Shown piece after piece: positions 1 to 64,000 of a DNA stretch of 64,000 nucleotides. Position 1 is the first letter of the stretch; every line of letters starts with the position of its first letter. Both the position numbers and the translations under genes were made by a program. The notes beneath the pieces are model-generated. The model was not told where the DNA came from and made no database searches. It saw only the letters and a program-made list of their open reading frames with translations. Source of the stretch: an uncultured Dehalococcoidia bacterium (lineage in GTDB: Bacteria > Chloroflexota > Dehalococcoidia > DSTF01 > JACRBR01); NCBI GenBank assembly GCA_964371355.1, contig CAYJMG010000017.1, positions 10,277-74,276 of the forward strand, in the 5' to 3' direction.

Positions 1-2
1 TC

Positions 3-716
3 GTGAGCCGCGGCGCGCAAAAGAACTTCGCAGACCACACAGTTCGCCTGAGGAAGCGGGGAGCGGTCAACGTCGATGCCGCATATTTCCATCGCCTTGC
101 TGCGAAGGCGATCCTCTTTCGGCGAGCCGAGCGGATCGTCCAGTCACTCAACCTTGGAGGATATCGGGCGAACGTCGTCACCTACTCGATTGCGTACATC
201 GCTCACAAGACATCCCACCGCATCGATCTTGATCGCATCTGGCGGGATCAAGACCTATCTCCTTCGTTGCAAGCGACGTTGGCAACGCTAGCGCCAGTGA
301 TCCATCTGCATCTAGTCGAAGGTGCGTCCGGCAAAAACGTCACTGAGTGGTGTAAGACGGATCAATGCTGGGCTTCGGTTCGGCAGTTGGAACTCGAGCT
401 GTCACCGGGCCTTTCAGCGGAACTCATATCTCGCGGTGAAGCCGTTGGCGTTCAGCGCGAACCAGAGAGCCTGGCCCCGGAAGCGCAGGTCCACATTGAA
501 CGCGTCAAGGAAATCCCATCCGAGACCTGGTATGCAGTAGCTAAGTGGGCCAAAGACACGAACAATCTCGCGGGGTGGCAACGTTCCCTGAGCTTCAGTC
601 TTGGCCGGTTGGCCGCGGCGAAGAGAGAGCCTTCGGCAAAGCAGGCTAAGCAAGGCGTGCTCATCTTGGAGGAGGCCGCTCGTCTTGGCTTCAGGTCGCC
701 TTTGGAAGAAGGTTAG
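3..716 (+). CDS. Hypothetical protein, 5'-truncated at the window edge (C-terminal 237 aa). Possible restriction or defence partner of the adjacent MTase-glycosylase pair.
   Basis: The ORF is open from the window start with no start codon and ends 5 nt before the glycosylase RBS. No recognisable catalytic motif, so function was not recognised. Context only: it lies inside the integrase/MTase island. Confidence 0.35.
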   Translation: MSRGAQKNFADHTVRLRKRGAVNVDAAYFHRLAAKAILFRRAERIVQSLNLGGYRANVVTYSIAYIAHKTSHRIDLDRIWRDQDLSPSLQATLATLAPVIHLHLVEGASGKNVTEWCKTDQCWASVRQLELELSPGLSAELISRGEAVGVQREPESLAPEAQVHIERVKEIPSETWYAVAKWAKDTNNLAGWQRSLSFSLGRLAAAKREPSAKQAKQGVLILEEAARLGFRSPLEEG

Positions 717-720
717 GTAC

Positions 721-1530
721 ATGGCGACGCACGGGTTCGCACATGAGCGCTCTATCGACGCGCGCCGCATCGGTCAGATTAGACGGGCCTTGGTACGCTG
801 GGGCGATGCGCACTTCCAGACTTACCCATGGCGCCGCGAGTTGCCGCTCTGGCAAGGGCTGGTTGCAGAAGTGCTGCTCCAAAGAACACGTGCCGCCCAG
901 GTCGCTCCTGTCTTTGATGAGCTGATCCGCCGCTATCCGTCGGCTCAACGCTTCGCGATGGCGTCTGAGCGCGACATCCAAGAGCTGATAACTTCGCTAG
1001 GTCTTCGCTGGCGCGCACCGCTTCTACATCGACTGGCCTCAAGTATCGGTGTGCGAAAGGGGCACCTCCCGAGGACACAAGTCGAGTTGGAAGCGCTCCC
1101 CGGTGTCGGGCCATACGCCGCGGGCGCAGCACTGAGCCTTCACGGGAATACTCGCGCTCTAATCATCGATTCCAATGTCGTGCGCGTTCTCTCAAGACTA
1201 GTTGGCGCGCCCTATGACGGTGAGACGCGTCGAAAGCGATGGCTGCGCGAGTTGTCGGATGAACTCACTCCGCACGACGGACACCGTCGATTCAACTACG
1301 CCCTCTTGGATTTGGCAATGCTGCTTTGCTCGCCACGATCGCCTCGCTGCAATGCTTGTCCCCTCCGAGCGATGTGTGTCACTGGGACTTCCCTAGCGGC
1401 CGGCGCCACGGCAGTGCGATCACCCTCCGCTGGAGTATCCGGACGCTGTGTCGTCCCAACCTCTAGGATGTCGCGAACAACACGAGCAACCTCGTACGCG
1501 AGTAGAGGTGGGACCGCGTTGCCCACTTGA
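721..1530 (+). CDS. HhH-GPD superfamily DNA glycosylase with a [4Fe-4S] cluster loop (Mig/MutY/EndoIII family). Probably a monofunctional T/U:G mismatch glycosylase.
   Basis: ATG at 721 with AAGG about 8 nt upstream. Helix-hairpin-helix LPGVGPYAAGA with Tyr, not Lys, after GVG (no EndoIII lyase lysine). Catalytic Asp in IIDSNVVRVLSRL. C-terminal C-x6-C-x2-C-x5-C (CSPRSPRCNACPLRAMC). The first in-frame stop is at 1528-1530. Confidence 0.75.
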   Translation: MATHGFAHERSIDARRIGQIRRALVRWGDAHFQTYPWRRELPLWQGLVAEVLLQRTRAAQVAPVFDELIRRYPSAQRFAMASERDIQELITSLGLRWRAPLLHRLASSIGVRKGHLPRTQVELEALPGVGPYAAGAALSLHGNTRALIIDSNVVRVLSRLVGAPYDGETRRKRWLRELSDELTPHDGHRRFNYALLDLAMLLCSPRSPRCNACPLRAMCVTGTSLAAGATAVRSPSAGVSGRCVVPTSRMSRTTRATSYASRGGTALPT

Positions 1531-3047
1531 ACGTATTGCTCGGTACGAGAGCCTTCGAATAGGTAGTTGTCCGGAAATGTTTGAAGTCGGGCGGCCTCGC
1601 GTACAGTGAGGCTTCTGCATTGCGTTGGATCCGGGTGGATGAAGTAGTGACCGTCCTTCGATATGTGCGACGTGATCGTGGTGGATGGACGGCCACGCAC
1701 CTGGACGCGAAACCGATCCGAGAATAGATTGCCGTTAAGGGCCTTCTTCGCATTGCCGTGATTCGGCAACAGGATGGCTGGAAAGTCCCTGAGTGTCGGG
1801 GAACGACCATAAACGCTGGCGAAGCAAGCCGCGAAGAAGTAGCGTTCGAGGTCGGCCTTGATGTGTCCCCTCGTCTCGTGGTTGCAGATACCCTGAAGCT
1901 TCGGGTCGCAGTACCAGTCTCTCCTGTACATTGGCCGACTCGGAATCCCAAGATAGGCGGCACCGCGTTTGGCATTCGGCACATGAATACGCTTGGCTGC
2001 GGCCTCAGCACATTTGAGAACCCTGCTGAGTTCCTGCGTTCTAAATTGTCTGCTGCCTCGCCAGGCATTCGTCGCGCCTGAGAATATGGATCGCCAATCG
2101 TCGTCTGAATCAGGTTGCTTCGAGAACCCGCTGCGCACGCGAGGCAGGTTGTCGATAACAGATTCGACTGCGATCGCGCTGACTTGCTCCAACACTCCAA
2201 GTTCGGGCGCACGGTTCGACCAATCCTCGCGGATACCGACAATGATTACCCGGTGTCTCGCCTGCGGAATGCCAAAGTCCTCACCCCGGATGACGAATTG
2301 CTCCGCGTCGTAGGCGTCGGTCGCTGGTGCAGACTCGTTTCGGACCAGCGGAAGAAGCACATATCGGAGCCCATTGCCCTCACCCAGCGCCTCCGTCGGT
2401 GCTCGGAGGTCAGACGCGATCAAGTCGAAGGTGTTTTGACCAGACAGCTTTGATGATAGTAAGCCCTTGACGTTTTCCATCACGAACAGCGGTGGCCGGT
2501 GGTCTGCGAGGATACGGAGATACTCCTTGTAGAGACGATGCCGACTATCCTTCTCAAACTGTTCGCGAGGTACGCGCGCCTGTCTCGAACGACCGGCGAG
2601 CGAGTACGCCTGGCAGGGCGGGCCACCAATCAATACCCAGAGTGAAATTCCACCCAAGGCCTTAGTGATACGTCGCTTCACACTGTCGTGCGGTTCGACT
2701 CCGAGTTCGGCTTGCCAAGCTTCTTGCTTCGCAGCCGCGCTCTCGTGTGGGTACGCCGCGAAGAGTTTTTCGCGCGTGAACTCGCCGCGGAGATAACGGT
2801 AGTATTCGCTCGGGGCATTGCCGGGCGGGAACTGACGAAAGAACGCTCTTAGTTCAAGCGTGGAGTGCGCAGCCTCGTCGCGTTCGACAGAGAGTGCGAT
2901 ACGGAATGCGCGCTTTCCCGGCGATGCGAACACGCTGGAGAATCCTTCGCCAAGGCCACCAGGCCCGGCGAACAAGTCGATGACCGGGATCGGCTTCGTC
3001 AATGGTTCGTCCGTGTGTCGCGATCGTACTACCCCGCCAATCGGCAC
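1296..3047 (-). CDS. dcm: DNA (cytosine-5)-methyltransferase, 583 aa, with a long target-recognition region.
   Basis: Motif I IDLFAGPGGLGEGF, motif IV GGPPCQAYSLAG, motif VI FVMENVKGL, motif X QVGNAVPPLLAYEVA. Confidence 0.9.
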   Translation of the reverse strand: MPIGGVVRSRHTDEPLTKPIPVIDLFAGPGGLGEGFSSVFASPGKRAFRIALSVERDEAAHSTLELRAFFRQFPPGNAPSEYYRYLRGEFTREKLFAAYPHESAAAKQEAWQAELGVEPHDSVKRRITKALGGISLWVLIGGPPCQAYSLAGRSRQARVPREQFEKDSRHRLYKEYLRILADHRPPLFVMENVKGLLSSKLSGQNTFDLIASDLRAPTEALGEGNGLRYVLLPLVRNESAPATDAYDAEQFVIRGEDFGIPQARHRVIIVGIREDWSNRAPELGVLEQVSAIAVESVIDNLPRVRSGFSKQPDSDDDWRSIFSGATNAWRGSRQFRTQELSRVLKCAEAAAKRIHVPNAKRGAAYLGIPSRPMYRRDWYCDPKLQGICNHETRGHIKADLERYFFAACFASVYGRSPTLRDFPAILLPNHGNAKKALNGNLFSDRFRVQVRGRPSTTITSHISKDGHYFIHPDPTQCRSLTVREAARLQTFPDNYLFEGSRTEQYVQVGNAVPPLLAYEVARVVRDILEVGTTQRPDTPAEGDRTAVAPAAREVPVTHIARRGQALQRGDRGEQSSIAKSKRA

Positions 3048-3106
3048 TTCCCAAGAAGCAGATCTTACCGACTTCGCCTATGACGAGATAGCCTCGAGCT
3101 GCGCTG

Positions 3107-4069
3107 CTACCTGCCGCCCAGCCGATCCGCTGGCGACAGCTTCTTGTGTGCGCGTCGGGCACGGACGCCGGCCGTGGCCTTCGTGTAGCGCTGGACCATC
3201 TGGAGCGAGTTCCAGCCGGCGAGCTGCTGCAGGTCCTCGGCGTAGCCGCCGCCGTCCAGGTACGCGATGGCGAACGAGCGCCGGAAGCCGTGGATGCCCT
3301 TGAACGGCACGCCGGCTTCCTTGAAGCGCCGGCGCAGACACATGCGGAGCGCGTTGAAGCTCATCGGCTGGCCGCGCGTCGAGACGAAGACGAAGTCGGC
3401 CACGGTGGCCGGGCGCTTCCTTAGGTACTTGTCGAGCGCCACGGCGGCCTTGCTACCAAGCCCCACAATGCGCTCCTTGCCACCCTTGCCGGTGACCTTG
3501 ATCGTCTGTTCGTCCATGTCGAGGTCATCCATGCGGATCCCGCACAGCTCGGAGGCGCGGACCCCCGTGTCGTAGAGCACCATCACCATGGCGCGGTCCC
3601 GCAGCGAGGTCCACGACTTGTCGCCGCACGCCTTGAGCACGCGCTCCAGGCCCTCGGTCCCATAATGCTCCTTGATGGTGTCGGGCACCTTCGGCGGCTT
3701 GATGCGCAGCATCGGGTTCTCGCGGATCTCGCCTTCCTCGACGAGCCAGCGGTAGAAACGCTTGAGCGACCGGTAACGCTGGTTCACCGTCGAGGGAGCG
3801 TTGCGCTCCTGCATGTCGCCGAGGAACTCGCGGACGTGCTCGGTGCTCATCGCCGGGATCGGCGCCATTCCCTTGTGAAGCCGGAACGCCTCCAGCCGCT
3901 TGATGGCGTCCGCGTAGATATTGAACGTCTTCTCGGTCAGGCCCTCGGCGCGGAGGGTCAGTCGGAAGCTCGACAGGAGCGCTTGGATGCTCGGGCCGGC
4001 GTCCGCTGGGTCCGAATAATTAGGCGCACTTGGATGCAAGCTGCGAGTGGGGCTGGACATGGGGCACAC
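3107..4069 (-). CDS. Tyrosine site-specific recombinase / phage-type integrase.
   Basis: N-terminal SAM-like core-binding region. Catalytic region GVRASEL...HGFRRSFA...LAGWNSLQMVQRYTKA (R..H-x-x-R..Y). Lies 50 nt from the tRNA 3' end, in the same orientation. Confidence 0.85.
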   Translation of the reverse strand: MCPMSSPTRSLHPSAPNYSDPADAGPSIQALLSSFRLTLRAEGLTEKTFNIYADAIKRLEAFRLHKGMAPIPAMSTEHVREFLGDMQERNAPSTVNQRYRSLKRFYRWLVEEGEIRENPMLRIKPPKVPDTIKEHYGTEGLERVLKACGDKSWTSLRDRAMVMVLYDTGVRASELCGIRMDDLDMDEQTIKVTGKGGKERIVGLGSKAAVALDKYLRKRPATVADFVFVSTRGQPMSFNALRMCLRRRFKEAGVPFKGIHGFRRSFAIAYLDGGGYAEDLQQLAGWNSLQMVQRYTKATAGVRARRAHKKLSPADRLGGR

Positions 4070-4118
4070 CTCCGAATCTCTTACCTATAGATTCGGCAGC
4101 GTGCGCCTAATTATGAAC

Positions 4119-4194
4119 TGGAGCGGGAGATGGGACTCGAACCCACGACCCTCTGCTTGGGAAGCAGATGCTCTACCGGCTGAGCTACTCCCGC
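4119..4194 (-). tRNA. tRNA-Gly (anticodon CCC), CCA encoded.
   Basis: Reverse complement reads GCGGGAG-TA-GCTC-AGCCGGTA-GAGC-A-TCTGC-TTCCCAA-GCAGA-GGGTC-GTGGG-TTCGAGT-CCCAT-CTCCCGC-T-CCA. Acceptor stem 7/7, anticodon stem 5/5, GTTCGAGTC T-loop. Confidence 0.85.
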
Positions 4195-4660
4195 TCGATG
4201 TGCGACCCGGTGGCCGTGCGCTTTCGCACGCGTTCTACAGCATACGGCCTCCGGCCCGTGATAGGCACCCCCGTCTTCGGCCACCCTCGCCGTGACTTCA
4301 TGCCTATTGTGCTGTAGCGCCATCTATCTGGACGAGATCAGCGGTGTCACGCACCTGCGCTCGTCTCACTGCTGACGAGATGCACGCATCCAACATGGCG
4401 AGATGCACCCCGCCGGGCGCGACGGGGCGTCCCACCAATTGAACGCGCAAGATCCAGCGGAGGGGGTGGGGTTCACCGTACGCGTAGTCCCGCGCAAACG
4501 AGTTCAAAACGCGCGCTGTTATCAGCCTGGCACGGAGCCGAGACACTGCCGTTGCATTCTTCCTTGAAACCCTTATGGGGCCCTTGGATAGTCTTCGCCC
4601 TGCATTGCTTGGGCGGTCGTCAACCGTTGTTGCGACCGTCGTCTGGAGGACGAGGCTTTC

Positions 4661-6181
4661 ATGAGTGCAACCACCGAGATTTCCACGCAGACGCCACGAC
4701 CGACCGACGCCGCGCGCTACCTGGCCCTGCTGAGCCGCTGGTGGTGGCTGCTGGTGGCCGGCGCCACGATCGCGGGCATCGCCGCGTATTTCGTGACCGG
4801 CACCATCGCGCCGACCTACCGCGCGTCGTCGACGCTGCTCATCAACCAGGTCGAGACGCCCGGCTCAATCGTCTACAGCGACGTGCTCACGAGCGAGCGC
4901 CTGACGAAGACTTACCGCGAACTGATCACGAAGCGCCCGATCCTGGAGACCGTCATCGAAGACGCGGACGAGCCGGGGCTCACCGTCGACGAGCTGTCCG
5001 GGAAGCTGGACACGAAGGCGGTGAAAGACACCCAGCTCGTGACCATCTCCGTGAGCGATGAGTCGCCCCAGCGCGCGGCGCGGCTGGCGAATCTTGTCGC
5101 GAGCACGTTTGTGCGCGAAGAGAGCGAGGACGCCCTGACGCGGACCGGCACCACGCGGATCGTGGAGCCGGCCACGGTGCCTGGCGCGCCCATCGCGCCG
5201 AATCTGAAGCTGAATCTGGCGCTTGCGGTGTTGGCGGGCCTGGTGCTTGCGGGCGGGGTGGCGCTGCTCATCGAGTATCTGGACGACACGATCAAGTCGC
5301 CCGACGACGTGAGCATGGCCTCGGGACTGGCGACGCTGGGCGAAGTGGGGCGGCTGCCGCACGACAAGGACCGCATTCCGCTCAGCACACGCGGGCTGCC
5401 CATGCACGAGGCGGAGACGTACGCGATCCTCCGCACCAACATCCAGTTCAGCTCCATCGCGCACCCGGCCCAGGTGATCCTCGTGGCCAGCGCCAACAGC
5501 GGCGACGGCAAGTCGACGACGTCCGCGAACTACGCCCTGGCATGCGCGGAGTCCGGCAAGCGCGTGGCGCTGGTCGACGCGGACCTGCGGCGGCCGACCC
5601 TGCACCGCGCCTTCGGGCTGGAGAACACAAGCGGACTGACGTCAGTGCTACTGGACGGCGCGTCGCTGGACGAGCGGTCGCTGATTCCCACCAGCCACCC
5701 CAACCTGTTCGTCGTACCCAGCGGCCCTCTGCCGCCGAACCCGACGGAGCTGCTGGAGTGGGTCGGCTTCGACGCCATCATCGAACAGATGAAGCAGAAG
5801 GTGGATGTGATCGTCATCGACAGCTCGCCGCTGCTGGCCGTGGCCGACGCGCGGATCCTTGCAGCGAAAGCTGACGCCACGATCCTCGTGGTCGAGCAGG
5901 GACGGACGCGCGCGAGCGCGCTGCGTGCCGCCTACCACGCGACGGCTCGCGCAAATGCGAACGTACTGGGCGTGGTGCTGAACAAGGTGCGGCGCGGCCG
6001 CAGTGGCTACGGCTCGTACTACTACTACTACGACCGGTCGTACGCGGTGCGCGGCGGCGATTCCGGGGGCGGCGGCGGACGCGGCAGGCTCCCGGAACTG
6101 GCGGCGATTCAACTGGCGCCGGCACACGGCAGTGCGGAGGCGGGACGCGGGGGGGCGGCCGCGGACGAGACGCGCGTGTAG
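4661..6181 (+). CDS. Polysaccharide co-polymerase / tyrosine autokinase (fused Wzz-like transmembrane module plus BY-kinase, Wzc/CpsCD-like).
   Basis: Two TM segments flank a ~130 aa extracytoplasmic loop. Walker A ASANSGDGKSTTSAN. C-terminal Tyr cluster GYGSYYYYYDRSY. Confidence 0.85.
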   Translation: MSATTEISTQTPRPTDAARYLALLSRWWWLLVAGATIAGIAAYFVTGTIAPTYRASSTLLINQVETPGSIVYSDVLTSERLTKTYRELITKRPILETVIEDADEPGLTVDELSGKLDTKAVKDTQLVTISVSDESPQRAARLANLVASTFVREESEDALTRTGTTRIVEPATVPGAPIAPNLKLNLALAVLAGLVLAGGVALLIEYLDDTIKSPDDVSMASGLATLGEVGRLPHDKDRIPLSTRGLPMHEAETYAILRTNIQFSSIAHPAQVILVASANSGDGKSTTSANYALACAESGKRVALVDADLRRPTLHRAFGLENTSGLTSVLLDGASLDERSLIPTSHPNLFVVPSGPLPPNPTELLEWVGFDAIIEQMKQKVDVIVIDSSPLLAVADARILAAKADATILVVEQGRTRASALRAAYHATARANANVLGVVLNKVRRGRSGYGSYYYYYDRSYAVRGGDSGGGGGRGRLPELAAIQLAPAHGSAEAGRGGAAADETRV

Positions 6182-6255
6182 GCACGACACAAACGGGGGA
6201 GATGGGACCGGCCGCTGGGCCGGATCCATGCAAAGGACACGAGGAGGAACACAGC

Positions 6256-6837
6256 ATGCTCAGGATTGCATCGCTACTTGCCGTCGTCACGTCGACGATG
6301 CTGATCGCCTCGATGGCGGGCACGGCTCACGCGCAGTACCCGCCGCCGGGCTCGAGCCTGACGGTCACGGCAGGGCAGACGACGGCGACCGCCGGCCAGA
6401 CGGTCCCCATTACGGCAGTGCTCCGCGACAACGACGGCGACGTACTGGCGAACCAGGCCTGCGTGGCACGCGTGGCGCGCCAGCCCGGCACGGGCGCCAG
6501 CGTTTCACCGACTGACGTCACGACCGATGGCAACGGCGCGGCGCGCACGACGCTCAACGTCGGTAGCACGCCCGGCACGATTGAGGTCGAGGTGGTCTGC
6601 GGCACTATCACCGGCCGGGTCAGCGTGATCCTGTCGGCCGCGGCGCAGCCCCCGCAGTCGCCCATCGAGCTGCCGAGCACAGGCAGCGGGCCCGACTCGC
6701 AGTCCGGTGGACTGACGGCGGTCCTGCTGATCACCGCGGGCGCTATCGCGCTGCTGGGCGCGCGCAGGTACGCACGCACGACGCGCACAAGCGGAAAGCG
6801 ACCATCGACTCGGGCGGCGCACGGCCAGGCGAGCTAG
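6256..6837 (+). CDS. Small secreted Ig-like (Big-type) surface protein with an LPXTG-type cell-wall sorting signal.
   Basis: GAGGAGGA RBS before the ATG at 6256. Signal peptide MLRIASLLAVVTSTMLIASMAGTAHA. Beta-rich Thr/Gly domain. LPSTG, then a 17-aa hydrophobic stretch, then a basic tail RRYARTTR. Confidence 0.6.
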   Translation: MLRIASLLAVVTSTMLIASMAGTAHAQYPPPGSSLTVTAGQTTATAGQTVPITAVLRDNDGDVLANQACVARVARQPGTGASVSPTDVTTDGNGAARTTLNVGSTPGTIEVEVVCGTITGRVSVILSAAAQPPQSPIELPSTGSGPDSQSGGLTAVLLITAGAIALLGARRYARTTRTSGKRPSTRAAHGQAS

Positions 6838-6870
6838 CCGAAACACGGGGATAGGAAGGAGCCAGGCCGG

Positions 6871-8838
6871 GTGTCAGCTCGAGCCATCGCGTGGACGCCC
6901 TGGCTTCGATCGGGCATCGCGAGGCGCGGCGGCCTGCTGGCCTGGATCCTGGCGGCGCTGTTGGTCGCCGGTGTGGTCGAGGGATACCGCGCGGCCATGG
7001 TGCTCCGCGACATCAACCAGGGACGAGCATCGCTCCAACGGGGGGAAGACGTGCTGGAGACGAGACGACTCGACGCGAAGACGGAGGACCTGCGATCGGC
7101 GCGCACGGCGTTCGAGTCGGCGGGCGACGACTTCGCGGCAGCGCAAGGCAGGATGAGCCGCGACCCGCTGCTGTGGGCCGCCGGCCACCTCCCCTTCGCA
7201 GGCCGACAGGTGGACGCGGCCGGGGATCTCGCCGCTGTCGGTGCCGAGGCGAGCGCGATCGGCCTTGCCGCCGTCGATGCCGCCGACGAGTTCGCGGCCG
7301 TGCGCGATGGCGACAGCGGGAGCCTGCTGGAGACCAGCGTCGAGGTCCTGGACCGCACCGCGCCCGCGTTCGACAAGATCGACATGCACCTGTCGCAGGT
7401 GGACGCCCTGCGCAACGGGCTGAGCGGCGGCGCGCTGCTGCCACCCCTGTCCGGCGCGGTCGATAAGCTCGACGAGCGGCGCGAGCACATCGCGACCATC
7501 ATCCAGACGTACGGTGACGCCCGCGCATTCCTGCCGGCGTTCCTGGGGTTCTCCGGGCCGAAGTGTTACCTGGTCCTGGCGCACAACAACGCCGAGCTTT
7601 TGCCCACGGGTGGGCTCGTCAGCGTGCTGGGGCTCATGTGCCTGGAGCGCGGTCGCATGACCACGTTCGAGTTCACCGACGCGATCGAGTTTGGCATGGA
7701 CTGGATGCGGGCCGGCGGAGCGTACGAACCGCCTCCGGGGCCGCTCGACCGCTATCTGCTGAAGGGCGTGACCTGGAACCTCAGCGTCTCGAACTGGTCG
7801 CCTGACTTCCCGACCGCCGCGCGGGAGGCACAGCGGTTCTACGAGCTGGGCGGCGGTGGTCCCGTCGACGGCGTCATCGGGATCAACGTGCGGACGCTGG
7901 AGCGGATGCTGGCCGTGACCGGACCGGTGGAGATCCCCGAATACGGGGTGATGGCCACCAGCAGCAACGTCTTCGACCTCACCGAGCAGTACACGCGCGA
8001 CCCGTCAGCGCCCGATGCGGACCGGAAGGAGTTCGTTGCCCTGCTGGCGCGCGAGGTGCTGGACCGCTCGCTACACCCGGAGACCGGGAACTGGAGCGGG
8101 TTCATCGACCTGGTGCAGAAGCTGGGCGACGAGAAGGAGCTGCTCATCTACGCGAACGACCCAACGCTACAGGATGCCGTCCGCGACCTTGGCGTGGCGG
8201 GCGAGGCCCGCTACGAAGGCGGCGACTTCCTGATGCTGGTGGATGCGAGCGTCAACGGCACCAAGCTCAACGCCGTCATGGAACAGTCGCTCAGCATCGA
8301 CGTGCTGCTGGACGAGCGCGGCGCCGCGCACACGGCGGTCACTATCGACTACTTCAACAACCTCGCGCCGTGGGAGGAGGGCCGGGATCCCGCGCTCGTC
8401 CGAAAGTTGATGCTGGGCGGCGTGTACGGCGACTACGTACGCCTGTACGTGCCACCCGGCAGCACTATCGCCGACGTGCGTGACGAGTTGGGGACCATCG
8501 GGGTGGAGGATGTCGGCGACGAACTGGGGCTGACAGTGTTCGGCCGCTTCTTCACGGTGCCGCGGGACACGCGCCGCCAGTTGAGCTTTTCCTATGTCAC
8601 GCCGGCCGTCGTCGACCTGCGGAGCGGGCGCGAGGCACTGTACCGGCTCACGATCCGCAAGCAGCCGGGCCAGCGCGCGCTGCCCGTCACGCTGCGCCTT
8701 TCGGCGCCGAGCGGCGCCCGCGTCTCCGCGGTGCGCGTGAACGGAGAGAGCGCGGAGCCAGCGGAAGCTGGTCTCCAGATCGAGCTGACGAGGGACTTCG
8801 TCATCGAATACAGCATCGAAAGGACAGGTGCGCAGTGA
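6871..8838 (+). CDS. Membrane-anchored hypothetical protein (N-terminal TM, large extracytoplasmic domain, DUF4012-like).
   Basis: GTG start with GGAAGGA about 10 nt upstream. A single N-terminal TM helix. Synteny with the glycan locus. The family assignment is from memory only. Confidence 0.45.
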   Translation: MSARAIAWTPWLRSGIARRGGLLAWILAALLVAGVVEGYRAAMVLRDINQGRASLQRGEDVLETRRLDAKTEDLRSARTAFESAGDDFAAAQGRMSRDPLLWAAGHLPFAGRQVDAAGDLAAVGAEASAIGLAAVDAADEFAAVRDGDSGSLLETSVEVLDRTAPAFDKIDMHLSQVDALRNGLSGGALLPPLSGAVDKLDERREHIATIIQTYGDARAFLPAFLGFSGPKCYLVLAHNNAELLPTGGLVSVLGLMCLERGRMTTFEFTDAIEFGMDWMRAGGAYEPPPGPLDRYLLKGVTWNLSVSNWSPDFPTAAREAQRFYELGGGGPVDGVIGINVRTLERMLAVTGPVEIPEYGVMATSSNVFDLTEQYTRDPSAPDADRKEFVALLAREVLDRSLHPETGNWSGFIDLVQKLGDEKELLIYANDPTLQDAVRDLGVAGEARYEGGDFLMLVDASVNGTKLNAVMEQSLSIDVLLDERGAAHTAVTIDYFNNLAPWEEGRDPALVRKLMLGGVYGDYVRLYVPPGSTIADVRDELGTIGVEDVGDELGLTVFGRFFTVPRDTRRQLSFSYVTPAVVDLRSGREALYRLTIRKQPGQRALPVTLRLSAPSGARVSAVRVNGESAEPAEAGLQIELTRDFVIEYSIERTGAQ

Positions 8839-8945
8839 GGGCGAGGGCAGCAACCAACGGCCACGTGCCGGCGCAGGCGACCACGGCACGCCTGAACGGC
8901 GCGAGCCATGCTTCGACGAACGGATCGCATCCCGCGCCGAAGGCC

Positions 8946-10355
8946 ATGATCCTGGCGGCGGGCGCAGGCACGCGCCTGAAGCCGCTGACGGACCGCGTGC
9001 CAAAGGCGATGGTGCCCATCGCCGGCAAGCCGCTGCTGGAGCACACGATCGAGCTGCTCGCCCGGAGCGGCGTGCGCGAGATCGCCGTCAACCTGCACGC
9101 GCACGCCGACGTCATCGCCGACGAGCTGGGCGACGGGTCGCGGTTCGGAGTCGCGCTCCGCTACTCCTTCGAACCACGGCTGCTGGGCACGGCCGGCGCG
9201 GTGAAGGCGCTGGCGTCCTTCTTCTCATCGGGTGCGTCGGGCACATCGGGCTCGTCGGGGCCGTTCTACGTCGTCTACGGCGACGTGTTCACACTGATCG
9301 ACCCGCGCCGGATCATGGAAGCGCACCGTGTACACGGCGCGCTGGCGACGATCGCCCTGCGGCGGCCGGACGACGCGAGTCAGTGCGGCATCGTCCAGCA
9401 GGACGCCGAAGGATGGGTCACGGGATTCGTCGAGAAGCCGGCCCCCGGCCAAGCGCCCGCGGACGCCTGGGCGAACGCCGGGATCTACGTGCTGGACCCC
9501 GCCGTACTGGACACCATCGAGGCGGGCATCCCGCAGGACTTCGGCGCCGACGTGTTCGGCGCGCTGGCATCGAACGGCCGCGCGCTCTTCGGATATCGGA
9601 CCGACGCCGCCTGCTGGGACATCGGGTCCGCCACGCGGCTGCGCGAAGCGGACGCGGCGTTGCGAGCGCTCCACGTCACGAGCCCGCGCCGCCGGGCGGT
9701 CGAGCGCGCGGTCGATGCGTACATCGGTGACATTGCCGCGGCCATATCGGCGCTGGACCAGCGTGCCATCGTGCAGGCTGCCGAGCTGCTGCTCGATGCG
9801 CGGACACGCGGGAACGCCGTCTACATCATCGGGAACGGCGGGAGCGCGACGACAGCCAGCCACATGGCGGCGGACCTGGTACGCGCGGCGATGGAGTCCG
9901 ATGGGCCGCCCCTGAACTGCCGCGCGCTCTGCGACAACGTGGCGGTCCTCTCGGCCTGGGCGAACGACGTCGGCTACGAGGCGGTGTTCACACTACAGCT
10001 CTCGCAGATCCTCGCGCCGGGTGATGTCGTTGTCGCCATCTCCGCCAGCGGGAACTCACCCAACATCGTCGCCGCGGCGGAACTGGCGCGTGACCGGGGG
10101 GCATCGGTGCTGGGCTTCTCCGGCTTCGGCGGAGGCGCGCTGGCGCGGCTGTCCGATGTGGCGGTGGTGATCGATAGCGACGAGTACGGGCCGGTGGAGG
10201 ACGCGCACCTCCTGTTGAACCACCTGCTGGCCACAGCGATTCGGCGCGCCAGCCGCGGCGAGCGGCCCGAGGAACGCGGCGAGGACACGGATTCCGCCCA
10301 CGAAGGGAACGATGAGACTGCCGCGCCGGTGCGACGGCTGGCAGCGGCTGCCTGA
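8946..10355 (+). CDS. Bifunctional sugar-1-phosphate nucleotidyltransferase (HddC/ManC-like) fused to a SIS-domain sedoheptulose-7-phosphate isomerase (GmhA-like).
   Basis: N-terminal MILAAGAGTRLKPLT...PKAMVPIAGKPLL (NTP_transferase). C-terminal SIS domain AVYIIGNGGSATTASHMAADL...VVVAISASGNSPNIV. GAAGG RBS 7 nt before the ATG at 8946. The track's GTG start at 8835 adds an unlikely 37-aa extension. Confidence 0.7.
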   Translation: MILAAGAGTRLKPLTDRVPKAMVPIAGKPLLEHTIELLARSGVREIAVNLHAHADVIADELGDGSRFGVALRYSFEPRLLGTAGAVKALASFFSSGASGTSGSSGPFYVVYGDVFTLIDPRRIMEAHRVHGALATIALRRPDDASQCGIVQQDAEGWVTGFVEKPAPGQAPADAWANAGIYVLDPAVLDTIEAGIPQDFGADVFGALASNGRALFGYRTDAACWDIGSATRLREADAALRALHVTSPRRRAVERAVDAYIGDIAAAISALDQRAIVQAAELLLDARTRGNAVYIIGNGGSATTASHMAADLVRAAMESDGPPLNCRALCDNVAVLSAWANDVGYEAVFTLQLSQILAPGDVVVAISASGNSPNIVAAAELARDRGASVLGFSGFGGGALARLSDVAVVIDSDEYGPVEDAHLLLNHLLATAIRRASRGERPEERGEDTDSAHEGNDETAAPVRRLAAAA

Positions 10356-10370
10356 GACGCGAGGGAACGC

Positions 10371-11384
10371 ATGTTGATAGCACGAGCGCCGGTGCGCGTC
10401 AGCTTCTTCGGAGGCGGGACCGACTTGCCTGCGTACTACGAACAGCACGGCGGCGCCGTGCTGAGCGCGGCGATCGACAAGTACTTCTACGTGATCCTCG
10501 GGAACAGCGAGGGCTGCGTGCAGGTGTCGTCGTCGGACTACCGTACGTTCTTCCGCCACGAAGGACCGGCCCGGCGCCGGGTGGACGACGACCTTCGCCT
10601 GCCCAGGGCGGTGCTGGACGAATTCTCCGTGTACGAGGGGCTGTCTGTATTCCTGTCGTCGGAGGTGCCGCCCGGCACCGGGCTGGGTTCGTCCAGCGCG
10701 GTTACGGTCGCGCTCGTTAAGGCCATATCGACGTACTGCGGCCGCCAGATGTGTCAGCAAGATCTGGCCGAACTTGCGTGCGAGATCGAGATCGACCGGC
10801 TGGGACAGCCGATCGGAAAGCAGGACCAGTACGCGGCGGCGTTCGGCGGCCTGAACTTCATCGAGTTCCACCCGGACTCGCACGTGGATGTACAGCCCGT
10901 CGCGCTGCCACCTGAGACGCGGCTGGGGCTCGAGCGGCGGGTACTCCTGTTCTTCACGGGCATGTCCCGTGACGCCGCGACGATCCTGGGCGAGCAGCGC
11001 CGCAATCTCACCGAACACCGCGACGAGACGCTGCGAGCGTCCGACGAGATGAAGCGCCAGGCGTTCCACGCCCGCGATCTGCTCCGCGAAAACCGGCTGG
11101 ATGAGTTTGGGACGCTGCTGGATGACGCTTGGCACACGAAGAAGCGCGCGGCGGCGGGCGTCAGCAACGCCCGCACCGATCGCGCGTACGAGGTCGCACG
11201 CGGAGCGGGAGCGCTGGGCGCAAAAGTGGCCGGCGCCGGCGGCGGCGGATTCATGATCGTGTTCTCGCGCGACGGCTATCAGCAGCAGATCATTTCGGCC
11301 CTTGAGGCCGAGGGGCTGTCCGCAATGAAGTTCCGGTTCGAACCGAGTGGAGCGAGGGTGCTTGTCAATGCGCTGGCTGCCTGA
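10371..11384 (+). CDS. hddA: GHMP-family sugar kinase, D-glycero-alpha-D-manno-heptose-7-phosphate kinase (HddA-like).
   Basis: GHMP motif PPGTGLGSSSAVTVAL. N-terminal ARAPVRVSFFGGGTD. Adjacent to the GmhA/HddC fusion. Confidence 0.7.
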   Translation: MLIARAPVRVSFFGGGTDLPAYYEQHGGAVLSAAIDKYFYVILGNSEGCVQVSSSDYRTFFRHEGPARRRVDDDLRLPRAVLDEFSVYEGLSVFLSSEVPPGTGLGSSSAVTVALVKAISTYCGRQMCQQDLAELACEIEIDRLGQPIGKQDQYAAAFGGLNFIEFHPDSHVDVQPVALPPETRLGLERRVLLFFTGMSRDAATILGEQRRNLTEHRDETLRASDEMKRQAFHARDLLRENRLDEFGTLLDDAWHTKKRAAAGVSNARTDRAYEVARGAGALGAKVAGAGGGGFMIVFSRDGYQQQIISALEAEGLSAMKFRFEPSGARVLVNALAA

Positions 11385-12723
11385 ATCCTTCGTGCGCGGT
11401 GACGGCTCTGTCCGCAGGGACTGGCTCGTCTACACCATCGCCCTCGTGGCGATCGACGCCACGGCGACGACGATCGCCCTCGCGCTCGCCGCCGGTCTGC
11501 GGCCGGCCTCGGTGTCGGTCGCGACATACGCGAGCGCGGGCGCGGCGCTGCTGGCGTGCTGGCTCCTGTTCATGCACACCACGGGGCTGTACGGGCGCAC
11601 GCGGCTGCTTTCGGGCACCGATGAGTACGCGGGCGTGCTCCAGGCCGTCGCGGCGATGATGGTGGCGGCCGTGATGGGCGACGTGCTGCTGGACGCGGGA
11701 CTGGTGTCGCGCGGCTGGCTCATGACGTTCCCTGCGGCAGTCGTGGCGCTCACCGGCGTCGCGCGGATGTGCGCCCGGCGCGTCGCCTACGCAACGAGGC
11801 GGCGCGGCGCGTTCCGGTCGCGGGCCATCATCGCAGGCGTCGACGACCGCTCGCTCCAGCTCGCGAAGCATCTGACGGCGTCCGGCTTCGACGTGCTCGG
11901 CTTCCTCGACGACTTCCGGCCCGCCGGTTCGCGCATCGGCGCGGGCCCGTGGCCGGTGCTGGGCGTGACCGCCGAGCTATCGCGAGCCGGTGAGCTGGGC
12001 GCAGACGAGGTGATCGTGAACCCGGTCGCGATCCCATGGGAGAGCCGCAGGGCGATCCTGGGCGCGCAGACCGCGTGGCCATTCGACGTCCGCATGCTTG
12101 CCGACCGCGAGGAGGCGCTGACCGGACACATCCGCGTATCGAGCCGGGCGGGCGTGCCCCTGTACGCGCTGCACGAAGTCCGGATCGCCGGCCTGGAGGC
12201 GGCGGTGAAGCGCGGATTCGACCTTGTCGCGTCACTGGCGTTGGCCGTGCTCCTGGGGCCGTTTGCCGTGTGGCGCGCGCTCAGCCGCCTGGCGGCGCGG
12301 GAGCGCGTGTTCGAGCGCCACGAGCTGCGGGGCGCCGCTGGCCGGCCCTTCACGGTGTACACGCTGGCGGGCCCGGGCCACCGTGTGATCTCGAAGCTGC
12401 CAGCCGTGGCCGCCGTAATCCGCGGCGACATGAGCATCGTCGGACCCGGCGGTATCGAGGGGACGAGCGACCGCGCTTCGTCCGAGCTGCGGATGATGAA
12501 GCCGGGACTCACGTCGCCCGTCCCGGCAGGACGCCAGGGCTTCGACGATGCTTCCGCTGCCGCCGTGCAGCTCGAATACGTGAGGAACTACTCGGTGTGG
12601 CGAGACCTGCAGGTGCTGTGGCACCGGCTGCTGGCGCTTCGGCAGGCGCCGCGGGACGCCGTGAACGCCGCAGCCTTCTGGGAGCTTCGTCCATACGCGC
12701 CGAGCGTGGAGCACGAATCATGA
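11368..12723 (+). CDS. WbaP-like large polyprenyl-phosphate glycosyl-1-phosphate transferase paralog whose catalytic domain looks degenerate.
   Basis: N-terminal TM bundle and a CoA-binding-like middle domain (IIAGVDDRSLQLAKHL). The C-terminal Bac_transf start KRGFDLVASLALAVLLGPF is intact. The DE(LPQL) catalytic dyad reads SK (ISKLPAV). The PRP motif reads PGG. KFRTM is lost. Confidence 0.6.
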   Translation: MRWLPESFVRGDGSVRRDWLVYTIALVAIDATATTIALALAAGLRPASVSVATYASAGAALLACWLLFMHTTGLYGRTRLLSGTDEYAGVLQAVAAMMVAAVMGDVLLDAGLVSRGWLMTFPAAVVALTGVARMCARRVAYATRRRGAFRSRAIIAGVDDRSLQLAKHLTASGFDVLGFLDDFRPAGSRIGAGPWPVLGVTAELSRAGELGADEVIVNPVAIPWESRRAILGAQTAWPFDVRMLADREEALTGHIRVSSRAGVPLYALHEVRIAGLEAAVKRGFDLVASLALAVLLGPFAVWRALSRLAARERVFERHELRGAAGRPFTVYTLAGPGHRVISKLPAVAAVIRGDMSIVGPGGIEGTSDRASSELRMMKPGLTSPVPAGRQGFDDASAAAVQLEYVRNYSVWRDLQVLWHRLLALRQAPRDAVNAAAFWELRPYAPSVEHES

Positions 12724-13427
12724 GCCTCGACTACGCGGAAAAGCATGGGCGCATAAGCACCGTCATGGAGCCGCGGGAGATTGGCGGCGGGCCGCTGTAC
12801 GAACTCCTCACGGCGGCGTACAACCGCGCGGCCGCGCTGGCGCTCATCGTCATGCTGGCGCCGCTGTGGATGGCGATCGCGGTGGCGATCAAGGTGAACT
12901 CGCGCGGCCCGGTGCTGTTCCGCATGCCGATCGTCGGCCGGGGCGGCAGGGTCTTTACGTACTACAAGTTCCGGACGATGAAATCGGGCCAAGACGACGG
13001 CGGCCACCGCGCGTGGATCCGCGCGTTCGTGCAAGGTGACCAACCGTACGCGCGGGACGCCGACGGCAAGGCGGTGTACAAGCTGGTCGACGACCCGAGG
13101 GTGACGCGGACCGGCGGCTGGCTCCGCAAGACCAGCCTCGACGAGCTGCCGCAGCTCATCAACGTCCTGCGCGGCGAGATGAACATCGTGGGCCCGCGAC
13201 CGCCCGTCTCGTACGAGTACGAGCTGTACCGCCCGCACGAGCGGATGCGGCTGGCGGTAAGGCCCGGCATTACCGGCCTGTACCAGGTCAACAAGCGCGG
13301 GCGGGCGAGCTTCAGCGAAATGCTCGCGCTGGACCTGGAGTACGCCCGGCGGCGGTCCCTGTGGCTCGACATCCTCATCATGTTGCGCACGCCGCGGGCG
13401 ATGTTGGGCGAGGTGAGCAAGCCATGA
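12720..13427 (+). CDS. Small (PglC-type) phosphoglycosyl transferase that keeps the catalytic signature.
   Basis: ATGA start/stop overlap with the upstream gene. GPVLFRMPIVGRGGRVFTYYKFRTM, LDELPQLINVLRGEMNIVGPRPP and GITGLYQV motifs are all present. Confidence 0.8.
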   Translation: MSLDYAEKHGRISTVMEPREIGGGPLYELLTAAYNRAAALALIVMLAPLWMAIAVAIKVNSRGPVLFRMPIVGRGGRVFTYYKFRTMKSGQDDGGHRAWIRAFVQGDQPYARDADGKAVYKLVDDPRVTRTGGWLRKTSLDELPQLINVLRGEMNIVGPRPPVSYEYELYRPHERMRLAVRPGITGLYQVNKRGRASFSEMLALDLEYARRRSLWLDILIMLRTPRAMLGEVSKP

Positions 13428-14545
13428 AAATCCTGCTCATCGGAGGCGCCGGCTTCATCGGCTCGCACACGGCCGACGCACTGCTAGCCCGCGGACACGA
13501 CGTGCGCGTGCTCGACTCTCTCGAGCCGCCCGTCCATACCGGCGCCTGGCCCGCGTATCTCGATGCGGCGCTGGATCTGCGCCAGGGCAGCATCACGGAT
13601 CGGGCGGTGCTGCGCGATGCGCTCGACGGCGTGGACGCCGTGTTCAACTTTGCGGCGTACCAGGACTACATGACCGACTTCAGCCGGTTCTTCGCGGTGA
13701 ACTGCGCGGGGACCGCCCTCCTCTACGAGACGATCGTCGCCGACCGGTTGCCCGTGGAGCGCATCATCGTCGCGTCCTCGCAGGCAGTGTTCGGCGAGGG
13801 GCTCTACCGCTGCCGCGAACACGGCGCACAGCTTCCGGAGCCGCGCACACGCACGCAGCTCGAGCGGGGCGCCTGGGACGTCGCATGCCCGACATGCCTG
13901 CGTCCCATGGAACTCCGGGCGATCGACGAGCGGTACGCGAAGCCGCAGTCATGCTACGGGCTCTCCAAGCGGGCGCAGGAGGAAGTCGCGTTGACCCTGG
14001 GGCGCCAGTACGGCATCCCCAGCGTCGCGTTGCGGTACTCGATCGTGCAGGGGCCCCGGCAGTCGCTGCGGAACGCCTACTCCGGTGCGCTGCGGTCGTT
14101 CGCGATGCGGGCGCTGTGCGGCGAGCCGCCCGTGCTGTTCGAGGACGGCGGCCAACTGCGCGACTACGTCTCCGTCCACGACATCGTGCGCGCGAACCTG
14201 CTCGCGCTGGAGGACGGCCGGGCCGACTACCACGCGTTCAACGTCGGCGGCGACCGGCGGGTGTCCGTCGGCGAACTGGCGGGGATGGTGCTGGACGCGG
14301 CCAACGTGCGGGGCGAGCCGGAGATCCCGGGCCTCTATCGGGTCGGGGACAGCCGGCACATCGTCTCTGACGTTTCGAAGCTGCGGGCGCTGGGCTGGGA
14401 GCCGCGCGTCGCGCAGGAGGACATCGTACGGGAGTACGTCGCGTGGGCGGCGGGGCAGCGCGACCTTCGGGACGCGTTTGCCGACGCGCGGCGACAGATG
14501 ACGGCGGCGGGCGTCCTGCGCCCACTGTGCACGGAGGCAGCCTGA
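13424..14545 (+). CDS. NAD-dependent nucleotide-sugar epimerase/dehydratase (extended SDR).
   Basis: MKILLIGGAGFIGSH Rossmann motif. YxxxK in YGLSKRAQEE. ATGA coupling to the upstream gene. Confidence 0.8.
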   Translation: MKILLIGGAGFIGSHTADALLARGHDVRVLDSLEPPVHTGAWPAYLDAALDLRQGSITDRAVLRDALDGVDAVFNFAAYQDYMTDFSRFFAVNCAGTALLYETIVADRLPVERIIVASSQAVFGEGLYRCREHGAQLPEPRTRTQLERGAWDVACPTCLRPMELRAIDERYAKPQSCYGLSKRAQEEVALTLGRQYGIPSVALRYSIVQGPRQSLRNAYSGALRSFAMRALCGEPPVLFEDGGQLRDYVSVHDIVRANLLALEDGRADYHAFNVGGDRRVSVGELAGMVLDAANVRGEPEIPGLYRVGDSRHIVSDVSKLRALGWEPRVAQEDIVREYVAWAAGQRDLRDAFADARRQMTAAGVLRPLCTEAA

Positions 14546-14546
14546 C

Positions 14547-15335
14547 GTGAAGACGGTGATTCTCTGCGGCGGTAAGGGCATGCGGCTTCGCGAATACACC
14601 GAAGCCATCCCCAAGGTGCTGGTGGAGGTCGGCGGTAAGCCGATCCTGTGGCACATCATGAAGAGCTATGCGCAGGCGGGCCACACCGACTTCGTGCTGG
14701 CCCTGGGTTACCTGGGCGACCGCATCAAGGAGTACTTCCTCGACTATCACAGCTGGCGGCGGCGTGACATGCGCCTCCACCTGGGCAACGGCAACGTGCC
14801 CGAACTGCTGGGCGACAACCGCGAGGACTGGTCCATCACCTTCGCCAACACCGGACCGGAAACCAACACGGGCGGCCGCATCAAGCGGCTGGAGCCGTAC
14901 CTGACCGACGATCTGTTCTTCGCCACCTACGGCGACGGCGTCTCCGACGTCGACCTGGGCGCCCTGCTCGACTTCCACCGGACGCACGGGCGCATCGCCA
15001 CCGTCACCGTTGTGCAGCCGCGGCTCACGCTGGGCGTGCTGGACATCGACGGCGGTCAGCGGGTGACCCGCTTCGAGGAGAAGCCCCGTATGGACGGCTG
15101 GGTGAACGGCGGATTCTTCGTCTTCGACCGGCGCGTCTTCGACTACCTCGGCGACCAGACCGACCTGGAGCGCGAGTGTCTCGTGCGGCTTGCCGAGCAG
15201 GGAGAGCTGATGGGCTACCAGCACACGGGGTTCTGGGCCTGCATGGACACCTACAAGGACAACGTCGACCTGAACGCCGCCTGGGCGTGCGGACGCGCGC
15301 CGTGGCGGACATGGGAGGAGACCCGAATTGGCTGA
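14547..15335 (+). CDS. rfbF: Glucose-1-phosphate cytidylyltransferase.
   Basis: GTG start with GGAGG 9 nt upstream. MKTVILCGGKGMRLREYTEAIPKVLVEVGGKPILWHIMKSYAQAGHTDFVLALGY is the canonical RfbF/DdhA N-terminus. Confidence 0.85.
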   Translation: MKTVILCGGKGMRLREYTEAIPKVLVEVGGKPILWHIMKSYAQAGHTDFVLALGYLGDRIKEYFLDYHSWRRRDMRLHLGNGNVPELLGDNREDWSITFANTGPETNTGGRIKRLEPYLTDDLFFATYGDGVSDVDLGALLDFHRTHGRIATVTVVQPRLTLGVLDIDGGQRVTRFEEKPRMDGWVNGGFFVFDRRVFDYLGDQTDLERECLVRLAEQGELMGYQHTGFWACMDTYKDNVDLNAAWACGRAPWRTWEETRIG

Positions 15336-16323
15336 CAACGACTGGCAGCGACGCAGTGTGCTGGTGACCGGCGCGGGTGGCTTCGTGGGATCATGGCTTG
15401 CGCGCGCGCTGGTCGATCGCGGTGCCGAAGTGACGCTTATCCTCCGCGACGAGTCAGCGAAGAACAACCTCGGGCACCTGGGGCTTACGGCGCGAACCAA
15501 CATCGTGCGCGGATCGATTACGGACGGACGGCTGGTGGAGCGGGCGCTCATCGAGTACGGCGTCGACACGTGCTTCCACCTGGCTGCGCAAGCGATCGTC
15601 GGGCCGGCGAACCAATCGCCGATCTCCACGTTCGAGTCGAACATCCGCGGCACGTGGACCATCCTTGAAGCCTGCCGCACTGCGGGTGTGCGGCGCATCG
15701 TCGTCGCGTCCAGCGACAAGGCATACGGCGCGCAGGCGGCACTCCCCTACATCGAGGACTCCCCTCTGCTGGGCACGGCACCCTACGAGGTGTCGAAGGC
15801 GTGCACGGACATGCTGGCGCGCAGCTACCGCCTGGGATTTGGGCTGCCCGTGTTGGTCGCCCGCTGCGCCAACATCTACGGCGGCGGCGACTTCAACTTC
15901 AGCCGCCTGGTGCCCGGCACGATCCGATCCGTCCTGGCTGGAGAGCGTCCGATCATCCGAAGCGACGGCTCGCCGATGCGCGACTACCTGTACGTCGACG
16001 ACGCCGTCGACGCGTACCTGCGACTGGGCCTGTGTCCGGACGAGGCCGCCGGCGTCGGCGCGGCGTTCAACTTCGGGAGCGGCGAGCCCGTCTCCGCGTT
16101 GCACCTCGTGCGGCGCATCACCGAGGTGTGCGGGCGGTCGGACCTGGAGCCCGATGTACAGGGCGCCGGCCCGGGACGCAACGAGATCGACTGCCAGTAC
16201 GTGGACAGCGGCCGTGCACGGTCGGTGCTGGGTTGGTCGCCGCGCGTGCCCCTCGATGAAGGTCTGCTGCGGACGGTGCACTGGTACCGCTCGTTCCAGG
16301 GCGAACGAAAGGCCGCGGCATGA
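15328..16323 (+). CDS. rfbG: CDP-glucose 4,6-dehydratase.
   Basis: TTG start with GGGAGGAG 7 nt upstream. VLVTGAGGFVGSWLARAL...YEVSKAC (YxxxK) is the RfbG/DdhB-like extended SDR. Confidence 0.8.
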   Translation: MADNDWQRRSVLVTGAGGFVGSWLARALVDRGAEVTLILRDESAKNNLGHLGLTARTNIVRGSITDGRLVERALIEYGVDTCFHLAAQAIVGPANQSPISTFESNIRGTWTILEACRTAGVRRIVVASSDKAYGAQAALPYIEDSPLLGTAPYEVSKACTDMLARSYRLGFGLPVLVARCANIYGGGDFNFSRLVPGTIRSVLAGERPIIRSDGSPMRDYLYVDDAVDAYLRLGLCPDEAAGVGAAFNFGSGEPVSALHLVRRITEVCGRSDLEPDVQGAGPGRNEIDCQYVDSGRARSVLGWSPRVPLDEGLLRTVHWYRSFQGERKAAA

Positions 16324-17864
16324 GCACCACTTCCACCGTGGATGCGGTCGAGGGAAGCGCCGCCGCCCGCGCATCGGGCGACGGCGACCTCTCCGGTCGA
16401 GCCACGATGAACACGCTCGCCCAACTCGCGCCTCCCCTGCTGCGGGTGGTGCTCGGAATCGTGCTCGTCGCGCTGCTGAGCCGCGAGCTGGGCCGGGAAG
16501 GGCTGGGGCAGTACGCGCTGATCTTCGCGTACGTGGCGCTGTTCAACGTCGTGTTCAACGACTGGGGCATATCGACGATCGTCCTGCGCGAGATTTCGCA
16601 GCATCCCGGGGATCGCCGCGCGCTGCTGCACGCCGCGGCATCGCTGCAGATGTTCATCTCGGCCGGCAGCTACGCATGCATGGCGGCAGGCCTGTTCCTG
16701 CTGGATTATCCGGAGCCGGTGCGGTACGGCGCGATGATCTACGGGCTCTCGCTGTTCGCCGGTCCGATCAACCTGCTGGCGCTGCCCTTCCAGGCCGATC
16801 TGCGCCTCCACGAGCTGCTGGCGCCGTCGATCGCCCAGACGCTCCTGATGTTCGGGCTCAGCGTGGCTGTGGTCGCCGCCGGGGGCTCCGTGTTGTGGCT
16901 CGCCGTCGCGAGCCTGGCCGCGATCGCCGTGCAGTACACGTGGACGGCGCTGCTGTGCCGGCACTGGATCTCGCCCAACGGCGCCGTGGACGGCACCGCG
17001 CGGCGGGCGCTCTGGCGAAGGCTGACGCGCGAGGCGTGGCCTGTCGGCGCGGCGAGCACGCTGAAGGTCGGCTGGCAGCAATTCCCGGTGCTGGTCCTGG
17101 GCGCGTTCAGCGTGGGCGCCACCGGCCTGTTCCACGCGGCCAACCGTGTGCCCCAGCAGCTCATCGTGCTGCCGATGGCGCTGAACACCACCATGTTCCC
17201 ACTGCTCGCGCGCTCGTGGGCATTCGACCGGGTGTTGTTCGCGCGTCAGCTCGACCGGCTGGTGGGCGGCAGTCTCTTCTTCGTCGTACCGGCCGCCGTC
17301 TTCGGCATCGCAACCGCAGATCCGTTCATGCGGTTGCTGCTCGGCCCGGAATTCGCGGGCGCGACCACGCCATACACGCTTCTGCTCGCGACGGCCGCCT
17401 TGCTCTTCCCGATCATCTTCCTCGCCGAAGCACTGAACGCCGCATCGTGCCAACGACTCAACCTCACGCTTCTGGCAGTCCTCACGCCTGTCCTGATGGT
17501 CGCCGTCATCACGGGAGCACGACTCGAGGGTGCTACGGGAGTGGCGGCGGCGCTCGTGGGCGGTTACGCCGCATACCTGGTGGCACTCCTCGCGGCGGCG
17601 ATCTGGCGCTTTGGCCACGCTGCCCCCGTCTCAGCGACGGGTACATCAGTCGCCGCGGCACTCGCTGGCACGATGACGGTCCTGGTAACCGCGGATGCGG
17701 GCGCCGTCCTCTCGGGAACCGCGGGAGCGGTCACGGCCATGGCAACGTTTGCTGCCGCCCGCCCCGACCTGGCGACGCTCACGCGGCGGGCGCTTGGAGC
17801 ACTGCCCGCTTTCACCACTCAACCGATTGCACAGGAGGCACCCCATGGTCAGCGCACTTCCTGA
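16320..17864 (+). CDS. wzx: Wzx-type polysaccharide flippase (MOP superfamily).
   Basis: About 12-14 predicted TM helices. The N-terminal LGQYALIFAYVALFNVVFNDWGISTIVLRE block is typical of Wzx. ATGA coupling. Confidence 0.75.
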   Translation: MSTTSTVDAVEGSAAARASGDGDLSGRATMNTLAQLAPPLLRVVLGIVLVALLSRELGREGLGQYALIFAYVALFNVVFNDWGISTIVLREISQHPGDRRALLHAAASLQMFISAGSYACMAAGLFLLDYPEPVRYGAMIYGLSLFAGPINLLALPFQADLRLHELLAPSIAQTLLMFGLSVAVVAAGGSVLWLAVASLAAIAVQYTWTALLCRHWISPNGAVDGTARRALWRRLTREAWPVGAASTLKVGWQQFPVLVLGAFSVGATGLFHAANRVPQQLIVLPMALNTTMFPLLARSWAFDRVLFARQLDRLVGGSLFFVVPAAVFGIATADPFMRLLLGPEFAGATTPYTLLLATAALLFPIIFLAEALNAASCQRLNLTLLAVLTPVLMVAVITGARLEGATGVAAALVGGYAAYLVALLAAAIWRFGHAAPVSATGTSVAAALAGTMTVLVTADAGAVLSGTAGAVTAMATFAAARPDLATLTRRALGALPAFTTQPIAQEAPHGQRTS

Positions 17865-18636
17865 GCCTCTCGCCGCCCTCCGGCGCGCAGGTGCCCGGCT
17901 GCGACATTCCCCTGAGCGCGCCTCCGGGGGCTGCACGCCGCTATCGGGCATGCGGGAAGTCCGCAAGGGCTACGACATGGAGGACGCGGCTCGCGAGGCG
18001 ATCGCCATGGTCGCCGGGCACACGCAGCTTTCGTACGAGCGCCTGGTGACGCTGTACGAGCAGGTGGCGTACGTCGAGCAGCGGGGGCTGCCGGGCGCCC
18101 TCGTGGAATGTGGTGTCTGGCGGGGCGGCGCGGCGGCGATGATGGCGCTGGCCAACCTCGCGGAAGGAACGGCACGCCGCCCGCTGCACCTGTTCGACTC
18201 CTTCGAAGGCATGCCCGAACCGAGCGCGGGCGTGGACGGCGACGCCGCGTTCGCGCTGATGGCGGCGGGGCGCGGGAAGACGGGCGTCAACGTCGCCTCC
18301 CCCGATGATGCGCTCGGCCTCATCGTGGACCGCGCGGCATACCCCCGATCCTCCGTCTTCGTGCACAAGGGCTGGTTCGAGGACACGCTGCCCGCCACGC
18401 GTGGGGCCCTCGGTCCGATCGCCGTGCTGCGCGTCGACGGCGACTGGTACGCGTCGACGCGCACGGTGTTCGAGCAGCTTTACGACCTGGTGGTCCCCGG
18501 TGGCGTGATCGTGATCGACGACTACGGCCATTTCGATGGCTGCCGCCGGGCGACCGACGAGTTCCTGCGAGAACAGGCGCCCGACGCCTACCTGCACTAC
18601 ATCGACTACACCGGCCGCTACCTGATCAAACCGTGA
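17845..18636 (+). CDS. TylF/MycF-family sugar O-methyltransferase (class I SAM MTase).
   Basis: AGGAGG RBS. GALVECGVWRGGAAAMMA...LFDSFEGMPEP...VLRVDGDWYASTRTV...GGVIVIDDYG. Confidence 0.8.
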   Translation: MVSALPEPLAALRRAGARLRHSPERASGGCTPLSGMREVRKGYDMEDAAREAIAMVAGHTQLSYERLVTLYEQVAYVEQRGLPGALVECGVWRGGAAAMMALANLAEGTARRPLHLFDSFEGMPEPSAGVDGDAAFALMAAGRGKTGVNVASPDDALGLIVDRAAYPRSSVFVHKGWFEDTLPATRGALGPIAVLRVDGDWYASTRTVFEQLYDLVVPGGVIVIDDYGHFDGCRRATDEFLREQAPDAYLHYIDYTGRYLIKP

Positions 18637-18643
18637 GGTACTC

Positions 18644-19489
18644 GTGAACGCTGCTCTCGAGACATCCATCAACTCCGGCGCGCGTCGCCGGCCGAGCTTC
18701 CGTGGGACGGTGCGACCGCTGCTCTCCGCGCTCGCCTCCGTCGTGCCCGGCATACCGTCCGGCGCCTTCAGGCGCGCGGTCGTGGAGCGGCTGTACGACC
18801 GTGACTGCGAGATGGTCACGGATGCTCTGGGCCGGCGGTCATACGGCAGCATGACGCTCGACGGCGTGGAGCTGGACTTCCCGCCCGCCGGGCGCGTGCA
18901 GTTCGAGGACCTCTCAGGGCTCTTCCCCAGCACGCCGTTCGCCTTCGGGGTCGCGCTCATGACGCCGCGGCAGCTCGCCTACATCTTCGGGCTGGCGCGC
19001 CGCTCCGGCGCCCGCACGGCGATCGAGATCGGGCGATACAAGGGCGGGGCAACCGTAGCGCTGGCCGCGGCCATCGCGCCGCAGGGCACGCTGTGGTCCA
19101 TCGACGACGGATCGCTGGAGCTGGACCCGGCGGAGGAACACTTCACCCGCCCGCACGACGAGCAGATCCACGATTTGTGCGCGCGCCTGGGGCTCGACGC
19201 GCGCCTGCTGGTGGGCGATTCCCGCACGATCGAGGTGGACACCGGTCCCGCGGACCTGGTGCTCATCGACGGTGACCACCGCTACGAGGGGGTGAAAGCC
19301 GACCTCGACCGCTGGGGCGGTCGCGCACGCATCGGGGGGCACGTGCTGCTCGACGATGTCTTCGCGCTGGGTTCCTACCGCCGCGGGTGTGAGGGCGTGG
19401 GCCGGGCGGTGCAAGAAGGGATCGACGAAGGAACATTCAAGCTGGTGCGCGCGGTCGACCGCATGGCGCACCTGGAACGGATTCGCTGA
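18644..19489 (+). CDS. Class I SAM-dependent O-methyltransferase (CmcI/Methyltransf_24-like).
   Basis: AIEIGRYKGGATVALA...DLVLIDGDHRYEGVKADLD. Confidence 0.7.
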   Translation: MNAALETSINSGARRRPSFRGTVRPLLSALASVVPGIPSGAFRRAVVERLYDRDCEMVTDALGRRSYGSMTLDGVELDFPPAGRVQFEDLSGLFPSTPFAFGVALMTPRQLAYIFGLARRSGARTAIEIGRYKGGATVALAAAIAPQGTLWSIDDGSLELDPAEEHFTRPHDEQIHDLCARLGLDARLLVGDSRTIEVDTGPADLVLIDGDHRYEGVKADLDRWGGRARIGGHVLLDDVFALGSYRRGCEGVGRAVQEGIDEGTFKLVRAVDRMAHLERIR

Positions 19490-19490
19490 C

Positions 19491-20318
19491 ATGATCGCAC
19501 AAGAACTGCGCACGGTCGGGCCGCGGGTGCCCATCATCGAAGGCGCGCTGCCGCACGAGGGCGAGCGGTCGTACGTGGAGTACGAGCACTACGAGTTCGG
19601 CGGCGCCGACGCATTCGCGAGCGAGTGGGACGACGACCAGAAAACGGCCTGGCGCAAGCTGCGCGAGAAACTGGAGCCGTTCTCCGAAGCGGTGCTCGAT
19701 GAGTTGCTCGCCGACGCGACACTGTCGTCACGTGTGCGGGGCACGGTTGCCGATATCGCGGCCGGCTCCTGCTGGCTCGCGGGCAAGGTGTCGCACCTCC
19801 CGTCGGTCGACCGGGTATACGTGCAGGATCTCTCGCGCGGCTTCCTCGAGCGCGTAGGCACGCAGGTGTACGAGGATCAGGGCGGCGACCTCTCGAAGCT
19901 CACACTGGTGGCCAGCGACTTCAACCACATTCCGCTGGAGTCGGGGAGCCTCGACGCGGCCTTCCTGTTCGCCGCGCTCCACCACTCGCTCTCGCCCATC
20001 CCGACACTGCGCGAGGTGCTGCGCTGCTTGAAACCGGGCGGCACGTTGTTCATCCACGAATCGCCGGTGGCCCAGCTCGGCCTCGAGCGCGACCGCCGCT
20101 GGTCGGAGACCGTGCACAACGCGTGTGAGATCCCGACCACGTTCAACGACATCCGCTACTACCTGAACATGGCGGGCGCCGTAAACACGTCATGGCGCAC
20201 CTTCGACTTCTCGCGGAACGCACTGAGGCGCGCCCTCCGCCGCGTCCTGCGCGTGTCGGGGACCGAGAATTGGCTCCGGCCGCCGGCCTACATCTTTACC
20301 TGCGAGGCGCCGCGATGA
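19491..20318 (+). CDS. Class I SAM-dependent methyltransferase.
   Basis: ATG 2 nt after the upstream stop. VADIAAGSCWL (motif I), VYVQDLSRGF, LKPGGTLFIHE. Confidence 0.7.
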   Translation: MIAQELRTVGPRVPIIEGALPHEGERSYVEYEHYEFGGADAFASEWDDDQKTAWRKLREKLEPFSEAVLDELLADATLSSRVRGTVADIAAGSCWLAGKVSHLPSVDRVYVQDLSRGFLERVGTQVYEDQGGDLSKLTLVASDFNHIPLESGSLDAAFLFAALHHSLSPIPTLREVLRCLKPGGTLFIHESPVAQLGLERDRRWSETVHNACEIPTTFNDIRYYLNMAGAVNTSWRTFDFSRNALRRALRRVLRVSGTENWLRPPAYIFTCEAPR

Positions 20319-21007
20319 GCGTCCGCACACTCACCAGGAGCCATTCGGCGACCGAAGGTGTCGCGCGCATGGAGCGCGTCCTTCTCGACCGCGACGAGGG
20401 GCCGCTGGAGGCGCTGGTCTGCGAGGAGATCGCTCGGTTCGGGATCAGGGGCCCGTTCCTCGACGTCGGAGCGGGGACCGGGATCTGGGTCGCGATGATG
20501 GAACGCGCGGGCGAAGTGGCGTGCGGCATCGACGTGCTGCCCAGCGTGCTGCTGGCCGGCAGGGAGCGTTATGGCCTGCGGAGCCTCCTGGTGGGCGAGG
20601 CCACCTGTCTGCCGTTTCGCGACAACACCTTCCGCTGGGTCCAGCTGCGTGAGGTCATCGAGCACGTCGACCGTGCACAGGGGCTGGCGCTGCTGTCCGA
20701 GCTTCGACGCGTGCTCGTGCCCGGAGGCGTGCTTCGATTGACCACGCCGAACAGGCTGAAGTACGCGGCGCCTTCCCGGAGGGTATCCCGCGCGCTCGCG
20801 GGACTGGCCGGGAGGGCGGACGACCGCGCGCACGTGCACGAGTACTGGCCGTGGGAACTGCGCGGGCTGCTGCGCCAGGCCGGCTTCGGCATCGAATCGT
20901 TCGGCTACAGGGCGCCCAATCGCTACGTCCCGCTGGACTTCCTCTGCGCGGGCATCGACATGCGCGCGACGGCGCCGGCCGATCACGGTACTGCGAGGGC
21001 AACATGA
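20315..21007 (+). CDS. Class I SAM-dependent methyltransferase (Methyltransf_11-like).
   Basis: ATGA overlap. LDVGAGTGIWVA...VLVPGGVLRLTTPN. Confidence 0.7.
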   Translation: MSVRTLTRSHSATEGVARMERVLLDRDEGPLEALVCEEIARFGIRGPFLDVGAGTGIWVAMMERAGEVACGIDVLPSVLLAGRERYGLRSLLVGEATCLPFRDNTFRWVQLREVIEHVDRAQGLALLSELRRVLVPGGVLRLTTPNRLKYAAPSRRVSRALAGLAGRADDRAHVHEYWPWELRGLLRQAGFGIESFGYRAPNRYVPLDFLCAGIDMRATAPADHGTARAT

Positions 21008-21182
21008 GCAACACAATCCTGAAGATGCGGCCGAACATCTCACGTCGCAACGAACCCGATCGTGCAGCGGCGACGCCGGTGGCTCGTGCACGCGCGGCGC
21101 GCCCCATCCGGGTCAAGCCGACGTTCATCCAGCTTCGGAGGCCCCGCTTTGCGGTGTCCGACGGGCTTATGACGGAGGCGCC

Positions 21183-22403
21183 ATGACGCTCGCGCCAGCC
21201 GCCGTTGCCGACCGCCGGATCGCCGCCCTCGCCCCCATCGCGCGGCCGGAATCGCGGTCATTGCGGGTGCTCACGGTCATGAGTTGCGGCCGGAACGAGG
21301 CCAGCGGCATGCCCGTCGCGAACGCCAGCATCAGCGCAGCGATGCGCGATCTGGGCTGCGTCGTCGACCACCTGTACCTCGACGATTACCCGGCAATCGC
21401 GCGCCGGCCGTCGATGCGGTACGCGCTCTTCGGCCCGTTGACCATTGGCCGCGTGCGCGCGATGGAGGCGGCACGCGGGCCGTACGATGTCGTGCAGATC
21501 AGCAGCGGTGACGCCTTCCTGGCCTCGCTGCTGCGCCATGACCGCACGGGACGGCGACGCCTTGTCGTTTCGCGCTGCCACGGGCTCGAGCACCGGTACT
21601 GGGACGCGTTCCTGCGCGAGGCGAGGGCCGGCACCCTGCGGACCACACTGCGTCACCGCCTGTACTTCGGCGGGCTGCGTCTGAAGCAGACGGAGTGGTC
21701 AGTGCACGGCGCCGACCTCTTCAACTGTCACACAGAGGCCGACGCGGATTACGCGGTCGAGCGCGGCTGGAAACAGCGCGATCAAGTGCTCGTGCTCCCT
21801 GGGGGAATCGAACCCGACTGGTTCGGGCTGGCAGACCCGCCGCCCGGCGAGCCGCTTCGGCTGCTGTTCTGCGGCTCCTGGACATGGATGAAGGGCCCTC
21901 ACGTGCTCGCCGAAGTCTTCCGGCGTCTGGCATCAGAACGCCCCGGTCTCTCGCTGACCGTCGTCGGCGCGGGCGTCGAACCGCCGGCTGTGCTGCGCGA
22001 CTTTGCGCCGGAAGTACGAGACCGGATCCGGGTGCTGCCGCGGCTGCCCCATCGCGCGGTGTTGGACGAAGTGCGCCGGCACGATCTGCTGATCGGCACG
22101 TCGATGTTCGAGGGCTTCGGCACGGCCGTGCTCGAAGCGATGGCCGCGGGGCTCCCCGTCATCGCCTCGGCGGTGGGGACGGCGCCGCAGTACATCGACC
22201 ACGCCCACAGTGGTTTCCTGGTGGAGCCCGGCGACATCGACGGGTTCGTCGCCGCCTACGAGGCTCTGGCCGCCGCGAGCCCCTCCCGGCGGCGGGCGAT
22301 GTCCGAGGCCGCGACGGCGGCCGTCGCCGCCATCACGTGGCCGAGCGTAGCCGCGGCGACTGTCGGCGCGTACGCCGAAGCCGCAAGACTCGTCGGGAGA
22401 TGA
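21183..22403 (+). CDS. GT4-family (GT-B) glycosyltransferase.
   Basis: GGAGG RBS. C-terminal EGFGTAVLEAMAAGLPVIAS...GFLVEPGD (E-x7-E). Confidence 0.8.
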   Translation: MTLAPAAVADRRIAALAPIARPESRSLRVLTVMSCGRNEASGMPVANASISAAMRDLGCVVDHLYLDDYPAIARRPSMRYALFGPLTIGRVRAMEAARGPYDVVQISSGDAFLASLLRHDRTGRRRLVVSRCHGLEHRYWDAFLREARAGTLRTTLRHRLYFGGLRLKQTEWSVHGADLFNCHTEADADYAVERGWKQRDQVLVLPGGIEPDWFGLADPPPGEPLRLLFCGSWTWMKGPHVLAEVFRRLASERPGLSLTVVGAGVEPPAVLRDFAPEVRDRIRVLPRLPHRAVLDEVRRHDLLIGTSMFEGFGTAVLEAMAAGLPVIASAVGTAPQYIDHAHSGFLVEPGDIDGFVAAYEALAAASPSRRRAMSEAATAAVAAITWPSVAAATVGAYAEAARLVGR

Positions 22404-23590
22404 TGGTCGTGAAAATCCTGCAGATCACCCGCGACTTCACCGACAACGGCGGCATCGGGCGCTACGTACAGGACGTCACCGGCGCGTTCCGTGACGCCGG
22501 CCACACGGTCGAGGTGATCTGTGCGGAGGGCCCCGATGGCGGCGCTCCCGGCGTGCAGGTCATTCCCGGCTGCGACGAGTTCGAGCATCCGGAGTCCAAG
22601 CGCGTCCGGGAGGCGGTGGCCGGGCGGGCGGACGCGTTTGCGCCGAACCTGATCCTGCTCCACGCCATGGACGATTTCGCGCTCGAGACGAGGCTGCGTG
22701 CCCGCTACCGCGTCGCCAGGTTCGTCCACAACAACGTGCACTGCCCCAGCGGCCTGGACCACGCCACGCAGTCGTCGCGCCCGTGCGATAGCGCTGTCGG
22801 GGCGACTTGTGTCGCCGGATACGCGAGCCGCCGGTGCTGGTACGTGCGCAACCCCGTCATCGCGCAGCGCTTCTTCCGGCGCGCCCGGTCTGCGGTGGCG
22901 AGCATGCGATCGGCGCCGCTTACGTTCACCGCCTCGCGCCACATGCGCCAGCGCATCGCGCGCCAGGGTGTCGATGCGCAGCGCGTGGTGGTGGCGCCGT
23001 ACTTCACCCGCCCGCCAGCGGCCTCGTGTGCGCGCCCGGCCTCGACTCAACGGGAGATGCGCCTCCTGTTCGTCGGCAGGATCGTCCCCGAGAAGGGACT
23101 GCACCACCTCCTCCAGGCGATGCCCGCCCTCGGGGACGACGTCCGCCTGTTGGTGAACGGCGACGGCCCCGCGCGTGCGGCCGCCGAGGCCCAGGCGCGC
23201 CAGCTTGGCATCGAGGGGCGCGTCGACTTCCTGGGCTGGACCGATCAGGACAAGCTCGCCGAGTGCTACGAAAAGGCCGATGCCGTCGCGATGCCCTCGC
23301 TCTGGCCCGAGCCGTTTGGTCTGGTGGGCATCGAGGCGATGTCCTACGGCCTACCCGTCGTGGGCTACGGCAGTGGTGCGATCCCGGAGTGGCTCACGGA
23401 CGGCGTCACCGGACATGTCGTCGCGCGCGGCGACATCGAAGGGCTGGCCCGCCGCGCGCGGCAGATCCTGGAGGACGGCGCACTTCGCCAGCGAATGGGC
23501 AAGGCGGCGCAGGACCGCGTCAGAGAGCAGTACACGGCGGCCCGCCACCTCGACACGCTCCTGTACTCCGTGAGTAACGCCCGATGGTAG
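22400..23590 (+). CDS. GT4-family glycosyltransferase.
   Basis: ATGA overlap. MMVVKILQITRDFTDNGGIGRY...EPFGLVGIEAMSYGLPVVGY. Confidence 0.8.
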   Translation: MMVVKILQITRDFTDNGGIGRYVQDVTGAFRDAGHTVEVICAEGPDGGAPGVQVIPGCDEFEHPESKRVREAVAGRADAFAPNLILLHAMDDFALETRLRARYRVARFVHNNVHCPSGLDHATQSSRPCDSAVGATCVAGYASRRCWYVRNPVIAQRFFRRARSAVASMRSAPLTFTASRHMRQRIARQGVDAQRVVVAPYFTRPPAASCARPASTQREMRLLFVGRIVPEKGLHHLLQAMPALGDDVRLLVNGDGPARAAAEAQARQLGIEGRVDFLGWTDQDKLAECYEKADAVAMPSLWPEPFGLVGIEAMSYGLPVVGYGSGAIPEWLTDGVTGHVVARGDIEGLARRARQILEDGALRQRMGKAAQDRVREQYTAARHLDTLLYSVSNARW

Positions 23591-24801
23591 GGACAGCGAT
23601 CCGCGAGCCGACGGTCCTGGAACCGACGCAGCGCCCCGCTGGTCCAGCGGTGGCGCCGATGCGCATCGCCTTCGTGACGGGCGAGTTCCCGCCCGATACG
23701 GGCGGCGTCGGCGACTACACACAACACCTGGCGGGCGCCCTGGGCGACCGCGGGCACGAAATCACCGTAGTCAGCACGGCGGCGGAGCACGACGCGCACG
23801 CCGGAGGGCACGGCGACACGCGCTTCGAGGTGCTGACGACCGGCGGCCGGCCGTCAGCGGCCGGCAGCGTCATGACGATCGTCCGCTCGCTACGGCCCGG
23901 CGTCGTGAGCTTCCAGTACGTGCCCCAGATGTACGGGCGAGCAGGAATCGCACCGGCGATCGCCACCCTGCCGCTGAAGCTCCGGCGTGAGGGTATCCGC
24001 GTCGTCTGCACGATGCACGAGATCGCGTCGCCCTTCGCGCCGGGCCCGCGACGGTCCGCGGTCGCCCTGGCGCACCGGCTCCAGGCGGCGGTCCTGCTCG
24101 CCGGGTGCGACACGGTCATCGTCACCAACGCCGCCCACGGCCGGTTCGCGCGCCGGCTCAGCCTTGGCCGCGCGCGGGTGCACCAGATACCGGTCGGAGC
24201 AAGCGTGCTCCCGCACGGCGATCGCGCCGCATCCGCGGCCCTGCGCCACGAGTTCGGCGAGGCCGTGCTGCTGGCCGGCGACTTCAGCCCGCTCGCAGTC
24301 GGGAAGCGTCCCGAAGACCTGATCGCATTGGCCCGCACGGCGGGACCGCGCGCCCGCTTCATGATGATGGGCGGGCTCCCGGCCGACGCGCGGCGGCGGG
24401 CGGCCTTCATCCGGCGCGCGGAAGCGGCTGGCGTTGACGATCGCTTCCTGTGGACAGGCCAGCTGACCTCACGCGACATCTCGCGCCACCTCGGCGCGCT
24501 TGATCTGTACGTACACACGAGCCACGCCGGCCCCACCGGCGGCAGCACGACGCTCGCGTCGGCGCTGGCGCACGGGTTGCCGGCCGTCGCGTACGACAGC
24601 GGCGACACGCCGGCCTACGCGCGGCAGGGTGGAATCGCGTTGGCGGCGCCGGGTAAGACCGAGGACTTCGTGGAAAAGGCCGCGGCGCTGCTGGACGATC
24701 CGGCCGCACGCTCGGCCCTGGGTGAGGGGGCAGAGCGGCTGCACGAGCGCCACCTGTCCTGGGATGTCATCGCGCAGCAGGCAGAGGAGGCCATGTCATG
24801 A
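23584..24801 (+). CDS. GT4-family glycosyltransferase.
   Basis: MRIAFVTGEFPPDTGGVGDYT core. An alternative start at 23659 is more typical for the family. The C-terminal GT-B domain is present. Confidence 0.75.
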   Translation: MVGTAIREPTVLEPTQRPAGPAVAPMRIAFVTGEFPPDTGGVGDYTQHLAGALGDRGHEITVVSTAAEHDAHAGGHGDTRFEVLTTGGRPSAAGSVMTIVRSLRPGVVSFQYVPQMYGRAGIAPAIATLPLKLRREGIRVVCTMHEIASPFAPGPRRSAVALAHRLQAAVLLAGCDTVIVTNAAHGRFARRLSLGRARVHQIPVGASVLPHGDRAASAALRHEFGEAVLLAGDFSPLAVGKRPEDLIALARTAGPRARFMMMGGLPADARRRAAFIRRAEAAGVDDRFLWTGQLTSRDISRHLGALDLYVHTSHAGPTGGSTTLASALAHGLPAVAYDSGDTPAYARQGGIALAAPGKTEDFVEKAAALLDDPAARSALGEGAERLHERHLSWDVIAQQAEEAMS

Positions 24802-26228
24802 TCGCCATCCAGACACCGCGCATCGAGCGCAACGCCCCCATCGTCGTGGTTGGCCTGTTGGCGCTCGTACTGCTCGGCGAAATCGTGGTGGGAAACGCGG
24901 CTGCGCGGGGACGCAGCGACCTCCTGACGCTGTTCGCCGTCGCGGCGGCGTTCTGCTTCTCCTTCGTCTACTGGCGGCAGGCCGTGTACGGGGCGCTGAT
25001 GCTGGTGTTCGTCGAAGGGTACTTCCGCAACCTGTTCAACGACCCCGGCGTGTTGCTGCTGAAAGATCTCGTCGTGTTCGCCATCTACGCCCGGGTGCTG
25101 ACGGACCGCGTGCAGCGTCGCGACACGCTGGTGCCCGCCAGCCCTATCGGCCTGCCCCTCGCCATATTCGCCAGCATCGTGATCGTGCAGATGGCTAACC
25201 CGCACGTCACGTCGTTCGAGCAGGCGCTCGTCGGCGTGCGGACCTGGCTGTATTACGTGCCCCTGTTCTTCGTGGCGCAGGAGATGATCCGCGAGGAGCG
25301 CGACCTGCGCCGCACCGGGTGGTTCGTGCTCATCGCCGCGGTGCCCATCGGCCTCCTCGGCCTGTACCAGTACCTGGCGGGCTCGCAGGCGTACGCCAGC
25401 CTGGGTCCGGGGTTCGCCAACGCGACATTCCTGGTGGGCGACGGCGCATCCGCGATCTTCCGCCCGAACGCGACCTTCGCCTGGCCGTCGAACTTCGCGC
25501 TGTTCCTCTCCCTCGCCACGCTGCTGTGCCTGGGCTTGCTCCTGGGGAGTCGCGGCCAAAGCCGCTGGGTCCTCTGGTTCCTGCTCGCGGGCCTCATCGG
25601 CATGAACGTGATCGAGAATCAGCGCTCGCTGCTCGTGCTGTTGCCGCCGCTCATGCTGGCCACCATCGCCCTGCGCAAAAGCTACGGCGCGGCGACGCTG
25701 ACGGCGCTCGCGATGCTGTTCGGTATCGTCGTCGTCGCGCTCGTCGCCTCGCCCGGTACGTTTACCCGCGTTGACGGCCTGGTCCGCAACCAGGACGGCA
25801 TCTTCCACGCTCGCACGATGACCTACGCCGAGCACCTGCGACTCGCGCTCGACTCCCCGATCGGCCTCGGCACCGGCGCGACGGCCATCGGCACGCGCCA
25901 CGTCGCGGGCGACATCCCGCTGTTCGTCGAGTTCTCGCTGGCCAAGGTGGCGGGCGACCTCAGCGCCCTAGGCCTCGCAGCATACCTGTGGCTCTTCGTC
26001 GCGCTGGTCCGCACGACGTTGCGGGCGCACCGTGCGGCCTCGCGTGCGCGGATGACGGGGGTGGCGGGCCTGTGCGCGGCGACCGCGTCGTTCCAGCTCC
26101 TTGTCGCCTACACGGGCTACGAGCTGGCCGTGGTGGCGCTGCCGTTCTGGTTCCTGAGCGGGGCGATGGTCGCCTTCGACCGCACGGGAATGCCCGAACC
26201 GCTTGCGGAAACGGGAGGCGCCGCATGA
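24798..26228 (+). CDS. wzy: Wzy-type O-antigen/glycan polymerase (O-antigen ligase-like multi-TM protein).
   Basis: GAGGAGG RBS. About 11 TM helices with a large loop. Sits between glycosyltransferases in a Wzx-containing locus. Confidence 0.65.
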   Translation: MIAIQTPRIERNAPIVVVGLLALVLLGEIVVGNAAARGRSDLLTLFAVAAAFCFSFVYWRQAVYGALMLVFVEGYFRNLFNDPGVLLLKDLVVFAIYARVLTDRVQRRDTLVPASPIGLPLAIFASIVIVQMANPHVTSFEQALVGVRTWLYYVPLFFVAQEMIREERDLRRTGWFVLIAAVPIGLLGLYQYLAGSQAYASLGPGFANATFLVGDGASAIFRPNATFAWPSNFALFLSLATLLCLGLLLGSRGQSRWVLWFLLAGLIGMNVIENQRSLLVLLPPLMLATIALRKSYGAATLTALAMLFGIVVVALVASPGTFTRVDGLVRNQDGIFHARTMTYAEHLRLALDSPIGLGTGATAIGTRHVAGDIPLFVEFSLAKVAGDLSALGLAAYLWLFVALVRTTLRAHRAASRARMTGVAGLCAATASFQLLVAYTGYELAVVALPFWFLSGAMVAFDRTGMPEPLAETGGAA

Positions 26229-27367
26229 CGACGATGCCGGCGACCCGCCTTCATGGGACTAGCACAGAAATCGAAGCCGCGCACAGCGAGCGCGCGGTCC
26301 GGCCGCTGCGCATCGCGATGCTGCAGCGCTTCCTGCCCAGCCGCTCGCAGGGTGGCGTCGGCCACTTCACGGACCAACTTGCCGCCCGGCTCGCGTCGCG
26401 CGGGCACGATGTCACGCTGTTTTCGGCCGATCCGGCGCCCGCGGACGCGCGCTATCGCGTGGTGCAGCCGGCGGCGGAGGAGCGCGTGACGCGAGGCAAG
26501 CTCGGGAACGTGTTCGGCTTCGGCCTCTGGCTGGCCGGGCGCGACTACTCGGAGTTCGACGTGATCCACGCGATGGGCGATAACCATCTGCTGCGGACGG
26601 ACACGCCCGTGGTGCGCACGCTCCACGGCTCGGCCCTCGGGGAAGCGATCCACGCGCGCAAGCTGGTGACGAAGGCGCTGTTCGCCGGCATCTACCCGCT
26701 GGAGCTTGCGGGCATCGCCCGGGCGACCCGCACGGCCACGGACTCCGCCGCGTCGATGCGTCACTTCCCGTTCGTGCACGCGCGCACCATCCCGAATGGC
26801 GTGGCCGACGCGTTCTTCAGCGAACGCCGGGTGAAAAGCCCCGTCCCCTCGATCCTGTTCGTCGGCCACGGGCTCCACGACCGTAAGCGCGGCTACCTGC
26901 TCCTGCGCGAGTTCCAACGCCTGGTGCAACCGGCGCTCCCGCGGGCCCAGCTCTGGCTCGTGTGCGACGACGTCGTGTCCGCGCCGGGCGTCCATACGTT
27001 CCACGACCTCGCCCTCGAGCGCCTCGCCGCGCTCTACCGGCAGGCGTGGGTGTTCTGCTTGCCCAGCAGCTACGAGGGCTTCGGCCGCCCCTACGTCGAG
27101 GCGATGGCGAGCGGTACGGCAGTCGTCGCCACGCCCAACCCGGGCGCCAGGGAGATCCTGGCGGACGGCGCATACGGCGATCTCGTCGATCCCTCCCGGC
27201 TCGGGCAGCGGATACTCGCGCTGTTGCAGGACGACGACGCACGCGATGACCTGGCCCGCCGCGGCCGCTCCCACGCCGAGCGGTTCCGGTGGGGGGGCGT
27301 CGTGCGGCAGTACGAGGCGCTGTACGAAGAGGCGATCGCCGCGAAGGCGAAGGGAAGGACGTCGTGA
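26225..27367 (+). CDS. GT4-family glycosyltransferase.
   Basis: ATGA overlap. SSYEGFGRPYVEAMASGTAVVATPNPGAREIL. Confidence 0.8.
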   Translation: MTTMPATRLHGTSTEIEAAHSERAVRPLRIAMLQRFLPSRSQGGVGHFTDQLAARLASRGHDVTLFSADPAPADARYRVVQPAAEERVTRGKLGNVFGFGLWLAGRDYSEFDVIHAMGDNHLLRTDTPVVRTLHGSALGEAIHARKLVTKALFAGIYPLELAGIARATRTATDSAASMRHFPFVHARTIPNGVADAFFSERRVKSPVPSILFVGHGLHDRKRGYLLLREFQRLVQPALPRAQLWLVCDDVVSAPGVHTFHDLALERLAALYRQAWVFCLPSSYEGFGRPYVEAMASGTAVVATPNPGAREILADGAYGDLVDPSRLGQRILALLQDDDARDDLARRGRSHAERFRWGGVVRQYEALYEEAIAAKAKGRTS

Positions 27368-28491
27368 TGCGCGTCCGCATGCTGCACACGCTGCCGGCCG
27401 ATGGCCGCACCAGCTCGGAGGTGTACGCGGGCGAGCTGGCAGGGGCGCTGGCCCGCATCGGGGCCACCGATCTCGAACTGACGCACCATCGCCCAGGCGA
27501 GCCGGCGCGATCGCTCCTCGCCGGGCTCAACGCCGGGCTCAACGCCGCGGCGCGTTTGGGCACATACATCGACCACTACGTCGCGTATCCCTGGCGCGCC
27601 GCGGCTGAAGCGGCCGACGTCCACCACGTCATCGAGCACGGTTACGGCCACCTCGCGCTGCGGCTCCCGGCGCGCCGCACGGTGGTGACCTTCCACGACG
27701 CCATGCTCATGAAGCTGCAGGCGCGCGAGCTGCCAACGCCCTACTACCCGCGCTCGTCGTTCCTTGCCCACCGCTTCAGCATCGCCGGGATGGAGCGGGC
27801 CGCGCACGTCGTCGCTGTGTCCAATCAGTCGCGGGCCGATTTGCTGCGGTTCACCGACTGCGACCCGGCACGTGTCAGCGTCATCCACGAAGGCGTGTCG
27901 CCGTCCTTCCGCCCGTCGCCGCGCACGGACGCCGGCGAAGCCCGGGGGACCGTGCGCATCCTGCACGTCGGACACTGCGGCTTCTACAAGAACATCGAGA
28001 CCATTCTGCGCGTCATCGCCGCACTCCGTCGGCGCTCCGAATGCTCTGTGGAGTTCGTGAAGGCCGGCGGGGCGTTCACGCTGGACCAGCGCGCACTCAT
28101 CGCCCGCCTCGACATCGATGACCGGGTCCGCTGGCTCGGCAACGTCCCCGCGCCTGACCTTCCCGGCGTCTACGGATCGGCGGACGTGCTGCTTATGCCG
28201 TCGCTGTACGAGGGATTCGGCCTACCCGCGCTGGAGGCAATGGCATGCGGCACGCCGGTCGTCGCATCAAACGCGGGCGCGCTGCCGGAGATCCTGGGAG
28301 ACGCGGGGCTACTGGCCCATCCGCTCGACGTCGACGGACTCGCCGCGCAGGTCACTCGCGTGCTCACGGAGCCCGGGCTGCGAGCCGAAATGCGGCATCG
28401 GGGCATCACGCGGGCGGCGAACTTCGCCTGGGAACGTACGGCACAGGCCACGCTGGAGGTCTACCGGCGTGTACAGGAGGAGGCATCATGA
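27367..28491 (+). CDS. GT4-family glycosyltransferase.
   Basis: SLYEGFGLPALEAMACGTPVVASNAGALPEIL. Confidence 0.8.
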   Translation: MRVRMLHTLPADGRTSSEVYAGELAGALARIGATDLELTHHRPGEPARSLLAGLNAGLNAAARLGTYIDHYVAYPWRAAAEAADVHHVIEHGYGHLALRLPARRTVVTFHDAMLMKLQARELPTPYYPRSSFLAHRFSIAGMERAAHVVAVSNQSRADLLRFTDCDPARVSVIHEGVSPSFRPSPRTDAGEARGTVRILHVGHCGFYKNIETILRVIAALRRRSECSVEFVKAGGAFTLDQRALIARLDIDDRVRWLGNVPAPDLPGVYGSADVLLMPSLYEGFGLPALEAMACGTPVVASNAGALPEILGDAGLLAHPLDVDGLAAQVTRVLTEPGLRAEMRHRGITRAANFAWERTAQATLEVYRRVQEEAS

Positions 28492-29372
28492 ACGCGACGG
28501 CTTCGGCCACGGTAAGTGGCAACCAATCACGGCTGAAACGGAAGCTGCTGCAGGGTTCCCCGCGGCGAGCGCTGGAGATCCTGCGCTCGGCGCGGCGTAC
28601 CGGCCTGCGAATCCTCGATCCGCTCGACTACGCCGCGCGCGCCATCAACAACCAGCGGCGGCTTCCACCGTTCCACCTCCGACGCGAGGTCGGCGACCCC
28701 AGCATCTTCGAGCGCTCGGGCGCCGAGTTTCTGGCGTACATGCGCCTGATCTGCGGCCTGCGGCCGGGCGAGCGCGTGCTGGACATCGGCTGCGGCTGCG
28801 GACTGATGGCGCTGTTCCTCGAGGACTACCTGGACGACAGCGGCTCCTATACCGGGATCGACGTGCAGGCCGAGGCCATCGACTGGTGCACGTCGCACAT
28901 CGCCGACCGACGGCCGAATTTCCGCTTCGTGCACCTGGACCGCCACAGCAGCAGGTACAACCCGGGCGGCGAAAGCGGCCCCCTGCGCCTGCCGTTCGAG
29001 AACGCGTCCTTCGACGTGATGGTCGTGAAATCGGTGTTCACGCACCTGCTCCGCGGCGACCTCGAGGAATACATACGGGAGATCAGTCGCGTGCTCGCCC
29101 CTGGTGGCCGCTGCCTGGCGTCGTGGTTCGTGTTCGACCTGCCGGGTGCACCATCGCGTGCGAGCACGTTCGGCCACGGCGACGGCGTCTGCCGCTATGA
29201 ATCGGAGCACAGCCCGGAAACCGCCGTCGCCTACAGCGAACCCTACCTGCGATCGCTCCTGGCCGCCCACGACCTCGAGATCCAGGGTCCCGTGTACCGC
29301 GGCCGCTGGGCGGGGGAGGCGGACGGCCTCTCGACCCAGGACCTCATGGTGATCGCGCACCACGATGCTTGA
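28488..29372 (+). CDS. Class I SAM-dependent methyltransferase (fifth in the locus).
   Basis: ATGA overlap. VLDIGCGCGLMALFL...LAPGGRCL. Confidence 0.7.
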   Translation: MNATASATVSGNQSRLKRKLLQGSPRRALEILRSARRTGLRILDPLDYAARAINNQRRLPPFHLRREVGDPSIFERSGAEFLAYMRLICGLRPGERVLDIGCGCGLMALFLEDYLDDSGSYTGIDVQAEAIDWCTSHIADRRPNFRFVHLDRHSSRYNPGGESGPLRLPFENASFDVMVVKSVFTHLLRGDLEEYIREISRVLAPGGRCLASWFVFDLPGAPSRASTFGHGDGVCRYESEHSPETAVAYSEPYLRSLLAAHDLEIQGPVYRGRWAGEADGLSTQDLMVIAHHDA

Positions 29373-30621
29373 GACAAGAGCCGGATCGCGGCAGACGGCG
29401 ATGACAGCGCCCGCACGTGCCCGTCGGGAGCCGGGACGGCGCACGGTGCTGTTCGTGCAGCCCACGTCGGAGGTGGGTGGCTCTGACATCGCGCTCTATC
29501 GCCTGGCGGCGGAGCTGGACCGCACCAGGTTCGATCCCGTGGTCGTGCTGCCGCGCGAAGGCCCGCTCACCGGCAAGCTGCGCGACGCTGGCGTGCGCGT
29601 CGTCATATGCCCGATGACCCAGCTTCGATCCACGCGCAACCCGCTCGTGCACCTGCGATACCTGGCCGCGTTCGTGCCGTCCGTGGCCGCCCTGGTGCTC
29701 CGCATCCGCCGCGAGCGAGCGGCGATCGTCCACACCAACTCGCTGTACAGCCTGCAAGGGGCGTGGGCGGCGCGCGTCGCCCGCGTGCCGCACGTCTGGC
29801 ATATCCGGGAGATCCCCGACGCGCCGTGGCCGATCAGGAGCCTGCTGCTCTTTATGGCGCGCAACCTCTCAACGCGCGTCGTCGCAATGACCGGCGCGGT
29901 GGCCTCGATGTTCGGCGAACGCCGCGACGAGCGTCTCCTCACCATCCCCGACGGCATCGACCTCACGCGATTCTCCCCGGAGCACCAGGGAGAGCGGGTC
30001 CGCCGCGACCTGGGGATCCCGCCCGGAGCGCCCGTCGCGGGCTTCGTCGCGCGTCTCGACCCGTGGAAAGGCGCCGACGTGTTCGTTCGAGCGGCGGCGG
30101 AGGCCGCCCGTCAGCGCCCGGACGCGCACTTCATCGTGTGCGGTGGCGAGCTGCCGGGCTACGAGGCATACGCGAGAGGCCTGCGCGAGCTGGCCGGACG
30201 ACTCGGCCTCGACGGCCGGATGCACTTCACGGGCTGGACGTACCGCGTCGACGACATCCCCGACGTCATGGGCGCGATCGACGTCCTGGTGCACACGTCG
30301 GTGCGCCCTGAGCCCTTCGGGCTGGTGCTGATCGAGGCGATGGCCAGCGGCAAGCCCGTTGTGGCCGCGCGTGACGGCGGCGTCCCCGAAATCGTCGAAG
30401 ATGGCGTGACCGGGGTCCTCGTACGGCCGGGCGACTGGTACGAAGCAGCCTGCGCCGTGGCGGCCCTCCTGGGGCAACCAGAGCGTGCGCGCGTGATGGG
30501 CGCCGCGGGCCGGAGGCGTGCACAGCGGCTGTTCGACATCGACACGTACGTCCGCCGCGTCGAGCGCCTCTATGACGAGATCCTGACCACGGAACGGCTA
30601 ATGGAGGCACAGGCAGCATGA
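29365..30621 (+). CDS. GT4-family glycosyltransferase.
   Basis: SVRPEPFGLVLIEAMASGKPVVAARDGGVPEIVEDGVTG. Alternative start at 29401. Confidence 0.8.
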   Translation: MLETRAGSRQTAMTAPARARREPGRRTVLFVQPTSEVGGSDIALYRLAAELDRTRFDPVVVLPREGPLTGKLRDAGVRVVICPMTQLRSTRNPLVHLRYLAAFVPSVAALVLRIRRERAAIVHTNSLYSLQGAWAARVARVPHVWHIREIPDAPWPIRSLLLFMARNLSTRVVAMTGAVASMFGERRDERLLTIPDGIDLTRFSPEHQGERVRRDLGIPPGAPVAGFVARLDPWKGADVFVRAAAEAARQRPDAHFIVCGGELPGYEAYARGLRELAGRLGLDGRMHFTGWTYRVDDIPDVMGAIDVLVHTSVRPEPFGLVLIEAMASGKPVVAARDGGVPEIVEDGVTGVLVRPGDWYEAACAVAALLGQPERARVMGAAGRRRAQRLFDIDTYVRRVERLYDEILTTERLMEAQAA

Positions 30622-31574
30622 GCGCGCGCCTTAGCGTGATCGTCGTGAACTTCAACGGCGGCTCGACCGTCCGCCAGTGCCTGGAACACCTGTGGCCGCA
30701 GATCCCCGAGGGCGCAGACGGCTGCGAGGTGGCCCTCGTGGACAACGCTTCCAGCGACCGCAGCGCCGACGGCCTCGAGCGCGCATTCCCGGCCCTGCGA
30801 ATCATCAGGAATCACGAAAACGTCGGATTCGCACGGGCCAACAACCAGGCCATCGTCGACACCACGGGGGAGTACGTCCTGCTGCTGAACCCCGATGTCG
30901 TACTCGCGCCCGGCGCGCTCTCGACGGCGCTGGCATACATGGACGGACACGGCGACGTGAGCATCCTTGGGCCCAAGATCCTGCTGCCCGACGGCCGGCT
31001 CGACCCGGCCGCGCACCGTTCCTTCAAGACGCCGATGACGTACCTGTATCGCATGGCGGGGCTCTCAAGGCTCTTCCCACGCAACCGCATCTTCGGCCGG
31101 TACTACCTGACGTATCTCGACGAGAACTCAATCGCCGACGTCGACTCCGTGGTGGGCGCGTTCCTGCTTATCCGCCGGTCGGTCATCGACGAGATCGGCA
31201 TGCTGGACGAGCGGTTCTTCATGTACTGCGAGGACGAGGACTGGTGCTGGCGCGTAAAGCAGGCAGGGGGCCGCGTCGTGTATCACCCGGGCGTGGTGGC
31301 CCACCACCGAAAAGGAAGCAGCACGCGAACGGTGCCCATCCGCATGGCGTACCACTGGCACCGCTCCCTGTACCTGTACCACCGCAAGAACATCGCGCGC
31401 CGCTACGGCGCGGTGACAAACCTGACGGTGTACGCGGGCATCGCACTATCGCTCGCCGCGAAGGTCGTCCTCCTGACTGCGCATCGCGTCCTTGGCCGCC
31501 GTCCGGTGTCAATGAGGACGGGAGGCATCACCACAGTGGGGCCGCGTCCTGCCGCGCCATCGCCGCCGCGCTGA
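30618..31574 (+). CDS. GT2-family (GT-A) glycosyltransferase.
   Basis: LSVIVVNFNGGSTVRQCL...VALVDNASSD...LLLNPD. GGAGG RBS. Confidence 0.8.
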   Translation: MSARLSVIVVNFNGGSTVRQCLEHLWPQIPEGADGCEVALVDNASSDRSADGLERAFPALRIIRNHENVGFARANNQAIVDTTGEYVLLLNPDVVLAPGALSTALAYMDGHGDVSILGPKILLPDGRLDPAAHRSFKTPMTYLYRMAGLSRLFPRNRIFGRYYLTYLDENSIADVDSVVGAFLLIRRSVIDEIGMLDERFFMYCEDEDWCWRVKQAGGRVVYHPGVVAHHRKGSSTRTVPIRMAYHWHRSLYLYHRKNIARRYGAVTNLTVYAGIALSLAAKVVLLTAHRVLGRRPVSMRTGGITTVGPRPAAPSPPR

Positions 31575-31586
31575 CGGCATCCGCCA

Positions 31587-32198
31587 TCAAGCCGATTCGA
31601 GCAGCCGCCGCACCCGCGCCAGGTCGGCGTCGGTGTTGGTGTTCAGGAACGACCGCAGCTCCGGGTCCAGCGCCCGGCACTCGTGTTCCTGCACGTAACA
31701 GACTCGCACCGCACCGAGGAATCCCGTGATCTTGTACTGGCCGGCGCCAAGCCGCTCGCGCATCGGGTCGATACAGGCGGGGCTGTAGACCGCATGCAGT
31801 GGTTCCGGGTACTTGATCACCGGCATGACCACGTCACAGTCATCCGAACGGCGAAACAGGTCGGCGATGAGCGCCGCTGAGAGCAGCGGCATGTCGCAAG
31901 CGACGGCGAGCGCGCGCGGCGCTTCGATGCGGGCGAGGCCCGTGGCGATCCCGCCCAGCGGTCCACAGCCCGGGAAGTCGTCCTCGGCGATCCGGACGGA
32001 GATCGCGGCGGCGACGGGCGGCAATGCCTGCCCCGGAGCCGAGACGACGACGATCTCGCCCACGACACCGGCGATGCGGTCGACCACCCGCTGAAGCAGC
32101 GTGGTGCCCAGCAGCACTTCCGACGCCTTGTCACGACCAAGGCGCGTACTGCGCCCGCCTGCGAGGACGATCGCGGCGAAGTCAGGGCGTGCACGCAT
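31587..32198 (-). CDS. mobA: Molybdenum cofactor guanylyltransferase.
   Basis: AAIVLAGGRSTRLGRDKA N-terminus. About 200 aa. Directly downstream of the molybdoenzyme alpha subunit. Confidence 0.8.
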   Translation of the reverse strand: MRARPDFAAIVLAGGRSTRLGRDKASEVLLGTTLLQRVVDRIAGVVGEIVVVSAPGQALPPVAAAISVRIAEDDFPGCGPLGGIATGLARIEAPRALAVACDMPLLSAALIADLFRRSDDCDVVMPVIKYPEPLHAVYSPACIDPMRERLGAGQYKITGFLGAVRVCYVQEHECRALDPELRSFLNTNTDADLARVRRLLESA

Positions 32199-32240
32199 CG
32201 ATATCAGCGTAGCAGCCGCCGCGAGCGGATCGAGGCCGGG

Positions 32241-34976
32241 CTAGAACCGCTTGCGGCGCCCGTCACCACCGCGGCGCGGCGCGCCCGGCTTGTCGATGCG
32301 CACCGCGCACACCTTGTACTCGGGGATCTTGGACTTCGGGTCGTAGGCGGCGTTCGTAACGAAATTGGCGGCGGAGTCCGCGAGCTTCACGAACGGCACA
32401 AAGATCTCCCCCCGCATCACCGCATCCGTCACGAGCGCCTGTCCGCGCAGTTCTCCCCGCCGCGAACTCACGACCACCTCCTCAAGGTCCGCGATGCCGC
32501 GCTCGGCCGCGTCGTCCGGGTGGATGGCGACGCGCACGACCGGCGACCGCGCCAGCAGCCCCTTCACGCGTCTTGTCATCGTGCCGCCGTGCCAGTGGTA
32601 CAGCACGCGGCCTGTGTTCAGCATCAGCGGGAACCGCCGCGAGGGCAGCTCGGCCGCCGGCGGCCCCTGCGTCACCGGTACGAACTTCGCCTTGCCGATC
32701 GGGAACCGCTCGGCGAACAAGATCGGCGTGCCTGGATGGTCCGGCGCCGGGCACGGCCACTGGATCCCGCCTTCTCGATCCAGCCGCCCGTGCGAAATGC
32801 CACCCATGTTCGGCGCCAGCGACGCCAGTTCGTCGAAGATCGCGGCGGGGCTCTCGAAGGCAAAGCCGTCATCCGAGCGGCCCAGCAGTCGGGCCACCCG
32901 CCGGGCCACCTCGCACACGATCGCCCAGTCCGGGCGGCAGTCGCCGACCGGCGGGATCGCCTGCCGCACGCGTTGCACGCGTCGCTCGCTGTTCGTGAAC
33001 GTCCCTTCCTTCTCGGCGAACGAGGTCGACGGCAGGACCACATCGGCCAGCTCCGCCGTCTCCGACATGAAGATCTCCTGCACCACCAGGAACTTCAGCC
33101 GCTCGATCGCCTCCTTCGCGTGCGCCAAGTACGGCTCGCTGAGCAGCGGGTTCTCGCCGACGATGTACATGCAGTCCAGCCGCCCCAGCGCCGCTTCCTC
33201 GATCATCTCCGTCGCCGTCAGCCCGGGCGCCGACGGCAGCTCGTTGCCCCAAGCTCCGGAGAACTTGCGCACGGCCTCGGCCCCGATCCCCTGCAGGCCC
33301 GGGAGCTGATCGGGCAGGCACCCGGCATCACCGCAGCCCTGCACGTTGTTCTGGCCCCGTAGTGGCGAGATCCCGGACCCCGGCTTGCCCACCTGCCCGG
33401 CGGCCAGCGCGAGGTTCACCAGCGAGTGGGCGTTGTCTGTGCCGCAGGTGTGCTGGGTCACACCCATGCCCCACAGCAGGCACGATCCGCTGGATGGCGT
33501 CCGCGCGTAGAGCCGGGCGGCCGCCCGCACCTGTTCGGCCGGGACGCCCGTTACAGCCTCCGTCTCCTCGGGCGCGTACCGGTCGAGGCTGGCGCGCCAT
33601 GCGTCGAAGCCCTCAGTGCGGCTTTCGATGAAACCGGCGTCCTGCAGTCCCGCCTCCAGCATCGCCTTCGCGATGCTGTTGAACAGCGCCACGTCCGTGC
33701 CCGGGTTGGGCCGCAGCCAGATGTCCGCGTAGTCGCAGAGGTCGATGCGCGTCGGGTTCACGACGATGAGCCGGGCGCCGCGGGTATCGATCGCACGCCG
33801 CAGCCGCGAGGCGATGACCGGGTGGTTGGAGCTGGTGTCGCTCCCCACCACCATCAGGCACCCGGCCCGCTCGTAGTCCTCGTACGAGTTGCTGGTGGCG
33901 CCACTCCCGATCTGCAGCATCATCGCCTTCACAGACGGGCCGTGGCAGAGGCGCGAGCAGTGGTCGATGCTGTTCGTCCCCATGAGCAGGCGCACGAACT
34001 TCTGGAAAATGTAACCGTCCTCGTTCGTCCCCTTGGCCGAGGCGAGGGCCGCGAACGAGCCCCGGTGCTCGACGAGCTTCCGCGCGACGAGGTCGAGCGC
34101 CTCGTCCCAGGATGCGGGCTGTAGCGCGCCCTCGCGACGTATCAGCGGCTGCGTCAGCCGATCCGGCGCGTGCACGAACGACGACCCAAAGCGCCCCTTG
34201 ACGCAGAGCATCCCGGTGCTCGAGGGGTTCGCCGGCTGGTCCAGCACCTCGATGATCCGGTCGTCGGCGTCAACACGCAGCGCGACGCCGCACCCCACGC
34301 CGCAGTACGGGCAGGTCGTCGATACCTCACGACGCGTCTCCGCTGCCGGCACGGGCTTCGCCAGCAGCGCGCCCGTCGGGCAGACGGACACGCACTGCCC
34401 ACAGGAGGTGCAGATCGACTCGACGATCGGCCTGTCCATGAATGCGGCGATCCGCGCGTCGGCACCGCTGCCTGCGATGGCGATCGCGCCGATGTGCTGG
34501 ACGTCCTGGCACGCCTCGACGCAGCGGCCGCAGAGGATGCACGCGCCAAGGTCAGTCGTGAAGAATGGGCTGCTGTCGTCAAGACGCTCGCGCGGCCGTC
34601 GAGTGAGTCCGTCCGTCACCACGCCGTAACGGCTCATCTCCGCCTGCAGCTCTCCCGCCGGCACACCGTCCGTCGCGACCGCGGCGATCCGGGTCATCGC
34701 CGCCGTCAGGGACAGCACCGTGCGGCGTGTGCGCTCGGCCAGGGGGCTCGCTGTCAGCACCGTCATCCCATCGGCGGCGGGCGTGTGGCAGCTCGCGCGA
34801 AGCCCTCGCAGTCCTTCGACCTCGACGAGGCATGTCCGGCAAGACCCAATCGGCGACTGGTCGGCGTCCTTGCACAGGTGTGGGACGTGCGCCCCTGCCG
34901 CCAGTACAGCGTCCAGGATGCTGGCGCCTTCCTCGACGTGCACGGCGGATCCGTCGACGATGACGGCCAGCGTCAT
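32241..34976 (-). CDS. NAD-dependent formate dehydrogenase alpha subunit (FdsA-type; N-terminal 2Fe-2S and 4Fe-4S domains plus a Mo-bisPGD domain).
   Basis: Start MTLAVIVDG at 34976, overlapping the upstream stop (ATGA). Cys clusters CKDADQSPIGSCRTC, CILCGRCVEAC, CTSCGQCVSVCP. A long molybdopterin oxidoreductase domain. mobA is adjacent. Confidence 0.7.
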   Translation of the reverse strand: MTLAVIVDGSAVHVEEGASILDAVLAAGAHVPHLCKDADQSPIGSCRTCLVEVEGLRGLRASCHTPAADGMTVLTASPLAERTRRTVLSLTAAMTRIAAVATDGVPAGELQAEMSRYGVVTDGLTRRPRERLDDSSPFFTTDLGACILCGRCVEACQDVQHIGAIAIAGSGADARIAAFMDRPIVESICTSCGQCVSVCPTGALLAKPVPAAETRREVSTTCPYCGVGCGVALRVDADDRIIEVLDQPANPSSTGMLCVKGRFGSSFVHAPDRLTQPLIRREGALQPASWDEALDLVARKLVEHRGSFAALASAKGTNEDGYIFQKFVRLLMGTNSIDHCSRLCHGPSVKAMMLQIGSGATSNSYEDYERAGCLMVVGSDTSSNHPVIASRLRRAIDTRGARLIVVNPTRIDLCDYADIWLRPNPGTDVALFNSIAKAMLEAGLQDAGFIESRTEGFDAWRASLDRYAPEETEAVTGVPAEQVRAAARLYARTPSSGSCLLWGMGVTQHTCGTDNAHSLVNLALAAGQVGKPGSGISPLRGQNNVQGCGDAGCLPDQLPGLQGIGAEAVRKFSGAWGNELPSAPGLTATEMIEEAALGRLDCMYIVGENPLLSEPYLAHAKEAIERLKFLVVQEIFMSETAELADVVLPSTSFAEKEGTFTNSERRVQRVRQAIPPVGDCRPDWAIVCEVARRVARLLGRSDDGFAFESPAAIFDELASLAPNMGGISHGRLDREGGIQWPCPAPDHPGTPILFAERFPIGKAKFVPVTQGPPAAELPSRRFPLMLNTGRVLYHWHGGTMTRRVKGLLARSPVVRVAIHPDDAAERGIADLEEVVVSSRRGELRGQALVTDAVMRGEIFVPFVKLADSAANFVTNAAYDPKSKIPEYKVCAVRIDKPGAPRRGGDGRRKRF

Positions 34977-36670
34977 GGCGCCGTCTCCCGCAACTCTTCG
35001 TCGAAATGGCGGCGCGCGCTCATATACGGAAGCGGCGCCATCTGCCCCAGGCCGCACAAGGACGCCGCATTCACGGCCTCGGCAAGCTGATCCAGGCGCG
35101 ACATGGCATCGGCCGACGCGTCAGCAAGCAGCTCGAGCATATGCGCCGTCCCCTCGCGGCACGGCGTGCATTTCCCGCACGACTCCCGCGCGTTGTACGC
35201 CGTCAGGTGGCGCACGACCTCGCGGATCGACATGGACTCGTCGATCACGACGATGCCACCGGCGCCCGGGGACGCGCCGGTCTCGTCCAACCCACCCGGC
35301 AGGAACGATGCATCGAGCTTTGACGGCGGAAGCAGCGTGCCCGACGGCCCACCGCACAGCACCGCCCGCAGCCGCTTCCCTTCGGCGACGCCCCCAGCGC
35401 ACCCCTCGATGATCTCGCGCAGCGTCGCGCCGAACGGCACCTCGTACACACCCGGCGCGCGGACGGCGCCGGAAACACACGCGAGCTTCGTACCGGGATG
35501 ATCGGCCGTCCCCGCCCGCCGGAACGCCGCGGCTCCCTCGGCGAGGATGTACGGCAGGTTGCACAGCGTCTCGACGTTGTTGATGACCGTCGGCCGCCCC
35601 CATAACCCCACATCGACCGGGAACGGCGGGCGCAGCCGCGGCACCGCACGGTGACCTTCGATGCTGGAGAGGATGACGGACTCTTCGCCGCACACGTAGC
35701 CGCCCGCCCCCCGGCGGAACGTGATGGGTGGGGTGCTCTCGTCGACCAAGCCCCGCTCGCGCATCGCCGCGATCGCGGCGGCGAGTCGCCTCGTTGCCTC
35801 GTCGGCCTCACCATTTATGTAAACAAAGACCTCCGCCGGCTCCAGTGCCCGCGCCGCGATCAGGATGCCTTCGACCAGCATGTGCGGGTCCAGCTCCATG
35901 ACGACTCGATCCTTGAACACCGCCGGCTCGCCTTCTTCCGCGTTTACCACCAGGTAGCGCGGCCCTGCATGCTCCCGCGTCGCCTTCCACTTCACGGCGG
36001 CCGGGAAGTATGCGCCTCCGCGCCCACGGAGCCCGGCGGCCTCTACCTCGGCCACGATCGCATCGGGGCTCATCGAACGCGCCCTGGCCAACGCCGCATA
36101 CGCACCCGCGGCTATCGCGGCATCGATGCTCGATGGGTCGATTTGTCCGCAGCGCTTCAGCACGCGGCGCACCTCGCCCGGCGCCGACTCCGCGACGCTG
36201 CGCGCCCGCACTGGTATCCGCGCGGGATCGCGCGTCGCCTCCATCACCGCCGCCGTCGTCGCCGAATCAACGTACCGGCCATCTACCGCGGCAACGGGCG
36301 CGCGATCGCACCGGAAGCGGCAAGGATGCTCCTCTACCGTCCAGCCCGCGGGCATTGACGCATGCAGCGACGCCGCAAGCGGCTCGGCGCCCGCGAGCAG
36401 GCAGCTCAGTCCGGTGCAGACGCCGACATGTTGCCCCGTGGGAGGCGCGAGCGTCAGTTCGCTGTAGCTCGTCGCGACACCGAAGACCTCGCTCTGCGGC
36501 ACACGCACATGGCGGGCGATGGCCGTAAGCGCGGCCTCGGACAGGTAACCGGCCTGGTGCTGGACGGCGAGGAGGATGGGCAGCAACTCGCTGCGGCGCC
36601 GCCCGAAGCCGGAAAGGACGCGCTCGACATCCGCCGCTGCCTCCGGGGCCTGTACGACCGTGCGCTCCAT
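34973..36670 (-). CDS. Formate dehydrogenase beta subunit, a fusion of a NuoE-like [2Fe-2S] thioredoxin-fold domain and a NuoF-like NADH/FMN/[4Fe-4S] domain.
   Basis: N-terminal VCTGLSC...CRFRCDRAP. NuoF motifs GRGGAYFP, GEESVILSSIEG, ESCGKCTPCREG. GGAGG RBS. Confidence 0.75.
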   Translation of the reverse strand: MERTVVQAPEAAADVERVLSGFGRRRSELLPILLAVQHQAGYLSEAALTAIARHVRVPQSEVFGVATSYSELTLAPPTGQHVGVCTGLSCLLAGAEPLAASLHASMPAGWTVEEHPCRFRCDRAPVAAVDGRYVDSATTAAVMEATRDPARIPVRARSVAESAPGEVRRVLKRCGQIDPSSIDAAIAAGAYAALARARSMSPDAIVAEVEAAGLRGRGGAYFPAAVKWKATREHAGPRYLVVNAEEGEPAVFKDRVVMELDPHMLVEGILIAARALEPAEVFVYINGEADEATRRLAAAIAAMRERGLVDESTPPITFRRGAGGYVCGEESVILSSIEGHRAVPRLRPPFPVDVGLWGRPTVINNVETLCNLPYILAEGAAAFRRAGTADHPGTKLACVSGAVRAPGVYEVPFGATLREIIEGCAGGVAEGKRLRAVLCGGPSGTLLPPSKLDASFLPGGLDETGASPGAGGIVVIDESMSIREVVRHLTAYNARESCGKCTPCREGTAHMLELLADASADAMSRLDQLAEAVNAASLCGLGQMAPLPYMSARRHFDEELRETAP

Positions 36671-36936
36671 CGCGACGACCTCCGCAGGTGATCTTAGCGG
36701 TTCAACAGCTCATTCATCCCGCGCCCGGCGGCGGAACCGCGCGGCCCGGCCTGAAGATCCCGCATCTGCGCCCATCTCAGATACAGGGGCCCGCCGGGCC
36801 AGCGCCTCCGCGAACTCCACGCCACTCGCCATTCGGCATGCCGCAGTTCCGGATGTTCGCCTCGCGGTTTTCGGCCATCCGGCACAACCTCGCAACCGCG
36901 TTGCTGCGGCACAGTGGAGGCGACAGGAGGCGGGTT

Positions 36937-38097
36937 ATGCACACGGACACACGCGGGACGCTGCTGGAAGACGTGCAGTTCGAGGAGTTGGTGCGGCGGC
37001 TCACAGGCTACCGGAACGAGGAGGGCGTGCTCAGCGTCTACCTGGACATCGATCCGGCGACCGCTGCGCGCGAGGGATACGAGGCCGCACTGCTGGCGGC
37101 CTGGAAGCCGCTTAAGGCGCAAAAGATGGATCAGTGGACCCGCGGCCGCCTGGAGTACGAGATGGCCGGGATCACGGAAGAGGTCCAGAGCTGGCGCGAG
37201 GCCCCCGGGCGCTCCGTCGCGATGTTCTTCAGCGGGCCCGGTGGTCTGCGCGTCGTCATCCCCCTGCAATTCCCGCTGCGCACGCTCGCGAGGTTCGAGC
37301 GCCGGCCGCTCATCCGGCCGCTCATCGCGGCCCTGGACGAGCATCACCGCTACTGCCTCGTGATGGTGGACAAGGCGGGGGCGCGCCTCATCACCGTGAT
37401 GCTGGGCCGCGTCGAGGAGGAGATCCACCTCGAGAGCGACATCCTGCCCCGCACGGACGTCGGCGGCTGGGGTGGCTACCTGCAGCCCCGCTACACCCGC
37501 CACCGGGAGCGGCACCTGATCGACCACCTGCACCGCGTCATCGAGCACCTCTGGGCCATCGATCGGTCGCGGCCCATCCATTCTCTCATCCTCAGCGGTC
37601 CCGACGAGCCCGTCAGCGCTCTGCGCCGCCTGCTGCCGAAGGCGCTGGCCCGCTCCGTCGTGGGGGTCGCACACATGGATCTCGACCTGCCGACGCCCGA
37701 GGTCGTCCGCCAGCTGGAAACCCTCGACGCCGAAGGGCGCGCGCGTGAGGACCGCATCGTCGTCACGGAGCTGGCGAACAGGGCGGCCAGGAAGGACCAC
37801 GCCGTGGCGGGCTGGAGCCCCACGCTGGAGGCGCTGAGCGAAGGCCGCGTGCACCTGCTCGTTATCGCCGAGCAGGAGGCACGCACCGGCGCCCAGTGCC
37901 CGGAGGGCCACTTCCTCACGCTGGGCGAGGACGTCCGCACCTGCCCCTTCTGCGAGGAGACACTCTGGCACATCGATGACGTTGCTGAAGCGGCGATCAG
38001 GATCGCGCTGGCGACAGACGCGCAGGTGCGCTTCGTCTCCGGGACGGCGCAGGCCGATCTTGGCGCGGACGGCGTGGCGGCGGAGCTACGCTGGTAG
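36937..38097 (+). CDS. eRF1/Pelota-like (bacterial baeRF-family) protein with a C-terminal zinc-ribbon insert.
   Basis: AGGAGG 8 nt before the ATG at 36937. Central loop DVGGWGGYLQPRYTRHRERHLIDHLHRVIE resembles the eRF1 domain-2 GGQSALRFARLR...VRKVAE. C-terminal CPEGH...CPFCEE. Confidence 0.5.
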   Translation: MHTDTRGTLLEDVQFEELVRRLTGYRNEEGVLSVYLDIDPATAAREGYEAALLAAWKPLKAQKMDQWTRGRLEYEMAGITEEVQSWREAPGRSVAMFFSGPGGLRVVIPLQFPLRTLARFERRPLIRPLIAALDEHHRYCLVMVDKAGARLITVMLGRVEEEIHLESDILPRTDVGGWGGYLQPRYTRHRERHLIDHLHRVIEHLWAIDRSRPIHSLILSGPDEPVSALRRLLPKALARSVVGVAHMDLDLPTPEVVRQLETLDAEGRAREDRIVVTELANRAARKDHAVAGWSPTLEALSEGRVHLLVIAEQEARTGAQCPEGHFLTLGEDVRTCPFCEETLWHIDDVAEAAIRIALATDAQVRFVSGTAQADLGADGVAAELRW

Positions 38098-38183
38098 GCC
38101 GCACTTCTTCGGCACAACGTGGCGTTGGCTACAGCCCGCGCCGTCCGACAGCCCTCGACGAATAGCTGCGGGCTCGGAGAGCG

Positions 38184-38762
38184 TCAGAACTGCAGCCACT
38201 GGTACCACTTGCCCAGCGGCAGGACCATGACCGCGAGGTCGTGCGGGTGGCCGTGCTGGTCGCGCAGGAACTCGTGCACGGTGGCCGCGCGAATAAACCC
38301 GAGCTGTTCCATGGCCTCGATCGCATCGTCCTGCACGCCCGAGATCAGCTCAGACGTGACCTTCTCCAGGTCGGCGTCGGCGGCAATGTCGCAGAGGTCT
38401 CGCAACAGCGCCGTACCCAACCCCACCGCCCGGTACTCCGGATCGACGGTGGCGCGCACCGTCCCGATCTCGCGGTAGGCGCCGTGCCGGCTGCGGATCA
38501 GCGCCGCATCCGCCACGATGCGTTCTCCGTCGCGCGCGACGAGCGGCAGCGCCCGGTCATAGTCCAGGCCGTCGCACCATGCCGCTATCGTGCGCGGAGA
38601 CGCGACGTCCTGCTTCAGGAACTGGCGTTCGTCCGCGGGCAGGCGGAGAAAGTACGCACCCAGCGCATCGCGGTCGCCCTGCTCCAGCGGGCGGATGTCG
38701 ACCTTGCGGCCGTCGCGCAGCACATGCTGCCGGGGATAGGCCGTGAGCTTGTAGACAGACAT
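38184..38762 (-). CDS. GNAT-family N-acetyltransferase.
   Basis: Motif A RAVGLGTALLRDL, about 190 aa. Confidence 0.75.
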   Translation of the reverse strand: MSVYKLTAYPRQHVLRDGRKVDIRPLEQGDRDALGAYFLRLPADERQFLKQDVASPRTIAAWCDGLDYDRALPLVARDGERIVADAALIRSRHGAYREIGTVRATVDPEYRAVGLGTALLRDLCDIAADADLEKVTSELISGVQDDAIEAMEQLGFIRAATVHEFLRDQHGHPHDLAVMVLPLGKWYQWLQF

Positions 38763-38873
38763 CCTGCGCCTCCAACCTTTGCTGCACGCCCGCGGCCGGC
38801 CGTCGCGGCCATCATCGAGAGAGGCTGGCGCGGGGCGCAGCCTCTCTCGATCTTAGCCGACTGGTGACAGCGC

Positions 38874-39371
38874 TCAACTCACCTTCAACGTGCCCGCCAT
38901 CGTCGCGGGGTGCGCGTCGCACTGGTAGAAGTACTCCCCGGCCTCGGCGGTAAACGTCACTTCCTGGACAAGTGGTCCTGACTCCAGCTCGGTTTCAGCC
39001 AACGTGTCCGCCTTTGCGTCATCGCCCTTGTAGAAGTGGATGTTGTGCACCACGCCCGCATCCTTGTTGTCGAACTTCACGGTGATGCTTCCGGCGGGCG
39101 CCTCCAGCTCGTCCCTGTCGAACAGCGTGCTGACCCCTTCGATCTCCAGCACGGTGCCGCCCGCGGGCGCCGTGCCGGGCGGCGCCTTCGTCGCCGTGGC
39201 CGCCGCCGGAGTCGCCGTCGTCTGCCCGCCGTCAGCCGGGGTGATCTTCCACGTCTTCACCGGCGTGGGGTCCCCTTCCGCCGCCTCCCCGCAGCCAGCC
39301 AGCGCGATCGAGGACGCGCCCAGCGCGACGGCAGCGAACAACGCGGCGACGCGCCGTGTCCTGATGTTCAT
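38874..39371 (-). CDS. Lipoprotein cupredoxin (type-1 blue copper protein).
   Basis: GGAGGAGG RBS before MNIRTRR. Lipobox LAGC. Cu ligands in HNIHFY...YFYQCDAHPATMAG (His, Cys, His, Met). Confidence 0.7.
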   Translation of the reverse strand: MNIRTRRVAALFAAVALGASSIALAGCGEAAEGDPTPVKTWKITPADGGQTTATPAAATATKAPPGTAPAGGTVLEIEGVSTLFDRDELEAPAGSITVKFDNKDAGVVHNIHFYKGDDAKADTLAETELESGPLVQEVTFTAEAGEYFYQCDAHPATMAGTLKVS

Positions 39372-39418
39372 CGTCCCTCCTCCTTCAACAATCCTCCTCA
39401 TTCAACCGTCCGCCGCCA

Positions 39419-40534
39419 CTATTGGCCCGAGGGCGCCGTCATGCCCGCCATGGAGGTGTTCATGTCTGCCACAGCGTCCGTCAGGTCCCCGCTGCCCGGC
39501 CTGATGCCGGCCTTCTTGAGACCCTCGACGGCGGCCGTCAGGGCATCGACGATCTCCTGGAAGTTGTCGCTGTCGCTGTACACGACCGGCACCACCATGC
39601 CACCGTTGGCCTCGGCGATGTTCAGTGACGTGCCGTCGGGGCCCATGACGTGCGAGATCACGTGACAGTGAAAGAGCCAGGCCCCCTTGCCAGGCGCCTC
39701 CATCTTGACCGCGACATCGATGGTCTGCCCCGGCGCGATGAGTACGGTGTTTTCCACCTTTCCCGACTGAGCGCCCTTCACGGCCGTGCCGTCCCGCGAG
39801 ATCTCCCTCACGAAATGGCCGTGGAAGTGCATCGGGTGAATGTCGTTTGGGCCGACGTTGATCATGCGGACGCGGATCTCGTCGCCCTTCTTGACGATGT
39901 ACGGGTCGATGCTGGGGAACTCCTTGCCGTTGATGAGGAAGTGCCCCTTGATCGTCTGCAGGAACATCACATGGTCCTGGTCGTAGCCACCGTCACCGCC
40001 ATCCCGTGGATCGACGATGAAGCCGCCCGCCAGGCCATTGCCCATCTGCACCAGGTCGTTCATGTGCGAGTGGTACATGAACGTGCCAGGGGTGTTCGGG
40101 ATGGTGAACTCATACACGAACGTCTGCCCGGGCATCACCGGCGGCTGCGTCAGCAGCCCGACCCCGTCCATCGAGTTCGGCACGATCAGGCCATGCCAGT
40201 GCACGGTCGAGGCCTCGTCGAGATCGTTCCGGTAGTAGATCCGCACCTTGTCGCCGGCACGGAAGTGCAACGTGGGCCCGGGGATCTGGTTGTTGTACCC
40301 CCAGACCTCCACCGGTTCCTGGTCGTCGCGGAACTGCCACATGAACTTGGAGCTGGTGAGGTGGACGACCTTCCAGTCGTCCTCCATCGTGACGTCGGCC
40401 TCCTTGGGCCCGAAAAACTCCGTGGCGGCGCCTGCCGTATCGGCGCCACCCCGGCCAGTGCCGGTCAGGGCGAACGCCGCGACCGCGGCAAGCGCGATCG
40501 CCAGCCACGAACCTGCGATCCATCTTCGCTTCAT
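39419..40534 (-). CDS. Two-domain multicopper oxidase (laccase-like), secreted.
   Basis: HWHG, HSHM, HPMHFHGH, HCHVISH copper-binding motifs. N-terminal signal peptide. GGAGGAAGG RBS. Confidence 0.8.
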   Translation of the reverse strand: MKRRWIAGSWLAIALAAVAAFALTGTGRGGADTAGAATEFFGPKEADVTMEDDWKVVHLTSSKFMWQFRDDQEPVEVWGYNNQIPGPTLHFRAGDKVRIYYRNDLDEASTVHWHGLIVPNSMDGVGLLTQPPVMPGQTFVYEFTIPNTPGTFMYHSHMNDLVQMGNGLAGGFIVDPRDGGDGGYDQDHVMFLQTIKGHFLINGKEFPSIDPYIVKKGDEIRVRMINVGPNDIHPMHFHGHFVREISRDGTAVKGAQSGKVENTVLIAPGQTIDVAVKMEAPGKGAWLFHCHVISHVMGPDGTSLNIAEANGGMVVPVVYSDSDNFQEIVDALTAAVEGLKKAGIRPGSGDLTDAVADMNTSMAGMTAPSGQ

Positions 40535-40792
40535 TGATGCGTCCTTCCTCCTGGGTTGCTTAAGCGGCTGTGAAGCACTATCCGGAACCTGGCCCCCTGA
40601 TCCGAGGGGCCGAAAGTCACTTCAGCGATTCCAAACTTCCCAAACCCCGGGCTGAGACCCCCCTTGTGACAACCGGCCGCCTTTTGAGGGGCCAATTGGC
40701 CCGTCTTCGCCCCGTGCGCGGGCCGTACCTTACTGGATGGCAGACCACAGGAGCGGCAGGCCACGGCCTGCGTGACAAAGGGGAACACCGCG

Positions 40793-41854
40793 ATGGCCAT
40801 CGACCAGAAGGAGATGCTGCTGCAGGAGACGCCTCTGCCCGAGGATCTCGATCTCTCCTGGCTCCAGTCCGAGACCGACTGGGGCATCTGGGCCAAGCCC
40901 GGCAAGCGCGGACTCACCCTGGACGAGATCAACGCCACGCCCTACGGCGACGTCCCCAACGTACCCGGCGACCAGACGATGCGGCCCCGCGGCGCGGCGA
41001 AGCGGGTCGGCGTGCCGCACATCGGCTATACGCTGGCCCGCGACGACGTATGGTCGAAGAACGCCACGCTGCTGTACGAAGAAGCGGTGCAGCGCCAGTG
41101 GAGCAGCGCGACCGACATCCCCTGGGACACACTGGAGCCGCTGCCCGACGACATCGAGCGCGCGATGAGCCAGCTCTGCACCTTCCTCACTGAGGTCGAG
41201 TTCATCGCCGGCGACACGCCCGGCCAGTGGCTGCCAAACATCAGCAACGAGCATTACGAGATCAAGCTCTACCTGGCCAGCCAGGTGATGGACGAGGCGC
41301 GCCACCTCGACGTGTTCCGCAAGCGGGCGCTGGCGAACGGCGGCGGCCTCATGAGCGGCGGTCCCGGCTCCGGCCTGCGCCAGATCATCGCGTCCCGCGA
41401 CTTCAGCGAGATGTCGGCGATCATGCACATCATCGGGGAGGGCTTCATCCAGAGCCTCTTCCGCTCCGGCGAGCTGCTCTCCAACAACGAGGCCGAAAAG
41501 CGCATGTTCCGGCTCGCCGCGCAGGACGAGTCGCGTCACGTGTCGTTCGGTGTGATGCACATGAAGCACGTGCTGGAGACAACCCCAGAACGTCGCGAGG
41601 AGATCCACAGCTATCTCGATGTCGGCGAGGAGATCTTCGCGGGCACCGGCGTGTCGGCCAGCGGCGGTTCGATGGAGTCGCTCGCGATCCTGCTTGGCGG
41701 CGGCCTCGACCACATGGACGATGGCTTCCGCAAGCTCATGGCCGTCCGGCGCCGTCAGGTCAACGAGTACATGCACCGGCTCGAGGTCGCGGGACTGGGC
41801 GACCGCCGCGGGCGCATGACCGATCAGTTTGCGGTGTTCCTGGACGCGGCCTAA
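40793..41854 (+). CDS. Ferritin-like diiron-carboxylate protein (AurF/desaturase-type dinuclear-iron oxygenase fold).
   Basis: Two E...E-x-x-H pairs: EVEFIAGD...QVMDEARH and IIGEGF...AQDESRHV. AAAGGGGAA RBS before the ATG at 40793. Confidence 0.5.
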   Translation: MAIDQKEMLLQETPLPEDLDLSWLQSETDWGIWAKPGKRGLTLDEINATPYGDVPNVPGDQTMRPRGAAKRVGVPHIGYTLARDDVWSKNATLLYEEAVQRQWSSATDIPWDTLEPLPDDIERAMSQLCTFLTEVEFIAGDTPGQWLPNISNEHYEIKLYLASQVMDEARHLDVFRKRALANGGGLMSGGPGSGLRQIIASRDFSEMSAIMHIIGEGFIQSLFRSGELLSNNEAEKRMFRLAAQDESRHVSFGVMHMKHVLETTPERREEIHSYLDVGEEIFAGTGVSASGGSMESLAILLGGGLDHMDDGFRKLMAVRRRQVNEYMHRLEVAGLGDRRGRMTDQFAVFLDAA

Positions 41855-42062
41855 CCGGCCCGTCCAGCTCCGGCCCTTGCAAGGCTCCCGATCGCTCCAC
41901 GGGAGCCTTGCTGCTTCTCGCTCCTGCCGCGGGCCATCCGCGGCAGCCCCCGGGTGCCGAACGGCACCGTGCTTCAATTGCATCCGGCCGATTACAGGGT
42001 GCGCGGGCCCTCGCTAGCATGCGGGGAGTCTGTAGAAGTACCAGCAAGGACATCGTGGGGCG

Positions 42063-42821
42063 ATGGACGAACTCAAAGGCAAAGTAGCGATCGTTACCGG
42101 CGGCGCGTCCGGCATCGGCGAGGCAGCAGCCGCGCTGTTCGCCGAGGAGGGTGCTGCCGTCATCGTTGCCGACGTGCAGGACGACCGCGGCAAGGCGCTC
42201 GTCGACAGGCTGTCGGCGGCCGGGCACACCGCGACCTTCGTACACGCCGATGTGTCACGAGAGGCCGACGTACAGGCCATGGTTACGCTGGCGCTGAGCC
42301 ACTATGGCCGGCTGGATGTGCTCTTCAACAATGCCGGCATCGAGGGCGATCAGGCGACCACGGCCCAATTGTCGGTCGAAAACTGGGACCACGTGATCTC
42401 GATCAACCTCAGGAGCGCCTTCCTCGGCATCAAGTACGGCGCCGAGGCTATGCTCCGCGGAAACGGCGGGGCCATCATCAACACCGCCTCGGTCGCCGGA
42501 CTCGTGGGCTTTCCCTCGATGCCGGCCTACTGCGCGTCGAAGGGCGGCGTCGTCCAGCTCACCCGCGCCGCCGCGCTGGAGTACGCCGCACGGGGCGTGC
42601 GCGTGAACTGTGTCTGCCCGGGCGTCATCGACACGCCCATGGCCGGCCGCTTCACGCATGACAGCCCGGAGGCGACCGCCGCGCTCGCCCAGTTGCACCC
42701 GATGGGCCGCATGGGCCACGCGCGGGAGGTCGCGGAGGTGGCGTTGTTCCTGGCGTCTGAACGCTCGTCGTTCATGACGGGCGCGATTGTTCCGGTGGAT
42801 GGCGGGCTGGTGGCCCGCTAA
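42063..42821 (+). CDS. Short-chain dehydrogenase/reductase (classical SDR).
   Basis: VAIVTGGASGIGEA, NAG, YCASK. Confidence 0.85.
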   Translation: MDELKGKVAIVTGGASGIGEAAAALFAEEGAAVIVADVQDDRGKALVDRLSAAGHTATFVHADVSREADVQAMVTLALSHYGRLDVLFNNAGIEGDQATTAQLSVENWDHVISINLRSAFLGIKYGAEAMLRGNGGAIINTASVAGLVGFPSMPAYCASKGGVVQLTRAAALEYAARGVRVNCVCPGVIDTPMAGRFTHDSPEATAALAQLHPMGRMGHAREVAEVALFLASERSSFMTGAIVPVDGGLVAR

Positions 42822-42835
42822 GGGGAGGTGATGTG

Positions 42836-43375
42836 ATGAAGGTGCTCGCGACATTCGACGGCTCTCCATCGTCGGAAGCCATCATCGAGGAGCTGACCAA
42901 GATGCTCCAGTTGCCGGTACACGAGGTAGTGCTGTTCTCGGTGGTCGAACCGCCTGAGAAGGGTGTGCGCATGCGGGGGCCGCTCCGCCCGGTTATCGGC
43001 GTCGCAGCCGGGCCCGGTTCCACCCCGATGGTGATCCAGCGCGAGCAGCCCGGCTTCGCCGAGACCAAAGCGCAGGCGATCGACCGGGAGCTTGCGGAGC
43101 GCGCGGACTACCTGCACGCGCTCGAGACGCGGCTACCGAAGGGGCCCCGTTACTCCTGCACCACCGTCGCCCATGACGACCCGGCCCGCGCGATCATCGA
43201 ACGTGCGCTCACCGATTGCCCGGACGTCATCGTTATGTCCACCCACGGCCACAGCGGCCTGGTGCACATCCTGTTCGGCGACGTCGCCGAAGAAGTCGTG
43301 CGTTCCGGCGTGGCGCCCGTGCTGCTCGTACACCCCGAGAGCGTGCGAAGGGCGCGGACCTCGACCCGCCGCTGA
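42836..43375 (+). CDS. Universal stress protein (UspA family).
   Basis: MKVLATFDGS...PDVIVMSTHGHSGLVHILFGDVAEEVVRSGVAPVLLVHPE. AGGGGAGG RBS. Confidence 0.8.
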   Translation: MKVLATFDGSPSSEAIIEELTKMLQLPVHEVVLFSVVEPPEKGVRMRGPLRPVIGVAAGPGSTPMVIQREQPGFAETKAQAIDRELAERADYLHALETRLPKGPRYSCTTVAHDDPARAIIERALTDCPDVIVMSTHGHSGLVHILFGDVAEEVVRSGVAPVLLVHPESVRRARTSTRR

Positions 43376-43399
43376 AGCCGTGCGGTGCGGTTATCTGGT

Positions 43400-44050
43400 C
43401 TATCGGTCAGGAGAAGGCTCGCGGCGGGCGATGAACGCGGCGGCCTCGCTTCGTCGGCGCAGGTTCAGCTTGTTCAGGATATTGCTGACGTAGTTCTTCA
43501 CCGTCTTGTCGCTCAGGAACACCTCCTGGGCGATCTCTTTGTTCGTCTTCCCCTCCGCGATTAGCAGCAGGATCTTGTGCTCTTGATCGGTCAGCGCGTC
43601 GAGCGGGTCGTTCTCCTTGCGCTCGTTCGCCTTGCGGACCCGCTCGAGGACCTTCTGCGTTACGACAGAGTCCAGCAGCGACTCGCCGCGCGCCGCCGCC
43701 GCTATCGCGTCGGCCAGCACGGCCCCGCGGGTCTGCTTCAGCACGTAGCCGGCCGCCCCGGCGATGATCGACGCGAACACCGCCTCCTCGTCCGCATACG
43801 ACGTGAGCATGATGACCTTCGTCTCCGGCCGCGCCTCGCGGATCTCGCGGCACGCCTCGATGCCGCTCCCATCGGGTAGCCGCACGTCCATCACGATGAC
43901 GTCGGGCTTCATCTTGGCGGCCTCAGTGATGGCCTCCTGGACGGAGCCCGCCTGCCCGACGACCTCCATGCCGTCACGGCGCGTCAGGAGTGTGCGGAGC
44001 CCCTCGCGCACGACCTCGTGGTCATCGACGATCAGTACGCGTGTAGTCAT
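43400..44050 (-). CDS. NarL/LuxR-family response regulator (DevR/DosR-like).
   Basis: REC domain VLIVDDHEVVREGL...DVIVMDVRLPDGSG. C-terminal HTH LTDQEHKILLLIAEGKTNKEIAQEVFLSDKTVKNYVSNILNKL. Confidence 0.85.
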   Translation of the reverse strand: MTTRVLIVDDHEVVREGLRTLLTRRDGMEVVGQAGSVQEAITEAAKMKPDVIVMDVRLPDGSGIEACREIREARPETKVIMLTSYADEEAVFASIIAGAAGYVLKQTRGAVLADAIAAAARGESLLDSVVTQKVLERVRKANERKENDPLDALTDQEHKILLLIAEGKTNKEIAQEVFLSDKTVKNYVSNILNKLNLRRRSEAAAFIARREPSPDR

Positions 44051-45087
44051 CGTGGTTCTCCATTCATCGTCTGAACCGGCATTTCCACCATCACATTGGT
44101 CCCGGCGCCCGGCGCCGTCTCGACCCTCAGCATCCCACCCACGGAAGCGGCCCGTGACAGCATGTTCCGCATCCCACGGTGCTCCTCGGGCAGGTCCGCC
44201 CCCGGATCGAAGCCAGTCCCATTATCCTCGATTTCGATGCGTACCACGCCATCCACCCCCCGAATCTGAATTGACAACCGCGTCGCGCGCGAGTGCTTCC
44301 TGGCGTTATTCAGCGCCTCCTGCGCGATATGGAAGATGGCCGTCTCCTGCTCGACCAGCAGCCCAGGCAGATCCGGCGCGACCTCGATCACCGTGTCGAT
44401 GAGGCTGTTGGCCTGAAACTCCGCGATCAGCCCGTTCAGGGACTCGAGCAGGTCGCCCCCATATCGCACCGGCCGCAGGTCCAGGATGTAGCTGCGGAGA
44501 TCTCGAATTGTGTCATTCAGCCGGTCGATCGCCTGGTTGACCTGGACGATGGCCTCGTCCGGCGCCGACTCCACGTCCGCCGCCGCGGTCTCCAGGTTCA
44601 GGCCCACCGCGTAGATCGACTGGATGATGCCGTCGTGCAGGTCCATGGCGATCCGCTGCCGCTCGCGCTCGGTCTCCGCGATGGTGCGAAGCTGTTCCCG
44701 CTCCGACTCCAGCCTGCGGCGGTCGGTGATGTCCCGCACGATGCTGATTACGAGGCTCGCGTCCCCGGTGCTGAACGGGCTCAAGCTGATCTCGACGGGG
44801 AACTCGCTGCCGTCGCGGCGCTGGGCGAGGAGTTGCAGGTTCGTGCCCATGGGCCGGGTCCCGGGGCGGCGCATATACGCCTCCCGATGCGATAGGTGGT
44901 GGGATCGCAACGCCTGGGGGAGTAGCATGTCGACGGTCGCGCCGGACATCTCCTCCCTCGTATAGCCAAACAGCTTTTCCGCCCGCTCGTTAGCAAGCAC
45001 GATGCGACCCTGCGCATCGACGACAACGATGCCGTCCGGCGCCGCTTCACAAATGTAGCGGAAAAGGTCGTCGCGTTCTCGCTCCAT
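44047..45087 (-). CDS. PAS-domain sensor histidine kinase (HisKA_3 / NarX-DevS class).
   Basis: A PAS domain, then H-box MDLHDGIIQSIYAV, then an HATPase_c domain. ATGA-coupled to the response regulator. Confidence 0.8.
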   Translation of the reverse strand: MERERDDLFRYICEAAPDGIVVVDAQGRIVLANERAEKLFGYTREEMSGATVDMLLPQALRSHHLSHREAYMRRPGTRPMGTNLQLLAQRRDGSEFPVEISLSPFSTGDASLVISIVRDITDRRRLESEREQLRTIAETERERQRIAMDLHDGIIQSIYAVGLNLETAAADVESAPDEAIVQVNQAIDRLNDTIRDLRSYILDLRPVRYGGDLLESLNGLIAEFQANSLIDTVIEVAPDLPGLLVEQETAIFHIAQEALNNARKHSRATRLSIQIRGVDGVVRIEIEDNGTGFDPGADLPEEHRGMRNMLSRAASVGGMLRVETAPGAGTNVMVEMPVQTMNGEPR

Positions 45088-45141
45088 GCTCCGGCCTTCG
45101 CGTCAGTGTACCGGCGGGACGGACGGACACGGAAGGCGGTA

Positions 45142-45570
45142 TCAGGCGTGGAGGATCTCAGGCCATCGTTCCGGCGGAAGGACGCGCTGCGTTGTCTGCA
45201 GGAGTTTCAGCGACAGCACGTCGACGCCGATCTGCTTCAAGATCAGGTCGTCCGCCCCGGCGGCGCGCGCCAGCACCCAGTGCTCCGGCTGGTAGTACGA
45301 CAGGTGCACGACGAGGACGGGCCGCAGTTGCTCCGGTAGCGCCGCGAGCGACGACACGATCCGCGACCCCTGTTGGTCCTCCCGGACCGTGTCGATGAGG
45401 GCAACGTGCGGCCGCTGGTCCACGATGATCTCATGCGCTTCAAGTGGGTCGGACGTGTGCCCTGCCACGAGGATCTGCGGATGCGCGCGAAGCCGGCGGG
45501 CCAGGGCCGCGCGCGCTATCTCGTGATCGTCGACCAGCACCAGCTTCAGCCGGGGGTCGCCTGGGTTCAT
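45142..45570 (-). CDS. Stand-alone receiver-domain protein (CheY-like).
   Basis: KLVLVDDHEIARAALARRL...HVALIDTV. No output domain. The start is uncertain (ATG at 45570 lacks a clear RBS; the ORF is open to 45672). Confidence 0.55.
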   Translation of the reverse strand: MNPGDPRLKLVLVDDHEIARAALARRLRAHPQILVAGHTSDPLEAHEIIVDQRPHVALIDTVREDQQGSRIVSSLAALPEQLRPVLVVHLSYYQPEHWVLARAAGADDLILKQIGVDVLSLKLLQTTQRVLPPERWPEILHA

Positions 45571-46035
45571 GCCGAAGCAGCGTAACAGCGTCACCGGGCC
45601 GCAACAGGAGCCGATCGTCACTTGTTCCAGGCCCCCAAAAGGTGGTTGACGTGGTTGCGCCCCACCGGCCAACTTGATTGGGGCCGTTTGTCACCAGAAT
45701 CAGTCCCCCGATCGGCTCTGCCTCCGCGCGCGCCGCCCTCCTGATACTCAAGTTGACCCCCGGGCCCCTCGGATCCGAGGTCAAACAACAAGACCACTAC
45801 CGCTGCGAGCGTAGCTACGGGCGAGTCTTCCGCTCGCTGCCCCTGCCGGAGGGATGTGACACGCAGCAGGCCGAGGCGAACATGAGGGGTGGGTGTTGGA
45901 GGTGGTGGTGGCGCCCAAGACGGGCCAAGCCTCGGCGAAGAAGGTGGAAGTGAAGCTCGCCTGACGGTCGAGGGGGCTGCGCCCGGCGGTGGATGGCTGG
46001 CGACGCAGCCCCCAAATGTCCGACGCGGAAGGATC

Positions 46036-46467
46036 ATGGCCAAAAAGCACAAGAAGACCACACGAAAGCGCACCGGCTTTCTCGCGAGCCGTACCTTTCT
46101 CGCCGGAGCGACCCTCGTGCTCGGCGCGATCGTCGCAGCCGGGGCGTTCTTCGCGTTCCGCGGTGATGACGCGCCCAAGCGTGAGCTTCGACCCGATCCG
46201 GTGATCAGCACGGAGATGCAGGTCGACGTCATCGTCGACAACAAGGATTACACGCCCCGCGACCTCACCGTGACCAAAGGCGCCACCGTCACCTGGGTCT
46301 TCAAGGACGACCTGCCCCACAACGTCGTCGATGACCGCGGCGCCTTCGAGAGCGGCATCCTGCAGAAGGGCGACTCCTGGGCCTTCACGGCCGACACGCC
46401 GGGCATCTACTACTACTACTGCACCCTGCACCACATCATGACCGGCACGCTCACAGTCGTGGAGTGA
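46036..46467 (+). CDS. Membrane-anchored cupredoxin (plastocyanin/azurin-like blue copper protein).
   Basis: GGAAGGA RBS. N-terminal TM anchor. C-terminal Cu site YYYYCTLHHIMTGTLTV with an upstream His in LPHNVVD. Confidence 0.7.
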   Translation: MAKKHKKTTRKRTGFLASRTFLAGATLVLGAIVAAGAFFAFRGDDAPKRELRPDPVISTEMQVDVIVDNKDYTPRDLTVTKGATVTWVFKDDLPHNVVDDRGAFESGILQKGDSWAFTADTPGIYYYYCTLHHIMTGTLTVVE

Positions 46468-46657
46468 CCTCGCCCCACGCCCAAGGGCGACCCACCCCCT
46501 GCCCGCCGCGACACCACGCGCCAGACTCCCCCTGTCGTCACTATCGCCAACAACCCTTCTCCCCCGGTCCCATTCTGGGAACCTGGGAGGGGTAGCGCCC
46601 TGTTGGCGTCGGGCCGGAAGTGTGCGATGCTAACGGCCTTAAGCCGAAGGGGGATCC

Positions 46658-47191
46658 ATGAAAGTCATGGCCACATTCGACCGTTCCAGCTTCTCGGAGG
46701 CGATCGTCCCGCTGCTGACGCGGCTCGCGGCGTACCCCGAGGCTGAGTTCCTCCTGTACTCCGTATCGGATGGGCCCCAGGGCAGACGCGAGTCCGAGGT
46801 CGTGCCGCCTGCGCGGGCCGTGGGTATGGCCAGCTCGGCTACGTCGCCACTTATCGTCGAGCAACACGAGCCAAACGTGGTCGAGAACAAGGAACAGGCG
46901 GTCGAACGGCGCCTCGCTGATATCCGCGATTACCTCGAGGGGATCGCCGCGAAGCTGCCCCCGGGCACAAAGTACGTAACGGCAGGCGACATCGACGCGC
47001 ACGCCGCCGATGCCATCGTACGGGAGGCCGAGAAGGAGCGGCCCGATGTGATCGTGATGGCCACGCACGGGCGCACCGGCCTTGCGCACGTCCTCATCGG
47101 GAGCGTCACTGAAAAGGTGGTACGCGCCGGCGTGGCTCCCGTGCTCCTCGTCCACCCCGAGGACGTGAAGCACCAGCGCAACTCCTCGTAG
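46658..47191 (+). CDS. Universal stress protein (paralog of 42836-43375).
   Basis: MKVMATFDRS...PDVIVMATHGRTGLAHVLIGSVTEKVVRAGVAPVLLVHPE. GAAGGGGGA RBS. Confidence 0.8.
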   Translation: MKVMATFDRSSFSEAIVPLLTRLAAYPEAEFLLYSVSDGPQGRRESEVVPPARAVGMASSATSPLIVEQHEPNVVENKEQAVERRLADIRDYLEGIAAKLPPGTKYVTAGDIDAHAADAIVREAEKERPDVIVMATHGRTGLAHVLIGSVTEKVVRAGVAPVLLVHPEDVKHQRNSS

Positions 47192-47209
47192 GACGCCGGA
47201 CACGCGTAC

Positions 47210-48526
47210 ATGCTGCGAGTCCTCGCCGCCGACCTTGGCGCGTCCTCCGGGCGGGTGGCAGCCGTCGACCTCGACGCGCGTCCTGTCGCCGTCGATATCG
47301 TGCACCGGTTCGCCCACGAGCCTGTACGTGCCGGCGACGGCTCCCTTCGTTGGGACTGGCCCCGGCTCGTACGCGAGGTCGTGCGCGGCCTCGACGCGGG
47401 CATCGCGGCCGGTCCCGTCGCCTCCATCGGCGTCGACGCCTGGGGCGTTGACTACGGCCTGCTTGGCGCGGATGGGGAGTTGCTGTCCTCGCCCTACAGC
47501 TATCGCGACGCGCGAACCGCCGGCTGGCGCGCGACGGCGGAGCGGATCGGCACCGAGCGTCTGTACGGCATCAGCGGCATCCAGCTCATGCCCATCAACA
47601 CGGTCTTCCAGCTCGCCGCACACGACCGCGCCGAACTGGCGCGCGCGCGGCGCTTGCTCATGCTGCCCGAACTGTTGGTGCGTGAGCTGACCGGGGCCGT
47701 GATGGGCGAGCGCACGTCCGCGGGGACGACCGCCCTGGTCGACGCGCGCATCGGTGGCTGGTCGCGCGAACTCCTCGGCGAAATCGGCGTCGATCCCGCG
47801 ATCGCGCCACCGATCACGGCACCGACCGCGTACGCCGGTTCGTGGCGCGGCATCCCCGTGCACCTGGTCGCCGGACACGACACAGCGTCCGCGGTCGCGG
47901 CGCTGCCGTCCCCGGCCCCCAACGCCGCCTTCATCTCCTCCGGCACATGGATGCTCGTCGGCGCCGAGCGCGAGACGCCCGATACGTCCGACGCCGCCCG
48001 GCGAGCCAACTTCTCGAACGAGCCCGGCGTCTTCGGCAACGCGCGCTTCCTCCGCAACGTGATGGGGCTGTGGATGCTCGAACAGTGCCGTACGCAATGG
48101 GGCAGCCCGCCGCTCGACGACCTGCTGCTCGCCGCGGAAGCGTGCCCTCGCGGGCGGGTGGTGGACGCGACTGACGAACGCTTCCTGGCGCCCGTCGACA
48201 TGGAGGCCGAAGTCCGTCGCGCCGCACACCTTCCAGAGACCTCAGGCCGCGATGCCGTCGCGCGTTGCATCCTCGACTCGCTGGCGCTCGCCGCGGCGGG
48301 GGTCGTGCGGGCGCTGGAACCCTTCCTCGGGACCCCCGTGTCCGAGATCTGCATCGTGGGTGGCGGCGCGCGGAACCGCTTCCTGAACCGCCTGATCGGT
48401 GAAGCCGCGGGCCTGCCCGTCCGTGCCGGCTCGGCCGAAGCGACCGCGCTCGGCAATGCGCTCGTGCAGGGCATCGCGCTCGGCCGGTTCGACTCCCTGG
48501 TGGCGGCGCGCGCGTCGCTCGCTTGA
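47210..48526 (+). CDS. FGGY-family carbohydrate kinase, rhamnulokinase-like.
   Basis: VLAADLGASSGRV N-terminus (RhaB-like). GTWMLVG. C-terminal ICIVGGGARNRFLNRL. Confidence 0.65.
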   Translation: MLRVLAADLGASSGRVAAVDLDARPVAVDIVHRFAHEPVRAGDGSLRWDWPRLVREVVRGLDAGIAAGPVASIGVDAWGVDYGLLGADGELLSSPYSYRDARTAGWRATAERIGTERLYGISGIQLMPINTVFQLAAHDRAELARARRLLMLPELLVRELTGAVMGERTSAGTTALVDARIGGWSRELLGEIGVDPAIAPPITAPTAYAGSWRGIPVHLVAGHDTASAVAALPSPAPNAAFISSGTWMLVGAERETPDTSDAARRANFSNEPGVFGNARFLRNVMGLWMLEQCRTQWGSPPLDDLLLAAEACPRGRVVDATDERFLAPVDMEAEVRRAAHLPETSGRDAVARCILDSLALAAAGVVRALEPFLGTPVSEICIVGGGARNRFLNRLIGEAAGLPVRAGSAEATALGNALVQGIALGRFDSLVAARASLA

Positions 48527-48531
48527 GTCCG

Positions 48532-50616
48532 CTATCGCACGCGGATCTGCCCGATGGTGATCAGGTTCGCGGCATCTGCCTGCGCCTGCGTGGGATCGCC
48601 CGTCGAGTCGAACACCGCCAGCCGGATGTCGTACAGGCCCGGCGCCAGGTCGCGCGGGACGAGCGAGAAGTACGACTCCCGGTAGATCGGGCCAGTCTCC
48701 CACTCCGACGTCTCCCGCAGCCCCTGGCCGATGTCGCGGGGCTGCGACCACACCGGGAACCCGCGCCGCTGCAACGCCGCCCCGGCCGAGTCGAACATCA
48801 GGGTGGTCGCGCTCAGGTCGACGTCCACGGCGCCGTCCGCGCGCCAGAAGTACTCCATCTGCACCACGTCGCCCCGCCCGACCTCCGCCACGCCGGTCTG
48901 GAAACCCACCAGCGTGACGCCATGCGCGAACGCGATCTCGCGCTCCGCCCCGGCGGGGGTGCTGGTGACGACCGGGTCCGCCGCCTCCAGCAGCAGCTTG
49001 TACAGGCTGCCCGTCATCACCAGGTCGTCGCGGTACGCCGGCTTCGGCAACGAATCCACGACCATGCGTTCGATCCCCTCCAACAGCACCGGCTGCAGCA
49101 CGAACTCCTCACGCAGTCCGCCGGCCGGCGTCCGCAGGCCCTCCGCGACGTACACGCCGCGCCCTTGCTCCAGATATGGCCGGGCGAACGCGCTCACATC
49201 CTCCCCCGGCACCGAGAAGATCGGCGAGACGAGTACGTCCAGCCGCTCTCGCTCGACGAGCTGTACGTACCACAGCGGCGAGGCCGTCCAGCTATCGGTG
49301 AGGATTACGGACTCCGGCGGCACCCGCTCCAGCGTCGTCCGCGCGAAGTCCAGCGCGTTGTAGTCCTCGCTGCGGTCAACGCGCTCGTAGTTGCGGAAGA
49401 ACAGGAACGCCGGAAGCAGCGCGATGATGGCCGCCATGCCGGCCAGGCTGACGTGCGGCCGGATGCCACCGCGCTCCTCCGCGAGGCGGCGCACGGTCTC
49501 CGCCAGCCAGGCTGCCGCAACACCGATGAACACGCAGAGCCCCAGGTATCCGGGCGTCAGGTAGTTGTAGATGTTGTGGATTCCGTAGGACTCCACCACC
49601 GCCGCGTCCAGCAGGACGAGCATCGCGAAGAACGCGGCCACGGCGCGCGCGCGCAGCGCCAGGATCACCGCGCCGGCACCGCTCAGCGCCAGTCCCGCCC
49701 ACGTCAGGTCGTACGACGGGTATGCCCACAACACGTCGATGCGGTCCGCGATATCGATGCTCCAGTACCCGCCCGGCGTCTGCCCGTTGACGAACATCGA
49801 CCAGTACGTCTGCCACTCGGCCGGCCGCGCCCAGGACAGCGCCGGCTCCATCTCGCCCCGTACCGGCAGGTAGACGTACACACTCAGCCCCAGCAGGAAC
49901 GCGCCGGCGGCCAGCAGACACGCCCGTGGTGTCAGGCTGCGCCAGCCCAGCGCCAGCAGCATCAGCGACGGCGGCGCCACCAGCACGATGAGCCGGTGAT
50001 TGCACAGGCCCAGTCCCAGCGCCAGCCCTGCCAGCACCAGCGCCCGTGCATCGCCTGCCTGCGCCCCCGGAGCATCGGCTCCGCTGGAGGTCGCATCCAC
50101 GGCTGGCAAGCGTCCCCGCCACCAGGTGAGCATGAGACGGGCGATCGCCGCCGTGAAGAACAGGTTCATGCCGTACGACGTCGCCCACGTCGCGTTCGCC
50201 CACACCGTCGACGCGAACGCCAGCGTCAGCGCGCCGGCCGTCGCGCCAATGTAATCGCGTGTCAGGTCGCGAATGATGCCGAACACGATCGCGACCGCCA
50301 GCGCTGTAAACACGGCCGACATCAGGTTGACGCGCCACGCTGTTTCGCCGAACGGAAGGAACGTGAACGCCTTCCCGACGATGATCAGCAGCGGATACCC
50401 GGTGTTGTGCGCGATCCCCAGCGTCGCCGATGTGGTGGCGAACTCGCCCATGTCGTACCACATCACGCTGGGCGCGAGCGTCGTGAGGTAGACGCTGAAC
50501 ACCAGCCCGCCTGTTAGCGCAGCGGCAAGCCACGCCGAAAGGGCCGCACCCACGCGCACGTGCGCCAGCGTCAGCTTCGCTGTGGACAGGCGGCCGCGGG
50601 GCGTATCAAGCTGCAT
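48532..50616 (-). CDS. DUF2723 / TMEM260-like GT-C-fold membrane glycosyltransferase (protein-O-mannosyltransferase-like) with a C-terminal soluble domain.
   Basis: Hallmark N-terminal block YLTTLAPSVMWYDMGEFATTSATLGIAHNTGYPLLIIVGKAFTFLPFGETAWRVNLMSAVF. About 11 TM helices. Overlaps the pilT stop by 11 nt and is co-oriented with it. Confidence 0.6.
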   Translation of the reverse strand: MQLDTPRGRLSTAKLTLAHVRVGAALSAWLAAALTGGLVFSVYLTTLAPSVMWYDMGEFATTSATLGIAHNTGYPLLIIVGKAFTFLPFGETAWRVNLMSAVFTALAVAIVFGIIRDLTRDYIGATAGALTLAFASTVWANATWATSYGMNLFFTAAIARLMLTWWRGRLPAVDATSSGADAPGAQAGDARALVLAGLALGLGLCNHRLIVLVAPPSLMLLALGWRSLTPRACLLAAGAFLLGLSVYVYLPVRGEMEPALSWARPAEWQTYWSMFVNGQTPGGYWSIDIADRIDVLWAYPSYDLTWAGLALSGAGAVILALRARAVAAFFAMLVLLDAAVVESYGIHNIYNYLTPGYLGLCVFIGVAAAWLAETVRRLAEERGGIRPHVSLAGMAAIIALLPAFLFFRNYERVDRSEDYNALDFARTTLERVPPESVILTDSWTASPLWYVQLVERERLDVLVSPIFSVPGEDVSAFARPYLEQGRGVYVAEGLRTPAGGLREEFVLQPVLLEGIERMVVDSLPKPAYRDDLVMTGSLYKLLLEAADPVVTSTPAGAEREIAFAHGVTLVGFQTGVAEVGRGDVVQMEYFWRADGAVDVDLSATTLMFDSAGAALQRRGFPVWSQPRDIGQGLRETSEWETGPIYRESYFSLVPRDLAPGLYDIRLAVFDSTGDPTQAQADAANLITIGQIRVR

Positions 50617-51700
50617 AGGCGGCGCTGCTCCCTAGCAGGCGCCCCAGTTCCTCGGGCGAGCGCGCACACGCGAACGCCGTGTCGCTCGAGATCGTGCGCC
50701 CTCGCACCAGTTCGGCGAGTGCCTGGTCCAGCGTGCGCATGCCGATCGCCGCGCCCGTCGCGATGATGTTCGGGATCTGGTGCGTCTTCTGCTCGCGGAT
50801 GAGGTTGCGGACCGCCGGGGTGCCAAGCATCACCTCGCACGCCGCCACGCGCCCGTCCTCCGCGACCGTCGGCACGAGGATCTGCGCGATGATGCCTTCG
50901 ACGACCATCGAGACCTGCAACCGTATCTGCTGCTGCTGGTGGGCGGGGAACGCATCCACAATGCGGTCGATCGTCTGCGGCGCGTCAGGCGTGTGCAGCG
51001 TCGCGAAGACCAGGTGCCCCGTTTCCGCAGCGGTTATCGCCGCAGCCATCGTATCAAGGTCACGCATCTCGCCCACGAGGATCACATCCGGATCCTGCCG
51101 CAGCGCCCGCCGCAGCGCCTCGGAGAACGAGCGTGTGTCGACGCCGACCTCCCGCTGCTCGATGATGCTCTTGCGGTTGTGGTGTACGAACTCGATCGGG
51201 TCCTCGATCGTAATCACGTGGCGGGCGTCGCGCTCGTTGATGCGCTCGATCATCGCTGCCAGCGTCGTCGACTTCCCGCTGCCCGTAGGCCCGGTAACGA
51301 GCACGAGGCCGCGCGGCAGGCGCGTCAGCCGGTCGCACACGGGCGGCAGCCCCAGATCCTCGATCGACATCACCGCATCGTTCACCAGCCGGAACGAGAA
51401 GTACGGGTATCCCCGCTCGAACGCGGCGTTCACGCGGAAGCGCCCGATGCCCGTCAGCTCGAACGCGTTGTCCAGCTCGCGCTCGTTCACGAACCGCTCG
51501 CGTTCGGCTTCGCCGGCGATAGCGGCCAGCACCGCCTGCAGTGCACCCGCGTCGAGCCGCGGCGCGCCGTCCACCGCGACGAGCGTCCCGTGCAGGCGCA
51601 GGATCGGCGGCGAGTTGTACGAAAGGTGCAGGTCGGACGCCTCGGAGTCGACCATCTGCCGCAGGAGATCCGCCAGCACGGGGGCCGTTCCCTCGCTCAT
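50606..51700 (-). CDS. pilT: Type IV pilus retraction ATPase PilT.
   Basis: GAGGTGA RBS before the ATG at 51700. Walker A GPTGSGKSTT. Asp box. His box HLVFATLHT. About 364 aa. ATGA coupling to pilN. Confidence 0.8.
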   Translation of the reverse strand: MSEGTAPVLADLLRQMVDSEASDLHLSYNSPPILRLHGTLVAVDGAPRLDAGALQAVLAAIAGEAERERFVNERELDNAFELTGIGRFRVNAAFERGYPYFSFRLVNDAVMSIEDLGLPPVCDRLTRLPRGLVLVTGPTGSGKSTTLAAMIERINERDARHVITIEDPIEFVHHNRKSIIEQREVGVDTRSFSEALRRALRQDPDVILVGEMRDLDTMAAAITAAETGHLVFATLHTPDAPQTIDRIVDAFPAHQQQQIRLQVSMVVEGIIAQILVPTVAEDGRVAACEVMLGTPAVRNLIREQKTHQIPNIIATGAAIGMRTLDQALAELVRGRTISSDTAFACARSPEELGRLLGSSAAYAA

Positions 51701-52272
51701 CGTGTCACCTCGACCGTGAACTGTCCCCCCGCCTGCGTGCCTGGCGTGTATGCCGTCATCCGTGCCGCCTCGAATCCGCCCTGGGTCGCCAGCTTCTGGG
51801 CGTACGCGATCCCGTCGAGCGGACCGGTCGCCTGGCCGTCGACCTTGAATCCCGTCGGCGAGCCGGTGACGGCCGTGATGTGCGCGCCGGCAGGCAAGAA
51901 CCCGAAGCCGTACAGCCAGAACATGTCTTCGTACAGCGGGCGCGTCCCGCCCTGCATGAACGCACGCTCGCCCCGCAACGCCTCGAGCCGCGCGTTGCCG
52001 GTGTCGATCTCGATGCGCAGGGCCCGCTGCTGGGCCAGCTCGCTCTCCACGGCGGTCAGCTCGAACTCGGCGCCCTTCGCCAGTTCCAGCGCGTCGTCGG
52101 CGCGCGCCTGCGCCGCCTCCAGCCGGAACGCCAGCGGGATCATCGCGAGCAGCATGACCGCCAGCACTGCGGCCACCCCGAGCGCCATCCACGACACCTG
52201 CGCCGGACGGTACTCCGCCGGCAGCAGGTTGACGTCGACGATCGCAGCCGGGCCGGTGTTCTGCATGCTCAT
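51697..52272 (-). CDS. pilN: Type IV pilus assembly protein PilN.
   Basis: VNLLPAEYR signature, a single TM helix, coiled coil. Confidence 0.6.
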   Translation of the reverse strand: MSMQNTGPAAIVDVNLLPAEYRPAQVSWMALGVAAVLAVMLLAMIPLAFRLEAAQARADDALELAKGAEFELTAVESELAQQRALRIEIDTGNARLEALRGERAFMQGGTRPLYEDMFWLYGFGFLPAGAHITAVTGSPTGFKVDGQATGPLDGIAYAQKLATQGGFEAARMTAYTPGTQAGGQFTVEVTR

Positions 52273-53162
52273 GCGGCAATGTCCTTCAACGCCATGCCGA
52301 CATTGGCCGCGAATCCCACGGTGTCCTGCTCCGGCGACAGCACGAGCCGCAGCGGGGGCATCTCCACCTCACGGCCCGTCATCTCGCGGATCTCGGGCGC
52401 CAGCATCGCCCGGGGCGCCGCGTCGCCGACGAGCGTGATCGGCAGCTGGCCCGCCAACTCGTCGTCGCGGTGCGTGTCGCGATAGAACTTCAGCGTGCGC
52501 GTCAGCTCCTCCGCTAGCTGCCGCGCCCACTCCGTATCCTCTGCGCCCGCCACCAGGTCCACGTGACGGACGACGCTCGGCATGCCGTCGCGGAATATGG
52601 AGATCTCTGCTTCGTCGTCCTCCACGCAGGCGATGACGCTATCGCTTTGCCCAACTGCGCGCGCCGCGGCGATGATGCGCAGGTCCGCCGACTGCGGATG
52701 CAGGCCGGCCGCTCGCGCCGCCGCCACATGCGAATCGACGATATCGCGCGCCACACCGACGACGAATACGACGGCGTTCGTGTCGCGGTCGCGCAGGCGC
52801 GTCCAGCTCACGTACGCGTTCTCCCCCATCATCGGCATCTCGCGCCGGATCTCCCGCGAGACCAGCTCATCGAACCGCTTGCCCTTCACCCTCGGCAGCT
52901 CCAGCACCCGGAACACAGTCCGCTGTGCCGGGACCGCCAGGGCTACCTGCATGCGGCCCTTCCCGCCGAAGTCCCGCGCCTCGCGCAGGATGCGCCCGGT
53001 CGCGTCTGGCTCCACGACGACGCCGTCGGACAGCGAGCCCGCAGGCAACGGCACCCGCCCGGACGACGAGACCCGCCCCTTCCCGCCGATCGTCCAGCGG
53101 ACGCCCGATGGATGGAAGGCGATGGTGAGCACGGGCTGCCGCAGAATTGACCGCAGGTTCAT
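52269..53162 (-). CDS. pilM: Type IV pilus assembly protein PilM-like (actin-fold), atypical N-terminus.
   Basis: C-terminal half resembles PilM/FtsA-like proteins. ATGA-coupled on both sides. The N-terminal ATP-binding motif was not recognised. Confidence 0.5.
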   Translation of the reverse strand: MNLRSILRQPVLTIAFHPSGVRWTIGGKGRVSSSGRVPLPAGSLSDGVVVEPDATGRILREARDFGGKGRMQVALAVPAQRTVFRVLELPRVKGKRFDELVSREIRREMPMMGENAYVSWTRLRDRDTNAVVFVVGVARDIVDSHVAAARAAGLHPQSADLRIIAAARAVGQSDSVIACVEDDEAEISIFRDGMPSVVRHVDLVAGAEDTEWARQLAEELTRTLKFYRDTHRDDELAGQLPITLVGDAAPRAMLAPEIREMTGREVEMPPLRLVLSPEQDTVGFAANVGMALKDIAA

Positions 53163-53797
53163 CGCGCACTCCCCGGCGTCACCACCGCGACGGGCGTCGG
53201 CGGGATGACGAGCGTATACACGCTGAACACGATCTCGGCGTGGGCTGTGTTCGCTTCGTTGACCGACATCGAGGTGATCGTCGGAATGAGGCCGGGCTCC
53301 GCCTCTCCGAGCTGTGTCAGGAAGTCGACCAACTGGCTGACGCCGCCCTCCACGGTCATACGGATCCCTTCGACGTCGTACGTCGCTTCCGCGTTCTTGA
53401 CCTGCGACGATGGAGCGCTCGCCAGACCACGTACGTTCAGCGCCGACGCTGTCGCACGCTGGATGAGCAGCGATGTCGCCGCGTCCGATGACGGATCGAC
53501 GGAGGGCGGCAGGGCCAGAGCCTCGGCCGTGGCAAGGGCCGCCTTTGACCCGGCAAGTTCGTTCTCCAGCCCGGTCGTGTCGACGGGTGGCAGCGCCAGC
53601 AGCGCCTCGGCGTCGGCGTATCGCCGCAGCGCCGTCTCCTCATCGTTGTGGGCCTTCCACGTGCCGGCGAACAACGAGCCGATCGACAGGAGGACAGCCA
53701 CCACGCACACCGCCGTCAGCACGCGTGCGGGGACGTGCAGGCGCTCTCCCGACACGAACATGTCGCTGATTCGGCGAGGGTTCAGTTGAGCTGCCAC
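53159..53797 (-). CDS. Pilus assembly membrane protein (PilO-like: N-terminal TM plus coiled coil).
   Basis: Bitopic architecture and operon position. Weak sequence evidence. Confidence 0.4.
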   Translation of the reverse strand: MAAQLNPRRISDMFVSGERLHVPARVLTAVCVVAVLLSIGSLFAGTWKAHNDEETALRRYADAEALLALPPVDTTGLENELAGSKAALATAEALALPPSVDPSSDAATSLLIQRATASALNVRGLASAPSSQVKNAEATYDVEGIRMTVEGGVSQLVDFLTQLGEAEPGLIPTITSMSVNEANTAHAEIVFSVYTLVIPPTPVAVVTPGSAR

Positions 53798-54513
53798 GAT
53801 GCCACCCTCACCCCGCTATACCCGGCTACCAGCCGCGCGACTGTGCTGCGGCTGCCGGTGGTCGAGCGCACCTCGTAGGTCGCGGCCGGGACGGAGAGCT
53901 GCACCGTCCCCGTCGTCGCCGTATCGGTCGAAACCAGGAGCTGATACGTGCCCGCGCTCGCCAGCGTGAAGTCGGCCCCCACCTGCGGTGCGGTCCCCGC
54001 CGGGGTGAGGCCGCCCGGCTTCACGCACGGCGCTCCGTCGGCCAGCAGCGCCAACCACACCTGCCCCGCGTCGACCGTAATCCGCGCCGAGAGCGTGCCC
54101 GCCTCCGATGCCGACACCGTGTAGCACTTGTCTCCTCCGCCCGATTGCCAGGCCGGCGCTTGCGCCTCCACGGCGGCCTCGCCGGAGACGTACCGGATCT
54201 CCGTTTGCGGGAACGCCTCGCCGTTCACCGTCGCCGGGAACGGCTGCAGGGGCACCGCGGTAAAGGTAGTAACGGCGGTCAGGCGGGGATCCGATATCAG
54301 GCGCCACCCTGACCACTCGATGCCCGCATCCATGCTGTATCGCTCCATCGCCCTGCGCCCGACGAGGCTCGTCGCCTGGGAACCGCCGCTCGCCCCATCC
54401 AGCAGCGGCGCAATGAGGATCACGCCCAGCGCAAGCGCGCCGATGGCGATCGGCAGGGCCTGCCCTCGCTCTCCCCTAGGGGTTATCAGCCACGAAAATA
54501 CGCGTCGCATCAT
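53782..54513 (-). CDS. Hypothetical membrane-anchored or secreted protein in the pilus operon.
   Basis: Start MMRRVFSWLITPRGERGQALPIAIGALALGVILIAPLL (ATGA overlap with the upstream gene). Beta-rich Thr/Gly/Ala composition. Confidence 0.4.
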   Translation of the reverse strand: MMRRVFSWLITPRGERGQALPIAIGALALGVILIAPLLDGASGGSQATSLVGRRAMERYSMDAGIEWSGWRLISDPRLTAVTTFTAVPLQPFPATVNGEAFPQTEIRYVSGEAAVEAQAPAWQSGGGDKCYTVSASEAGTLSARITVDAGQVWLALLADGAPCVKPGGLTPAGTAPQVGADFTLASAGTYQLLVSTDTATTGTVQLSVPAATYEVRSTTGSRSTVARLVAGYSGVRVASWQLN

Positions 54514-57077
54514 GGCGTCAACGCCAGGTAGTAGTAGGTCGAGCCGTTGGTGTTCACCTGCGAGTGCGTCCCGACCTGGAACCCGTCCGCCAGCAGAGAC
54601 TGAATCTTGTTGGCGGCCGACCCGCCGGCGTCCCAGTACAGCGTCCGGTCGCCCGACACGGTGTCCGTGCGCCAGACGCCCTCGCTCGACGCCGAGCGCT
54701 TCGCCCACACGAAGTCCGGCGTAATCCCGACCCCCGTGATGTTCCGGTTGTCCGTACCGTTGCCGACGTAGGAGCCGACCTTCACCTGGGCCGTCGCGTC
54801 GAACGCGATCCAGTAGTAGGTCCGGCCGCTGCCGTTCACGTCGGCGTTCGTCCCCAGCTGGAAGCCGTCGGCCAGGATGGACTGGATCCGGTTGGCGAAC
54901 GAGTTGCCCCCGTTCATCAGGAACGACGCGTCGCCCGCTACCGGCCCCGGCCGGAAGACATCCTGCTCGTTGTCCGCCATCGTCATCACCCAGTCCGGCT
55001 GGAACCCGACGCCCGTGATGCTGCGATTGTCGACTGCGTTGCCGGCGTAGCTGCCGATCTGCACGTTCGTCCCCGCCTTCATCGCCACCCAGTGGTACAG
55101 GCGTCCGCTCGTGTTCACGTTCGCGTTCGACCCGATCTGGAAGCCATCGGCCAAGAACGCCTGGATGTAGTTCGTCTGTAACGACGTGTTGGACGTGATC
55201 CGCTTCGCGCGGTCGGAAGGCATGCTCGACGTGCTGATCACGGGCGCTGTGTTGTTGTCATAGCGGACAATCACGATGTCCGGCTGGAAACCGACACCCG
55301 TGATATCGCGATTATCCGTGCCGTCGCCCGTGTAGCTGCCGGTCGCGAACCAGACCTCCGCCGGCGACGTCGGCGTGGGCGTGTTCGTAAACGTCGGCGT
55401 CGGCGTCGATGTGATCGTAGGCGTCGCTGTCGATGTTGGTGATGCCGCGGCGGCGTCATAGCAAAGCTGGCTCTGCGGGATCACCTGCTTCGCCTGACTC
55501 GCGCTCGACCACGACAGCGCGGCCACCGCGAGACCGCCGTTCTCGTAGAAGTCCATCTGTACCGTGTAGGCGACACCGGCGGTCAGCGCGATCGTCCCGC
55601 TGTTCTCCGTGGTCGCGTGGTCGGTCCAGTTGTTGACGATCTGGGTGCCATCCACCCACAGCCGCACACCGTCGTCGGACTGGGTGTAGAAAGTGTACGT
55701 CTCCGAGTACAGCGGTACGACGTACCCAGTCCATCGGACCGAGAACGTGTCCGCACCGATCGCCGGGTCCGGCGAGCCGGCTGCCCAATCGAAGTTGACT
55801 GTCGCGTCGACCCGGGTCAGCGCCAGCGACGTGAAGTTCGTGTTGTTGTAGTAGTCGCCGCCCAGCCCCGCGCACGTCAGCGCCGGCGTCGGCGTCGATG
55901 TCGGCGTGAACGTGTTGGTCGCCGTGGGCGTATTCGACGGCGTCGGCGTGTTCGTTGGCGTCGGCGTGTTCGTCGGCGTCGATGTCGGCGGCGGCGCGTA
56001 GTACACGTTGATCGGGATCCAGTCCAGGTACAGCTCCTGGCCCGAGTTCCCCAGGTCCATCGTGACGCGCACCCGCAGGTTCGTGTCGTTCAGCTCCGCG
56101 CCGGTCCACGTCCGCCCCCAGGTGTCGGCGCTCGACCCCAGAATCACCGTCGTCTCACTCGTCGGCTCACTGCCGTCGCTCTTGGCGCTCGTCCACGACG
56201 TACCGCCGTCCCACGAGAGCTGCGCGCTGATGCTGTTGCTGCCGCCCGTGTTCTTCAGCCAGTAGTCCAGCCGCAGGGCGATGCCCGTGACGTCGCACCC
56301 GGCCGGCAGGTTCATCCCGTACGTGTAGTACCGGTGCCGGTCGCCGTCGCCGCCGTTATTCGTAGCGTTTCCACCGCCGTCCGCATACGCGTTCGCCGGC
56401 GTGAGTTCGAACCCGTCGCCGTTCCCGCCCGTGTCCGCCACGTTCGCACTCGGGCTCAAGTATCCGGTGCTGCTATTGGTACACGCCGCCGGCGTGAAGG
56501 TCGGGGTCAACGTCGGCGTGTCCGTCGGTGTCGGGGTGGCGGTGAACGTCGGCGTCGGCGTGAACGTCACCGTCGGGAAGGGCGTGGTTGGCAGGTCGTC
56601 GACGCGCATCGTCGTCGTCTCGGTCCGCGTCTGCGTGCCACTGTTGCCCTGCTGCACCGTCAGCGTGTACGTCACGTTGTTGCCCGACTGCGTTGCCGTG
56701 AAACCGCCCGACACGACGTTCCGCGCGACGACGTGTGTGTTCGGCACGCCGCCCACCGTGATCGTGCGCTGCAGCTCGTCGCCCACCTGCTGGAAGCGAC
56801 TGCTGTACGCCGTGCCCGTGCTGTAGTCGGTCCACTGCATCGTCACGTCGCCCGCGGCCACCGCCGCCAGAGACGCAACGCCCGACTGCGTGTCCTGGTT
56901 CAGCCAGAAGAACCCCGTCCGCAACTGGTGCGTCGCCGAAAGCTGGTCCTGGCCCTGCGTCGTCGTCTTCAGGATCGACACCAGCGTCATGCCCGCCGTC
57001 GAGAGGATCATGCTGACGATGGCGATGCCGATCACCAGCTCGACCAGACCGATGCCCAGCTCCCCCCGGCCCTTCAT
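54510..57077 (-). CDS. Giant (855 aa) type IV pilin-like adhesin. N-terminal pilin helix, then a PA14 domain, then three ~93-aa C-terminal repeats separated by Thr/Pro-rich linkers.
   Basis: N-terminus MKGRGELG|IGLVELVIGIAIVSMIL (class III signal-like, Glu at +5). PA14 core FSVRWTGYVVPLYSETYTFYTQSDDGVRLWVDGTQIVNNW...YENGG. Three repeats ITGVGFQPD...ADGFQIG...G..Y. Linkers TPTPTFTATPTPTDTPTLTPTFTP and others. Confidence 0.7.
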   Translation of the reverse strand: MKGRGELGIGLVELVIGIAIVSMILSTAGMTLVSILKTTTQGQDQLSATHQLRTGFFWLNQDTQSGVASLAAVAAGDVTMQWTDYSTGTAYSSRFQQVGDELQRTITVGGVPNTHVVARNVVSGGFTATQSGNNVTYTLTVQQGNSGTQTRTETTTMRVDDLPTTPFPTVTFTPTPTFTATPTPTDTPTLTPTFTPAACTNSSTGYLSPSANVADTGGNGDGFELTPANAYADGGGNATNNGGDGDRHRYYTYGMNLPAGCDVTGIALRLDYWLKNTGGSNSISAQLSWDGGTSWTSAKSDGSEPTSETTVILGSSADTWGRTWTGAELNDTNLRVRVTMDLGNSGQELYLDWIPINVYYAPPPTSTPTNTPTPTNTPTPSNTPTATNTFTPTSTPTPALTCAGLGGDYYNNTNFTSLALTRVDATVNFDWAAGSPDPAIGADTFSVRWTGYVVPLYSETYTFYTQSDDGVRLWVDGTQIVNNWTDHATTENSGTIALTAGVAYTVQMDFYENGGLAVAALSWSSASQAKQVIPQSQLCYDAAAASPTSTATPTITSTPTPTFTNTPTPTSPAEVWFATGSYTGDGTDNRDITGVGFQPDIVIVRYDNNTAPVISTSSMPSDRAKRITSNTSLQTNYIQAFLADGFQIGSNANVNTSGRLYHWVAMKAGTNVQIGSYAGNAVDNRSITGVGFQPDWVMTMADNEQDVFRPGPVAGDASFLMNGGNSFANRIQSILADGFQLGTNADVNGSGRTYYWIAFDATAQVKVGSYVGNGTDNRNITGVGITPDFVWAKRSASSEGVWRTDTVSGDRTLYWDAGGSAANKIQSLLADGFQVGTHSQVNTNGSTYYYLALTP
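55361..56591 (-). repeat. Three interspersed Thr/Pro-codon microsatellite-like tracts (ACG/CCG-rich) encoding the TP linkers of the giant pilin adhesin (about 56490-56591, 55883-55997, 55361-55442).
   Basis: On the + strand they appear as runs of gtcggcgtcgg / gttggcgtcgg units. In the protein they are the TPTPT... linkers. Confidence 0.6.
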
Positions 57078-57442
57078 CGGTCCACCTTGTACCCCTCGAG
57101 GGTGTACACGACGAGGCCGTCCTTCGTGACCTGCACCGTCACGAGCTGGATGTCGGCGTCCCCACCCGAGATCGTGCTCGCGTTCGCGCTCACGGTGTAA
57201 CCGCCGGGCGGGGTTACCGTCGGGTACGACGAGGGCGCCGCCTGGTACGCGGTTTCCTTCGTGTACTCCATCTGCGAACGCGCCAGCTCGTGCGCCGTCG
57301 AGAGCCGGTCGGAGTGGTTGGATGAGAGGACGCCCGTCGACATTCCAGCCAGGAACACGATCAGCGCGATCGCGAGGATCGCGACCGACACCAGCGCTTC
57401 AACGAGCGTGAATCCGTCTTCGGCCCGGAGGCGCGCGATCAT
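57074..57442 (-). CDS. Type IV minor pilin / pseudopilin.
   Basis: Prepilin signal MIARLRAEDG|FTLVEALVSVAILAIAL (G-F cleavage site, Glu+5). Confidence 0.75.
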   Translation of the reverse strand: MIARLRAEDGFTLVEALVSVAILAIALIVFLAGMSTGVLSSNHSDRLSTAHELARSQMEYTKETAYQAAPSSYPTVTPPGGYTVSANASTISGGDADIQLVTVQVTKDGLVVYTLEGYKVDR

Positions 57443-58683
57443 GGCGTGGGCGCCGGACCCGACCCGGCCGTGGCGTCGTTGATGTTCCCGATGAGCTGGT
57501 ACATCGGCATGATCAGCGACAGCGCCACAAAACCGACGATGAGACCCACGACCAGCGTCAGCGCGGGCGTCAGCATCGCCGCCAACGCGTCGACCTTCTG
57601 GTCTACCTCACGCGTGAAGAACGCGGCCGTGATATTGAGGTTGGCGTCCAACGTGCCCGTCTCCTCGCCCACGGCCACCATCTGGACGAGCATCGGCGGG
57701 AAGCATCTCGCGCGGGCCATGGGGCCCGAAAGCCCGTCGCCGTCGATCAGGTCGCGCCGCACGGTCTCCACCTTCTCCCGCAGGATGCTGTTGTCGGTGG
57801 TCTTGACCAGCATGTCCATGACCTCGGTCAGCGGCAGGCCCGCCCGCAGCATCAGCGAGAGCGTGCGACTAAAACGCGCCGCGTTCGCGTTGATGGTGAC
57901 GTCTTTCATCACGGGCACGGTGATCTGCAAGCGATGCAGGAACCGCTTGCCGGCCGGCTGGCCCGCCAGCAGCGTCCCCGCCAGCAGCACGAGCACCGAC
58001 ACTCCGAGGATCTGCACGCGATACGCCGCGGCGAAGTCGCTCGACGCCATCAAGAGGCGTGTCGTGATCGGCAGATCCCCGCCGAACTCGTCAAAAAGCT
58101 GGGTCAGCGCCGGCAGCGCCGTCGTCATCAGGAGGCCCGCCACGCCGACCGCCAGCACCATGATGAACGCCGGGTAGGCGAACGCCGACCGCACCCGCTT
58201 CATCACCTCGTCCTCGCGCTCCATGTAGTCGGCGAGCTGGTTCAGCATCTCCTCCAGCCGCCCCGTGCGCTCGCCCAGCTCCACCATGCGCGGGTACAGC
58301 GTCGGGAAGATAGAGGGGTAACCCCGCAGCGCGTCAGCGAACGTCGTGCCTCCACGGATCTCGCGCGCGATACCCCGGATTGCGTTCGCCAACTGCTTCG
58401 ACGCCGCCTGCTCCTCCAACAGCTCCAGGCAGCGCATGACCGGGACACCGGACTCCAGCAGGGTCGCTAGCTGGCGCGAGAAGGTGATGAGCGCGCGCTT
58501 CTTCACGCCATACAGGCTCGGCAGGATCTTCTCCAGCCCTGGCAGCTCGCGCGCCTTGCGGATACTCACCACGCGGTAGTCCGCGTCCCACAGCGCGCGC
58601 TCGGCCTGCGCCTCGTTCGGGACGTCGATCTGCCCCTGGATCTGCTCGCCCGTTGGGGCGATGGCAACGTAGCGGTACGGCAT
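57439..58683 (-). CDS. pilC: Type IV pilus platform protein PilC (GspF family, two T2SSF domains).
   Basis: GGAGG RBS before the ATG at 58683. Duplicated T2SSF domains. Three TM segments. Confidence 0.8.
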   Translation of the reverse strand: MPYRYVAIAPTGEQIQGQIDVPNEAQAERALWDADYRVVSIRKARELPGLEKILPSLYGVKKRALITFSRQLATLLESGVPVMRCLELLEEQAASKQLANAIRGIAREIRGGTTFADALRGYPSIFPTLYPRMVELGERTGRLEEMLNQLADYMEREDEVMKRVRSAFAYPAFIMVLAVGVAGLLMTTALPALTQLFDEFGGDLPITTRLLMASSDFAAAYRVQILGVSVLVLLAGTLLAGQPAGKRFLHRLQITVPVMKDVTINANAARFSRTLSLMLRAGLPLTEVMDMLVKTTDNSILREKVETVRRDLIDGDGLSGPMARARCFPPMLVQMVAVGEETGTLDANLNITAAFFTREVDQKVDALAAMLTPALTLVVGLIVGFVALSLIMPMYQLIGNINDATAGSGPAPTP

Positions 58684-58694
58684 CAGGCCCCCTC

Positions 58695-60401
58695 CTACGA
58701 GATCGAGTAGACGCTGCGGAGGATTTCCGCCGGCGTGACGACGCCCTGCTTCACCTTCAACATGCCGTCGCGCCGCATCGGGATCATGCCGTCGGCGATC
58801 GCCTGCTCGCGGATCGTGTTCGCGGACGCCCCGGCCAGCAGCAGCCGGCGTATGTCTTCGTTGAGATACAGCACCTCGTACACGCCGATGCGGCCCAGGA
58901 AGCCGGTCTCGGCACAGAGGTTGCACCCCGTGCCCCGCTTCACCACCTCCAGCGCCTCACCGACCTCCGCCTCGTATACGGCCTGCTCCTCGACCCCCGG
59001 TTTCGCGTCCGTCGCACAGTAGGTGCACACCCGCCGCACCATGCGCTGGGCGACGACGCCGATGAGCGACGAAGCGATGAGGAACGCCTCGATATCCAGG
59101 TCGGTCAGGCGCATCAGCACGCCGACCGCATCGTTCGCGTGGATGGACGAGAGGACCAGGTGCCCCGTAAGCGCCGACTGGCAGGCGATGCGCGCCGTCT
59201 CGCTGTCTCGGATCTCACCGACCAGGATCACGTCCGGGTCCAGCCGCATCAGCGAGCGCAGGCCCGTCGCGAACGTGATATCCGCCTTCTCGTTCACCTG
59301 TATCTGGTTGATCCCGTCGAACTGGTACTCGACCGGATCCTCGATCGTCACGATGTTCCGCTCGGCGTCGTTCAGCATGTTCACCGAGGCGTACAGCGTC
59401 GTCGTCTTCCCCGAGCCTGTGGGCCCGCTCACCAGCACCATCCCGAACGGAGAGCGCAGCAGCCGGATATGCCGCTCCAGCGCCGCCGGCGAGAACCCCA
59501 GCTCGCGGAGCGACATGAGCGACACGCTCTTGTCCAGCACGCGCAGCACCATCATCTCCCCGTGCACCGAATCCGACGTCGCCGCGCGCAGATCGACCCG
59601 CTTGCCTTCCACCTCGGTGCTGATCTGCCCGTCCTGCGGGCGCCGCTTCTCGGCGATGTTCATCCCCGACATCACCTTGAAACGGGAGACCAGCGGCGCG
59701 TGCACGTCGCGCGGCAGCCGCATGGACTCGTGCAGCACGCCGTCGATGCGCAGCCGCACCCGGAGCGCGTCAGCCTCCGGTTCCAGGTGGATATCCGACG
59801 CGCGGTCGCGCACCGCCTGGGCCAGCAGCAGATCCGCTGTCCGCACGATCGGCGTCTGGCTGATCTGGAGGTCCAGCTCCTGGCGCTCCGCCTGAGCCTG
59901 GCTATGCAGCGTCGAGGGGACGACCAGCCCCACCTCGCGCTCGATCTCGGACGACACGCGGTAGCTGATGTTGATTGCCCGCCGGATCTCGTCCGGAATA
60001 CCGACCGCGGGCTTGATGTCGAGCCCGGTCATCGACCGCAGCTCTTCGATGATCTGGATGTTCCCGGGATCCGCCATGACAACCAGCAGCGACCGGCCGT
60101 CGGTCTCGACGGGGATCAGGGTGTGTTCGCGGCAGATCTCGGCGGGGACGAGCTGAGTGGCCTCATGCTGGATGTTCGTCCGCATGAGGTCCAGAAACCG
60201 GAGGCCAAGCTGGGTGCTCAGCGCCAGCGCCAGCGCCTCGGCGGTGACCAGCCCCTTTTGGACGACGTACTCACCCAGGCGCATGTCCGCTTCGCGGGCC
60301 TCGGTGGCGGCCCTGGCGACGTCTTCCTCAGAGAGCAAGCCCGCCTCGACCAGCATCTGGCCGAGGCGCTTGCGGAGTGTTGCTGTTGCGGTCGCGTCCA
60401 T
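58695..60401 (-). CDS. pilB: Type IV pilus assembly ATPase PilB (GspE family).
   Basis: N-terminal T2SSE_N domain (LGQMLVEAGLLSEEDV). Walker A GPTGSGKTTTLY. A tetracysteine motif near the C-terminus. Start MDATATA at 60401. The ORF's upstream Arg-rich extension is rejected. Confidence 0.8.
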   Translation of the reverse strand: MDATATATLRKRLGQMLVEAGLLSEEDVARAATEAREADMRLGEYVVQKGLVTAEALALALSTQLGLRFLDLMRTNIQHEATQLVPAEICREHTLIPVETDGRSLLVVMADPGNIQIIEELRSMTGLDIKPAVGIPDEIRRAINISYRVSSEIEREVGLVVPSTLHSQAQAERQELDLQISQTPIVRTADLLLAQAVRDRASDIHLEPEADALRVRLRIDGVLHESMRLPRDVHAPLVSRFKVMSGMNIAEKRRPQDGQISTEVEGKRVDLRAATSDSVHGEMMVLRVLDKSVSLMSLRELGFSPAALERHIRLLRSPFGMVLVSGPTGSGKTTTLYASVNMLNDAERNIVTIEDPVEYQFDGINQIQVNEKADITFATGLRSLMRLDPDVILVGEIRDSETARIACQSALTGHLVLSSIHANDAVGVLMRLTDLDIEAFLIASSLIGVVAQRMVRRVCTYCATDAKPGVEEQAVYEAEVGEALEVVKRGTGCNLCAETGFLGRIGVYEVLYLNEDIRRLLLAGASANTIREQAIADGMIPMRRDGMLKVKQGVVTPAEILRSVYSIS

Positions 60402-60447
60402 ACGAGAGCCCCACCGGGCGGGCCGGACATCCGGTCCGCGCGGCTGT

Positions 60448-60798
60448 TTACGGGTAGGCGGCCTGCGACACCTTGCCCGCCGTGTCGACGGTGTAGGTGC
60501 CGTGCGTGGCCGTGCTGCGCATGTACGTCGGTGAGAGGCTGAAGCCGCCCGCCGCCGTCGACATGTCGCTTGTCGCCGTCGTAATCGCCGTGGTCGTCGA
60601 TGAGCTGGTGTTCGCCAGCTTGGCGTCAACGGCCGTCTGCACGATCCGAAGCTCGGCCGCGCCCGCGTTCGTCTTCGACGTGCCCAGAAGGCCGACGAAG
60701 TTCGGCAGGACGACCGCGACCAGGATCCCGAGGATCGCCACCACGATCAGGAGCTCCGTCAGCGTGAAACCCTGTTCACTGTTCAGTTTCTTCAGCAT
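60448..60798 (-). CDS. pilA: Type IV major pilin (PilA-like).
   Basis: Prepilin signal MLKKLNSEQG|FTLTELLIVVAILGILVAVV. 116 aa. First gene of the operon. Confidence 0.8.
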   Translation of the reverse strand: MLKKLNSEQGFTLTELLIVVAILGILVAVVLPNFVGLLGTSKTNAGAAELRIVQTAVDAKLANTSSSTTTAITTATSDMSTAAGGFSLSPTYMRSTATHGTYTVDTAGKVSQAAYP

Positions 60799-61001
60799 GG
60801 ACCTAATCCCCCGTGTTTAACGTCTGGATTCAAGGGCGATAGGAGGCCCTCACCGACGTTATCGACGTGTGCTCAGGGTGGTTTAGGGTCTTCCGGGCCG
60901 TTTGTTGGGAATTACCCCAACCTGAAAGCCGGGGTAACAACCTTGTGAGGCGCGCCGGGTGCAGGCACCCCGGATCGGCCGGCTGCGCCGGGTCGCGCGG
61001 G

Positions 61002-61169
61002 TCAGCGGCGGCTCCGCGGACGCGATTTCCGTTGCCGCTTCAGGATCGCGTTGCGATACACCTCGCCCAGCGTCGCCCCGTGCTTGCGCATCGCTTCCTG
61101 GCGAGCCTTGCGCCGCCGCTCGCGGCGTTCGGCGCGCGCGTCACGTGGCTCGTCGTCGTGGCCCTTCAT
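61002..61169 (-). CDS. Possible small Arg/Lys-rich protein (55 aa); very uncertain.
   Basis: ORF MKGHDDEPRDARAERRERRRKARQEAMRKHGATLGEVYRNAILKRQRKSRPRSRR. No clear RBS. Overlaps the SDR remnant. Confidence 0.15.
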   Translation of the reverse strand: MKGHDDEPRDARAERRERRRKARQEAMRKHGATLGEVYRNAILKRQRKSRPRSRR

Positions 61170-61621
61170 GGCTGCGCAGCGTGCTTGAGCCCTGCCAGGA
61201 ACTTCTTGTCGCCCTGGCACAGGTCGGCGCCGCTGTTCACGCTCTCCTTTAACAACATACGGCTGTAGAAATGCTGGCCGCTCAACGCCCTTGCGTCCTC
61301 GCCGCAGAGGTAGATCGCGGCGCGCCCCACCGCCTCCGGCCGCTCACGCATCGGGCCGACAGACGGCATGGTCTCGTCCTGCTGGTAGAAGAGGATCCCC
61401 GGCGTGGGTACCCACCCCAGCGGCGACAGCGCGAACACGCGGACGTTGTGCCCCTGCTCCTCCGCGGCCAGCCCTCTGGCCAGCTCGCGTAGCGGGTGCT
61501 TCGTCAGTATGTAGCTGATGTTCCCGGCGCCCGCCTGGCCGGCGGCGATCGACGAGATGTTGATGGCCGCTTTCCCTTCGAGCTGCTTCATGGGATGGAA
61601 CTCCCCGACCAGCACAGACAA
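61166..61621 (-). pseudogene. N-terminally truncated SDR remnant (C-terminal ~150 aa only).
   Basis: NISSIAAGQAGAGNISYILTKH (S...YxxxK) and the NVRVFALSPLGWVPTP tail are present. There is no Rossmann N-terminus and no room for one upstream. Confidence 0.45.
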
Positions 61622-61660
61622 GAGTGCCAGGCGGCCGCTTCCGTATGTTAGAGGCAGATA

Positions 61661-62203
61661 CTAGATCCGCGGCCCGCGACGCTGGTCCGGCTCCCCGCCA
61701 CCCGCGTACTTCGGCTTGTACTCCGGCTCGCGTCCGGCGATCTGGTCCCGGTGCATCCGGTCGTGCCGATAGTACGACCGAAGCCACTGCAGCACCGTCA
61801 GCCGTCCGAACATGGGCTGCGAAGCCGTGCGGTCGAACTGGCCGGGCATCATCGACTCGATGAGCTTCAGCGTCACCGTCCGCTGTTCGCGGAGCTGGGC
61901 CGTAAGCTCGACCATCGTGCGCTCCTGGGCCCCATCCAGCCGGATGACCGGGCGCTCCGGGCGTACGTCGCTCACGTCGGGGTCGTCGGCCTCCAGTGCC
62001 CGCTGCACCCACGCCCGATACGCCGTCTCCATCTCCGCCAGGTGGGCCAACTGCTGTTTCGGCGACCACTGGGCCTCACCAACGCCATCCGGCGGGGCGA
62101 ACGCGGCAGCTTCAGGGCTCAGCGCCTCAGCTTCGGCCAGGAGCGCCGCCCGCTCACTGGCCATCTTCTCCAGAAGCTCGGTGATCGCCTCGGGGTTCGC
62201 CAT
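61661..62203 (-). CDS. DinB_2/DinB-superfamily metal-binding four-helix-bundle protein.
   Basis: LAHLAEMETAY...LQWLRSYYRHDRMHRDQI His-rich motifs. The start MANPEAI at 62203 is chosen over the longer ORF. Confidence 0.55.
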   Translation of the reverse strand: MANPEAITELLEKMASERAALLAEAEALSPEAAAFAPPDGVGEAQWSPKQQLAHLAEMETAYRAWVQRALEADDPDVSDVRPERPVIRLDGAQERTMVELTAQLREQRTVTLKLIESMMPGQFDRTASQPMFGRLTVLQWLRSYYRHDRMHRDQIAGREPEYKPKYAGGGEPDQRRGPRI

Positions 62204-62334
62204 CGAACCTGTTCCTTGACAGAGCCGTTCGGCCCGAACCGGAAGCCCGCCGCTGGATCCCGCCGCGCCCGGCGTAACAACGCGCCGGTTTCCGCCGTTT
62301 GATCCGTGTGTCAAGGGTATTCGGAGATAGAGGT

Positions 62335-62583
62335 ATGGCCAAACGTGATCCTCAGCGCACCGAGAAGCTCCGCCGAGCGGTGCGGTACATGCTGGAGCAC
62401 GGAACGCTCGTCCAGGGGAGCCAGACGCGGCTGGCCGAGCACTTCAAGGTCACCCGCCAGCGTGTGCACCAGATCGTCGTCGAAGAGCGGCGCGAGGTGA
62501 TGCGCAGCGCCGGCGGCGAGAGCCCATCGTACATGGATTCAGCGACGGCCGACCCCGCACAGCCGTCGTGGAGGGCCTCATAG
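62335..62583 (+). CDS. Small HTH-like protein (tandem paralog A).
   Basis: MAKRDPQRTEKLRRAVRYMLEH...LAEHFKVTRQRVHQIVVEERRE. GAGATAGAGG upstream. Confidence 0.5.
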   Translation: MAKRDPQRTEKLRRAVRYMLEHGTLVQGSQTRLAEHFKVTRQRVHQIVVEERREVMRSAGGESPSYMDSATADPAQPSWRAS

Positions 62584-62633
62584 CCCGAGCAAACCACCCT
62601 GCCGGTTCAGTCGTAACGGAGACGAACACAACC

Positions 62634-62822
62634 ATGGCCAAGCGGGATCCACAGCGCACACAGAAGCTCCGCATCGCCGTCCGCTACCTGCTCGAGCGCG
62701 ATTGCATGGCGAAGGGCAACCAATCGAGGCTGGCCGAACACTTCAAGGTCTCTCGCCAGCGCGTGCACCAGATCGTCTGCGAGGAGCGGCAGCGCTACAG
62801 CCAGCCCAGCATGGCCGGCTGA
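62634..62822 (+). CDS. Small HTH-like protein (tandem paralog B).
   Basis: MAKRDPQRTQKLRIAVRYLLER...LAEHFKVSRQRVHQIVCEERQR. GGAGA upstream. Confidence 0.5.
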   Translation: MAKRDPQRTQKLRIAVRYLLERDCMAKGNQSRLAEHFKVSRQRVHQIVCEERQRYSQPSMAG

Positions 62823-62899
62823 GCGGGACCGCGACAGTCGAACAAACGTGAGGCGGGCCATACGCGGGCCCGCTTTGCTTGTGTCCGTACGGTCGATCC

Positions 62900-64000
62900 T
62901 CAGCCCCGAAAGCCGTGCCGCTCCGCCGTCCCCACCGCGAAGTGGTCAGTCATGCCGCTGATGTAGTCCGCAACCCGCCGCGCCAGCGGATCCTCCGCCC
63001 GCGTGTACTCCGATGCCGCGAACTCCTCCGGATGCCTCAGCAGCCTCTCCCACAGAAACTCGATGATCCGGCGTGCTCGCGCCGCTTCCGCCAGGCGCTC
63101 CTCCCACAGGTACACGTTCTCGAACATGTAGTCGCGCAGCTCGTCGGCGGCCTCGGCCACCTCGTCGCCCATGCCGATGACGGCGGGCCCACCGTCGCGC
63201 GCACGCTGGGCCACGGCCCACGACGCGTCCACGATGTCGCTGACCAGTGCATCGATGCGCTCGGAGTGCGTCTCCCCCAGCACGCGCCGGGCACGCGCCG
63301 GCAGCTCGTCGGCGCGCAGCAGGCCCGCCCGGGTCGCGTCCGCAATGTCATGGTTCAGGTACGCGACGGAATCCGCCAGACGCACGATCTGCGCCTCCAG
63401 CGTCGACGCCAGCGGCGCTCCCCACTCTTCCTCACTCCAGTACCGCTCTTCCAGCTCCTCGAAGATGCCCTCCCGCGGCTTCGAATGCTTCAGGATCCCC
63501 TCGCGCACCTCCCACGTCAGGTTCAGCCCGGCACCGGAGCCCTCCAGCAGGTCGACGATGCGCACGCTCTGCTCGTTGTGCCGGAACCCATCCGGCAGCA
63601 GCTCGCCCAGCGCCTGCTCGCCCGCGTGCCCGAACGGTGTGTGCCCCAGGTCGTGGCCCAGCGCGATCGCTTCGGTCAGGTCTTCGTTCAGCTCCAGCGC
63701 CCGCGCGATCGTCCGCGCCACCTGCGCGACCTCCAGCGTGTGCGTCAGCCGCGTGACGTAGTGGTCGCCTGCCGGCGCGATGAACACTTGCGTCTTGTGC
63801 TTCAGCCGGCGGAACGCCATGCAGTGGATGATGCGGTCGCGATCCCGCTGATACTCCGTCCGCATGTCCGATGGAGCCTCCGGCCGCACCCGGCCTCGCG
63901 TCTCGGCGGCACGCATCGCGCCGGGGGCCAGCGTTTGCTCCCGCTCCTCCAGCCGCCGGCGTACGGCTTCATGCGGCCGTCCTTGCACGCGTTCGGTCAT
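62900..64000 (-). CDS. dGTP triphosphohydrolase-like HD-domain phosphohydrolase (Dgt family). The start coincides with the window edge.
   Basis: HD motif HTLEVAQVAR...GHDLGHTPFGH...D. 366 aa to the window end. The ATG sits at 63998-64000. Confidence 0.75.
   Translation of the reverse strand: MTERVQGRPHEAVRRRLEEREQTLAPGAMRAAETRGRVRPEAPSDMRTEYQRDRDRIIHCMAFRRLKHKTQVFIAPAGDHYVTRLTHTLEVAQVARTIARALELNEDLTEAIALGHDLGHTPFGHAGEQALGELLPDGFRHNEQSVRIVDLLEGSGAGLNLTWEVREGILKHSKPREGIFEELEERYWSEEEWGAPLASTLEAQIVRLADSVAYLNHDIADATRAGLLRADELPARARRVLGETHSERIDALVSDIVDASWAVAQRARDGGPAVIGMGDEVAEAADELRDYMFENVYLWEERLAEAARARRIIEFLWERLLRHPEEFAASEYTRAEDPLARRVADYISGMTDHFAVGTAERHGFRG

What the first reader, a model, noticed from the sequence alone, without database searches (positions are those of the whole stretch)
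1..4194. Integrative island at tRNA-Gly(CCC) carrying a Dcm-type MTase paired with a Mig/MutY-like glycosylase
The tRNA, integrase, 583-aa C5-MTase and HhH-GPD/[4Fe-4S] glycosylase are contiguous. The glycosylase has Tyr instead of the EndoIII lyase Lys (LPGVGPYAAGA), and its IIDSNVVRV block resembles Mig/MutY enzymes. This looks like the thermophile solution in which a T:G mismatch glycosylase replaces Vsr to counter m5C deamination (Mig.MthI next to M.MthTI on the Methanobacterium plasmid). Here it is on a mobile island in a high-GC bacterium. The truncated upstream ORF could be the restriction partner.
Basis: partly seen in the sequence, partly recalled or inferred. Interest (0 to 1): 0.6.

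Follow-up and report, generated by a model that had tools for sequence, protein, structure and literature searches.

The report
DISARM island with Vsr-like mismatch glycosylase
The region is the integrase end of a mobile island at a glycine tRNA gene; it carries a DISARM-type anti-phage system whose cytosine methylase sits next to a small MutY/Mig-type glycosylase that most likely repairs the T:G mismatches the methylation causes, a new bacterial example of a known arrangement.

Summary
tRNA-Gly(CCC), a tyrosine integrase, a 583-aa C5-methyltransferase and a 269-aa HhH-GPD/[4Fe-4S] glycosylase are contiguous. GC is 57-61% here against 68-72% in the flank.

An identical contig extends the window leftwards. 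The "truncated ORF" is the end of a 682-aa AIPR protein, preceded by DrmB, DrmA, a NERD/UvrD helicase and DrmE. This is a class-2-like DISARM system, and the methylase is DrmMII-type.

The glycosylase has Mig.MthI-type residues at five of six base-pocket positions and MutY-type at none. It lacks MutY's C-terminal domain.

In 68 related genome loci, 48 of 55 Mig-like homologs lie next to a C5 methylase, usually overlapping it as dcm-vsr do. About 23 also have an EcoRII-like enzyme nearby. None of 13 true MutY genes has a methylase neighbour (p = 2.5e-9).

Homologous DISARM operons carry Vsr, another Mig-like glycosylase, or neither.

Not established: enzyme activity, the methylase target motif and an att repeat. 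Placement relative to archaeal Mig is unresolved. It is a new member of a known kind.

The parts
1..716 (+). 3' end (last 237 codons) of a 682-aa AIPR (abortive-infection family) gene. It is the sixth gene of an operon that starts outside the window: DrmE-like, NERD/UvrD helicase, DrmA, DrmB, AIPR.
   Evidence: Pfam AIPR 2.7e-14 and NCBIfam/PADLOC MzaE-like partial match. The full gene on the identical contig, L001 7948-9996, has AIPR 2.8e-104 plus AIPR_N 5.6e-37. Upstream are DrmB 1.4e-75, DrmA 1.4e-213, NERD+UvrD_C_2 and DrmE_C 2e-07.
721..1530 (+). Mig-like monofunctional HhH-GPD/[4Fe-4S] DNA glycosylase (269-aa ORF). The conserved domain ends near 1400. The tail 1405-1530 is a non-conserved read-through overlapping the MTase 3' end. 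The ATG at 721 lies 5 nt after the AIPR stop codon.
   Evidence: TIGR01084 mutY 142 bits (below the cutoff of 286.5) and nth 55 bits. PADLOC PDLC03398 'Type II nicking endonuclease' 7.5e-28. PDB: EcMutY core 1.5e-34, Mig.MthI 1kea 2.1e-28. Diagnostic residues Y35, R38, R55, A58, Y132, Y193. AF2 pLDDT 87.6; Foldseek 1kea TM 0.88, MutY core 0.86, EndoIII 0.78. The exact protein occurs on 16 contigs.
1296..3047 (-). DrmMII-type DNA (cytosine-5) methyltransferase, 583 aa, convergent with the glycosylase. Target motif not determined.
   Evidence: PF00145 3.6e-45, TIGR00675 dcm 5.5e-41. Best PADLOC model is DrmMII, 3.2e-93. Homologs at 45-55% identity lie next to glycosylase homologs in 15 genome loci. 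PDB gives only generic hits such as M.HaeIII and DNMT1.
3107..4069 (-). Tyrosine recombinase (island integrase), Xer-like, starting 50 nt downstream of the tRNA 3' end.
   Evidence: Phage_integrase 4.7e-35 and Phage_int_SAM_4 2.1e-13. Below the XerC/XerD equivalog cutoffs. A homologous integrase sits at the same position in the relative island.
4119..4194 (-). tRNA-Gly(CCC), the integration target and right boundary of the island.
   Evidence: ARAGORN and Rfam RF00005 71.8 bits. Homology with the relative island ends at the tRNA 5' end (window ~4200). The GC shift follows.

Best explanation
Window 1-4194 is the integrase-proximal end of a mobile island inserted at the 3' end of tRNA-Gly(CCC). 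The island is about 30 kb in a close relative. Its cargo is an anti-phage module. One operon encodes a ~300-340-aa protein, then DrmE, a NERD/UvrD helicase, DrmA, DrmB, AIPR and the glycosylase. A convergent DrmMII-type C5 methylase follows. The methylase marks host DNA as self for the DISARM (and perhaps AIPR) machinery. 5-methylcytosine deaminates to thymine and leaves T:G mismatches. The small MutY/Mig-family glycosylase most likely removes that thymine (and uracil from U:G), and host base-excision repair then restores C:G. It has no lyase Lys and no 8-oxoG-reading domain. It would therefore be the functional equivalent of Vsr and lower the mutational cost of carrying the methylase. Shown here: the gene identities, the gene order, the Mig-type residue signature and the family-wide linkage to C5 methylases. 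Inferred: the T:G activity, the methylation motif and the mobility.
For: Anatomy. An identical contig extends the window and shows DrmE_C, NERD/UvrD, DrmA (1.4e-213), DrmB (1.4e-75) and AIPR. The residue signature was checked against a verified Mig.MthI sequence and EcMutY. Window residues Y35/R38/R55/A58/Y132/Y193 compare with Mig F27/R30/R47/A50/Y126/L187 and EcMutY L22/Q25/Q42/V45/S120/Q182; these are the positions discussed in PMC2714593. E50, R55, A58, Y132 and D150 are invariant in 25 family members. Context: 40 of 65 upstream neighbours are PF00145 and 14 of 64 downstream neighbours are EcoRII-C. By residue signature, 48 of 55 Mig-like loci and 0 of 13 MutY-like loci have a C5 MTase within 3.5 kb, p = 2.5e-9. 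No Vsr lies within 10 kb of any glycosylase locus or in the window. Homologous DISARM operons end with MTase+Vsr (Pelotomaculum), MTase plus an overlapping, more distant Mig-like HhH-GPD gene (L087), or MTase alone. Island: GC drop. The relative island has the same order, sits at tRNA-Gly(CCC), has an unrelated right flank, and carries primase-helicase, ArdC-N, HTH_17 and HTH_3/M78 genes.
Against: No enzymatic data exist. Position 193 is Tyr, not Mig's Leu187. PMC2714593 shows that these residues alone do not convert MutY to a thymine glycosylase, and that Bacillus MutY also has the Tyr. Overall similarity is higher to MutY than to Mig.MthI, and the NJ tree does not join the family to Mig.MthI (18% against 63% of replicates). 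Here the glycosylase is co-transcribed with AIPR and the DISARM genes, not with the methylase. DrmC (PLD) is absent, so the DISARM assignment is to a variant. No att repeat was found and the left end of the island is missing from every contig of this organism. The methylase motif is unknown.
Confidence: 0.7

Rival explanations
1. The glycosylase is a defence effector rather than a repair enzyme. It would be a base-excision 'restriction' activity or a partner of AIPR/DISARM that damages unmethylated or otherwise foreign DNA, with the methylase protecting self DNA.
For: It is the last gene of the DrmE-NERD-DrmA-DrmB-AIPR operon, 5 nt after AIPR. This DISARM variant lacks the PLD nuclease DrmC. 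AIPR-MTase-glycosylase triads recur without any other recognisable nuclease. Restriction glycosylases exist as a concept in the R.PabI family (PMC10273834).
Against: In about 23 loci the same family sits in MTase-glycosylase-EcoRII-like cassettes that already have a bona fide endonuclease. The usual position, overlapping the 3' end of the MTase gene, copies dcm-vsr. A homologous DISARM locus carries Vsr at that place. The pocket residues match a mismatch-thymine enzyme. Known restriction glycosylases have an unrelated fold.
Confidence: 0.1
2. It is an ordinary housekeeping MutY or EndoIII-type repair gene that merely happens to lie next to a methylase.
For: The best NCBIfam and PDB sequence matches are MutY. 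The fold search cannot separate MutY core from Mig.
Against: It scores below the MutY cutoff (142 against 286.5 bits) and far below the nth cutoff. It has no C-terminal 8-oxoG domain. V45, Q182, Q42, Q25 and L22 are all replaced. It lies in low-GC island DNA. Adjacency to C5 methylases is 48 of 55 against 0 of 13 for true MutY. There is no lyase Lys.
Confidence: 0.05
3. The region is a fixed chromosomal defence island, not a currently or recently mobile element. The integrase would be a remnant or a Xer-like recombinase.
For: No att direct repeat of 15 nt or more was found in 13.4 kb left of the tRNA, in the rest of the window, or in the relative's candidate boundary region. The integrase's best family hits are XerC/XerD-like.
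Against: The integrase is below the Xer equivalog cutoffs. GC is 10 points lower than the flank. A diverged island (~80% identical) sits at the same tRNA in a different genomic flank. Primase-helicase, ArdC-N, HTH_17 and ImmA/IrrE-type genes are present in the relative. Every contig breaks at one point inside the island, which suggests population heterogeneity.
Confidence: 0.15

Closest known systems
Mig.MthI (PDB 1KEA), the T:G/U:G mismatch glycosylase encoded with M.MthTI on Methanobacterium plasmid pFV1
   Same: Small size (~220 aa in homologs), HhH-GPD fold with a [4Fe-4S] cluster, and no C-terminal domain. It has Tyr at the lyase-Lys position, Ala at the MutY-V45 position, Arg at the R30 and R47 positions, and an aromatic residue at F27. 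It is genetically linked to a C5 methylase on a mobile element. The pFV1 linkage is my own knowledge of Horst & Fritz 1996, cited.
   Different: Only 27% identical. It is bacterial. It has Tyr instead of Leu187. Its tree position relative to Mig.MthI is unresolved. Its partner here is a DISARM/AIPR module, not a type II R-M pair. It is not confined to thermophiles.
Vsr endonuclease with Dcm (E. coli dcm-vsr)
   Same: The inferred role is the same: correcting T:G mismatches from 5mC deamination. In most related loci the gene position is also the same, immediately downstream of and overlapping the C5 methylase gene. The two are locally mutually exclusive. Vsr occupies the equivalent place in a homologous DISARM locus.
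   Different: The fold and chemistry are unrelated: a glycosylase making an abasic site rather than an endonuclease nicking 5' of the T. In this window the gene is convergent with the methylase, not downstream of it.
MutY adenine glycosylase
   Same: It gives the best overall sequence and fold match for the catalytic domain. The Glu and Asp catalytic pair and the Fe-S cluster are shared.
   Different: The window protein has no NUDIX-like C-terminal domain. Adenine-specificity residues V45 and Q182 are replaced. It scores below the family cutoff. True MutY genes recovered in the same scan are never next to methylases.
Class 2 DISARM (drmE-drmA-drmB-drmC-drmMII, Bacillus paralicheniformis)
   Same: DrmA, DrmB, a DrmE-like protein and a DrmMII-type 5mC methylase are present. 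Composition is as summarised in bioRxiv 10.1101/2021.12.28.474362.
   Different: There is no PLD DrmC. A NERD/UvrD helicase lies between DrmE and DrmA, and a conserved ~300-340-aa gene lies upstream of DrmE; both are conserved in Firmicutes homologs. AIPR and a mismatch glycosylase are added. The methylation motif is unknown, whereas CCWGG is reported for the Bacillus system.
AIPR / MzaE abortive-infection family
   Same: The full-length protein matches Pfam AIPR_N plus AIPR, and the PADLOC MzaE model at 4.4e-98.
   Different: No other MZA components are present. The NCBIfam MzaE score (89 bits on the fragment) is far below its cutoff of 1050. Here, and in eight other loci, it is linked to the C5 methylase and glycosylase.

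Membership tests
MutY/Mig family, Mig-type (T:G mismatch glycosylase) | HhH-GPD fold with catalytic Asp and the conserved Glu | tested here: met
   PF00730 1.3e-10. E50 and D150 are invariant. AF2 model against 1kea gives TM 0.88.
MutY/Mig family, Mig-type (T:G mismatch glycosylase) | [4Fe-4S] cluster loop C-X6-C-X2-C-X5-C | tested here: met
   C203, C210, C213 and C219 are invariant in the family. The Pfam EndIII_4Fe-2S match is weak (0.0086).
MutY/Mig family, Mig-type (T:G mismatch glycosylase) | Single domain, with no MutY C-terminal 8-oxoG-recognition domain | tested here: met
   Homologs are 220-250 aa. The window's extra 40 residues are non-conserved and low-confidence.
MutY/Mig family, Mig-type (T:G mismatch glycosylase) | Tyr in place of the EndoIII lyase Lys (Mig Y126), indicating a monofunctional enzyme | tested here: met
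   Y132 is invariant. The Y126K conversion to a lyase is cited in PMC9945173.
MutY/Mig family, Mig-type (T:G mismatch glycosylase) | Thymine-pocket residues A50, L187, F27, R30 and R47 instead of MutY V45, Q182, L22, Q25 and Q42 | tested here: inconclusive
   A58, R38 and R55 are identical to Mig and Y35 is aromatic like F27. Position 193 is Tyr, neither Leu nor Gln.
MutY/Mig family, Mig-type (T:G mismatch glycosylase) | Groups with Mig.MthI rather than MutY in a phylogeny | tested here: inconclusive
   NJ with 100 bootstraps: the MutY clade has 100% support. Family plus MutY excluding Mig occurs in 63% of replicates and family plus Mig excluding MutY in 18%.
MutY/Mig family, Mig-type (T:G mismatch glycosylase) | Excises T and U opposite G | not testable with these tools
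   This needs an enzyme assay.
MutY/Mig family, Mig-type (T:G mismatch glycosylase) | Genetic linkage to a 5mC methyltransferase | tested here: met
   It is adjacent and overlapping in the window. Linkage is 48 of 55 family loci against 0 of 13 MutY loci.
MutY (adenine glycosylase) | V45 and Q182 adenine pocket, C-terminal domain, and a score above the TIGR01084 cutoff | tested here: not met
   The residues are A58 and Y193 and there is no C-terminal domain. The score is 141.8 against a cutoff of 286.5 bits.
Endonuclease III (Nth) | Lyase Lys120 and a score above the TIGR01083 cutoff | tested here: not met
   Tyr132 occupies that position. The score is 55.3 against 211.7 bits.
Class 2 DISARM | DrmA helicase and DrmB (DUF1998/MZB) adjacent to each other | tested here: met
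   PADLOC DrmA 1.4e-213 and DrmB 1.4e-75 on the identical contig L001/L071.
Class 2 DISARM | DrmMII C5 methylase | tested here: met
   The best PADLOC model is DrmMII, 3.2e-93, together with PF00145.
Class 2 DISARM | DrmE | tested here: met
   PF24957 DrmE_C 2e-07, 31.3 bits against a cutoff of 27. There is no PADLOC hit.
Class 2 DISARM | DrmC (PLD nuclease) | tested here: not met
   No PLD-domain gene occurs in the operon or in the relative's ~30-kb island. DrmC is reported to be dispensable.
tRNA-integrated genomic island | Tyrosine integrase next to the 3' end of a tRNA gene, with deviant composition | tested here: met
tRNA-integrated genomic island | Direct repeat of the tRNA 3' end (att) at the far boundary | tested here: inconclusive
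   None was found in the window, in 13.4 kb to the left, or in the relative's boundary region. This organism's left end is not assembled.
tRNA-integrated genomic island | The same element at the same target in a different genomic background | tested here: met
   The relative island (80% nt identity) sits at tRNA-Gly(CCC) with an unrelated right flank.

The most novel reading that the evidence does not exclude
The Mig-like glycosylase, together with AIPR, is an integral working part of a DrmC-less DISARM variant and not just a mutation-sparing accessory. For example, it could generate abasic sites in foreign DNA that the NERD nuclease-helicase or AIPR then process, giving a base-excision arm of DISARM immunity.
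Probability: 0.08. Interest if true: 0.75.

Novelty: new member of a known kind. Interest (0 to 1): 0.42.

Why it matters
The finding points to a large, uncharacterised bacterial clade of MutY/Mig glycosylases. This clade appears to do for C5 methylases what Vsr does for Dcm. It occurs in EcoRII-type restriction-modification cassettes, in AIPR-methylase modules and in DISARM class 2 loci.

The finding also shows that DISARM operons carry either Vsr, a Mig-like glycosylase, or neither. That makes the mutational cost of defence-associated 5mC methylation directly testable.

For annotation, these genes should not be called mutY or 'A/G-specific adenine glycosylase', as sources currently do. In addition, the NERD/UvrD helicase and the gene upstream of DrmE look like conserved parts of a DISARM class 2 variant.

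Tried and rejected
- **att site.** I searched for the tRNA 3' end exactly and with mismatches. I looked in L001/L071 (13.4 kb left of the tRNA), in the whole window, and in the relative island's far end (L081). I found only chance matches of 14 nt or less.
- **Leftward extension.** All ~15 contigs of this organism stop about 160 nt upstream of DrmE.
- **Collection scans.** The viral-contig scan found nothing. The metagenome scan did recover the relative's contig.
- **Exact look-up of the MTase.** It is not on record. It was probably never called as a gene, because its 235-nt overlap with the glycosylase blocks gene callers; the ORF is intact in L001.
- **MTase specificity.** PDB and NCBIfam give only generic C5-MTase matches, so no motif can be assigned. 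CCWGG is suggested only indirectly, by EcoRII and MvaI/BcnI neighbours of other family members and by the published DrmMII motif.
- **Fold search.** It cannot separate Mig from the MutY core.
- **Promoter, terminator and RNA scans.** The promoter/terminator scan was at chance level. Rfam found only the tRNA.
- **Literature.** I found no paper linking HhH-GPD glycosylases to DISARM or AIPR. The original Mig paper and Ofir et al. 2018 are not held.
Full report
**Observation**

The elements are present as described.
- ARAGORN and Rfam find tRNA-Gly(CCC) at 4119-4194 on the minus strand.
- A 320-aa tyrosine recombinase (3107-4069, minus) starts 50 nt from the tRNA 3' end.
- A 583-aa C5 methyltransferase occupies 1296-3047 (minus; PF00145 3.6e-45).
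- A 269-aa HhH-GPD glycosylase with a C-X6-C-X2-C-X5-C cluster occupies 721-1530 (plus).
- The ORF at 3-716 runs off the left edge.
- GC is 0.57-0.61 in 1-3000 and 0.67-0.72 beyond 5000.

Two details were not in the finding. The glycosylase and methylase ORFs converge and overlap by 235 nt. The last ~40 codons of the glycosylase ORF have no counterpart in homologs, which end 8-12 residues after the last Cys. That tail is predicted with pLDDT ~50, so it is a read-through tail.

**What lies to the left**

The exact glycosylase protein is on 16 assembled contigs. One of them (ENA ERZ13693126 NODE_656; loci L001 and L071) is identical to the window over 11,530 nt and extends it 10.3 kb leftwards. 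The truncated ORF is the end of a 682-aa AIPR protein (AIPR 2.8e-104, AIPR_N 5.6e-37). Upstream, on the same strand and tightly spaced, lie:
- DrmB (PADLOC 1.4e-75)
- DrmA (1.4e-213)
- a 575-aa NERD plus UvrD-like helicase
- a DrmE-like protein (DrmE_C 2e-07)

The methylase's best defence-system model is DrmMII (3.2e-93). The cargo is therefore a class-2-like DISARM system. A preprint held in the library summarises class 2 as drmA, drmB, drmC and drmMII, sometimes with drmE; drmC is dispensable and the methylase is nearly essential. No PLD DrmC is present here.

The NERD helicase and a ~300-340-aa gene upstream of DrmE are conserved in homologous operons of Desulforamulus, Pelotomaculum and two metagenomic genomes. 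They appear to belong to this DISARM variant.

**What the glycosylase is**
- It scores 141.8 bits on the MutY equivalog model (cutoff 286.5) and 55.3 on Nth (cutoff 211.7).
- Its PDB sequence matches are the E. coli MutY core (1.5e-34) and Mig.MthI 1KEA (2.1e-28), with EndoIII far behind.
- PADLOC's REBASE-derived 'Type II nicking endonuclease' model of 221 positions matches at 7.5e-28.
- An AF2 model (pLDDT 87.6) superposes equally well on 1KEA (TM 0.88) and the MutY core (0.86), and less well on EndoIII (0.78).

Overall similarity therefore does not decide between MutY and Mig. The base-pocket residues do. PMC2714593 lists the positions that distinguish the two enzymes. I verified my copy of the Mig.MthI sequence against 1KEA and aligned it.

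| Enzyme | pos. 1 | pos. 2 | pos. 3 | pos. 4 | pos. 5 | pos. 6 |
|---|---|---|---|---|---|---|
| E. coli MutY | L22 | Q25 | Q42 | V45 | S120 | Q182 |
| Mig.MthI | F27 | R30 | R47 | A50 | Y126 | L187 |
| Window protein | Y35 | R38 | R55 | A58 | Y132 | Y193 |

Five of six positions are Mig-like and none is MutY-like. R55, A58 and Y132 are invariant, and R38 and Y193 nearly so, in 25 homologs of 47-70% identity. Tyr at the lyase-Lys position predicts a monofunctional enzyme; Y126K turns Mig into a lyase (PMC9945173 abstract).

There are caveats. Position 193 is Tyr rather than Leu. The same paper shows that V45A/Q182L does not make MutY a thymine glycosylase. A neighbour-joining tree does not place the family with Mig.MthI: family plus MutY excluding Mig appears in 63% of replicates, and family plus Mig in 18%.

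**Comparative context, the strongest evidence**

A scan of one genome per species returned 68 loci. Thirteen of them, all Armatimonadota-type with ORFs of 350-400 aa, carry the MutY signature (Q, V, Q). None has a C5 methylase nearby.

Of the other 55 loci, 48 have a C5 methylase within 3.5 kb (Fisher p = 2.5e-9). Pfam scans of the neighbours gave these results:
- 40 of 65 immediate upstream neighbours are PF00145.
- 14 of 64 immediate downstream neighbours are EcoRII-C.
- Further EcoRII-N, MvaI/BcnI and Mrr-type hits also occur.

The commonest arrangement is methylase, glycosylase, then an EcoRII-like endonuclease. The glycosylase start overlaps the methylase stop, which is the dcm-vsr layout. 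No Vsr homolog occurs within 10 kb of any of these loci, or in the window.

Other recurring arrangements are:
- AIPR-methylase-glycosylase triads occur in L005, L006, L009, L011, L012, L014, L015 and L018.
- DISARM genes occur with the glycosylase in L003, L007, L013, L020 and L036; all but L003 also show the close methylase homolog (in L003 a 397-aa C5 methylase was found by motif).

Sampling DISARM operons through the NERD helicase instead gave four outcomes:
- Pelotomaculum carries an NmeDI-type endonuclease, a C5 methylase and Vsr.
- A 2.6-Mb metagenomic contig (L087) carries a methylase plus a more distant Mig-like HhH-GPD gene that overlaps it by 8 nt. Its signature is F, R, K, A, Y, W.
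- Two operons carry a methylase only.

Annotated plasmids show the same pairing. A Thermus plasmid has integrase, methylase and glycosylase in order. A Bacillus plasmid has the glycosylase near dcm and an MvaI/BcnI enzyme.

Vsr and Mig-like glycosylases thus appear to be alternative accessories of the same kind of methylase.

**Mobility**

A groundwater-metagenome relative (loci L074-L078, ~80% nt identity) has the same gene order and is also inserted at tRNA-Gly(CCC). Its sequence beyond the tRNA is unrelated to the window's flank. Its island continues leftwards through these genes before reaching purD:
- HTH_17
- ArdC-N
- ADDT
- an AEP-type primase-helicase
- ThiF plus Multiubiquitin
- an HTH_3/Peptidase_M78 pair

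That gives an island of roughly 29-31 kb.

I found no att repeat of 15 nt or more in either organism. In the window's organism every contig ends about 160 nt upstream of DrmE, so its left boundary cannot be examined. The two tRNA genes are identical only in their 3'-terminal 12 nt, so any core may be too short to tell from chance. The island reading is well supported, but att is not demonstrated.

**Mechanism, with shown and inferred steps**

Shown:
- the gene content and order
- the Mig-type signature
- the family-wide methylase linkage
- substitution by Vsr in a homologous system

Inferred:
1. The methylase marks self DNA for DISARM, and possibly for AIPR.
2. Deamination of 5mC gives T:G mismatches.
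3. The glycosylase removes T (or U).
4. Host AP endonuclease, polymerase and ligase restore C:G, lowering the mutational cost of the island.

The methylation motif is unknown. CCWGG is only a lead, from the EcoRII and MvaI partners of other family members and the published Bacillus DrmMII motif.

**Rivals**
- **Defence-effector role.** Operon position and the missing DrmC favour it. The R-M cassettes that already have endonucleases, and the Vsr substitution, argue against it.
- **Housekeeping MutY or Nth.** This is excluded by cutoffs, domain content, residues and context.
- **Non-mobile defence island.** This remains possible only in the sense that att is unproven.

**Novelty**

The principle, a mismatch glycosylase of the MutY/Mig family accompanying a 5mC methylase on a mobile element, has been known since Mig.MthI. 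PMC1636421 states that Mig enzymes evolved against 5mC deamination. A REBASE-derived model already recognises such proteins. This is therefore a new member of a known kind. The following appear not to be described in the library searched:
- the size and coherence of the bacterial clade
- its Tyr193 variant pocket
- its presence in DISARM class 2 and AIPR modules

Interest is moderate.

Noticed in passing
L078 15357-15403 (relative island's right flank): A 44-nt direct repeat of the 5' half of tRNA-Gly(CCC), plus 5 nt of its upstream flank, lies 1.9 kb beyond the intact tRNA. The repeat and the tRNA bracket a 473-aa ORF with no Pfam match. It looks like a second small insertion into the same tRNA gene from the other side. 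It is absent from the window.
   Followed up: partly
L071 1-160 (contig end, about 10.3 kb left of window position 1): All ~15 contigs carrying this island end at the same point, about 160 nt upstream of DrmE. This falls inside the position of a gene that is conserved upstream of DrmE in relatives. Homology to the relative starts only at L071 position 56. The pattern suggests strain heterogeneity or a repeat at that spot.
   Followed up: partly
L071 3464-7009 (DrmA), cluster members P0257 and P0259: In one sample's 93,417-nt contig DrmA is called as two products of 760 and 425 aa instead of 1181 aa. This is a possible frameshifted or inactivated DrmA variant in the population, or an assembly error.
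   Followed up: no
L082, L083, L086, L087 and L074-L078: A NERD plus UvrD-like helicase (~575 aa) between DrmE and DrmA, and a ~300-340-aa gene overlapping the DrmE start, are conserved in DISARM class-2-like operons that lack a PLD DrmC. These operons come from Firmicutes, Chloroflexota and Rhodothermales. The helicase has 1297 homologs at E <= 1e-20.
   Followed up: partly
L081 12207-16980 (far part of the relative's island): ThiF (E1-like) and Multiubiquitin genes lie next to an HTH_3/Peptidase_M78 pair and an ExoX-like gene. This may be a ubiquitin-like conjugation defence module on the same island.
   Followed up: no
window 3490-3504 compared with L002: A second strain (ERZ13692944) differs from the window by a 15-nt indel inside the integrase gene (312/317 aa calls) and by single substitutions at window positions 65 and 2250.
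   Followed up: no
window 4661-11000 and beyond: The high-GC flank right of the tRNA is an exopolysaccharide-type cluster. It encodes a Wzz/GNVR plus ParA-like tyrosine-kinase protein, DUF4012, an NTP_transferase-SIS fusion, a GHMP kinase and a Bac_transf protein. This is consistent with chromosomal backbone.
   Followed up: no
L085 4001-4642 (Thermus thermophilus plasmid pTthSNM7-6d): A Mig-like glycosylase reading frame overlaps the 3' end of the annotated cytosine methyltransferase, directly after an integrase. It has no entry of its own in the plasmid gene table. Elsewhere, database sources name these proteins 'A/G-specific adenine glycosylase'.
   Followed up: no

Follow-up and report, generated by a model that had tools for sequence, protein, structure and literature searches.

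A conserved, probable Wzx/Wzy-type glycan locus with two nucleotide-sugar modules and a catalytically dead initiating-transferase paralogue in an uncultured Dehalococcoidia-labelled bacterium

Do the densely packed genes for sugar activation, glycosyl transfer, and methylation in the DNA of an uncultured Chloroflexota bacterium constitute a single pathway, and which product would it build? The analysis covered a 64-kb window, i.e., the whole stretch of DNA. Gene calling by codon-position GC and subsequent inspection of start codons yielded 24 genes (g1 to g24), all located on the + strand and spanning 4661-31574, with the same ends as given in an earlier note on this DNA. Its description of a co-oriented block with many ATGA-coupled genes was thereby confirmed: 4-bp overlaps occur at 11 of 23 junctions (nine ATGA and two GTGA) and a further five junctions overlap by 7-20 nt, giving 16 overlapping junctions in total, while the widest intergenic gap comprises 175 nt (21008-21182). 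About 70 nt upstream of g1, a sigma-70-like promoter candidate was located (TTGAAA-17-GATAGT; 4564..4592, +), a consensus match only, with one site compared with 0.1 expected in shuffles. A candidate small ORF (21025..21186, +), encoding 53 Arg-rich amino acids and ATGA-coupled to g16, may represent a 25th gene. Its motif [IV]RVK[RP][TA]F[IV][QR][LI]xRP is kept in the relatives L087, L092, and L088 with synonymous codon changes, and the ORF was not found in relative L095.

Extension of the analysis toward related genomes showed that at least seven further metagenomic contigs or MAGs carry the block collinearly, at 45-90% protein identity (g1-g17 in L087 and L095; g1, g2, g4-g14, and g16 in L085 and L089; g5-g17 in L088; g9-g24 in L092). 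This collinearity identifies one conserved unit and not scattered housekeeping paralogs devoid of conserved synteny, the outcome that the earlier note had named as speaking against its reading. In L092, the block likewise stops at g24, and the flank beyond differs. Since the 24 genes all point in one direction, serve a common functional theme, and retain their order in unrelated contigs, their organization exceeds chance. The named relatives of PilB, encoded by an unlinked gene, are Dehalococcoidia/Chloroflexota MAGs with up to 95% identity, and those of g4 and g6 belong to the same groups. Based on these sequence relationships, the host is assigned to the Chloroflexota (Dehalococcoidia) and not to the actinobacteria; the previously suggested comparison with actinobacterial cell-wall loci is consequently off target.

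The block opens with g1 (4661..6181, +), encoding a 506-aa fused chain-length regulator and tyrosine autokinase of the CpsC/CpsD type (BY-kinase; Pfam Wzz, GNVR, and ParA/AAA_31) with two predicted TM segments. It scores 187 bits against TIGR01007 (cutoff 108) and carries Walker A (GDGKST), A' (VDADLRRP), and B (VIDSSP) motifs as well as the C-terminal tyrosine cluster GYGSYYYYYDRSY. A fused BY-kinase, as claimed before, is thus present, but not a Wzc equivalog, which is ruled out by 130 bits at a cutoff of 1068 in favor of the short fused type. Directly 3' of the kinase in five of five aligned loci lies g2 (6256..6837, +; alternative start 6202), for which Pfam and motif inspection revealed a secreted protein of 193 aa consisting of signal peptide, Ig-like Big_1 domain, LPSTG sorting signal, hydrophobic segment, and basic tail. 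LP[SN]TG and two invariant Cys are shared among these loci, and a g2-type protein is present in every locus covering that position, in agreement with the embedded LPXTG protein reported earlier. In relative L094, the motif reads LPATG and a sortase gene adjoins the LPXTG protein gene. The following g3 (6871..8838, +) encodes a DUF4012 protein of 655 aa (PF13196, 89.6 bits), whose single TM segment is N-terminal and whose extracytoplasmic portion is large; it is found in L087, L090, L094, and L095 and absent from L085 and L089. Both g2, as a putatively sortase-anchored Ig-like protein, and g3 may serve as conserved extracytoplasmic accessories. Neither a sortase nor a BY-kinase phosphatase nor an LCP ligase was found within the 64-kb window.

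Two nucleotide-sugar modules were recognized. The putative NDP-heptose module consists of g4 (8835..10355, +), an HddC-like sugar-1-P nucleotidyltransferase fused with a GmhA-like sedoheptulose-7-P isomerase (NTP_transferase and SIS_2), and g5 (10371..11384, +), a GHMP kinase with D-glycero-D-manno-heptose-7-P kinase HddA as best model (NF049969; 190 bits full-length, cutoff 600). For g4, scores were 95-107 bits with GmhA models and 145 bits with a model of mannose-1-P guanylyltransferase, in each case under the cutoff. Among the homologues of g4 are triple fusions that also contain a GmhB-type HAD domain (P0055, P0057), GmhA-GmhB fusions also occur among relatives, and L090 and L094 host a GmhB-type HAD gene inside the heptose module; within the 64-kb window, no GmhB phosphatase gene was found.

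The putative CDP-hexose module comprises g9 (14547..15335, +), a glucose-1-phosphate cytidylyltransferase-like protein (DdhA/RfbF) narrowly missing the TIGR02623 cutoff (284 bits over positions 1-255 of 255, cutoff 300), and g10 (15328..16323, +), an NDP-glucose 4,6-dehydratase of the CDP type (DdhB/RfbG-like). The latter contains SSDK and YxxxK motifs, matches dTDP- and CDP-glucose dehydratases in the PDB, and has TIGR02622 as best model (186 bits, under the cutoff of 278). They are preceded by g8 (13424..14545, +), a GalE-like SDR with S119 and Y178xxxK182 and a ~45-aa Cys/His insertion, the pattern of which (C130-x2-H133...C155-x2-C158) is invariant in five orthologues. It may act either as NDP-4-keto-6-deoxyhexose 4-reductase or as NDP-hexose 4-epimerase; it is closer to UDP-hexose 4-epimerases than to known 4-reductases, and an epimerase would leave the CDP branch without a reductase. 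The genes g7, g8, g9, and g10 are present or absent together, all being missing in L090. As HddA, HddC, GmhA, and CDP-dehydratase scores all fall below NCBIfam equivalog cutoffs, substrate assignments apply at family level only. The genes of the previously claimed GDP-heptose and CDP-6-deoxyhexose modules were hence recovered, with GmhB absent and the GDP and CDP assignments reduced to family level.

Two initiating transferases of different integrity are located between these modules. The first, g6 (11368..12723, +), is a large-PGT paralogue without catalytic residues, composed of a 4-TM region, a CoA_binding_3 'DUF', and a remnant Bac_transf domain. Compared with active PGTs, its 'LDELP' dyad is changed to 'ISKLP' and 'GPRP' to 'GPGG', and a deletion of ~41 aa has taken the KFRTM and DPRVT motifs. 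Identical changes are found in 22 homologues (47-77% identity), the ORF is intact, and the remnant motifs RGxMSIVGP and YVRNYSxWRDLQVLW are conserved among homologues. The dead PGT resides immediately 3' of the heptose kinase in nine of nine contexts examined, usually adjoining an intact small PGT; relative L090 possesses it with no small PGT within 10 kb. The second, g7 (12720..13427, +), is ATGA-coupled to g6 and represents an intact small monotopic phosphoglycosyl transferase (Bac_transf, 194 bits), canonical in comparison with PglC. It keeps the SLDELPQL and GPRPP motifs and matches WbaP (E 2e-36) and PglC (E 4e-28). The AF2 model of g6 (pLDDT 78.6) has WbaP 8T53 as top fold match (E 8e-14). 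Architecture and fold (TM bundle, CoA_binding_3 'DUF', PGT domain) are shared with the WbaP/CpsE large PGTs (cryo-EM 8T53, PMC10942596), whereas the Asp-Glu dyad, the PRP motif, and the ~41 catalytic-domain residues are gone. The 'DUF' domain of WbaP is dimerizing, UMP-binding, and regulatory (PMC10942596). Keeping the TM bundle and the nucleotide-binding dimerization domain of WbaP-type enzymes, g6 would most likely have a non-catalytic role, either as membrane scaffold or as regulatory partner. No description of a dead large-PGT paralogue of this type was found in searches of the PGT-superfamily literature.

Of the claimed Wzx and Wzy pair, the flippase was substantiated by domains: g11 (16320..17864, +) is of Wzx type (Polysacc_synt, Polysacc_synt_3) with at least eight hydrophobic segments. 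The Wzy candidate, g19 (24798..26228, +), is a polytopic membrane protein with at least nine hydrophobic segments, assigned to the Wzy_C (polymerase/ligase) superfamily through its family profile only. It has no direct Pfam match itself; PF04932 is matched by 19 of 50 family members, the profile matches WaaL-type 7TPG (E 1.5e-10) and RodA (3e-4), and a weak HpsL match was seen. We consider g19 a candidate polymerase, the sequence of which would also fit a ligase or O-oligosaccharyltransferase.

In respect to glycosyltransferases, Pfam gave six of the GT4 family, i.e., g16 (21183-22403), g17 (22400-23590), and g18 (23584-24801), all combining Glycos_transf_1 with Glyco_transf_4, as well as g20 (26225-27367), g21 (27364-28491), and g23 (29365..30621), and one of the GT2 family, the final gene g24 (30618..31574), all on the + strand. 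Five class-I methyltransferases are encoded on the same strand. The TylF-family sugar O-methyltransferase g12 (17845..18636; PF05711, 152 bits) has the sugar O-methyltransferases NovP and MycF as nearest solved structures, while the other four gave generic matches only: g13 (18644..19489; Methyltransf_24, weak match to 6G7D, E 5e-7), g14 (19491..20318; Methyltransf_11/25, weak matches to RebM 3BUS and glucose O-methyltransferase 6UV6), the accessory g15 (20315..21007; Methyltransf_11/25, absent from L085, L088, and L089), and g22 (28488..29372; Methyltransf_25/11). These counts equal those of the earlier inventory, which had missed the DUF4012 gene, the two Bac_transf genes, the GalE-like SDR, and the possible 25th small ORF.

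Domains, motifs, profiles, and strong synteny support the reading as a Wzx/Wzy glycan locus that combines two nucleotide-sugar modules with numerous methyltransferases. We favor, with a probability of roughly 0.78, one operon for a BY-kinase-regulated surface heteropolysaccharide of the Wzx/Wzy type in a presumably monoderm host, most likely building and exporting a methylated heptose/deoxy-sugar polymer. In this pathway, g9 and g10 would provide CDP-4-keto-6-deoxyglucose, most likely reduced by g8 to a CDP-6-deoxyhexose. The intact g7 would begin the repeat unit on polyprenyl phosphate, followed by extension through the seven glycosyltransferases and O-methylation at the cytoplasmic face by up to five SAM methyltransferases; heavy O-methylation of the polymer is predicted. 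The unit would then be flipped across the membrane by g11 and polymerized by g19, with chain length and export under control of g1. While the analysis establishes gene content, motifs, and fold as well as synteny and the lineage of the host, we infer the nucleotide and sugar identities, methyl acceptors, order of steps, roles of g2, g3, and g6, and the destination and anchoring of the polymer.

The shared superfamily of ligases, O-OTases, and polymerases in Pfam Wzy_C, together with a WaaL-type ligase as only solved relative of the g19 family, brings up protein O-glycosylation, in which the lipid-linked glycan would be transferred by g19 as O-oligosaccharyltransferase to a protein, e.g., the LPXTG Ig-like or an S-layer protein. 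A Thr/Ser-rich LPXTG protein adjoins the kinase in every locus covering the position, the L094 locus includes a sortase together with a GT-C enzyme of the PMT_2 type, and a TMEM260-like O-mannosyltransferase gene lies 17 kb away in the window. However, a BY-kinase/PCP is typical of polymerizing Wzy pathways, seven glycosyltransferases suit a repeat unit, and known Wzx/Wzy-type S-layer glycosylation loci require both polymerase and OTase. The locus offers a single Wzy_C-type gene, and neither a second Wzy_C/OTase gene nor an S-layer protein gene was found in the window, rendering this reading unlikely. For the same lack of an S-layer protein gene and a second Wzy_C/OTase gene, the S-layer option of the earlier note finds no support.

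Much less probable still is that the block makes the LPS O-antigen of a diderm bacterium, even though the best-studied near analogues of ddhA/ddhB, hddA/hddC/gmhA, wzx, and wzy come from O-antigen clusters of enterobacteria (PMC5399914, PMC7685785): the host belongs to the Chloroflexota, the LPXTG signal is conserved, the kinase is of the short CpsC/D type, and no Wza-type, lipid-A, or core genes were found within the window. Congruently, domains, motifs, and synteny uphold the prior proposal of a monoderm glycan instead of LPS. We give slightly less credence to the deoxysugar/tailoring part of a glycosylated secondary-metabolite cluster, for which the NovP/MycF-like methyltransferase and the NDP-hexose 4,6-dehydratase could be quoted; block and flanks are free of PKS, NRPS, and aglycone genes, and PGT, Wzx, Wzy_C-family protein, and BY-kinase point to lipid-linked polymer assembly. 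Equally improbable is that housekeeping paralogs came together by chance, or that the locus is decaying and g6 a pseudogene. The lost catalytic residues of g6 and the missing GmhB would fit, but this reading is rejected by the order kept throughout the related contigs and by an intact g6 ORF with the same lesions and conserved remnant motifs down to 47% identity.

Among known systems, Gram-positive Wzx/Wzy capsule/EPS loci (Streptococcus pneumoniae cps; Bifidobacterium longum 105-A eps) likewise unite in a single monoderm operon the priming PGT, several glycosyltransferases, Wzx, Wzy, and PCP/BY-kinase, and the B. longum 105-A EPS cluster holds a DUF4012 gene between priming transferase and Wzz (PMC5412050). 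In contrast to them, our block has its kinase in a single fused polypeptide, is devoid of CpsA/LCP ligase and CpsB/Wzb phosphatase, and adds the dead large-PGT paralogue, the conserved LPXTG Ig-like protein, modules for heptose and CDP-sugars, and 4-5 methyltransferases in a Chloroflexota host. The order g9-g10-g11 resembles the modular Wzx/Wzy O-antigen clusters of Yersinia pseudotuberculosis and Y. enterocolitica (PMC5399914) and of E. coli O52 (PMC7685785), where the CDP-sugar module (ddhA cytidylyltransferase, ddhB 4,6-dehydratase) directly precedes wzx and the GDP-heptose pathway (gmhA, hddA, gmhB, hddC) is also encoded. CDP-6-deoxyhexoses formed without DdhC/D have precedents in 6-deoxy-L-altrose and 6-deoxygulose. 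These clusters, however, specify diderm, WaaL-ligated LPS O-antigens regulated by Wzz without kinase, possess the 6-deoxyheptose enzymes dmhA/dmhB, and lack a block of methyltransferases, whereas our locus has gmhA and hddC as a fusion and no gmhB. The heptose route of LPS-free bacteria follows the same four-enzyme logic (GmhA isomerase, GHMP-type HddA kinase, GmhB phosphatase, HddC guanylyltransferase), of which our block encodes three activities, two of them fused, at scores below equivalog cutoffs. For its S-layer glycan, Aneurinibacillus relies on assembly via an ABC transporter and not on Wzx/Wzy. The capsule loci of Campylobacter jejuni (hddC/gmhA/hddA and O-methylated heptoses) likewise pair an NDP-heptose module with methyl modification of the sugars of a surface polysaccharide, but belong to a diderm with ABC-transporter (Kps) export and without Wzx/Wzy or BY-kinase.

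The block thus belongs to a known type of system, the polysaccharide pathways with Wzx/Wzy and BY-kinase; it shows variant features and stems from an unstudied lineage. Within this otherwise ordinary system, the catalytically dead copy of the initiating enzyme stands out among a few unusual conserved parts.

The window has a G+C content of ~69% and its raw ORF lists are crowded with spurious frames; genes were called by the codon-position GC pattern (GC1 > GC2, GC3 > 0.8), with start codons inspected at each junction. This yielded 24 plus-strand genes between 4661 and 31574 (g1 to g24, in order), identical in number, orientation and end points to the block described in the earlier note. Neighboring genes overlap by 4 bp (ATGA or GTGA) at 11 of the 23 junctions and by 7-20 nt at five more, in line with the coupling described there. 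Its gene inventory was reproduced exactly by Pfam and NCBIfam domain searches: a Wzz+GNVR+P-loop protein (g1, 4661-6181), an NTP_transferase+SIS fusion (g4, 8835-10355), a GHMP kinase (g5, 10371-11384), a second nucleotidyltransferase (g9, 14547-15335), a 4,6-dehydratase-type SDR (g10, 15328-16323), a Polysacc_synt flippase (g11, 16320-17864), six GT4 glycosyltransferases (g16-g18 at 21183-24801, g20, g21, and g23), one GT2 (g24, ending at 31574), and five class-I methyltransferases (g12 of the TylF type, g13, g14, and g15 within 17845-21007, and g22). Four genes were absent from that account, namely g3 (6871-8838), encoding a 655-aa DUF4012 protein, the GalE-like SDR g8 (13424-14545), and g6 (11368-12723) and g7 (12720-13427), both with a Bac_transf domain. 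ABC-transporter (Wzm/Wzt) or synthase domains were not found among the 24 genes in the domain searches. The sole sizeable intergenic gap (175 nt, 21008-21182) holds a candidate small ORF of 53 aa (21025-21186), Arg-rich and ATGA-coupled to g16. Its motif [IV]RVK[RP][TA]F[IV][QR][LI]xRP is kept with synonymous codon changes in three of the related loci used for comparison (L087, L092, and L088) and missing in a fourth (L095).

On the left, the block is flanked by genes for a tRNA-Gly(CCC) (4119-4194), a tyrosine integrase (3107-4069), and a C5 DNA methylase (1296-3047), all on the minus strand, within DNA of 59-62% GC (window 1-4194) compared with ~69% elsewhere. The 3' end of the tRNA gene points toward the integrase and the low-GC DNA, thus indicating a probable integrated element on the left, at 1-4194, with the glycan block outside it. 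A location of the locus inside an integrase/tRNA island was rejected, as it lies on the 5' side of the tRNA and its GC content matches the rest of the window. Rfam searches upstream of the operon revealed no leader or riboswitch, the tRNA being the only match. The right flank holds MobA and an FdsA/NuoF pair, similar to formate dehydrogenase, on the opposite strand. In L092, a 122-kb JGI contig with g9-g24 all collinear at 55-87% identity, the block stops at the same gene (g24), and the hydrolase and PEP-mutase genes beyond it are unrelated; given this shared end next to a different flank, the 24 genes appear to act as a self-contained unit. Further to the right in the window, a bacterial eRF1-like protein (baeRF family 10/acVLRF1; 36688-38097, +), of a family said to be confined to Actinobacteria and Chloroflexi, is encoded beside the formate-dehydrogenase-like genes. 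A multicopper oxidase and two cupredoxin-domain proteins (38874-40534, -, and 45889-46467, +), none of them related to the glycan locus, suggest a redox module that depends on copper.

Extension of the analysis toward contigs encoding homologues of g4, g6, and g19, against which all 24 proteins were compared by tblastn, showed that the genes are not scattered paralogues lacking synteny, their order being kept across related contigs. Two JGI metagenome loci, L087 and L095, carry g1-g17 in matching order (72-90% identity in L087); in L087, the upstream integrase also lies beside the locus, together with a Vsr endonuclease gene. The Dehalococcoidia MAG GCA_004297475.1 (L085) and GCA_040960095.1 (L089) share g1, g2, and g4-g14 at 45-78% identity, L089 additionally g16, while both are devoid of g15 and of the DUF4012 gene g3, which is thus variably present. 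In the Chloroflexi MAG GCA_016213125.1 (L088), g5-g17 are present. Two distant loci, L090 and L094, retain a core of kinase, LPXTG protein, DUF4012, heptose genes, and g6, combined with a flippase, glycosyltransferase, and methyltransferase set differing from that of the window.

Among the relatives of g4 and g6, those with names come from MAGs labeled Dehalococcoidia or Chloroflexi/Chloroflexota. An independent marker is PilB, unrelated to the locus and 27 kb away, the NCBI-named relatives of which are annotated as Dehalococcoidia bacterium at 95, 79, and 76% identity and as Chloroflexota bacterium at 78%. Because these relatives carry such labels, the source is assigned by sequence to a high-GC member of the Chloroflexota, of the class Dehalococcoidia according to the MAG submitters' labels, and not to an actinobacterium. 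The window corresponds to a metagenome contig of 93 kb (ENA ERZ13693126 NODE_656), and the g4 protein occurs in identical form on 23 contigs. A profile search of genome contigs with the g4 family alignment, built on generic nucleotidyltransferase patterns, was uninformative on taxonomy and synteny, the matches listed being no more than nucleotidyltransferase domains of many phyla at 31-49% identity. PilB itself belongs to a type IV pilus cluster (52269-60629, -) with PilM-like, PilC/T2SSF, and PilB/T2SSE genes, within which a 962-aa PA14/DUF7483 protein (54510-57398) shows an atypical codon-position GC pattern (GC1 ~ GC2).

The first gene, g1, had been described as a fused Wzc tyrosine autokinase. 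Its Walker A (GDGKST), A' (VDADLRRP), and B (VIDSSP) motifs, its C-terminal tyrosine cluster GYGSYYYYYDRSY, and a score above the TIGR01007 cutoff identify a bona fide BY-kinase, preceded by a two-TM Wzz-like domain (TM segments ~31-49 and 186-204). The autokinase with its PCP domain is thereby upheld, the assignment to Wzc proper is not: the Wzc model NF008568 gave 130 bits against a cutoff of 1068, with the alignment confined to the kinase domain. With 506 aa and a loop of ~135 aa, g1 is best described by its predicted features as a fused CpsC/CpsD-type kinase. The embedded LPXTG protein was likewise found as claimed (g2, 6256-6837): its N-terminal signal peptide and Big_1-like domain are followed by the LPSTG motif, a hydrophobic segment, and a basic tail, and these sortase-substrate features are conserved in six loci. 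Gram-positive lineages, Chloroflexi among them, are reported to show sortase-type anchoring (PMC6744442), which fits the monoderm envelope assumed in the earlier note. A tblastn search of the 64-kb window for a sortase gene was negative; in L094 (3650-4909), a sortase gene (TLVTC motif) lies between the BY-kinase and the adjoining g2 orthologue, an Ig-like protein with LPATG, and Wzx is preceded by a PMT_2 GT-C glycosyltransferase. The gene set of L094 ties sortase anchoring, and possibly glycosyl transfer on the outside face, to this locus family. For the DUF4012 protein g3, a single-sequence AlphaFold model was unusable (pLDDT 39).

Two nucleotide-sugar modules precede the flippase gene. The C-terminal SIS domain of g4 scored 95-107 bits with GmhA models (cutoffs 209-320), its N-terminal domain 145 bits with the best model, mannose-1-P guanylyltransferase, and 68 bits with HddC, both below cutoff; g5 matched the HddA model NF049969 best and end to end, at 190 bits against a cutoff of 600. 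As all these scores are below the equivalog cutoffs, the heptose assignment is based on context: the fusion in g4 itself, a GmhB-type HAD phosphatase gene immediately before the g4 orthologue in L090 and L094, triple HddC-GmhA-GmhB fusions in the g4 homologues P0055 and P0057, and a GmhA-GmhB fusion with unfused HddC in the related locus L096 (4859-5965). No GmhB homologue was found in the 64-kb window by tblastn; consequently, the gene is expected elsewhere in the genome, or another phosphatase substitutes.

In the second module, g9 scored 284 bits with the glucose-1-P cytidylyltransferase model TIGR02623 (cutoff 300), aligned over the whole model. For g10, the CDP 4,6-dehydratase model was best (186 bits, cutoff 278), followed by the dTDP model (173), and PDB matches to dTDP- and CDP-enzymes were of similar strength. 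It carries the motifs SSDK and YxxxK; we take the SDK motif to resemble the CDP type, in which Asp-Lys presumably is the CDP-glucose dehydratase variant of the RmlB Asp-Glu pair (1WVG/1RKX active sites). With neither DdhC nor DdhD encoded in the locus, the expected product is a 6-deoxy sugar and not a 3,6-dideoxy one. The sole candidate for the final 4-ketoreductase of the CDP sugar is g8, which has an S/Y/K triad, UDP-hexose/HexNAc 4-epimerases as nearest structures, and a presence/absence pattern tracking g7, g9, and g10 across the compared loci; alternatively, it could supply the substrate of the phosphoglycosyl transferase (PGT). A ~45-residue insertion at residues ~127-175 of g8, with C130-x2-H133 and C155-x2-C158 invariant in five of five orthologues, may form a small metal(zinc)-binding knuckle, unusual for this enzyme family.

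A notable feature of the locus concerns the initiation of glycan assembly. The small PGT g7 (Bac_transf, 194 bits) matches WbaP at E 2e-36 and, with its DE dyad and PRP motif retained, is predicted to be an intact monotopic enzyme. ATGA-coupled to it, g6 is built throughout like a large WbaP-type PGT: a TM region at the N terminus is followed by a CoA_binding_3 "DUF" domain, then by a re-entrant helix and what is left of a Bac_transf domain. Its AlphaFold model from the family alignment (pLDDT 78.6) is structurally closest to WbaP 8T53, with PglC matched by the C-terminal part. Alignment to WbaP and g7 revealed replacement of LDELP by ISKLP (DE to SK) and of GPRP by GPGG (RP of PRP to GG), as well as a deletion of ~41 aa covering the KFRTM and DPRVT motifs. 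These lesions are common to all 22 homologues at 47-77% identity, each an intact ORF. Two relatives at ~30% identity (P0156 and P0157) are likewise degenerate, and further out only canonical PGTs are found; the clade comprises at least 22 sequences, the named members all being Chloroflexota. Each of the nine genomic contexts examined has the start of g6 within the HddA gene or immediately behind it, and in eight of them an intact small PGT is no more than two genes away, the exception being L090 with 10 kb visible. The synonymous sites of g6 are saturated at the available divergences.

WbaP forms a homodimer via its DUF domain, to which uridine nucleotides bind and which seems to have a regulatory effect on catalysis, a role only recently proposed (PMC10942596). 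Most economically, g6 is read as a protein without catalytic activity that scaffolds or regulates the small PGT and perhaps the heptose enzymes too. In a more novel reading, with a probability of roughly 0.3, initiation in this lineage would be carried out by a two-protein unit in which the dead WbaP-like g6, reduced to a TM bundle and a nucleotide-binding dimerization domain and always translationally coupled to the heptose kinase, acts together with the small PGT g7, so that the regulatory or scaffolding role of large PGTs is split from catalysis and tied to NDP-heptose supply, and the sortase-anchored g2 with DUF4012 would form a wall-side export or attachment component. A dead large-PGT paralogue like g6 was not found in the PGT-superfamily papers searched, and neither the split initiation nor the wall-side component in the PGT or capsule literature searched.

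Downstream of initiation, g11 is a predicted Wzx-type flippase, multi-TM and above the gathering cutoffs of Polysacc_synt and Polysacc_synt_3. The polymerase candidate g19 (24798-26228) gave no direct Pfam match even at E<=10, and BLASTP against a Wzy_C-positive protein of L090 was not significant. It has at least nine hydrophobic segments and ~650 representative relatives in an exhaustive HMMER search; a 50-sequence family profile matched 7TPG, a "polysaccharide polymerase/ligase" of the WaaL type (E 1.5e-10), and RodA (3e-4), and 19 of the 50 members individually match Pfam Wzy_C. These profile matches assign g19 to the Wzy/WaaL superfamily. Among the methyltransferases, g12 scored 152 bits with PF05711 (cutoff 23), the nearest structures being the sugar O-methyltransferases NovP and MycF. 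For g13, g14, and g22 only weak structure matches were obtained, presumably including sugar O-methyltransferases (RebM 3BUS, D-glucose O-methyltransferase 6UV6, and 6G7D). O-methyl-sugar wall polysaccharides of Chloroflexus were reportedly described in the 1980s; a search of the available literature found none, and these reports were not used as evidence.

Mechanistically, the locus is a Gram-positive-type Wzx/Wzy capsule/EPS locus. In the proposed pathway, NDP-heptose and CDP-6-deoxyhexose would be produced in the cytoplasm, polyprenyl phosphate would be primed by g7, and the seven glycosyltransferases would build a repeat unit of up to ~eight sugars, which the methyltransferases are predicted to decorate. 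Wzx would then flip the unit and g19 polymerize it, with g1 tuning chain length and export. The polymer could be a loosely bound capsule/EPS, linked to peptidoglycan via an LCP enzyme encoded elsewhere, or attached to protein; genes for an LCP enzyme or a phosphatase, like that for a sortase, were not found in the 64-kb window. An S-layer glycan (slg) locus, one of the options raised in the earlier note, was not borne out, as block and window alike contain neither an S-layer protein nor a second Wzy_C-type gene as dedicated O-oligosaccharyltransferase. The conserved, Thr/Ser-rich LPXTG protein g2 would offer an acceptor if g19 itself were an O-oligosaccharyltransferase glycosylating it; we regard this as improbable, since the presence of a BY-kinase together with only one Wzy/WaaL-type gene favors a polymerase over a ligase. 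A TMEM260-like GT-C protein O-mannosyltransferase homologue of 694 aa (48532-50616, -), 17 kb downstream of the locus, may bear on protein glycosylation here.

Comparison with known systems places the individual modules in familiar company. An EPS cluster of Bifidobacterium longum likewise has a DUF4012 gene adjoining the chain-length determinant Wzz (PMC5412050). Closest in combination and order of sugar modules are the modular O-antigen clusters of Yersinia, in which the ddhA/ddhB CDP module is directly followed by wzx and the GDP-heptose pathway is found in the same clusters (PMC5399914; E. coli O52, PMC7685785), and a heptose route in LPS-free bacteria has precedent in M. tuberculosis (PMC7705670). 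The window locus is set apart from all of these by the phylum of its host, by the fusion of HddC with GmhA, by its run of four or five methyltransferases, by the pairing of a dead large PGT with a small one, and by the conserved sortase-substrate Ig-like protein. The finding of the earlier note is real and its annotation accurate; the system is of a known type, in a lineage that has not been studied, and shows a few conserved variant features.

Chloroflexota are a large, mostly uncultured phylum, abundant in soils, sediments, and groundwater, with surface glycans that are experimentally almost uncharted. For one such glycan, the locus supplies a concrete set of conserved genes open to testing, with a predicted unusual chemistry combining heptose, a CDP-derived 6-deoxyhexose, and several O-methyl groups. 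In parallel, the conserved dead large-PGT paralogue represents a natural experiment on those domains of WbaP-type enzymes that take no part in catalysis.

Follow-up and report, generated by a model that had tools for sequence, protein, structure and literature searches.

A TMEM260-like GT-C glycosyltransferase encoded with type IV pilus genes in Chloroflexota is probably a pilus-dedicated protein O-glycosyltransferase

The type IV pilus operon of an uncultured Dehalococcoidia bacterium ends with a gene (48532..50616, minus strand) for a TMEM260-like (DUF2723) GT-C glycosyltransferase of 694 aa. We propose that this enzyme probably O-glycosylates proteins, as an accessory function that serves the type IV pilus alone. 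The gene stays beside pilus genes across distant relatives, and so its product most likely glycosylates pilus proteins. All coordinates given below refer to the window, by which we mean the whole 64-kb stretch of DNA that was analysed.

Results

The terminal gene of the pilus operon encodes a member of the TMEM260 family

Assignment of the glycosyltransferase to the DUF2723 family, as put forward in an earlier sequence-only reading of this DNA, was borne out by a Pfam search, in which residues 55 to 221 matched the TMEM260-like family PF11028 (E=2.9e-31; score 109.1 bits, cut-off 24.2). No Pfam family other than PF11028 was found in the 694-aa protein, and PF02366 and PF13231 in particular gave no match at E<=0.01. 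The human TMEM260 chain (9rql_A) matched a profile of 104 homologues (35-77% identity) with E=2.5e-42, the alignment covering positions 25-436 of the profile and residues 34-462 of the chain.

The open reading frame has a GC3 of 0.90 and starts with the ATG at 50616, as judged from the N-terminal sequence MQL[DE]xPR, which is kept in close homologues. Its first codons overlap the end of pilT by 11 nt (50606-50616), just as the earlier reading had stated, and the two genes are translationally coupled. Both the 694-aa product and the 11-nt overlap recur in independent gene calls on public contigs that encode the identical protein (19 contigs, of which three are shown). GTG codons at positions 20, 22 and 39, any of which would abolish the overlap with pilT if used as the start, were ruled out by the conserved N-terminal sequence together with these gene calls. 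The TM4-TM5 loop has an insertion of 19 aa, which accounts for the difference between product lengths of 694 aa and 675 aa. At the other end, 5 nt separate the glycosyltransferase stop codon from position 48526, where a convergent FGGY-kinase gene terminates; this agrees with the earlier description of the glycosyltransferase gene as the last of the operon.

The operon consists of 11 tightly coupled genes on the minus strand, and every junction from pilC to the glycosyltransferase is an overlap of 4-16 nt. The content is type IVa-like. The order begins with the major pilin (60448..60798), a 116-aa precursor with a prepilin motif that has N_methyl and PilA/GspG-like matches, and continues with the assembly ATPase PilB (58695..60401), for which the Met codon at 60401 is taken as the start, orthologues aligning from residues 1-5. 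The platform protein PilC (57439..58683) was identified by full-length tblastn matches in related loci and by a T2SSF annotation in locus L093. It is followed by a minor pilin of 122 aa (57074..57442; PF07963 N_methyl, PilV/GspI-like matches), a modular pilin-like protein of 855 aa (54510..57077; prepilin motif, PA14 and DUF7483), and a 243-aa protein with an N-terminal hydrophobic helix (53782..54513) that is specific, as judged from an alignment, to this type of operon. The next product, of 212 aa (53159..53797), is PilO/GspM-like by conserved synteny and a weak NF040576 match (E=1.2e-4). PilM (52269..53162) matches PF11104 with E=1.9e-9, its TIGR01175 match being under the cut-off for that model. 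The 191-aa protein (51697..52272) between pilM and pilT gave no family match in profile searches and is called PilN-like from its position and conserved synteny, a gene being found at the same place in related loci. The retraction ATPase PilT (50606..51700; 364 aa) scored 450 bits with TIGR01420, for which the cut-off is 319. No gene for PilD or PilQ was recognised in the operon; a PilD gene sits within the Anaerolineae operons. A promoter scan detected no sigma-70-like promoter within the operon, although such a scan is uninformative for Chloroflexota promoters, and a terminator scan gave no more terminator-like matches across the operon than background.

The enzyme retains the GT-C core and three essential residues of TMEM260

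The AF2 model of the glycosyltransferase is of high confidence (pLDDT 93.4, pTM 0.92) and shows three parts. The N-terminus is probably cytoplasmic, with residues 1-23 rich in R and K, and is followed by a transmembrane GT-C module with approximately 11 TM helices in the AF2 secondary structure (residues 24-413; 49378..50547), for which Foldseek returned ArnT as the best match, together with STT3/AglB, DPY19, ALG9/12 and Pmt4. The first outer loop within this module (residues 49-76; 50389..50472) carries the motif WYD55MGE58F...GIAH70NTGYP, as seen in the 104 homologues and in the alignment to 9rql. An extracytoplasmic Rossmann-like "palm" (residues 420-525; 49042..49359) comes next in the model and in the same alignment, and the protein ends with a beta-sandwich (residues 530-694; 48535..49029) that occupies the position of the TPR "fingers" of TMEM260.

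The alignment to 9rql places D55, H70 and D441 (codon 49294-49296) at the positions of TMEM260 D52, H67 and D441, and all three residues are invariant in 104 of the 104 homologues. Mutagenesis of the human enzyme, including D52A and mutation of H67, showed that each of the three is needed for activity; D52 and H67 serve in donor alignment, and D441 is the proposed catalytic base. The check on the family thus found the catalytic residues of the human enzyme in place. The contacts of TMEM260 to the phosphate and the sugar are not kept, R264 and Y267 having N277 and T280 as their counterparts, and R355 is part of an insertion for which the profile has no aligned positions; therefore, the donor chemistry may differ from that of TMEM260. 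Mannose, the sugar to which the sequence-only reading had pointed, cannot be assumed because R264 and Y267 are replaced in this way. Residues R253, H347 and Y352 are invariant in the family and might take the place of R264, Y267 and R355.

The beta-sandwich gave a Foldseek match to the carbohydrate-binding domain of Wzt (8dky; E=2.5e-4, TM 0.59), and tandem copies of the domain are found in further GT-C enzymes, which are of the PMT_2, PMT and YfhO types. Judging from the model, it is likely an acceptor- or glycan-binding domain. Its likeness to the glycan-binding domain of Wzt is a point that we count against a pilin as the acceptor.

Linkage of the glycosyltransferase gene to pilus genes is conserved

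Of 41 loci from GTDB species-representative Chloroflexota, 38 have an orthologue with pilus genes beside it, a count of phylogenetically related loci and not of independent events. All of the organisms that carry these loci are represented by uncultured MAGs. In 30 of the 38 loci, pilT directly precedes the gene in the same orientation, and in a subgroup of these 30 the glycosyltransferase gene is followed by the major pilin and then by pilB. Seven Anaerolineae loci have the glycosyltransferase convergent with the major pilin, and one locus has the order pilin to glycosyltransferase; an additional, more distant clade also has it convergent with a pilin. Direct adjacency to the major pilin gene is seen in the Anaerolineae loci as well as in L025 and L093. 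The start of the gene overlaps the pilT stop in many loci, commonly by about 8 nt by tblastn projection, compared with 11 nt here. No pilus genes are in the vicinity of the distant paralogues (L040, L041 and the 913-aa type), and in one close sub-lineage, P0389, there is none within 10 kb of the glycosyltransferase.

The reverse neighbourhood test, seeded from the pilus gene for the 243-aa protein, recovered 48 related loci, and the glycosyltransferase was present in 13 of the 15 operons with DNA beyond pilT. The gene is reduced to an 84-nt remnant in L043 and is missing from L056. The linkage in both directions and these losses therefore describe an accessory, pilus-dedicated enzyme, and the functional tie to the pilus system that had been supposed from a single operon is strongly backed by the conserved neighbourhood. 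It is very improbable that the tie is spurious, either through inherited synteny or through loss of catalysis, with the protein then kept for a structural role beside the pilus machine in the membrane: all of the loci do come from one phylum, so that synteny is partly inherited, L043 and L056 dispense with the gene and in one sub-lineage it is not near pilus genes, but the adjacency outlasts at least four gene arrangements and divergence to 35% identity, the overlap with pilT recurs, the catalytic residues are invariant and the paralogues outside the clade are not pilus-linked.

A threonine cluster of the major pilin is the most likely conserved acceptor

The mature major pilin has 106 aa, of which 27% are Ser or Thr; a peptide of this protein has the sequence LANTSSSTTTAITTATSDMSTAAGGFSLSPTYMR. 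In the AF2 model (pLDDT 92), a cluster of Thr and Ser residues, T64-S77 (60559-60609), is located in the loop and first strand directly after helix alpha1. Among 111 sequences, T68, T69 and T73 are nearly invariant and T76 is invariant, and the cluster after alpha1 is found in every major pilin recovered from these loci. It is also kept in the pilins of L043 and L056, which lack an intact glycosyltransferase, so its presence or absence does not discriminate. Thr64 and Thr66 of the Pseudomonas aeruginosa pilin that is modified by TfpW lie in the same region of the pilin. We infer that the conserved acceptor is most likely this Thr cluster. A search of the PDB with the pilin model gave no significant Foldseek match, the best being Thermus PilA5 (E=4). 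The acceptor sequon of TMEM260, [GA]-G-G-x-x-[ST], was considered as a site in the pilin; in a by-eye comparison, the sequence AAGGF[SG]L, which is conserved in the pilin, does not fit it.

The sequence-only reading had placed the acceptor sites elsewhere, in the 855-aa protein. The N-terminus of this protein is of the prepilin type, with G|IGLVE where orthologues have G|FTLVE or G|MTLVE, and is followed by linker 1, a domain of approximately 160 aa that has no assignment, linker 2, PA14 (E=5e-26), linker 3 and DUF7483 repeats (E=2e-25). The three Thr/Pro-rich linkers that had been reported are indeed there, at residues 162-197 (56487-56594), 359-399 (55881-56003) and 546-574 (55356-55442), each with 16-19 Ser/Thr residues. 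One could envision that these linkers are the main or only acceptors, and that PMT-style mannosylation protects them and stiffens a tip adhesin. The prepilin N-terminus would put the protein in the same membrane as the enzyme, versions with such linkers occur in nearly all Dehalococcoidia loci that bear the glycosyltransferase, and PT-rich linkers are established sites of O-mannosylation by the actinobacterial PMTs of family GT39. The linkers are, however, not a conserved partner of the enzyme, as six of the seven Anaerolineae loci keep the linkage between glycosyltransferase and pilus genes with no TP-linker protein in the operon, and it is the major pilin gene that the glycosyltransferase adjoins there and in L025 and L093. 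TP linkers, moreover, seem to be common in secreted Chloroflexota proteins, so that a dedicated enzyme would probably not be needed. The sole or principal use of the linkers as acceptors also sits poorly with TMEM260, which reads a defined extended sequon and not generic PT repeats, and we consider it unlikely. That they serve as additional acceptors in Dehalococcoidia, beside the Thr cluster of the pilin, is plausible.

Another scenario is that the acceptor is not a protein but, for example, a lipid or a polysaccharide of the cell wall or surface, and that the gene stays with the pilus genes because pilus passage or adhesion requires a remodelled envelope. The lipid A transferase ArnT is among the best fold matches, the beta-sandwich resembles the O-antigen-binding domain of Wzt and is shared with bacterial GT-C enzymes of unassigned acceptor, and the same window contains, at a distance of 17 kb, a large polysaccharide cluster of the Wzx/Wzy type. 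GT-C enzymes in general act on lipids and polysaccharides as well as on proteins, and this, with ArnT as the best Foldseek match, weighs against our reading. Four observations nonetheless make a non-protein acceptor quite improbable. The sole characterised member of the family is a protein O-mannosyltransferase, the acceptor-activating base D441 of the Rossmann-like domain is invariant, the linkage in 38 of 41 loci is to pilT and the major pilin and not to polysaccharide genes, and the pilin-adjacent membrane glycosyltransferases studied so far, TfpW and TfpO, modify pilins.

Discussion

We return to the proposal that the glycosyltransferase acts on pilus proteins. By this proposal, a GT-C membrane enzyme of 11 helices, with its active site facing the outside of the cytoplasmic membrane, would take one single sugar from a polyprenyl-phosphate-sugar donor and transfer it to Ser/Thr hydroxyls of pilin-type proteins whose N-terminal helix still holds them in the membrane; the transfer would precede PilB-driven assembly. 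Mannose is one possible sugar. By analogy with human TMEM260, D55 and H70 of the first outer loop would hold the donor and D441 of the Rossmann-like palm would deprotonate the acceptor hydroxyl, and the C-terminal beta-sandwich, in place of the TPR fingers, would pick the acceptor. A polyprenyl-phosphate-sugar synthase was not found within the 64-kb window. The sole GT2 of the window (30618-31574) was considered as a donor synthase and set aside, as it looks like a generic rhamnosyl/EPS-type polysaccharide transferase and not like Ppm1 or GtrB.

Human TMEM260 (PF11028; PDB 9rql/9rqm/9rqn), the O-mannosyltransferase of IPT domains, is homologous to the enzyme described here throughout the GT-C core of 11 TM helices and into the first part of the Rossmann-like domain, which is luminal in TMEM260, and both proteins combine a donor-binding core in the membrane with an acceptor-binding module outside it. 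They differ in the nature of that module (TPR fingers in TMEM260, a beta-sandwich here) and in the donor contacts R264, Y267 and R355 described above. The carrier would be a bacterial polyprenyl phosphate instead of dolichol because the host is a bacterium, and the acceptor is presumed to be a pilin instead of an IPT domain.

The sequence-only reading held that an operon-encoded O-glycosylation system of this type for pilins or adhesins was not known to have been described. This needs narrowing, since the gene for P. aeruginosa TfpW, a D-arabinofuranosyl transferase of group IV pilin, adjoins pilA, and TfpW is a GT-C enzyme that modifies Thr64/66 of the pilin by O-glycosylation. TfpW resembles the enzyme described here in being a membrane protein of similar size (646 aa), for which 11 TM helices are predicted and whose C-terminal domain is large and lies on the outer side, in being encoded in a pilus locus, and in being accessory and strain-variable; its acceptors are Thr residues of the major pilin. 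The differences, compared by description, are a DDX motif and TPR in TfpW against the WYDMGE motif, Rossmann-like domain and beta-sandwich here, and a gene placed after pilA instead of after pilT. No genes of the D-Araf pathway were seen within the window. The best reading is that the two enzymes are analogous and, as far as the description of TfpW allows, probably belong to different families. What does stand of the novelty claim is its narrower part: a DUF2723/TMEM260-type enzyme in this role is undescribed in the literature searched. Searches on bacterial DUF2723 or TMEM260, and on the type IV pili of Chloroflexi or the glycosylation of their pilins, gave no earlier account of one, and the term "DUF2723" was named only in the study of human TMEM260.

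PglL and TfpO (PilO) of Neisseria and Pseudomonas likewise reside in the membrane and attach O-glycans to pilins on its periplasmic side, and TfpO is encoded directly after pilA. They are, however, of the Wzy_C/O-antigen-ligase type, for which the glycosyltransferase here has no Pfam match, and they use preassembled Und-PP-linked oligosaccharides and not a monosaccharide linked to polyprenyl monophosphate. An analogy to the PMTs (GT39) of actinobacteria, drawn in the earlier reading, and to those of fungi holds in part. The GT-C fold is common to both, with Pmt4 among the Foldseek matches, as are an acidic residue in the first outer loop and, by the proposal made here, Ser/Thr O-glycosylation from a polyprenyl-phosphate sugar, and some homologues have weak PMT_2 matches (precomputed PF13231). 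The likeness to the actinobacterial GT39 enzymes is otherwise loose, given that the protein belongs to PF11028 only, that its AF2 model has a Rossmann-like domain and a beta-sandwich and neither a MIR-like domain nor TPR, and that the operon context differs.

There is also a more specific proposal, the chances of which we regard as evenly balanced. It holds that the clade represents the first bacterial function of the DUF2723/TMEM260 family, namely a set of Chloroflexota pilus-dedicated O-glycosyltransferases that act on the major type IV pilin, joined in Dehalococcoidia by the TP linkers of a tip adhesin as acceptors, and that combine a donor-binding core and Rossmann-domain base of the human type with a different acceptor-reading domain. 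Enzymes of the clade could also be the O-glycosylation machinery of other type IV filaments of Chloroflexota, such as the archaellum. A precedent is an archaellin from this phylum that carries probable Thr O-glycans, to which no enzyme has been assigned.

If the proposal is true, the clade would provide a third enzyme family for pilin O-glycosylation, besides TfpO/PglL and TfpW, and a candidate for the source of the unexplained Thr O-glycans on surface filaments of Chloroflexota. DUF2723 is a large family in bacteria with no bacterial function assigned, and in humans a congenital syndrome of the heart and kidney results from mutation of TMEM260. A bacterial clade that has the same catalytic residues, and for which pilus proteins are a clear substrate context, would be a tractable model for the mechanism and evolution of the family. 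Pilin glycans influence phage resistance, adhesion and filament solubility, and the modification would thereby bear on the ecology of the abundant uncultured Chloroflexota of soils and sediments.

Results

The type IV pilus genes of the window (G+C about 69%) form a single compact operon on the minus strand, with its start near 60.8 kb and its end near 48.5 kb. It begins with the major pilin (60448-60798), which carries a prepilin motif, followed by pilB (58695-60401) and pilC (57439-58683), both with tblastn matches in related loci, and by a minor pilin (57074-57442) identified by profile matches. These are succeeded by an 855-aa pilin-like modular protein with PA14 and DUF7483 domains (54510-57077), a 243-aa operon-specific protein recognized by alignment (53782-54513), PilO/GspM-like (53159-53797) and pilM (52269-53162) genes assigned by profile, a PilN-like gene assigned by synteny only (51697-52272), pilT (50606-51700; TIGR01420, 450 bits) and the gene for the 694-aa TMEM260-like glycosyltransferase (GT; 48532-50616; PF11028). 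All junctions from pilC to the GT are overlaps of 4-16 nt, the one between pilT and the GT being 11 nt. The ATG start of the GT at 50616 is backed by a conserved N-terminus, and the same call was made independently on public contigs. The operon ends with the GT, since a convergent FGGY-kinase gene terminates 5 nt past the GT stop codon. The sequence-only reading had described the position of the GT, its overlap with pilT and its terminal place in the operon, as well as three Thr/Pro linkers in the 855-aa protein; all of these particulars were borne out, the linkers lying at residues 162-197, 359-399 and 546-574. Among the operon genes of the window, none was seen to encode a prepilin peptidase; a prepilin-peptidase-like gene lies between pilM and pilT in Anaerolineae operons (L026-L031, L037). 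A 151-aa ORF (61166-61621, minus strand) that lies immediately upstream of the pilin promoter region aligns with positions 117-230 of a 236-position short-chain dehydrogenase profile, the C-terminal half of that profile alone, and is probably a truncated gene remnant.

Elsewhere in the window, a large Wzx/Wzy-type polysaccharide biosynthesis cluster occupies 4661-31574 (plus strand). It encodes a ParA/MinD-type P-loop ATPase-domain protein, a DUF4012 protein, a fused nucleotidyltransferase and GmhA-like heptose isomerase with a GHMP kinase, a polyprenyl glycosylphosphotransferase, two epimerase/dehydratases, a Wzx-like flippase, five methyltransferases (one TylF-like), five GT4s, one GT2 and an HpsL-like membrane protein, and it shows weak matches to cyanobacterial hormogonium-polysaccharide proteins. 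A tyrosine recombinase of the phage integrase family (region 3107-4194, minus strand) directly adjoins tRNA-Gly(CCC) at 4119-4194, and G+C drops to 59-62% across positions 1-4000; together these probably mark the edge of an integrated element. At 36688-38097 (plus strand), a gene for a bacterial archaeo-eukaryotic release-factor-like domain protein (baeRF family 10/acVLRF1) adjoins formate-dehydrogenase-like and NuoF-like genes.

The association of the GT with pilus genes was examined from both sides. A scan seeded with the enzyme, using one genome per GTDB species, yielded 41 loci, all from Chloroflexota MAGs. Pilus genes, detected by tblastn with the pilus proteins of the window, adjoin the GT orthologue in 38 of them, the exceptions being a 2.8-kb contig and two distant N-terminal-only paralogues. 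In the 30 Dehalococcoidia-type loci, pilT is directly upstream of the GT on the same strand, usually with a short projected overlap. Some of these belong to a Dehalococcoidia subgroup with a permuted operon (L015, L016, L019, L021, L024, L032, L033, L036, L077), in which the major pilin and pilB come about 100-250 nt after the GT and not at the operon start. In seven Anaerolineae loci (35-39% identity), the GT and the major pilin converge where an operon of the opposite orientation ends; in locus L025 the order is pilin, then GT. In a clade further removed, P0398, the GT likewise converges on a pilin and adjoins pilB and pilC. A group of 913-aa paralogues and one sub-lineage (P0389) are without pilus neighbours. 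The pilB of L093 (12923-14872) carries a fused response-regulator receiver domain.

The reciprocal scan searched metagenome contigs with the 243-aa protein as marker and gave 48 loci, 15 of which hold DNA beyond pilT; the GT was found there in 13. L056 lacks it. The other, L043, is a close relative whose pilus proteins are 74-86% identical. There (region 13857-14045), all that is left of the GT is an 84-nt remnant (residues 341-368 at 75% identity), flanked by pilT and the same convergent FGGY kinase; this looks like a natural deletion that left the pilus operon intact. A linkage that outlasts rearrangement, together with occasional loss of the GT, is the signature of an accessory enzyme acting on the pilus system and does not look like that of a chance neighbour or a core part of the machine.

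The GT matches PF11028 (TMEM260-like, formerly DUF2723) with E=2.9e-31, and a 104-homologue profile matches the solved human TMEM260 (9rql; E=2.5e-42) over the entire transmembrane core and into the luminal domain. The AlphaFold2 model built from the same alignment (pLDDT 93.4, pTM 0.92) predicts about 11 transmembrane helices (residues 24-413), a Rossmann-like alpha/beta domain (about 420-525) and a C-terminal beta-sandwich (530-694). Foldseek matched the model to the usual GT-C set (ArnT, STT3/AglB, DPY19, ALG9/12 and Pmt4) and the sandwich to the Wzt carbohydrate-binding domain. A 2026 cryo-EM preprint describes TMEM260 as a GT-C "wrist", a Rossmann-like "palm" and TPR "fingers"; it reports that activity requires D52, H67, R264, Y267 and D441, of which D441 is the catalytic base, and that R355 in TMH 10 contacts mannose. 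In the HMMER alignment, D52, H67 and D441 correspond to D55, H70 and D441 of the GT. Because these equivalents align and are invariant across the 104 homologues, the GT is very probably an active enzyme with the TMEM260 mechanism. R264 and Y267 align with N277 and T280, and R355 falls within an unaligned insertion; the donor sugar need not be mannose. The predicted acceptor-reading domain also differs from that of TMEM260, a beta-sandwich standing in place of the TPR.

The complete palm-plus-sandwich module is confined to about 20 clusters (50% identity), the full-length ones all close to 670-690 aa in length. By itself, the sandwich occurs as tandem copies in hundreds of other proteins, mostly of 800-1100 aa; six of ten sampled sandwich-bearing proteins are other GT-C types (PMT_2/PMT or YfhO). 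In the predicted TM4-TM5 loop (residues about 170-188; window about 50049-50108), an Ala/Gly/Asp-rich insertion of 19 aa, AVDATSSGADAPGAQAGDA, accounts for the length of 694 rather than 675 aa; it is absent from the 17 other homologues in the alignment and modelled with low confidence.

Discussion

Which protein would the GT modify? The sequence-only reading proposed the Thr/Pro linkers of the 855-aa protein. That protein is truly pilin-like, with a G|FTLVE-type motif in its orthologues, and the linkers are conserved as a feature across the Dehalococcoidia loci. However, six of the seven Anaerolineae loci have no Thr/Pro-linker protein in the operon and nevertheless keep the GT linked to pilus genes. 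The sequence-only reading was right about the feature, and the tie to the pilus is strongly supported, but its interpretation was only partly right: the linkers are not the conserved partner and rank as likely secondary acceptors.

The acceptor candidate common to these loci, wherever its gene was recovered, is the small major pilin, whose mature form has 106 residues, 27% of them Ser/Thr. It carries a conserved Thr cluster, TTTAITTATSD in Dehalococcoidia and YP(D/T)TTT(I/V)TA in Anaerolineae; in the alignment T76 never varies, and T68, T69 and T73 hardly do. According to the AlphaFold2 model of the pilin (pLDDT 92), helix alpha1 is followed directly by a loop and the first strand, which hold the cluster. 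While held in the membrane, pilins present the post-alpha1 region at the outer face, where a GT-C active site also lies. Pseudomonas aeruginosa TfpW modifies pilin Thr64 and Thr66, in the same region. Because of the conserved cluster, its placement after alpha1, this precedent and the matching topology, we rank the major pilin above the linkers as the candidate primary conserved acceptor.

Membrane enzymes encoded in pilus loci are already known to glycosylate pilins. The closest functional likeness is to TfpW, a pilus-locus-encoded GT-C enzyme with 11 transmembrane helices that O-glycosylates pilin Thr residues; the likeness to TfpO/PglL is looser. By Pfam, the GT is neither a GT39 PMT nor a Wzy_C oligosaccharyltransferase. 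It shares its family with TMEM260 but lacks the TPR domain and the R264/Y267 contacts of the human enzyme. Literature searches found neither a bacterial function for DUF2723 nor a Chloroflexota pilin glycosyltransferase; in a 2025 study, a Chloroflexota archaellin bore probable Thr O-glycans, with no enzyme assigned. The organisms are uncultured, and we infer both donor and acceptor. The best-supported reading, which we hold to be moderately probable, is that this TMEM260-family GT O-glycosylates proteins and is dedicated to the pilus. Such a function would give the large uncharacterized DUF2723/TMEM260 family a concrete, testable role in bacteria.
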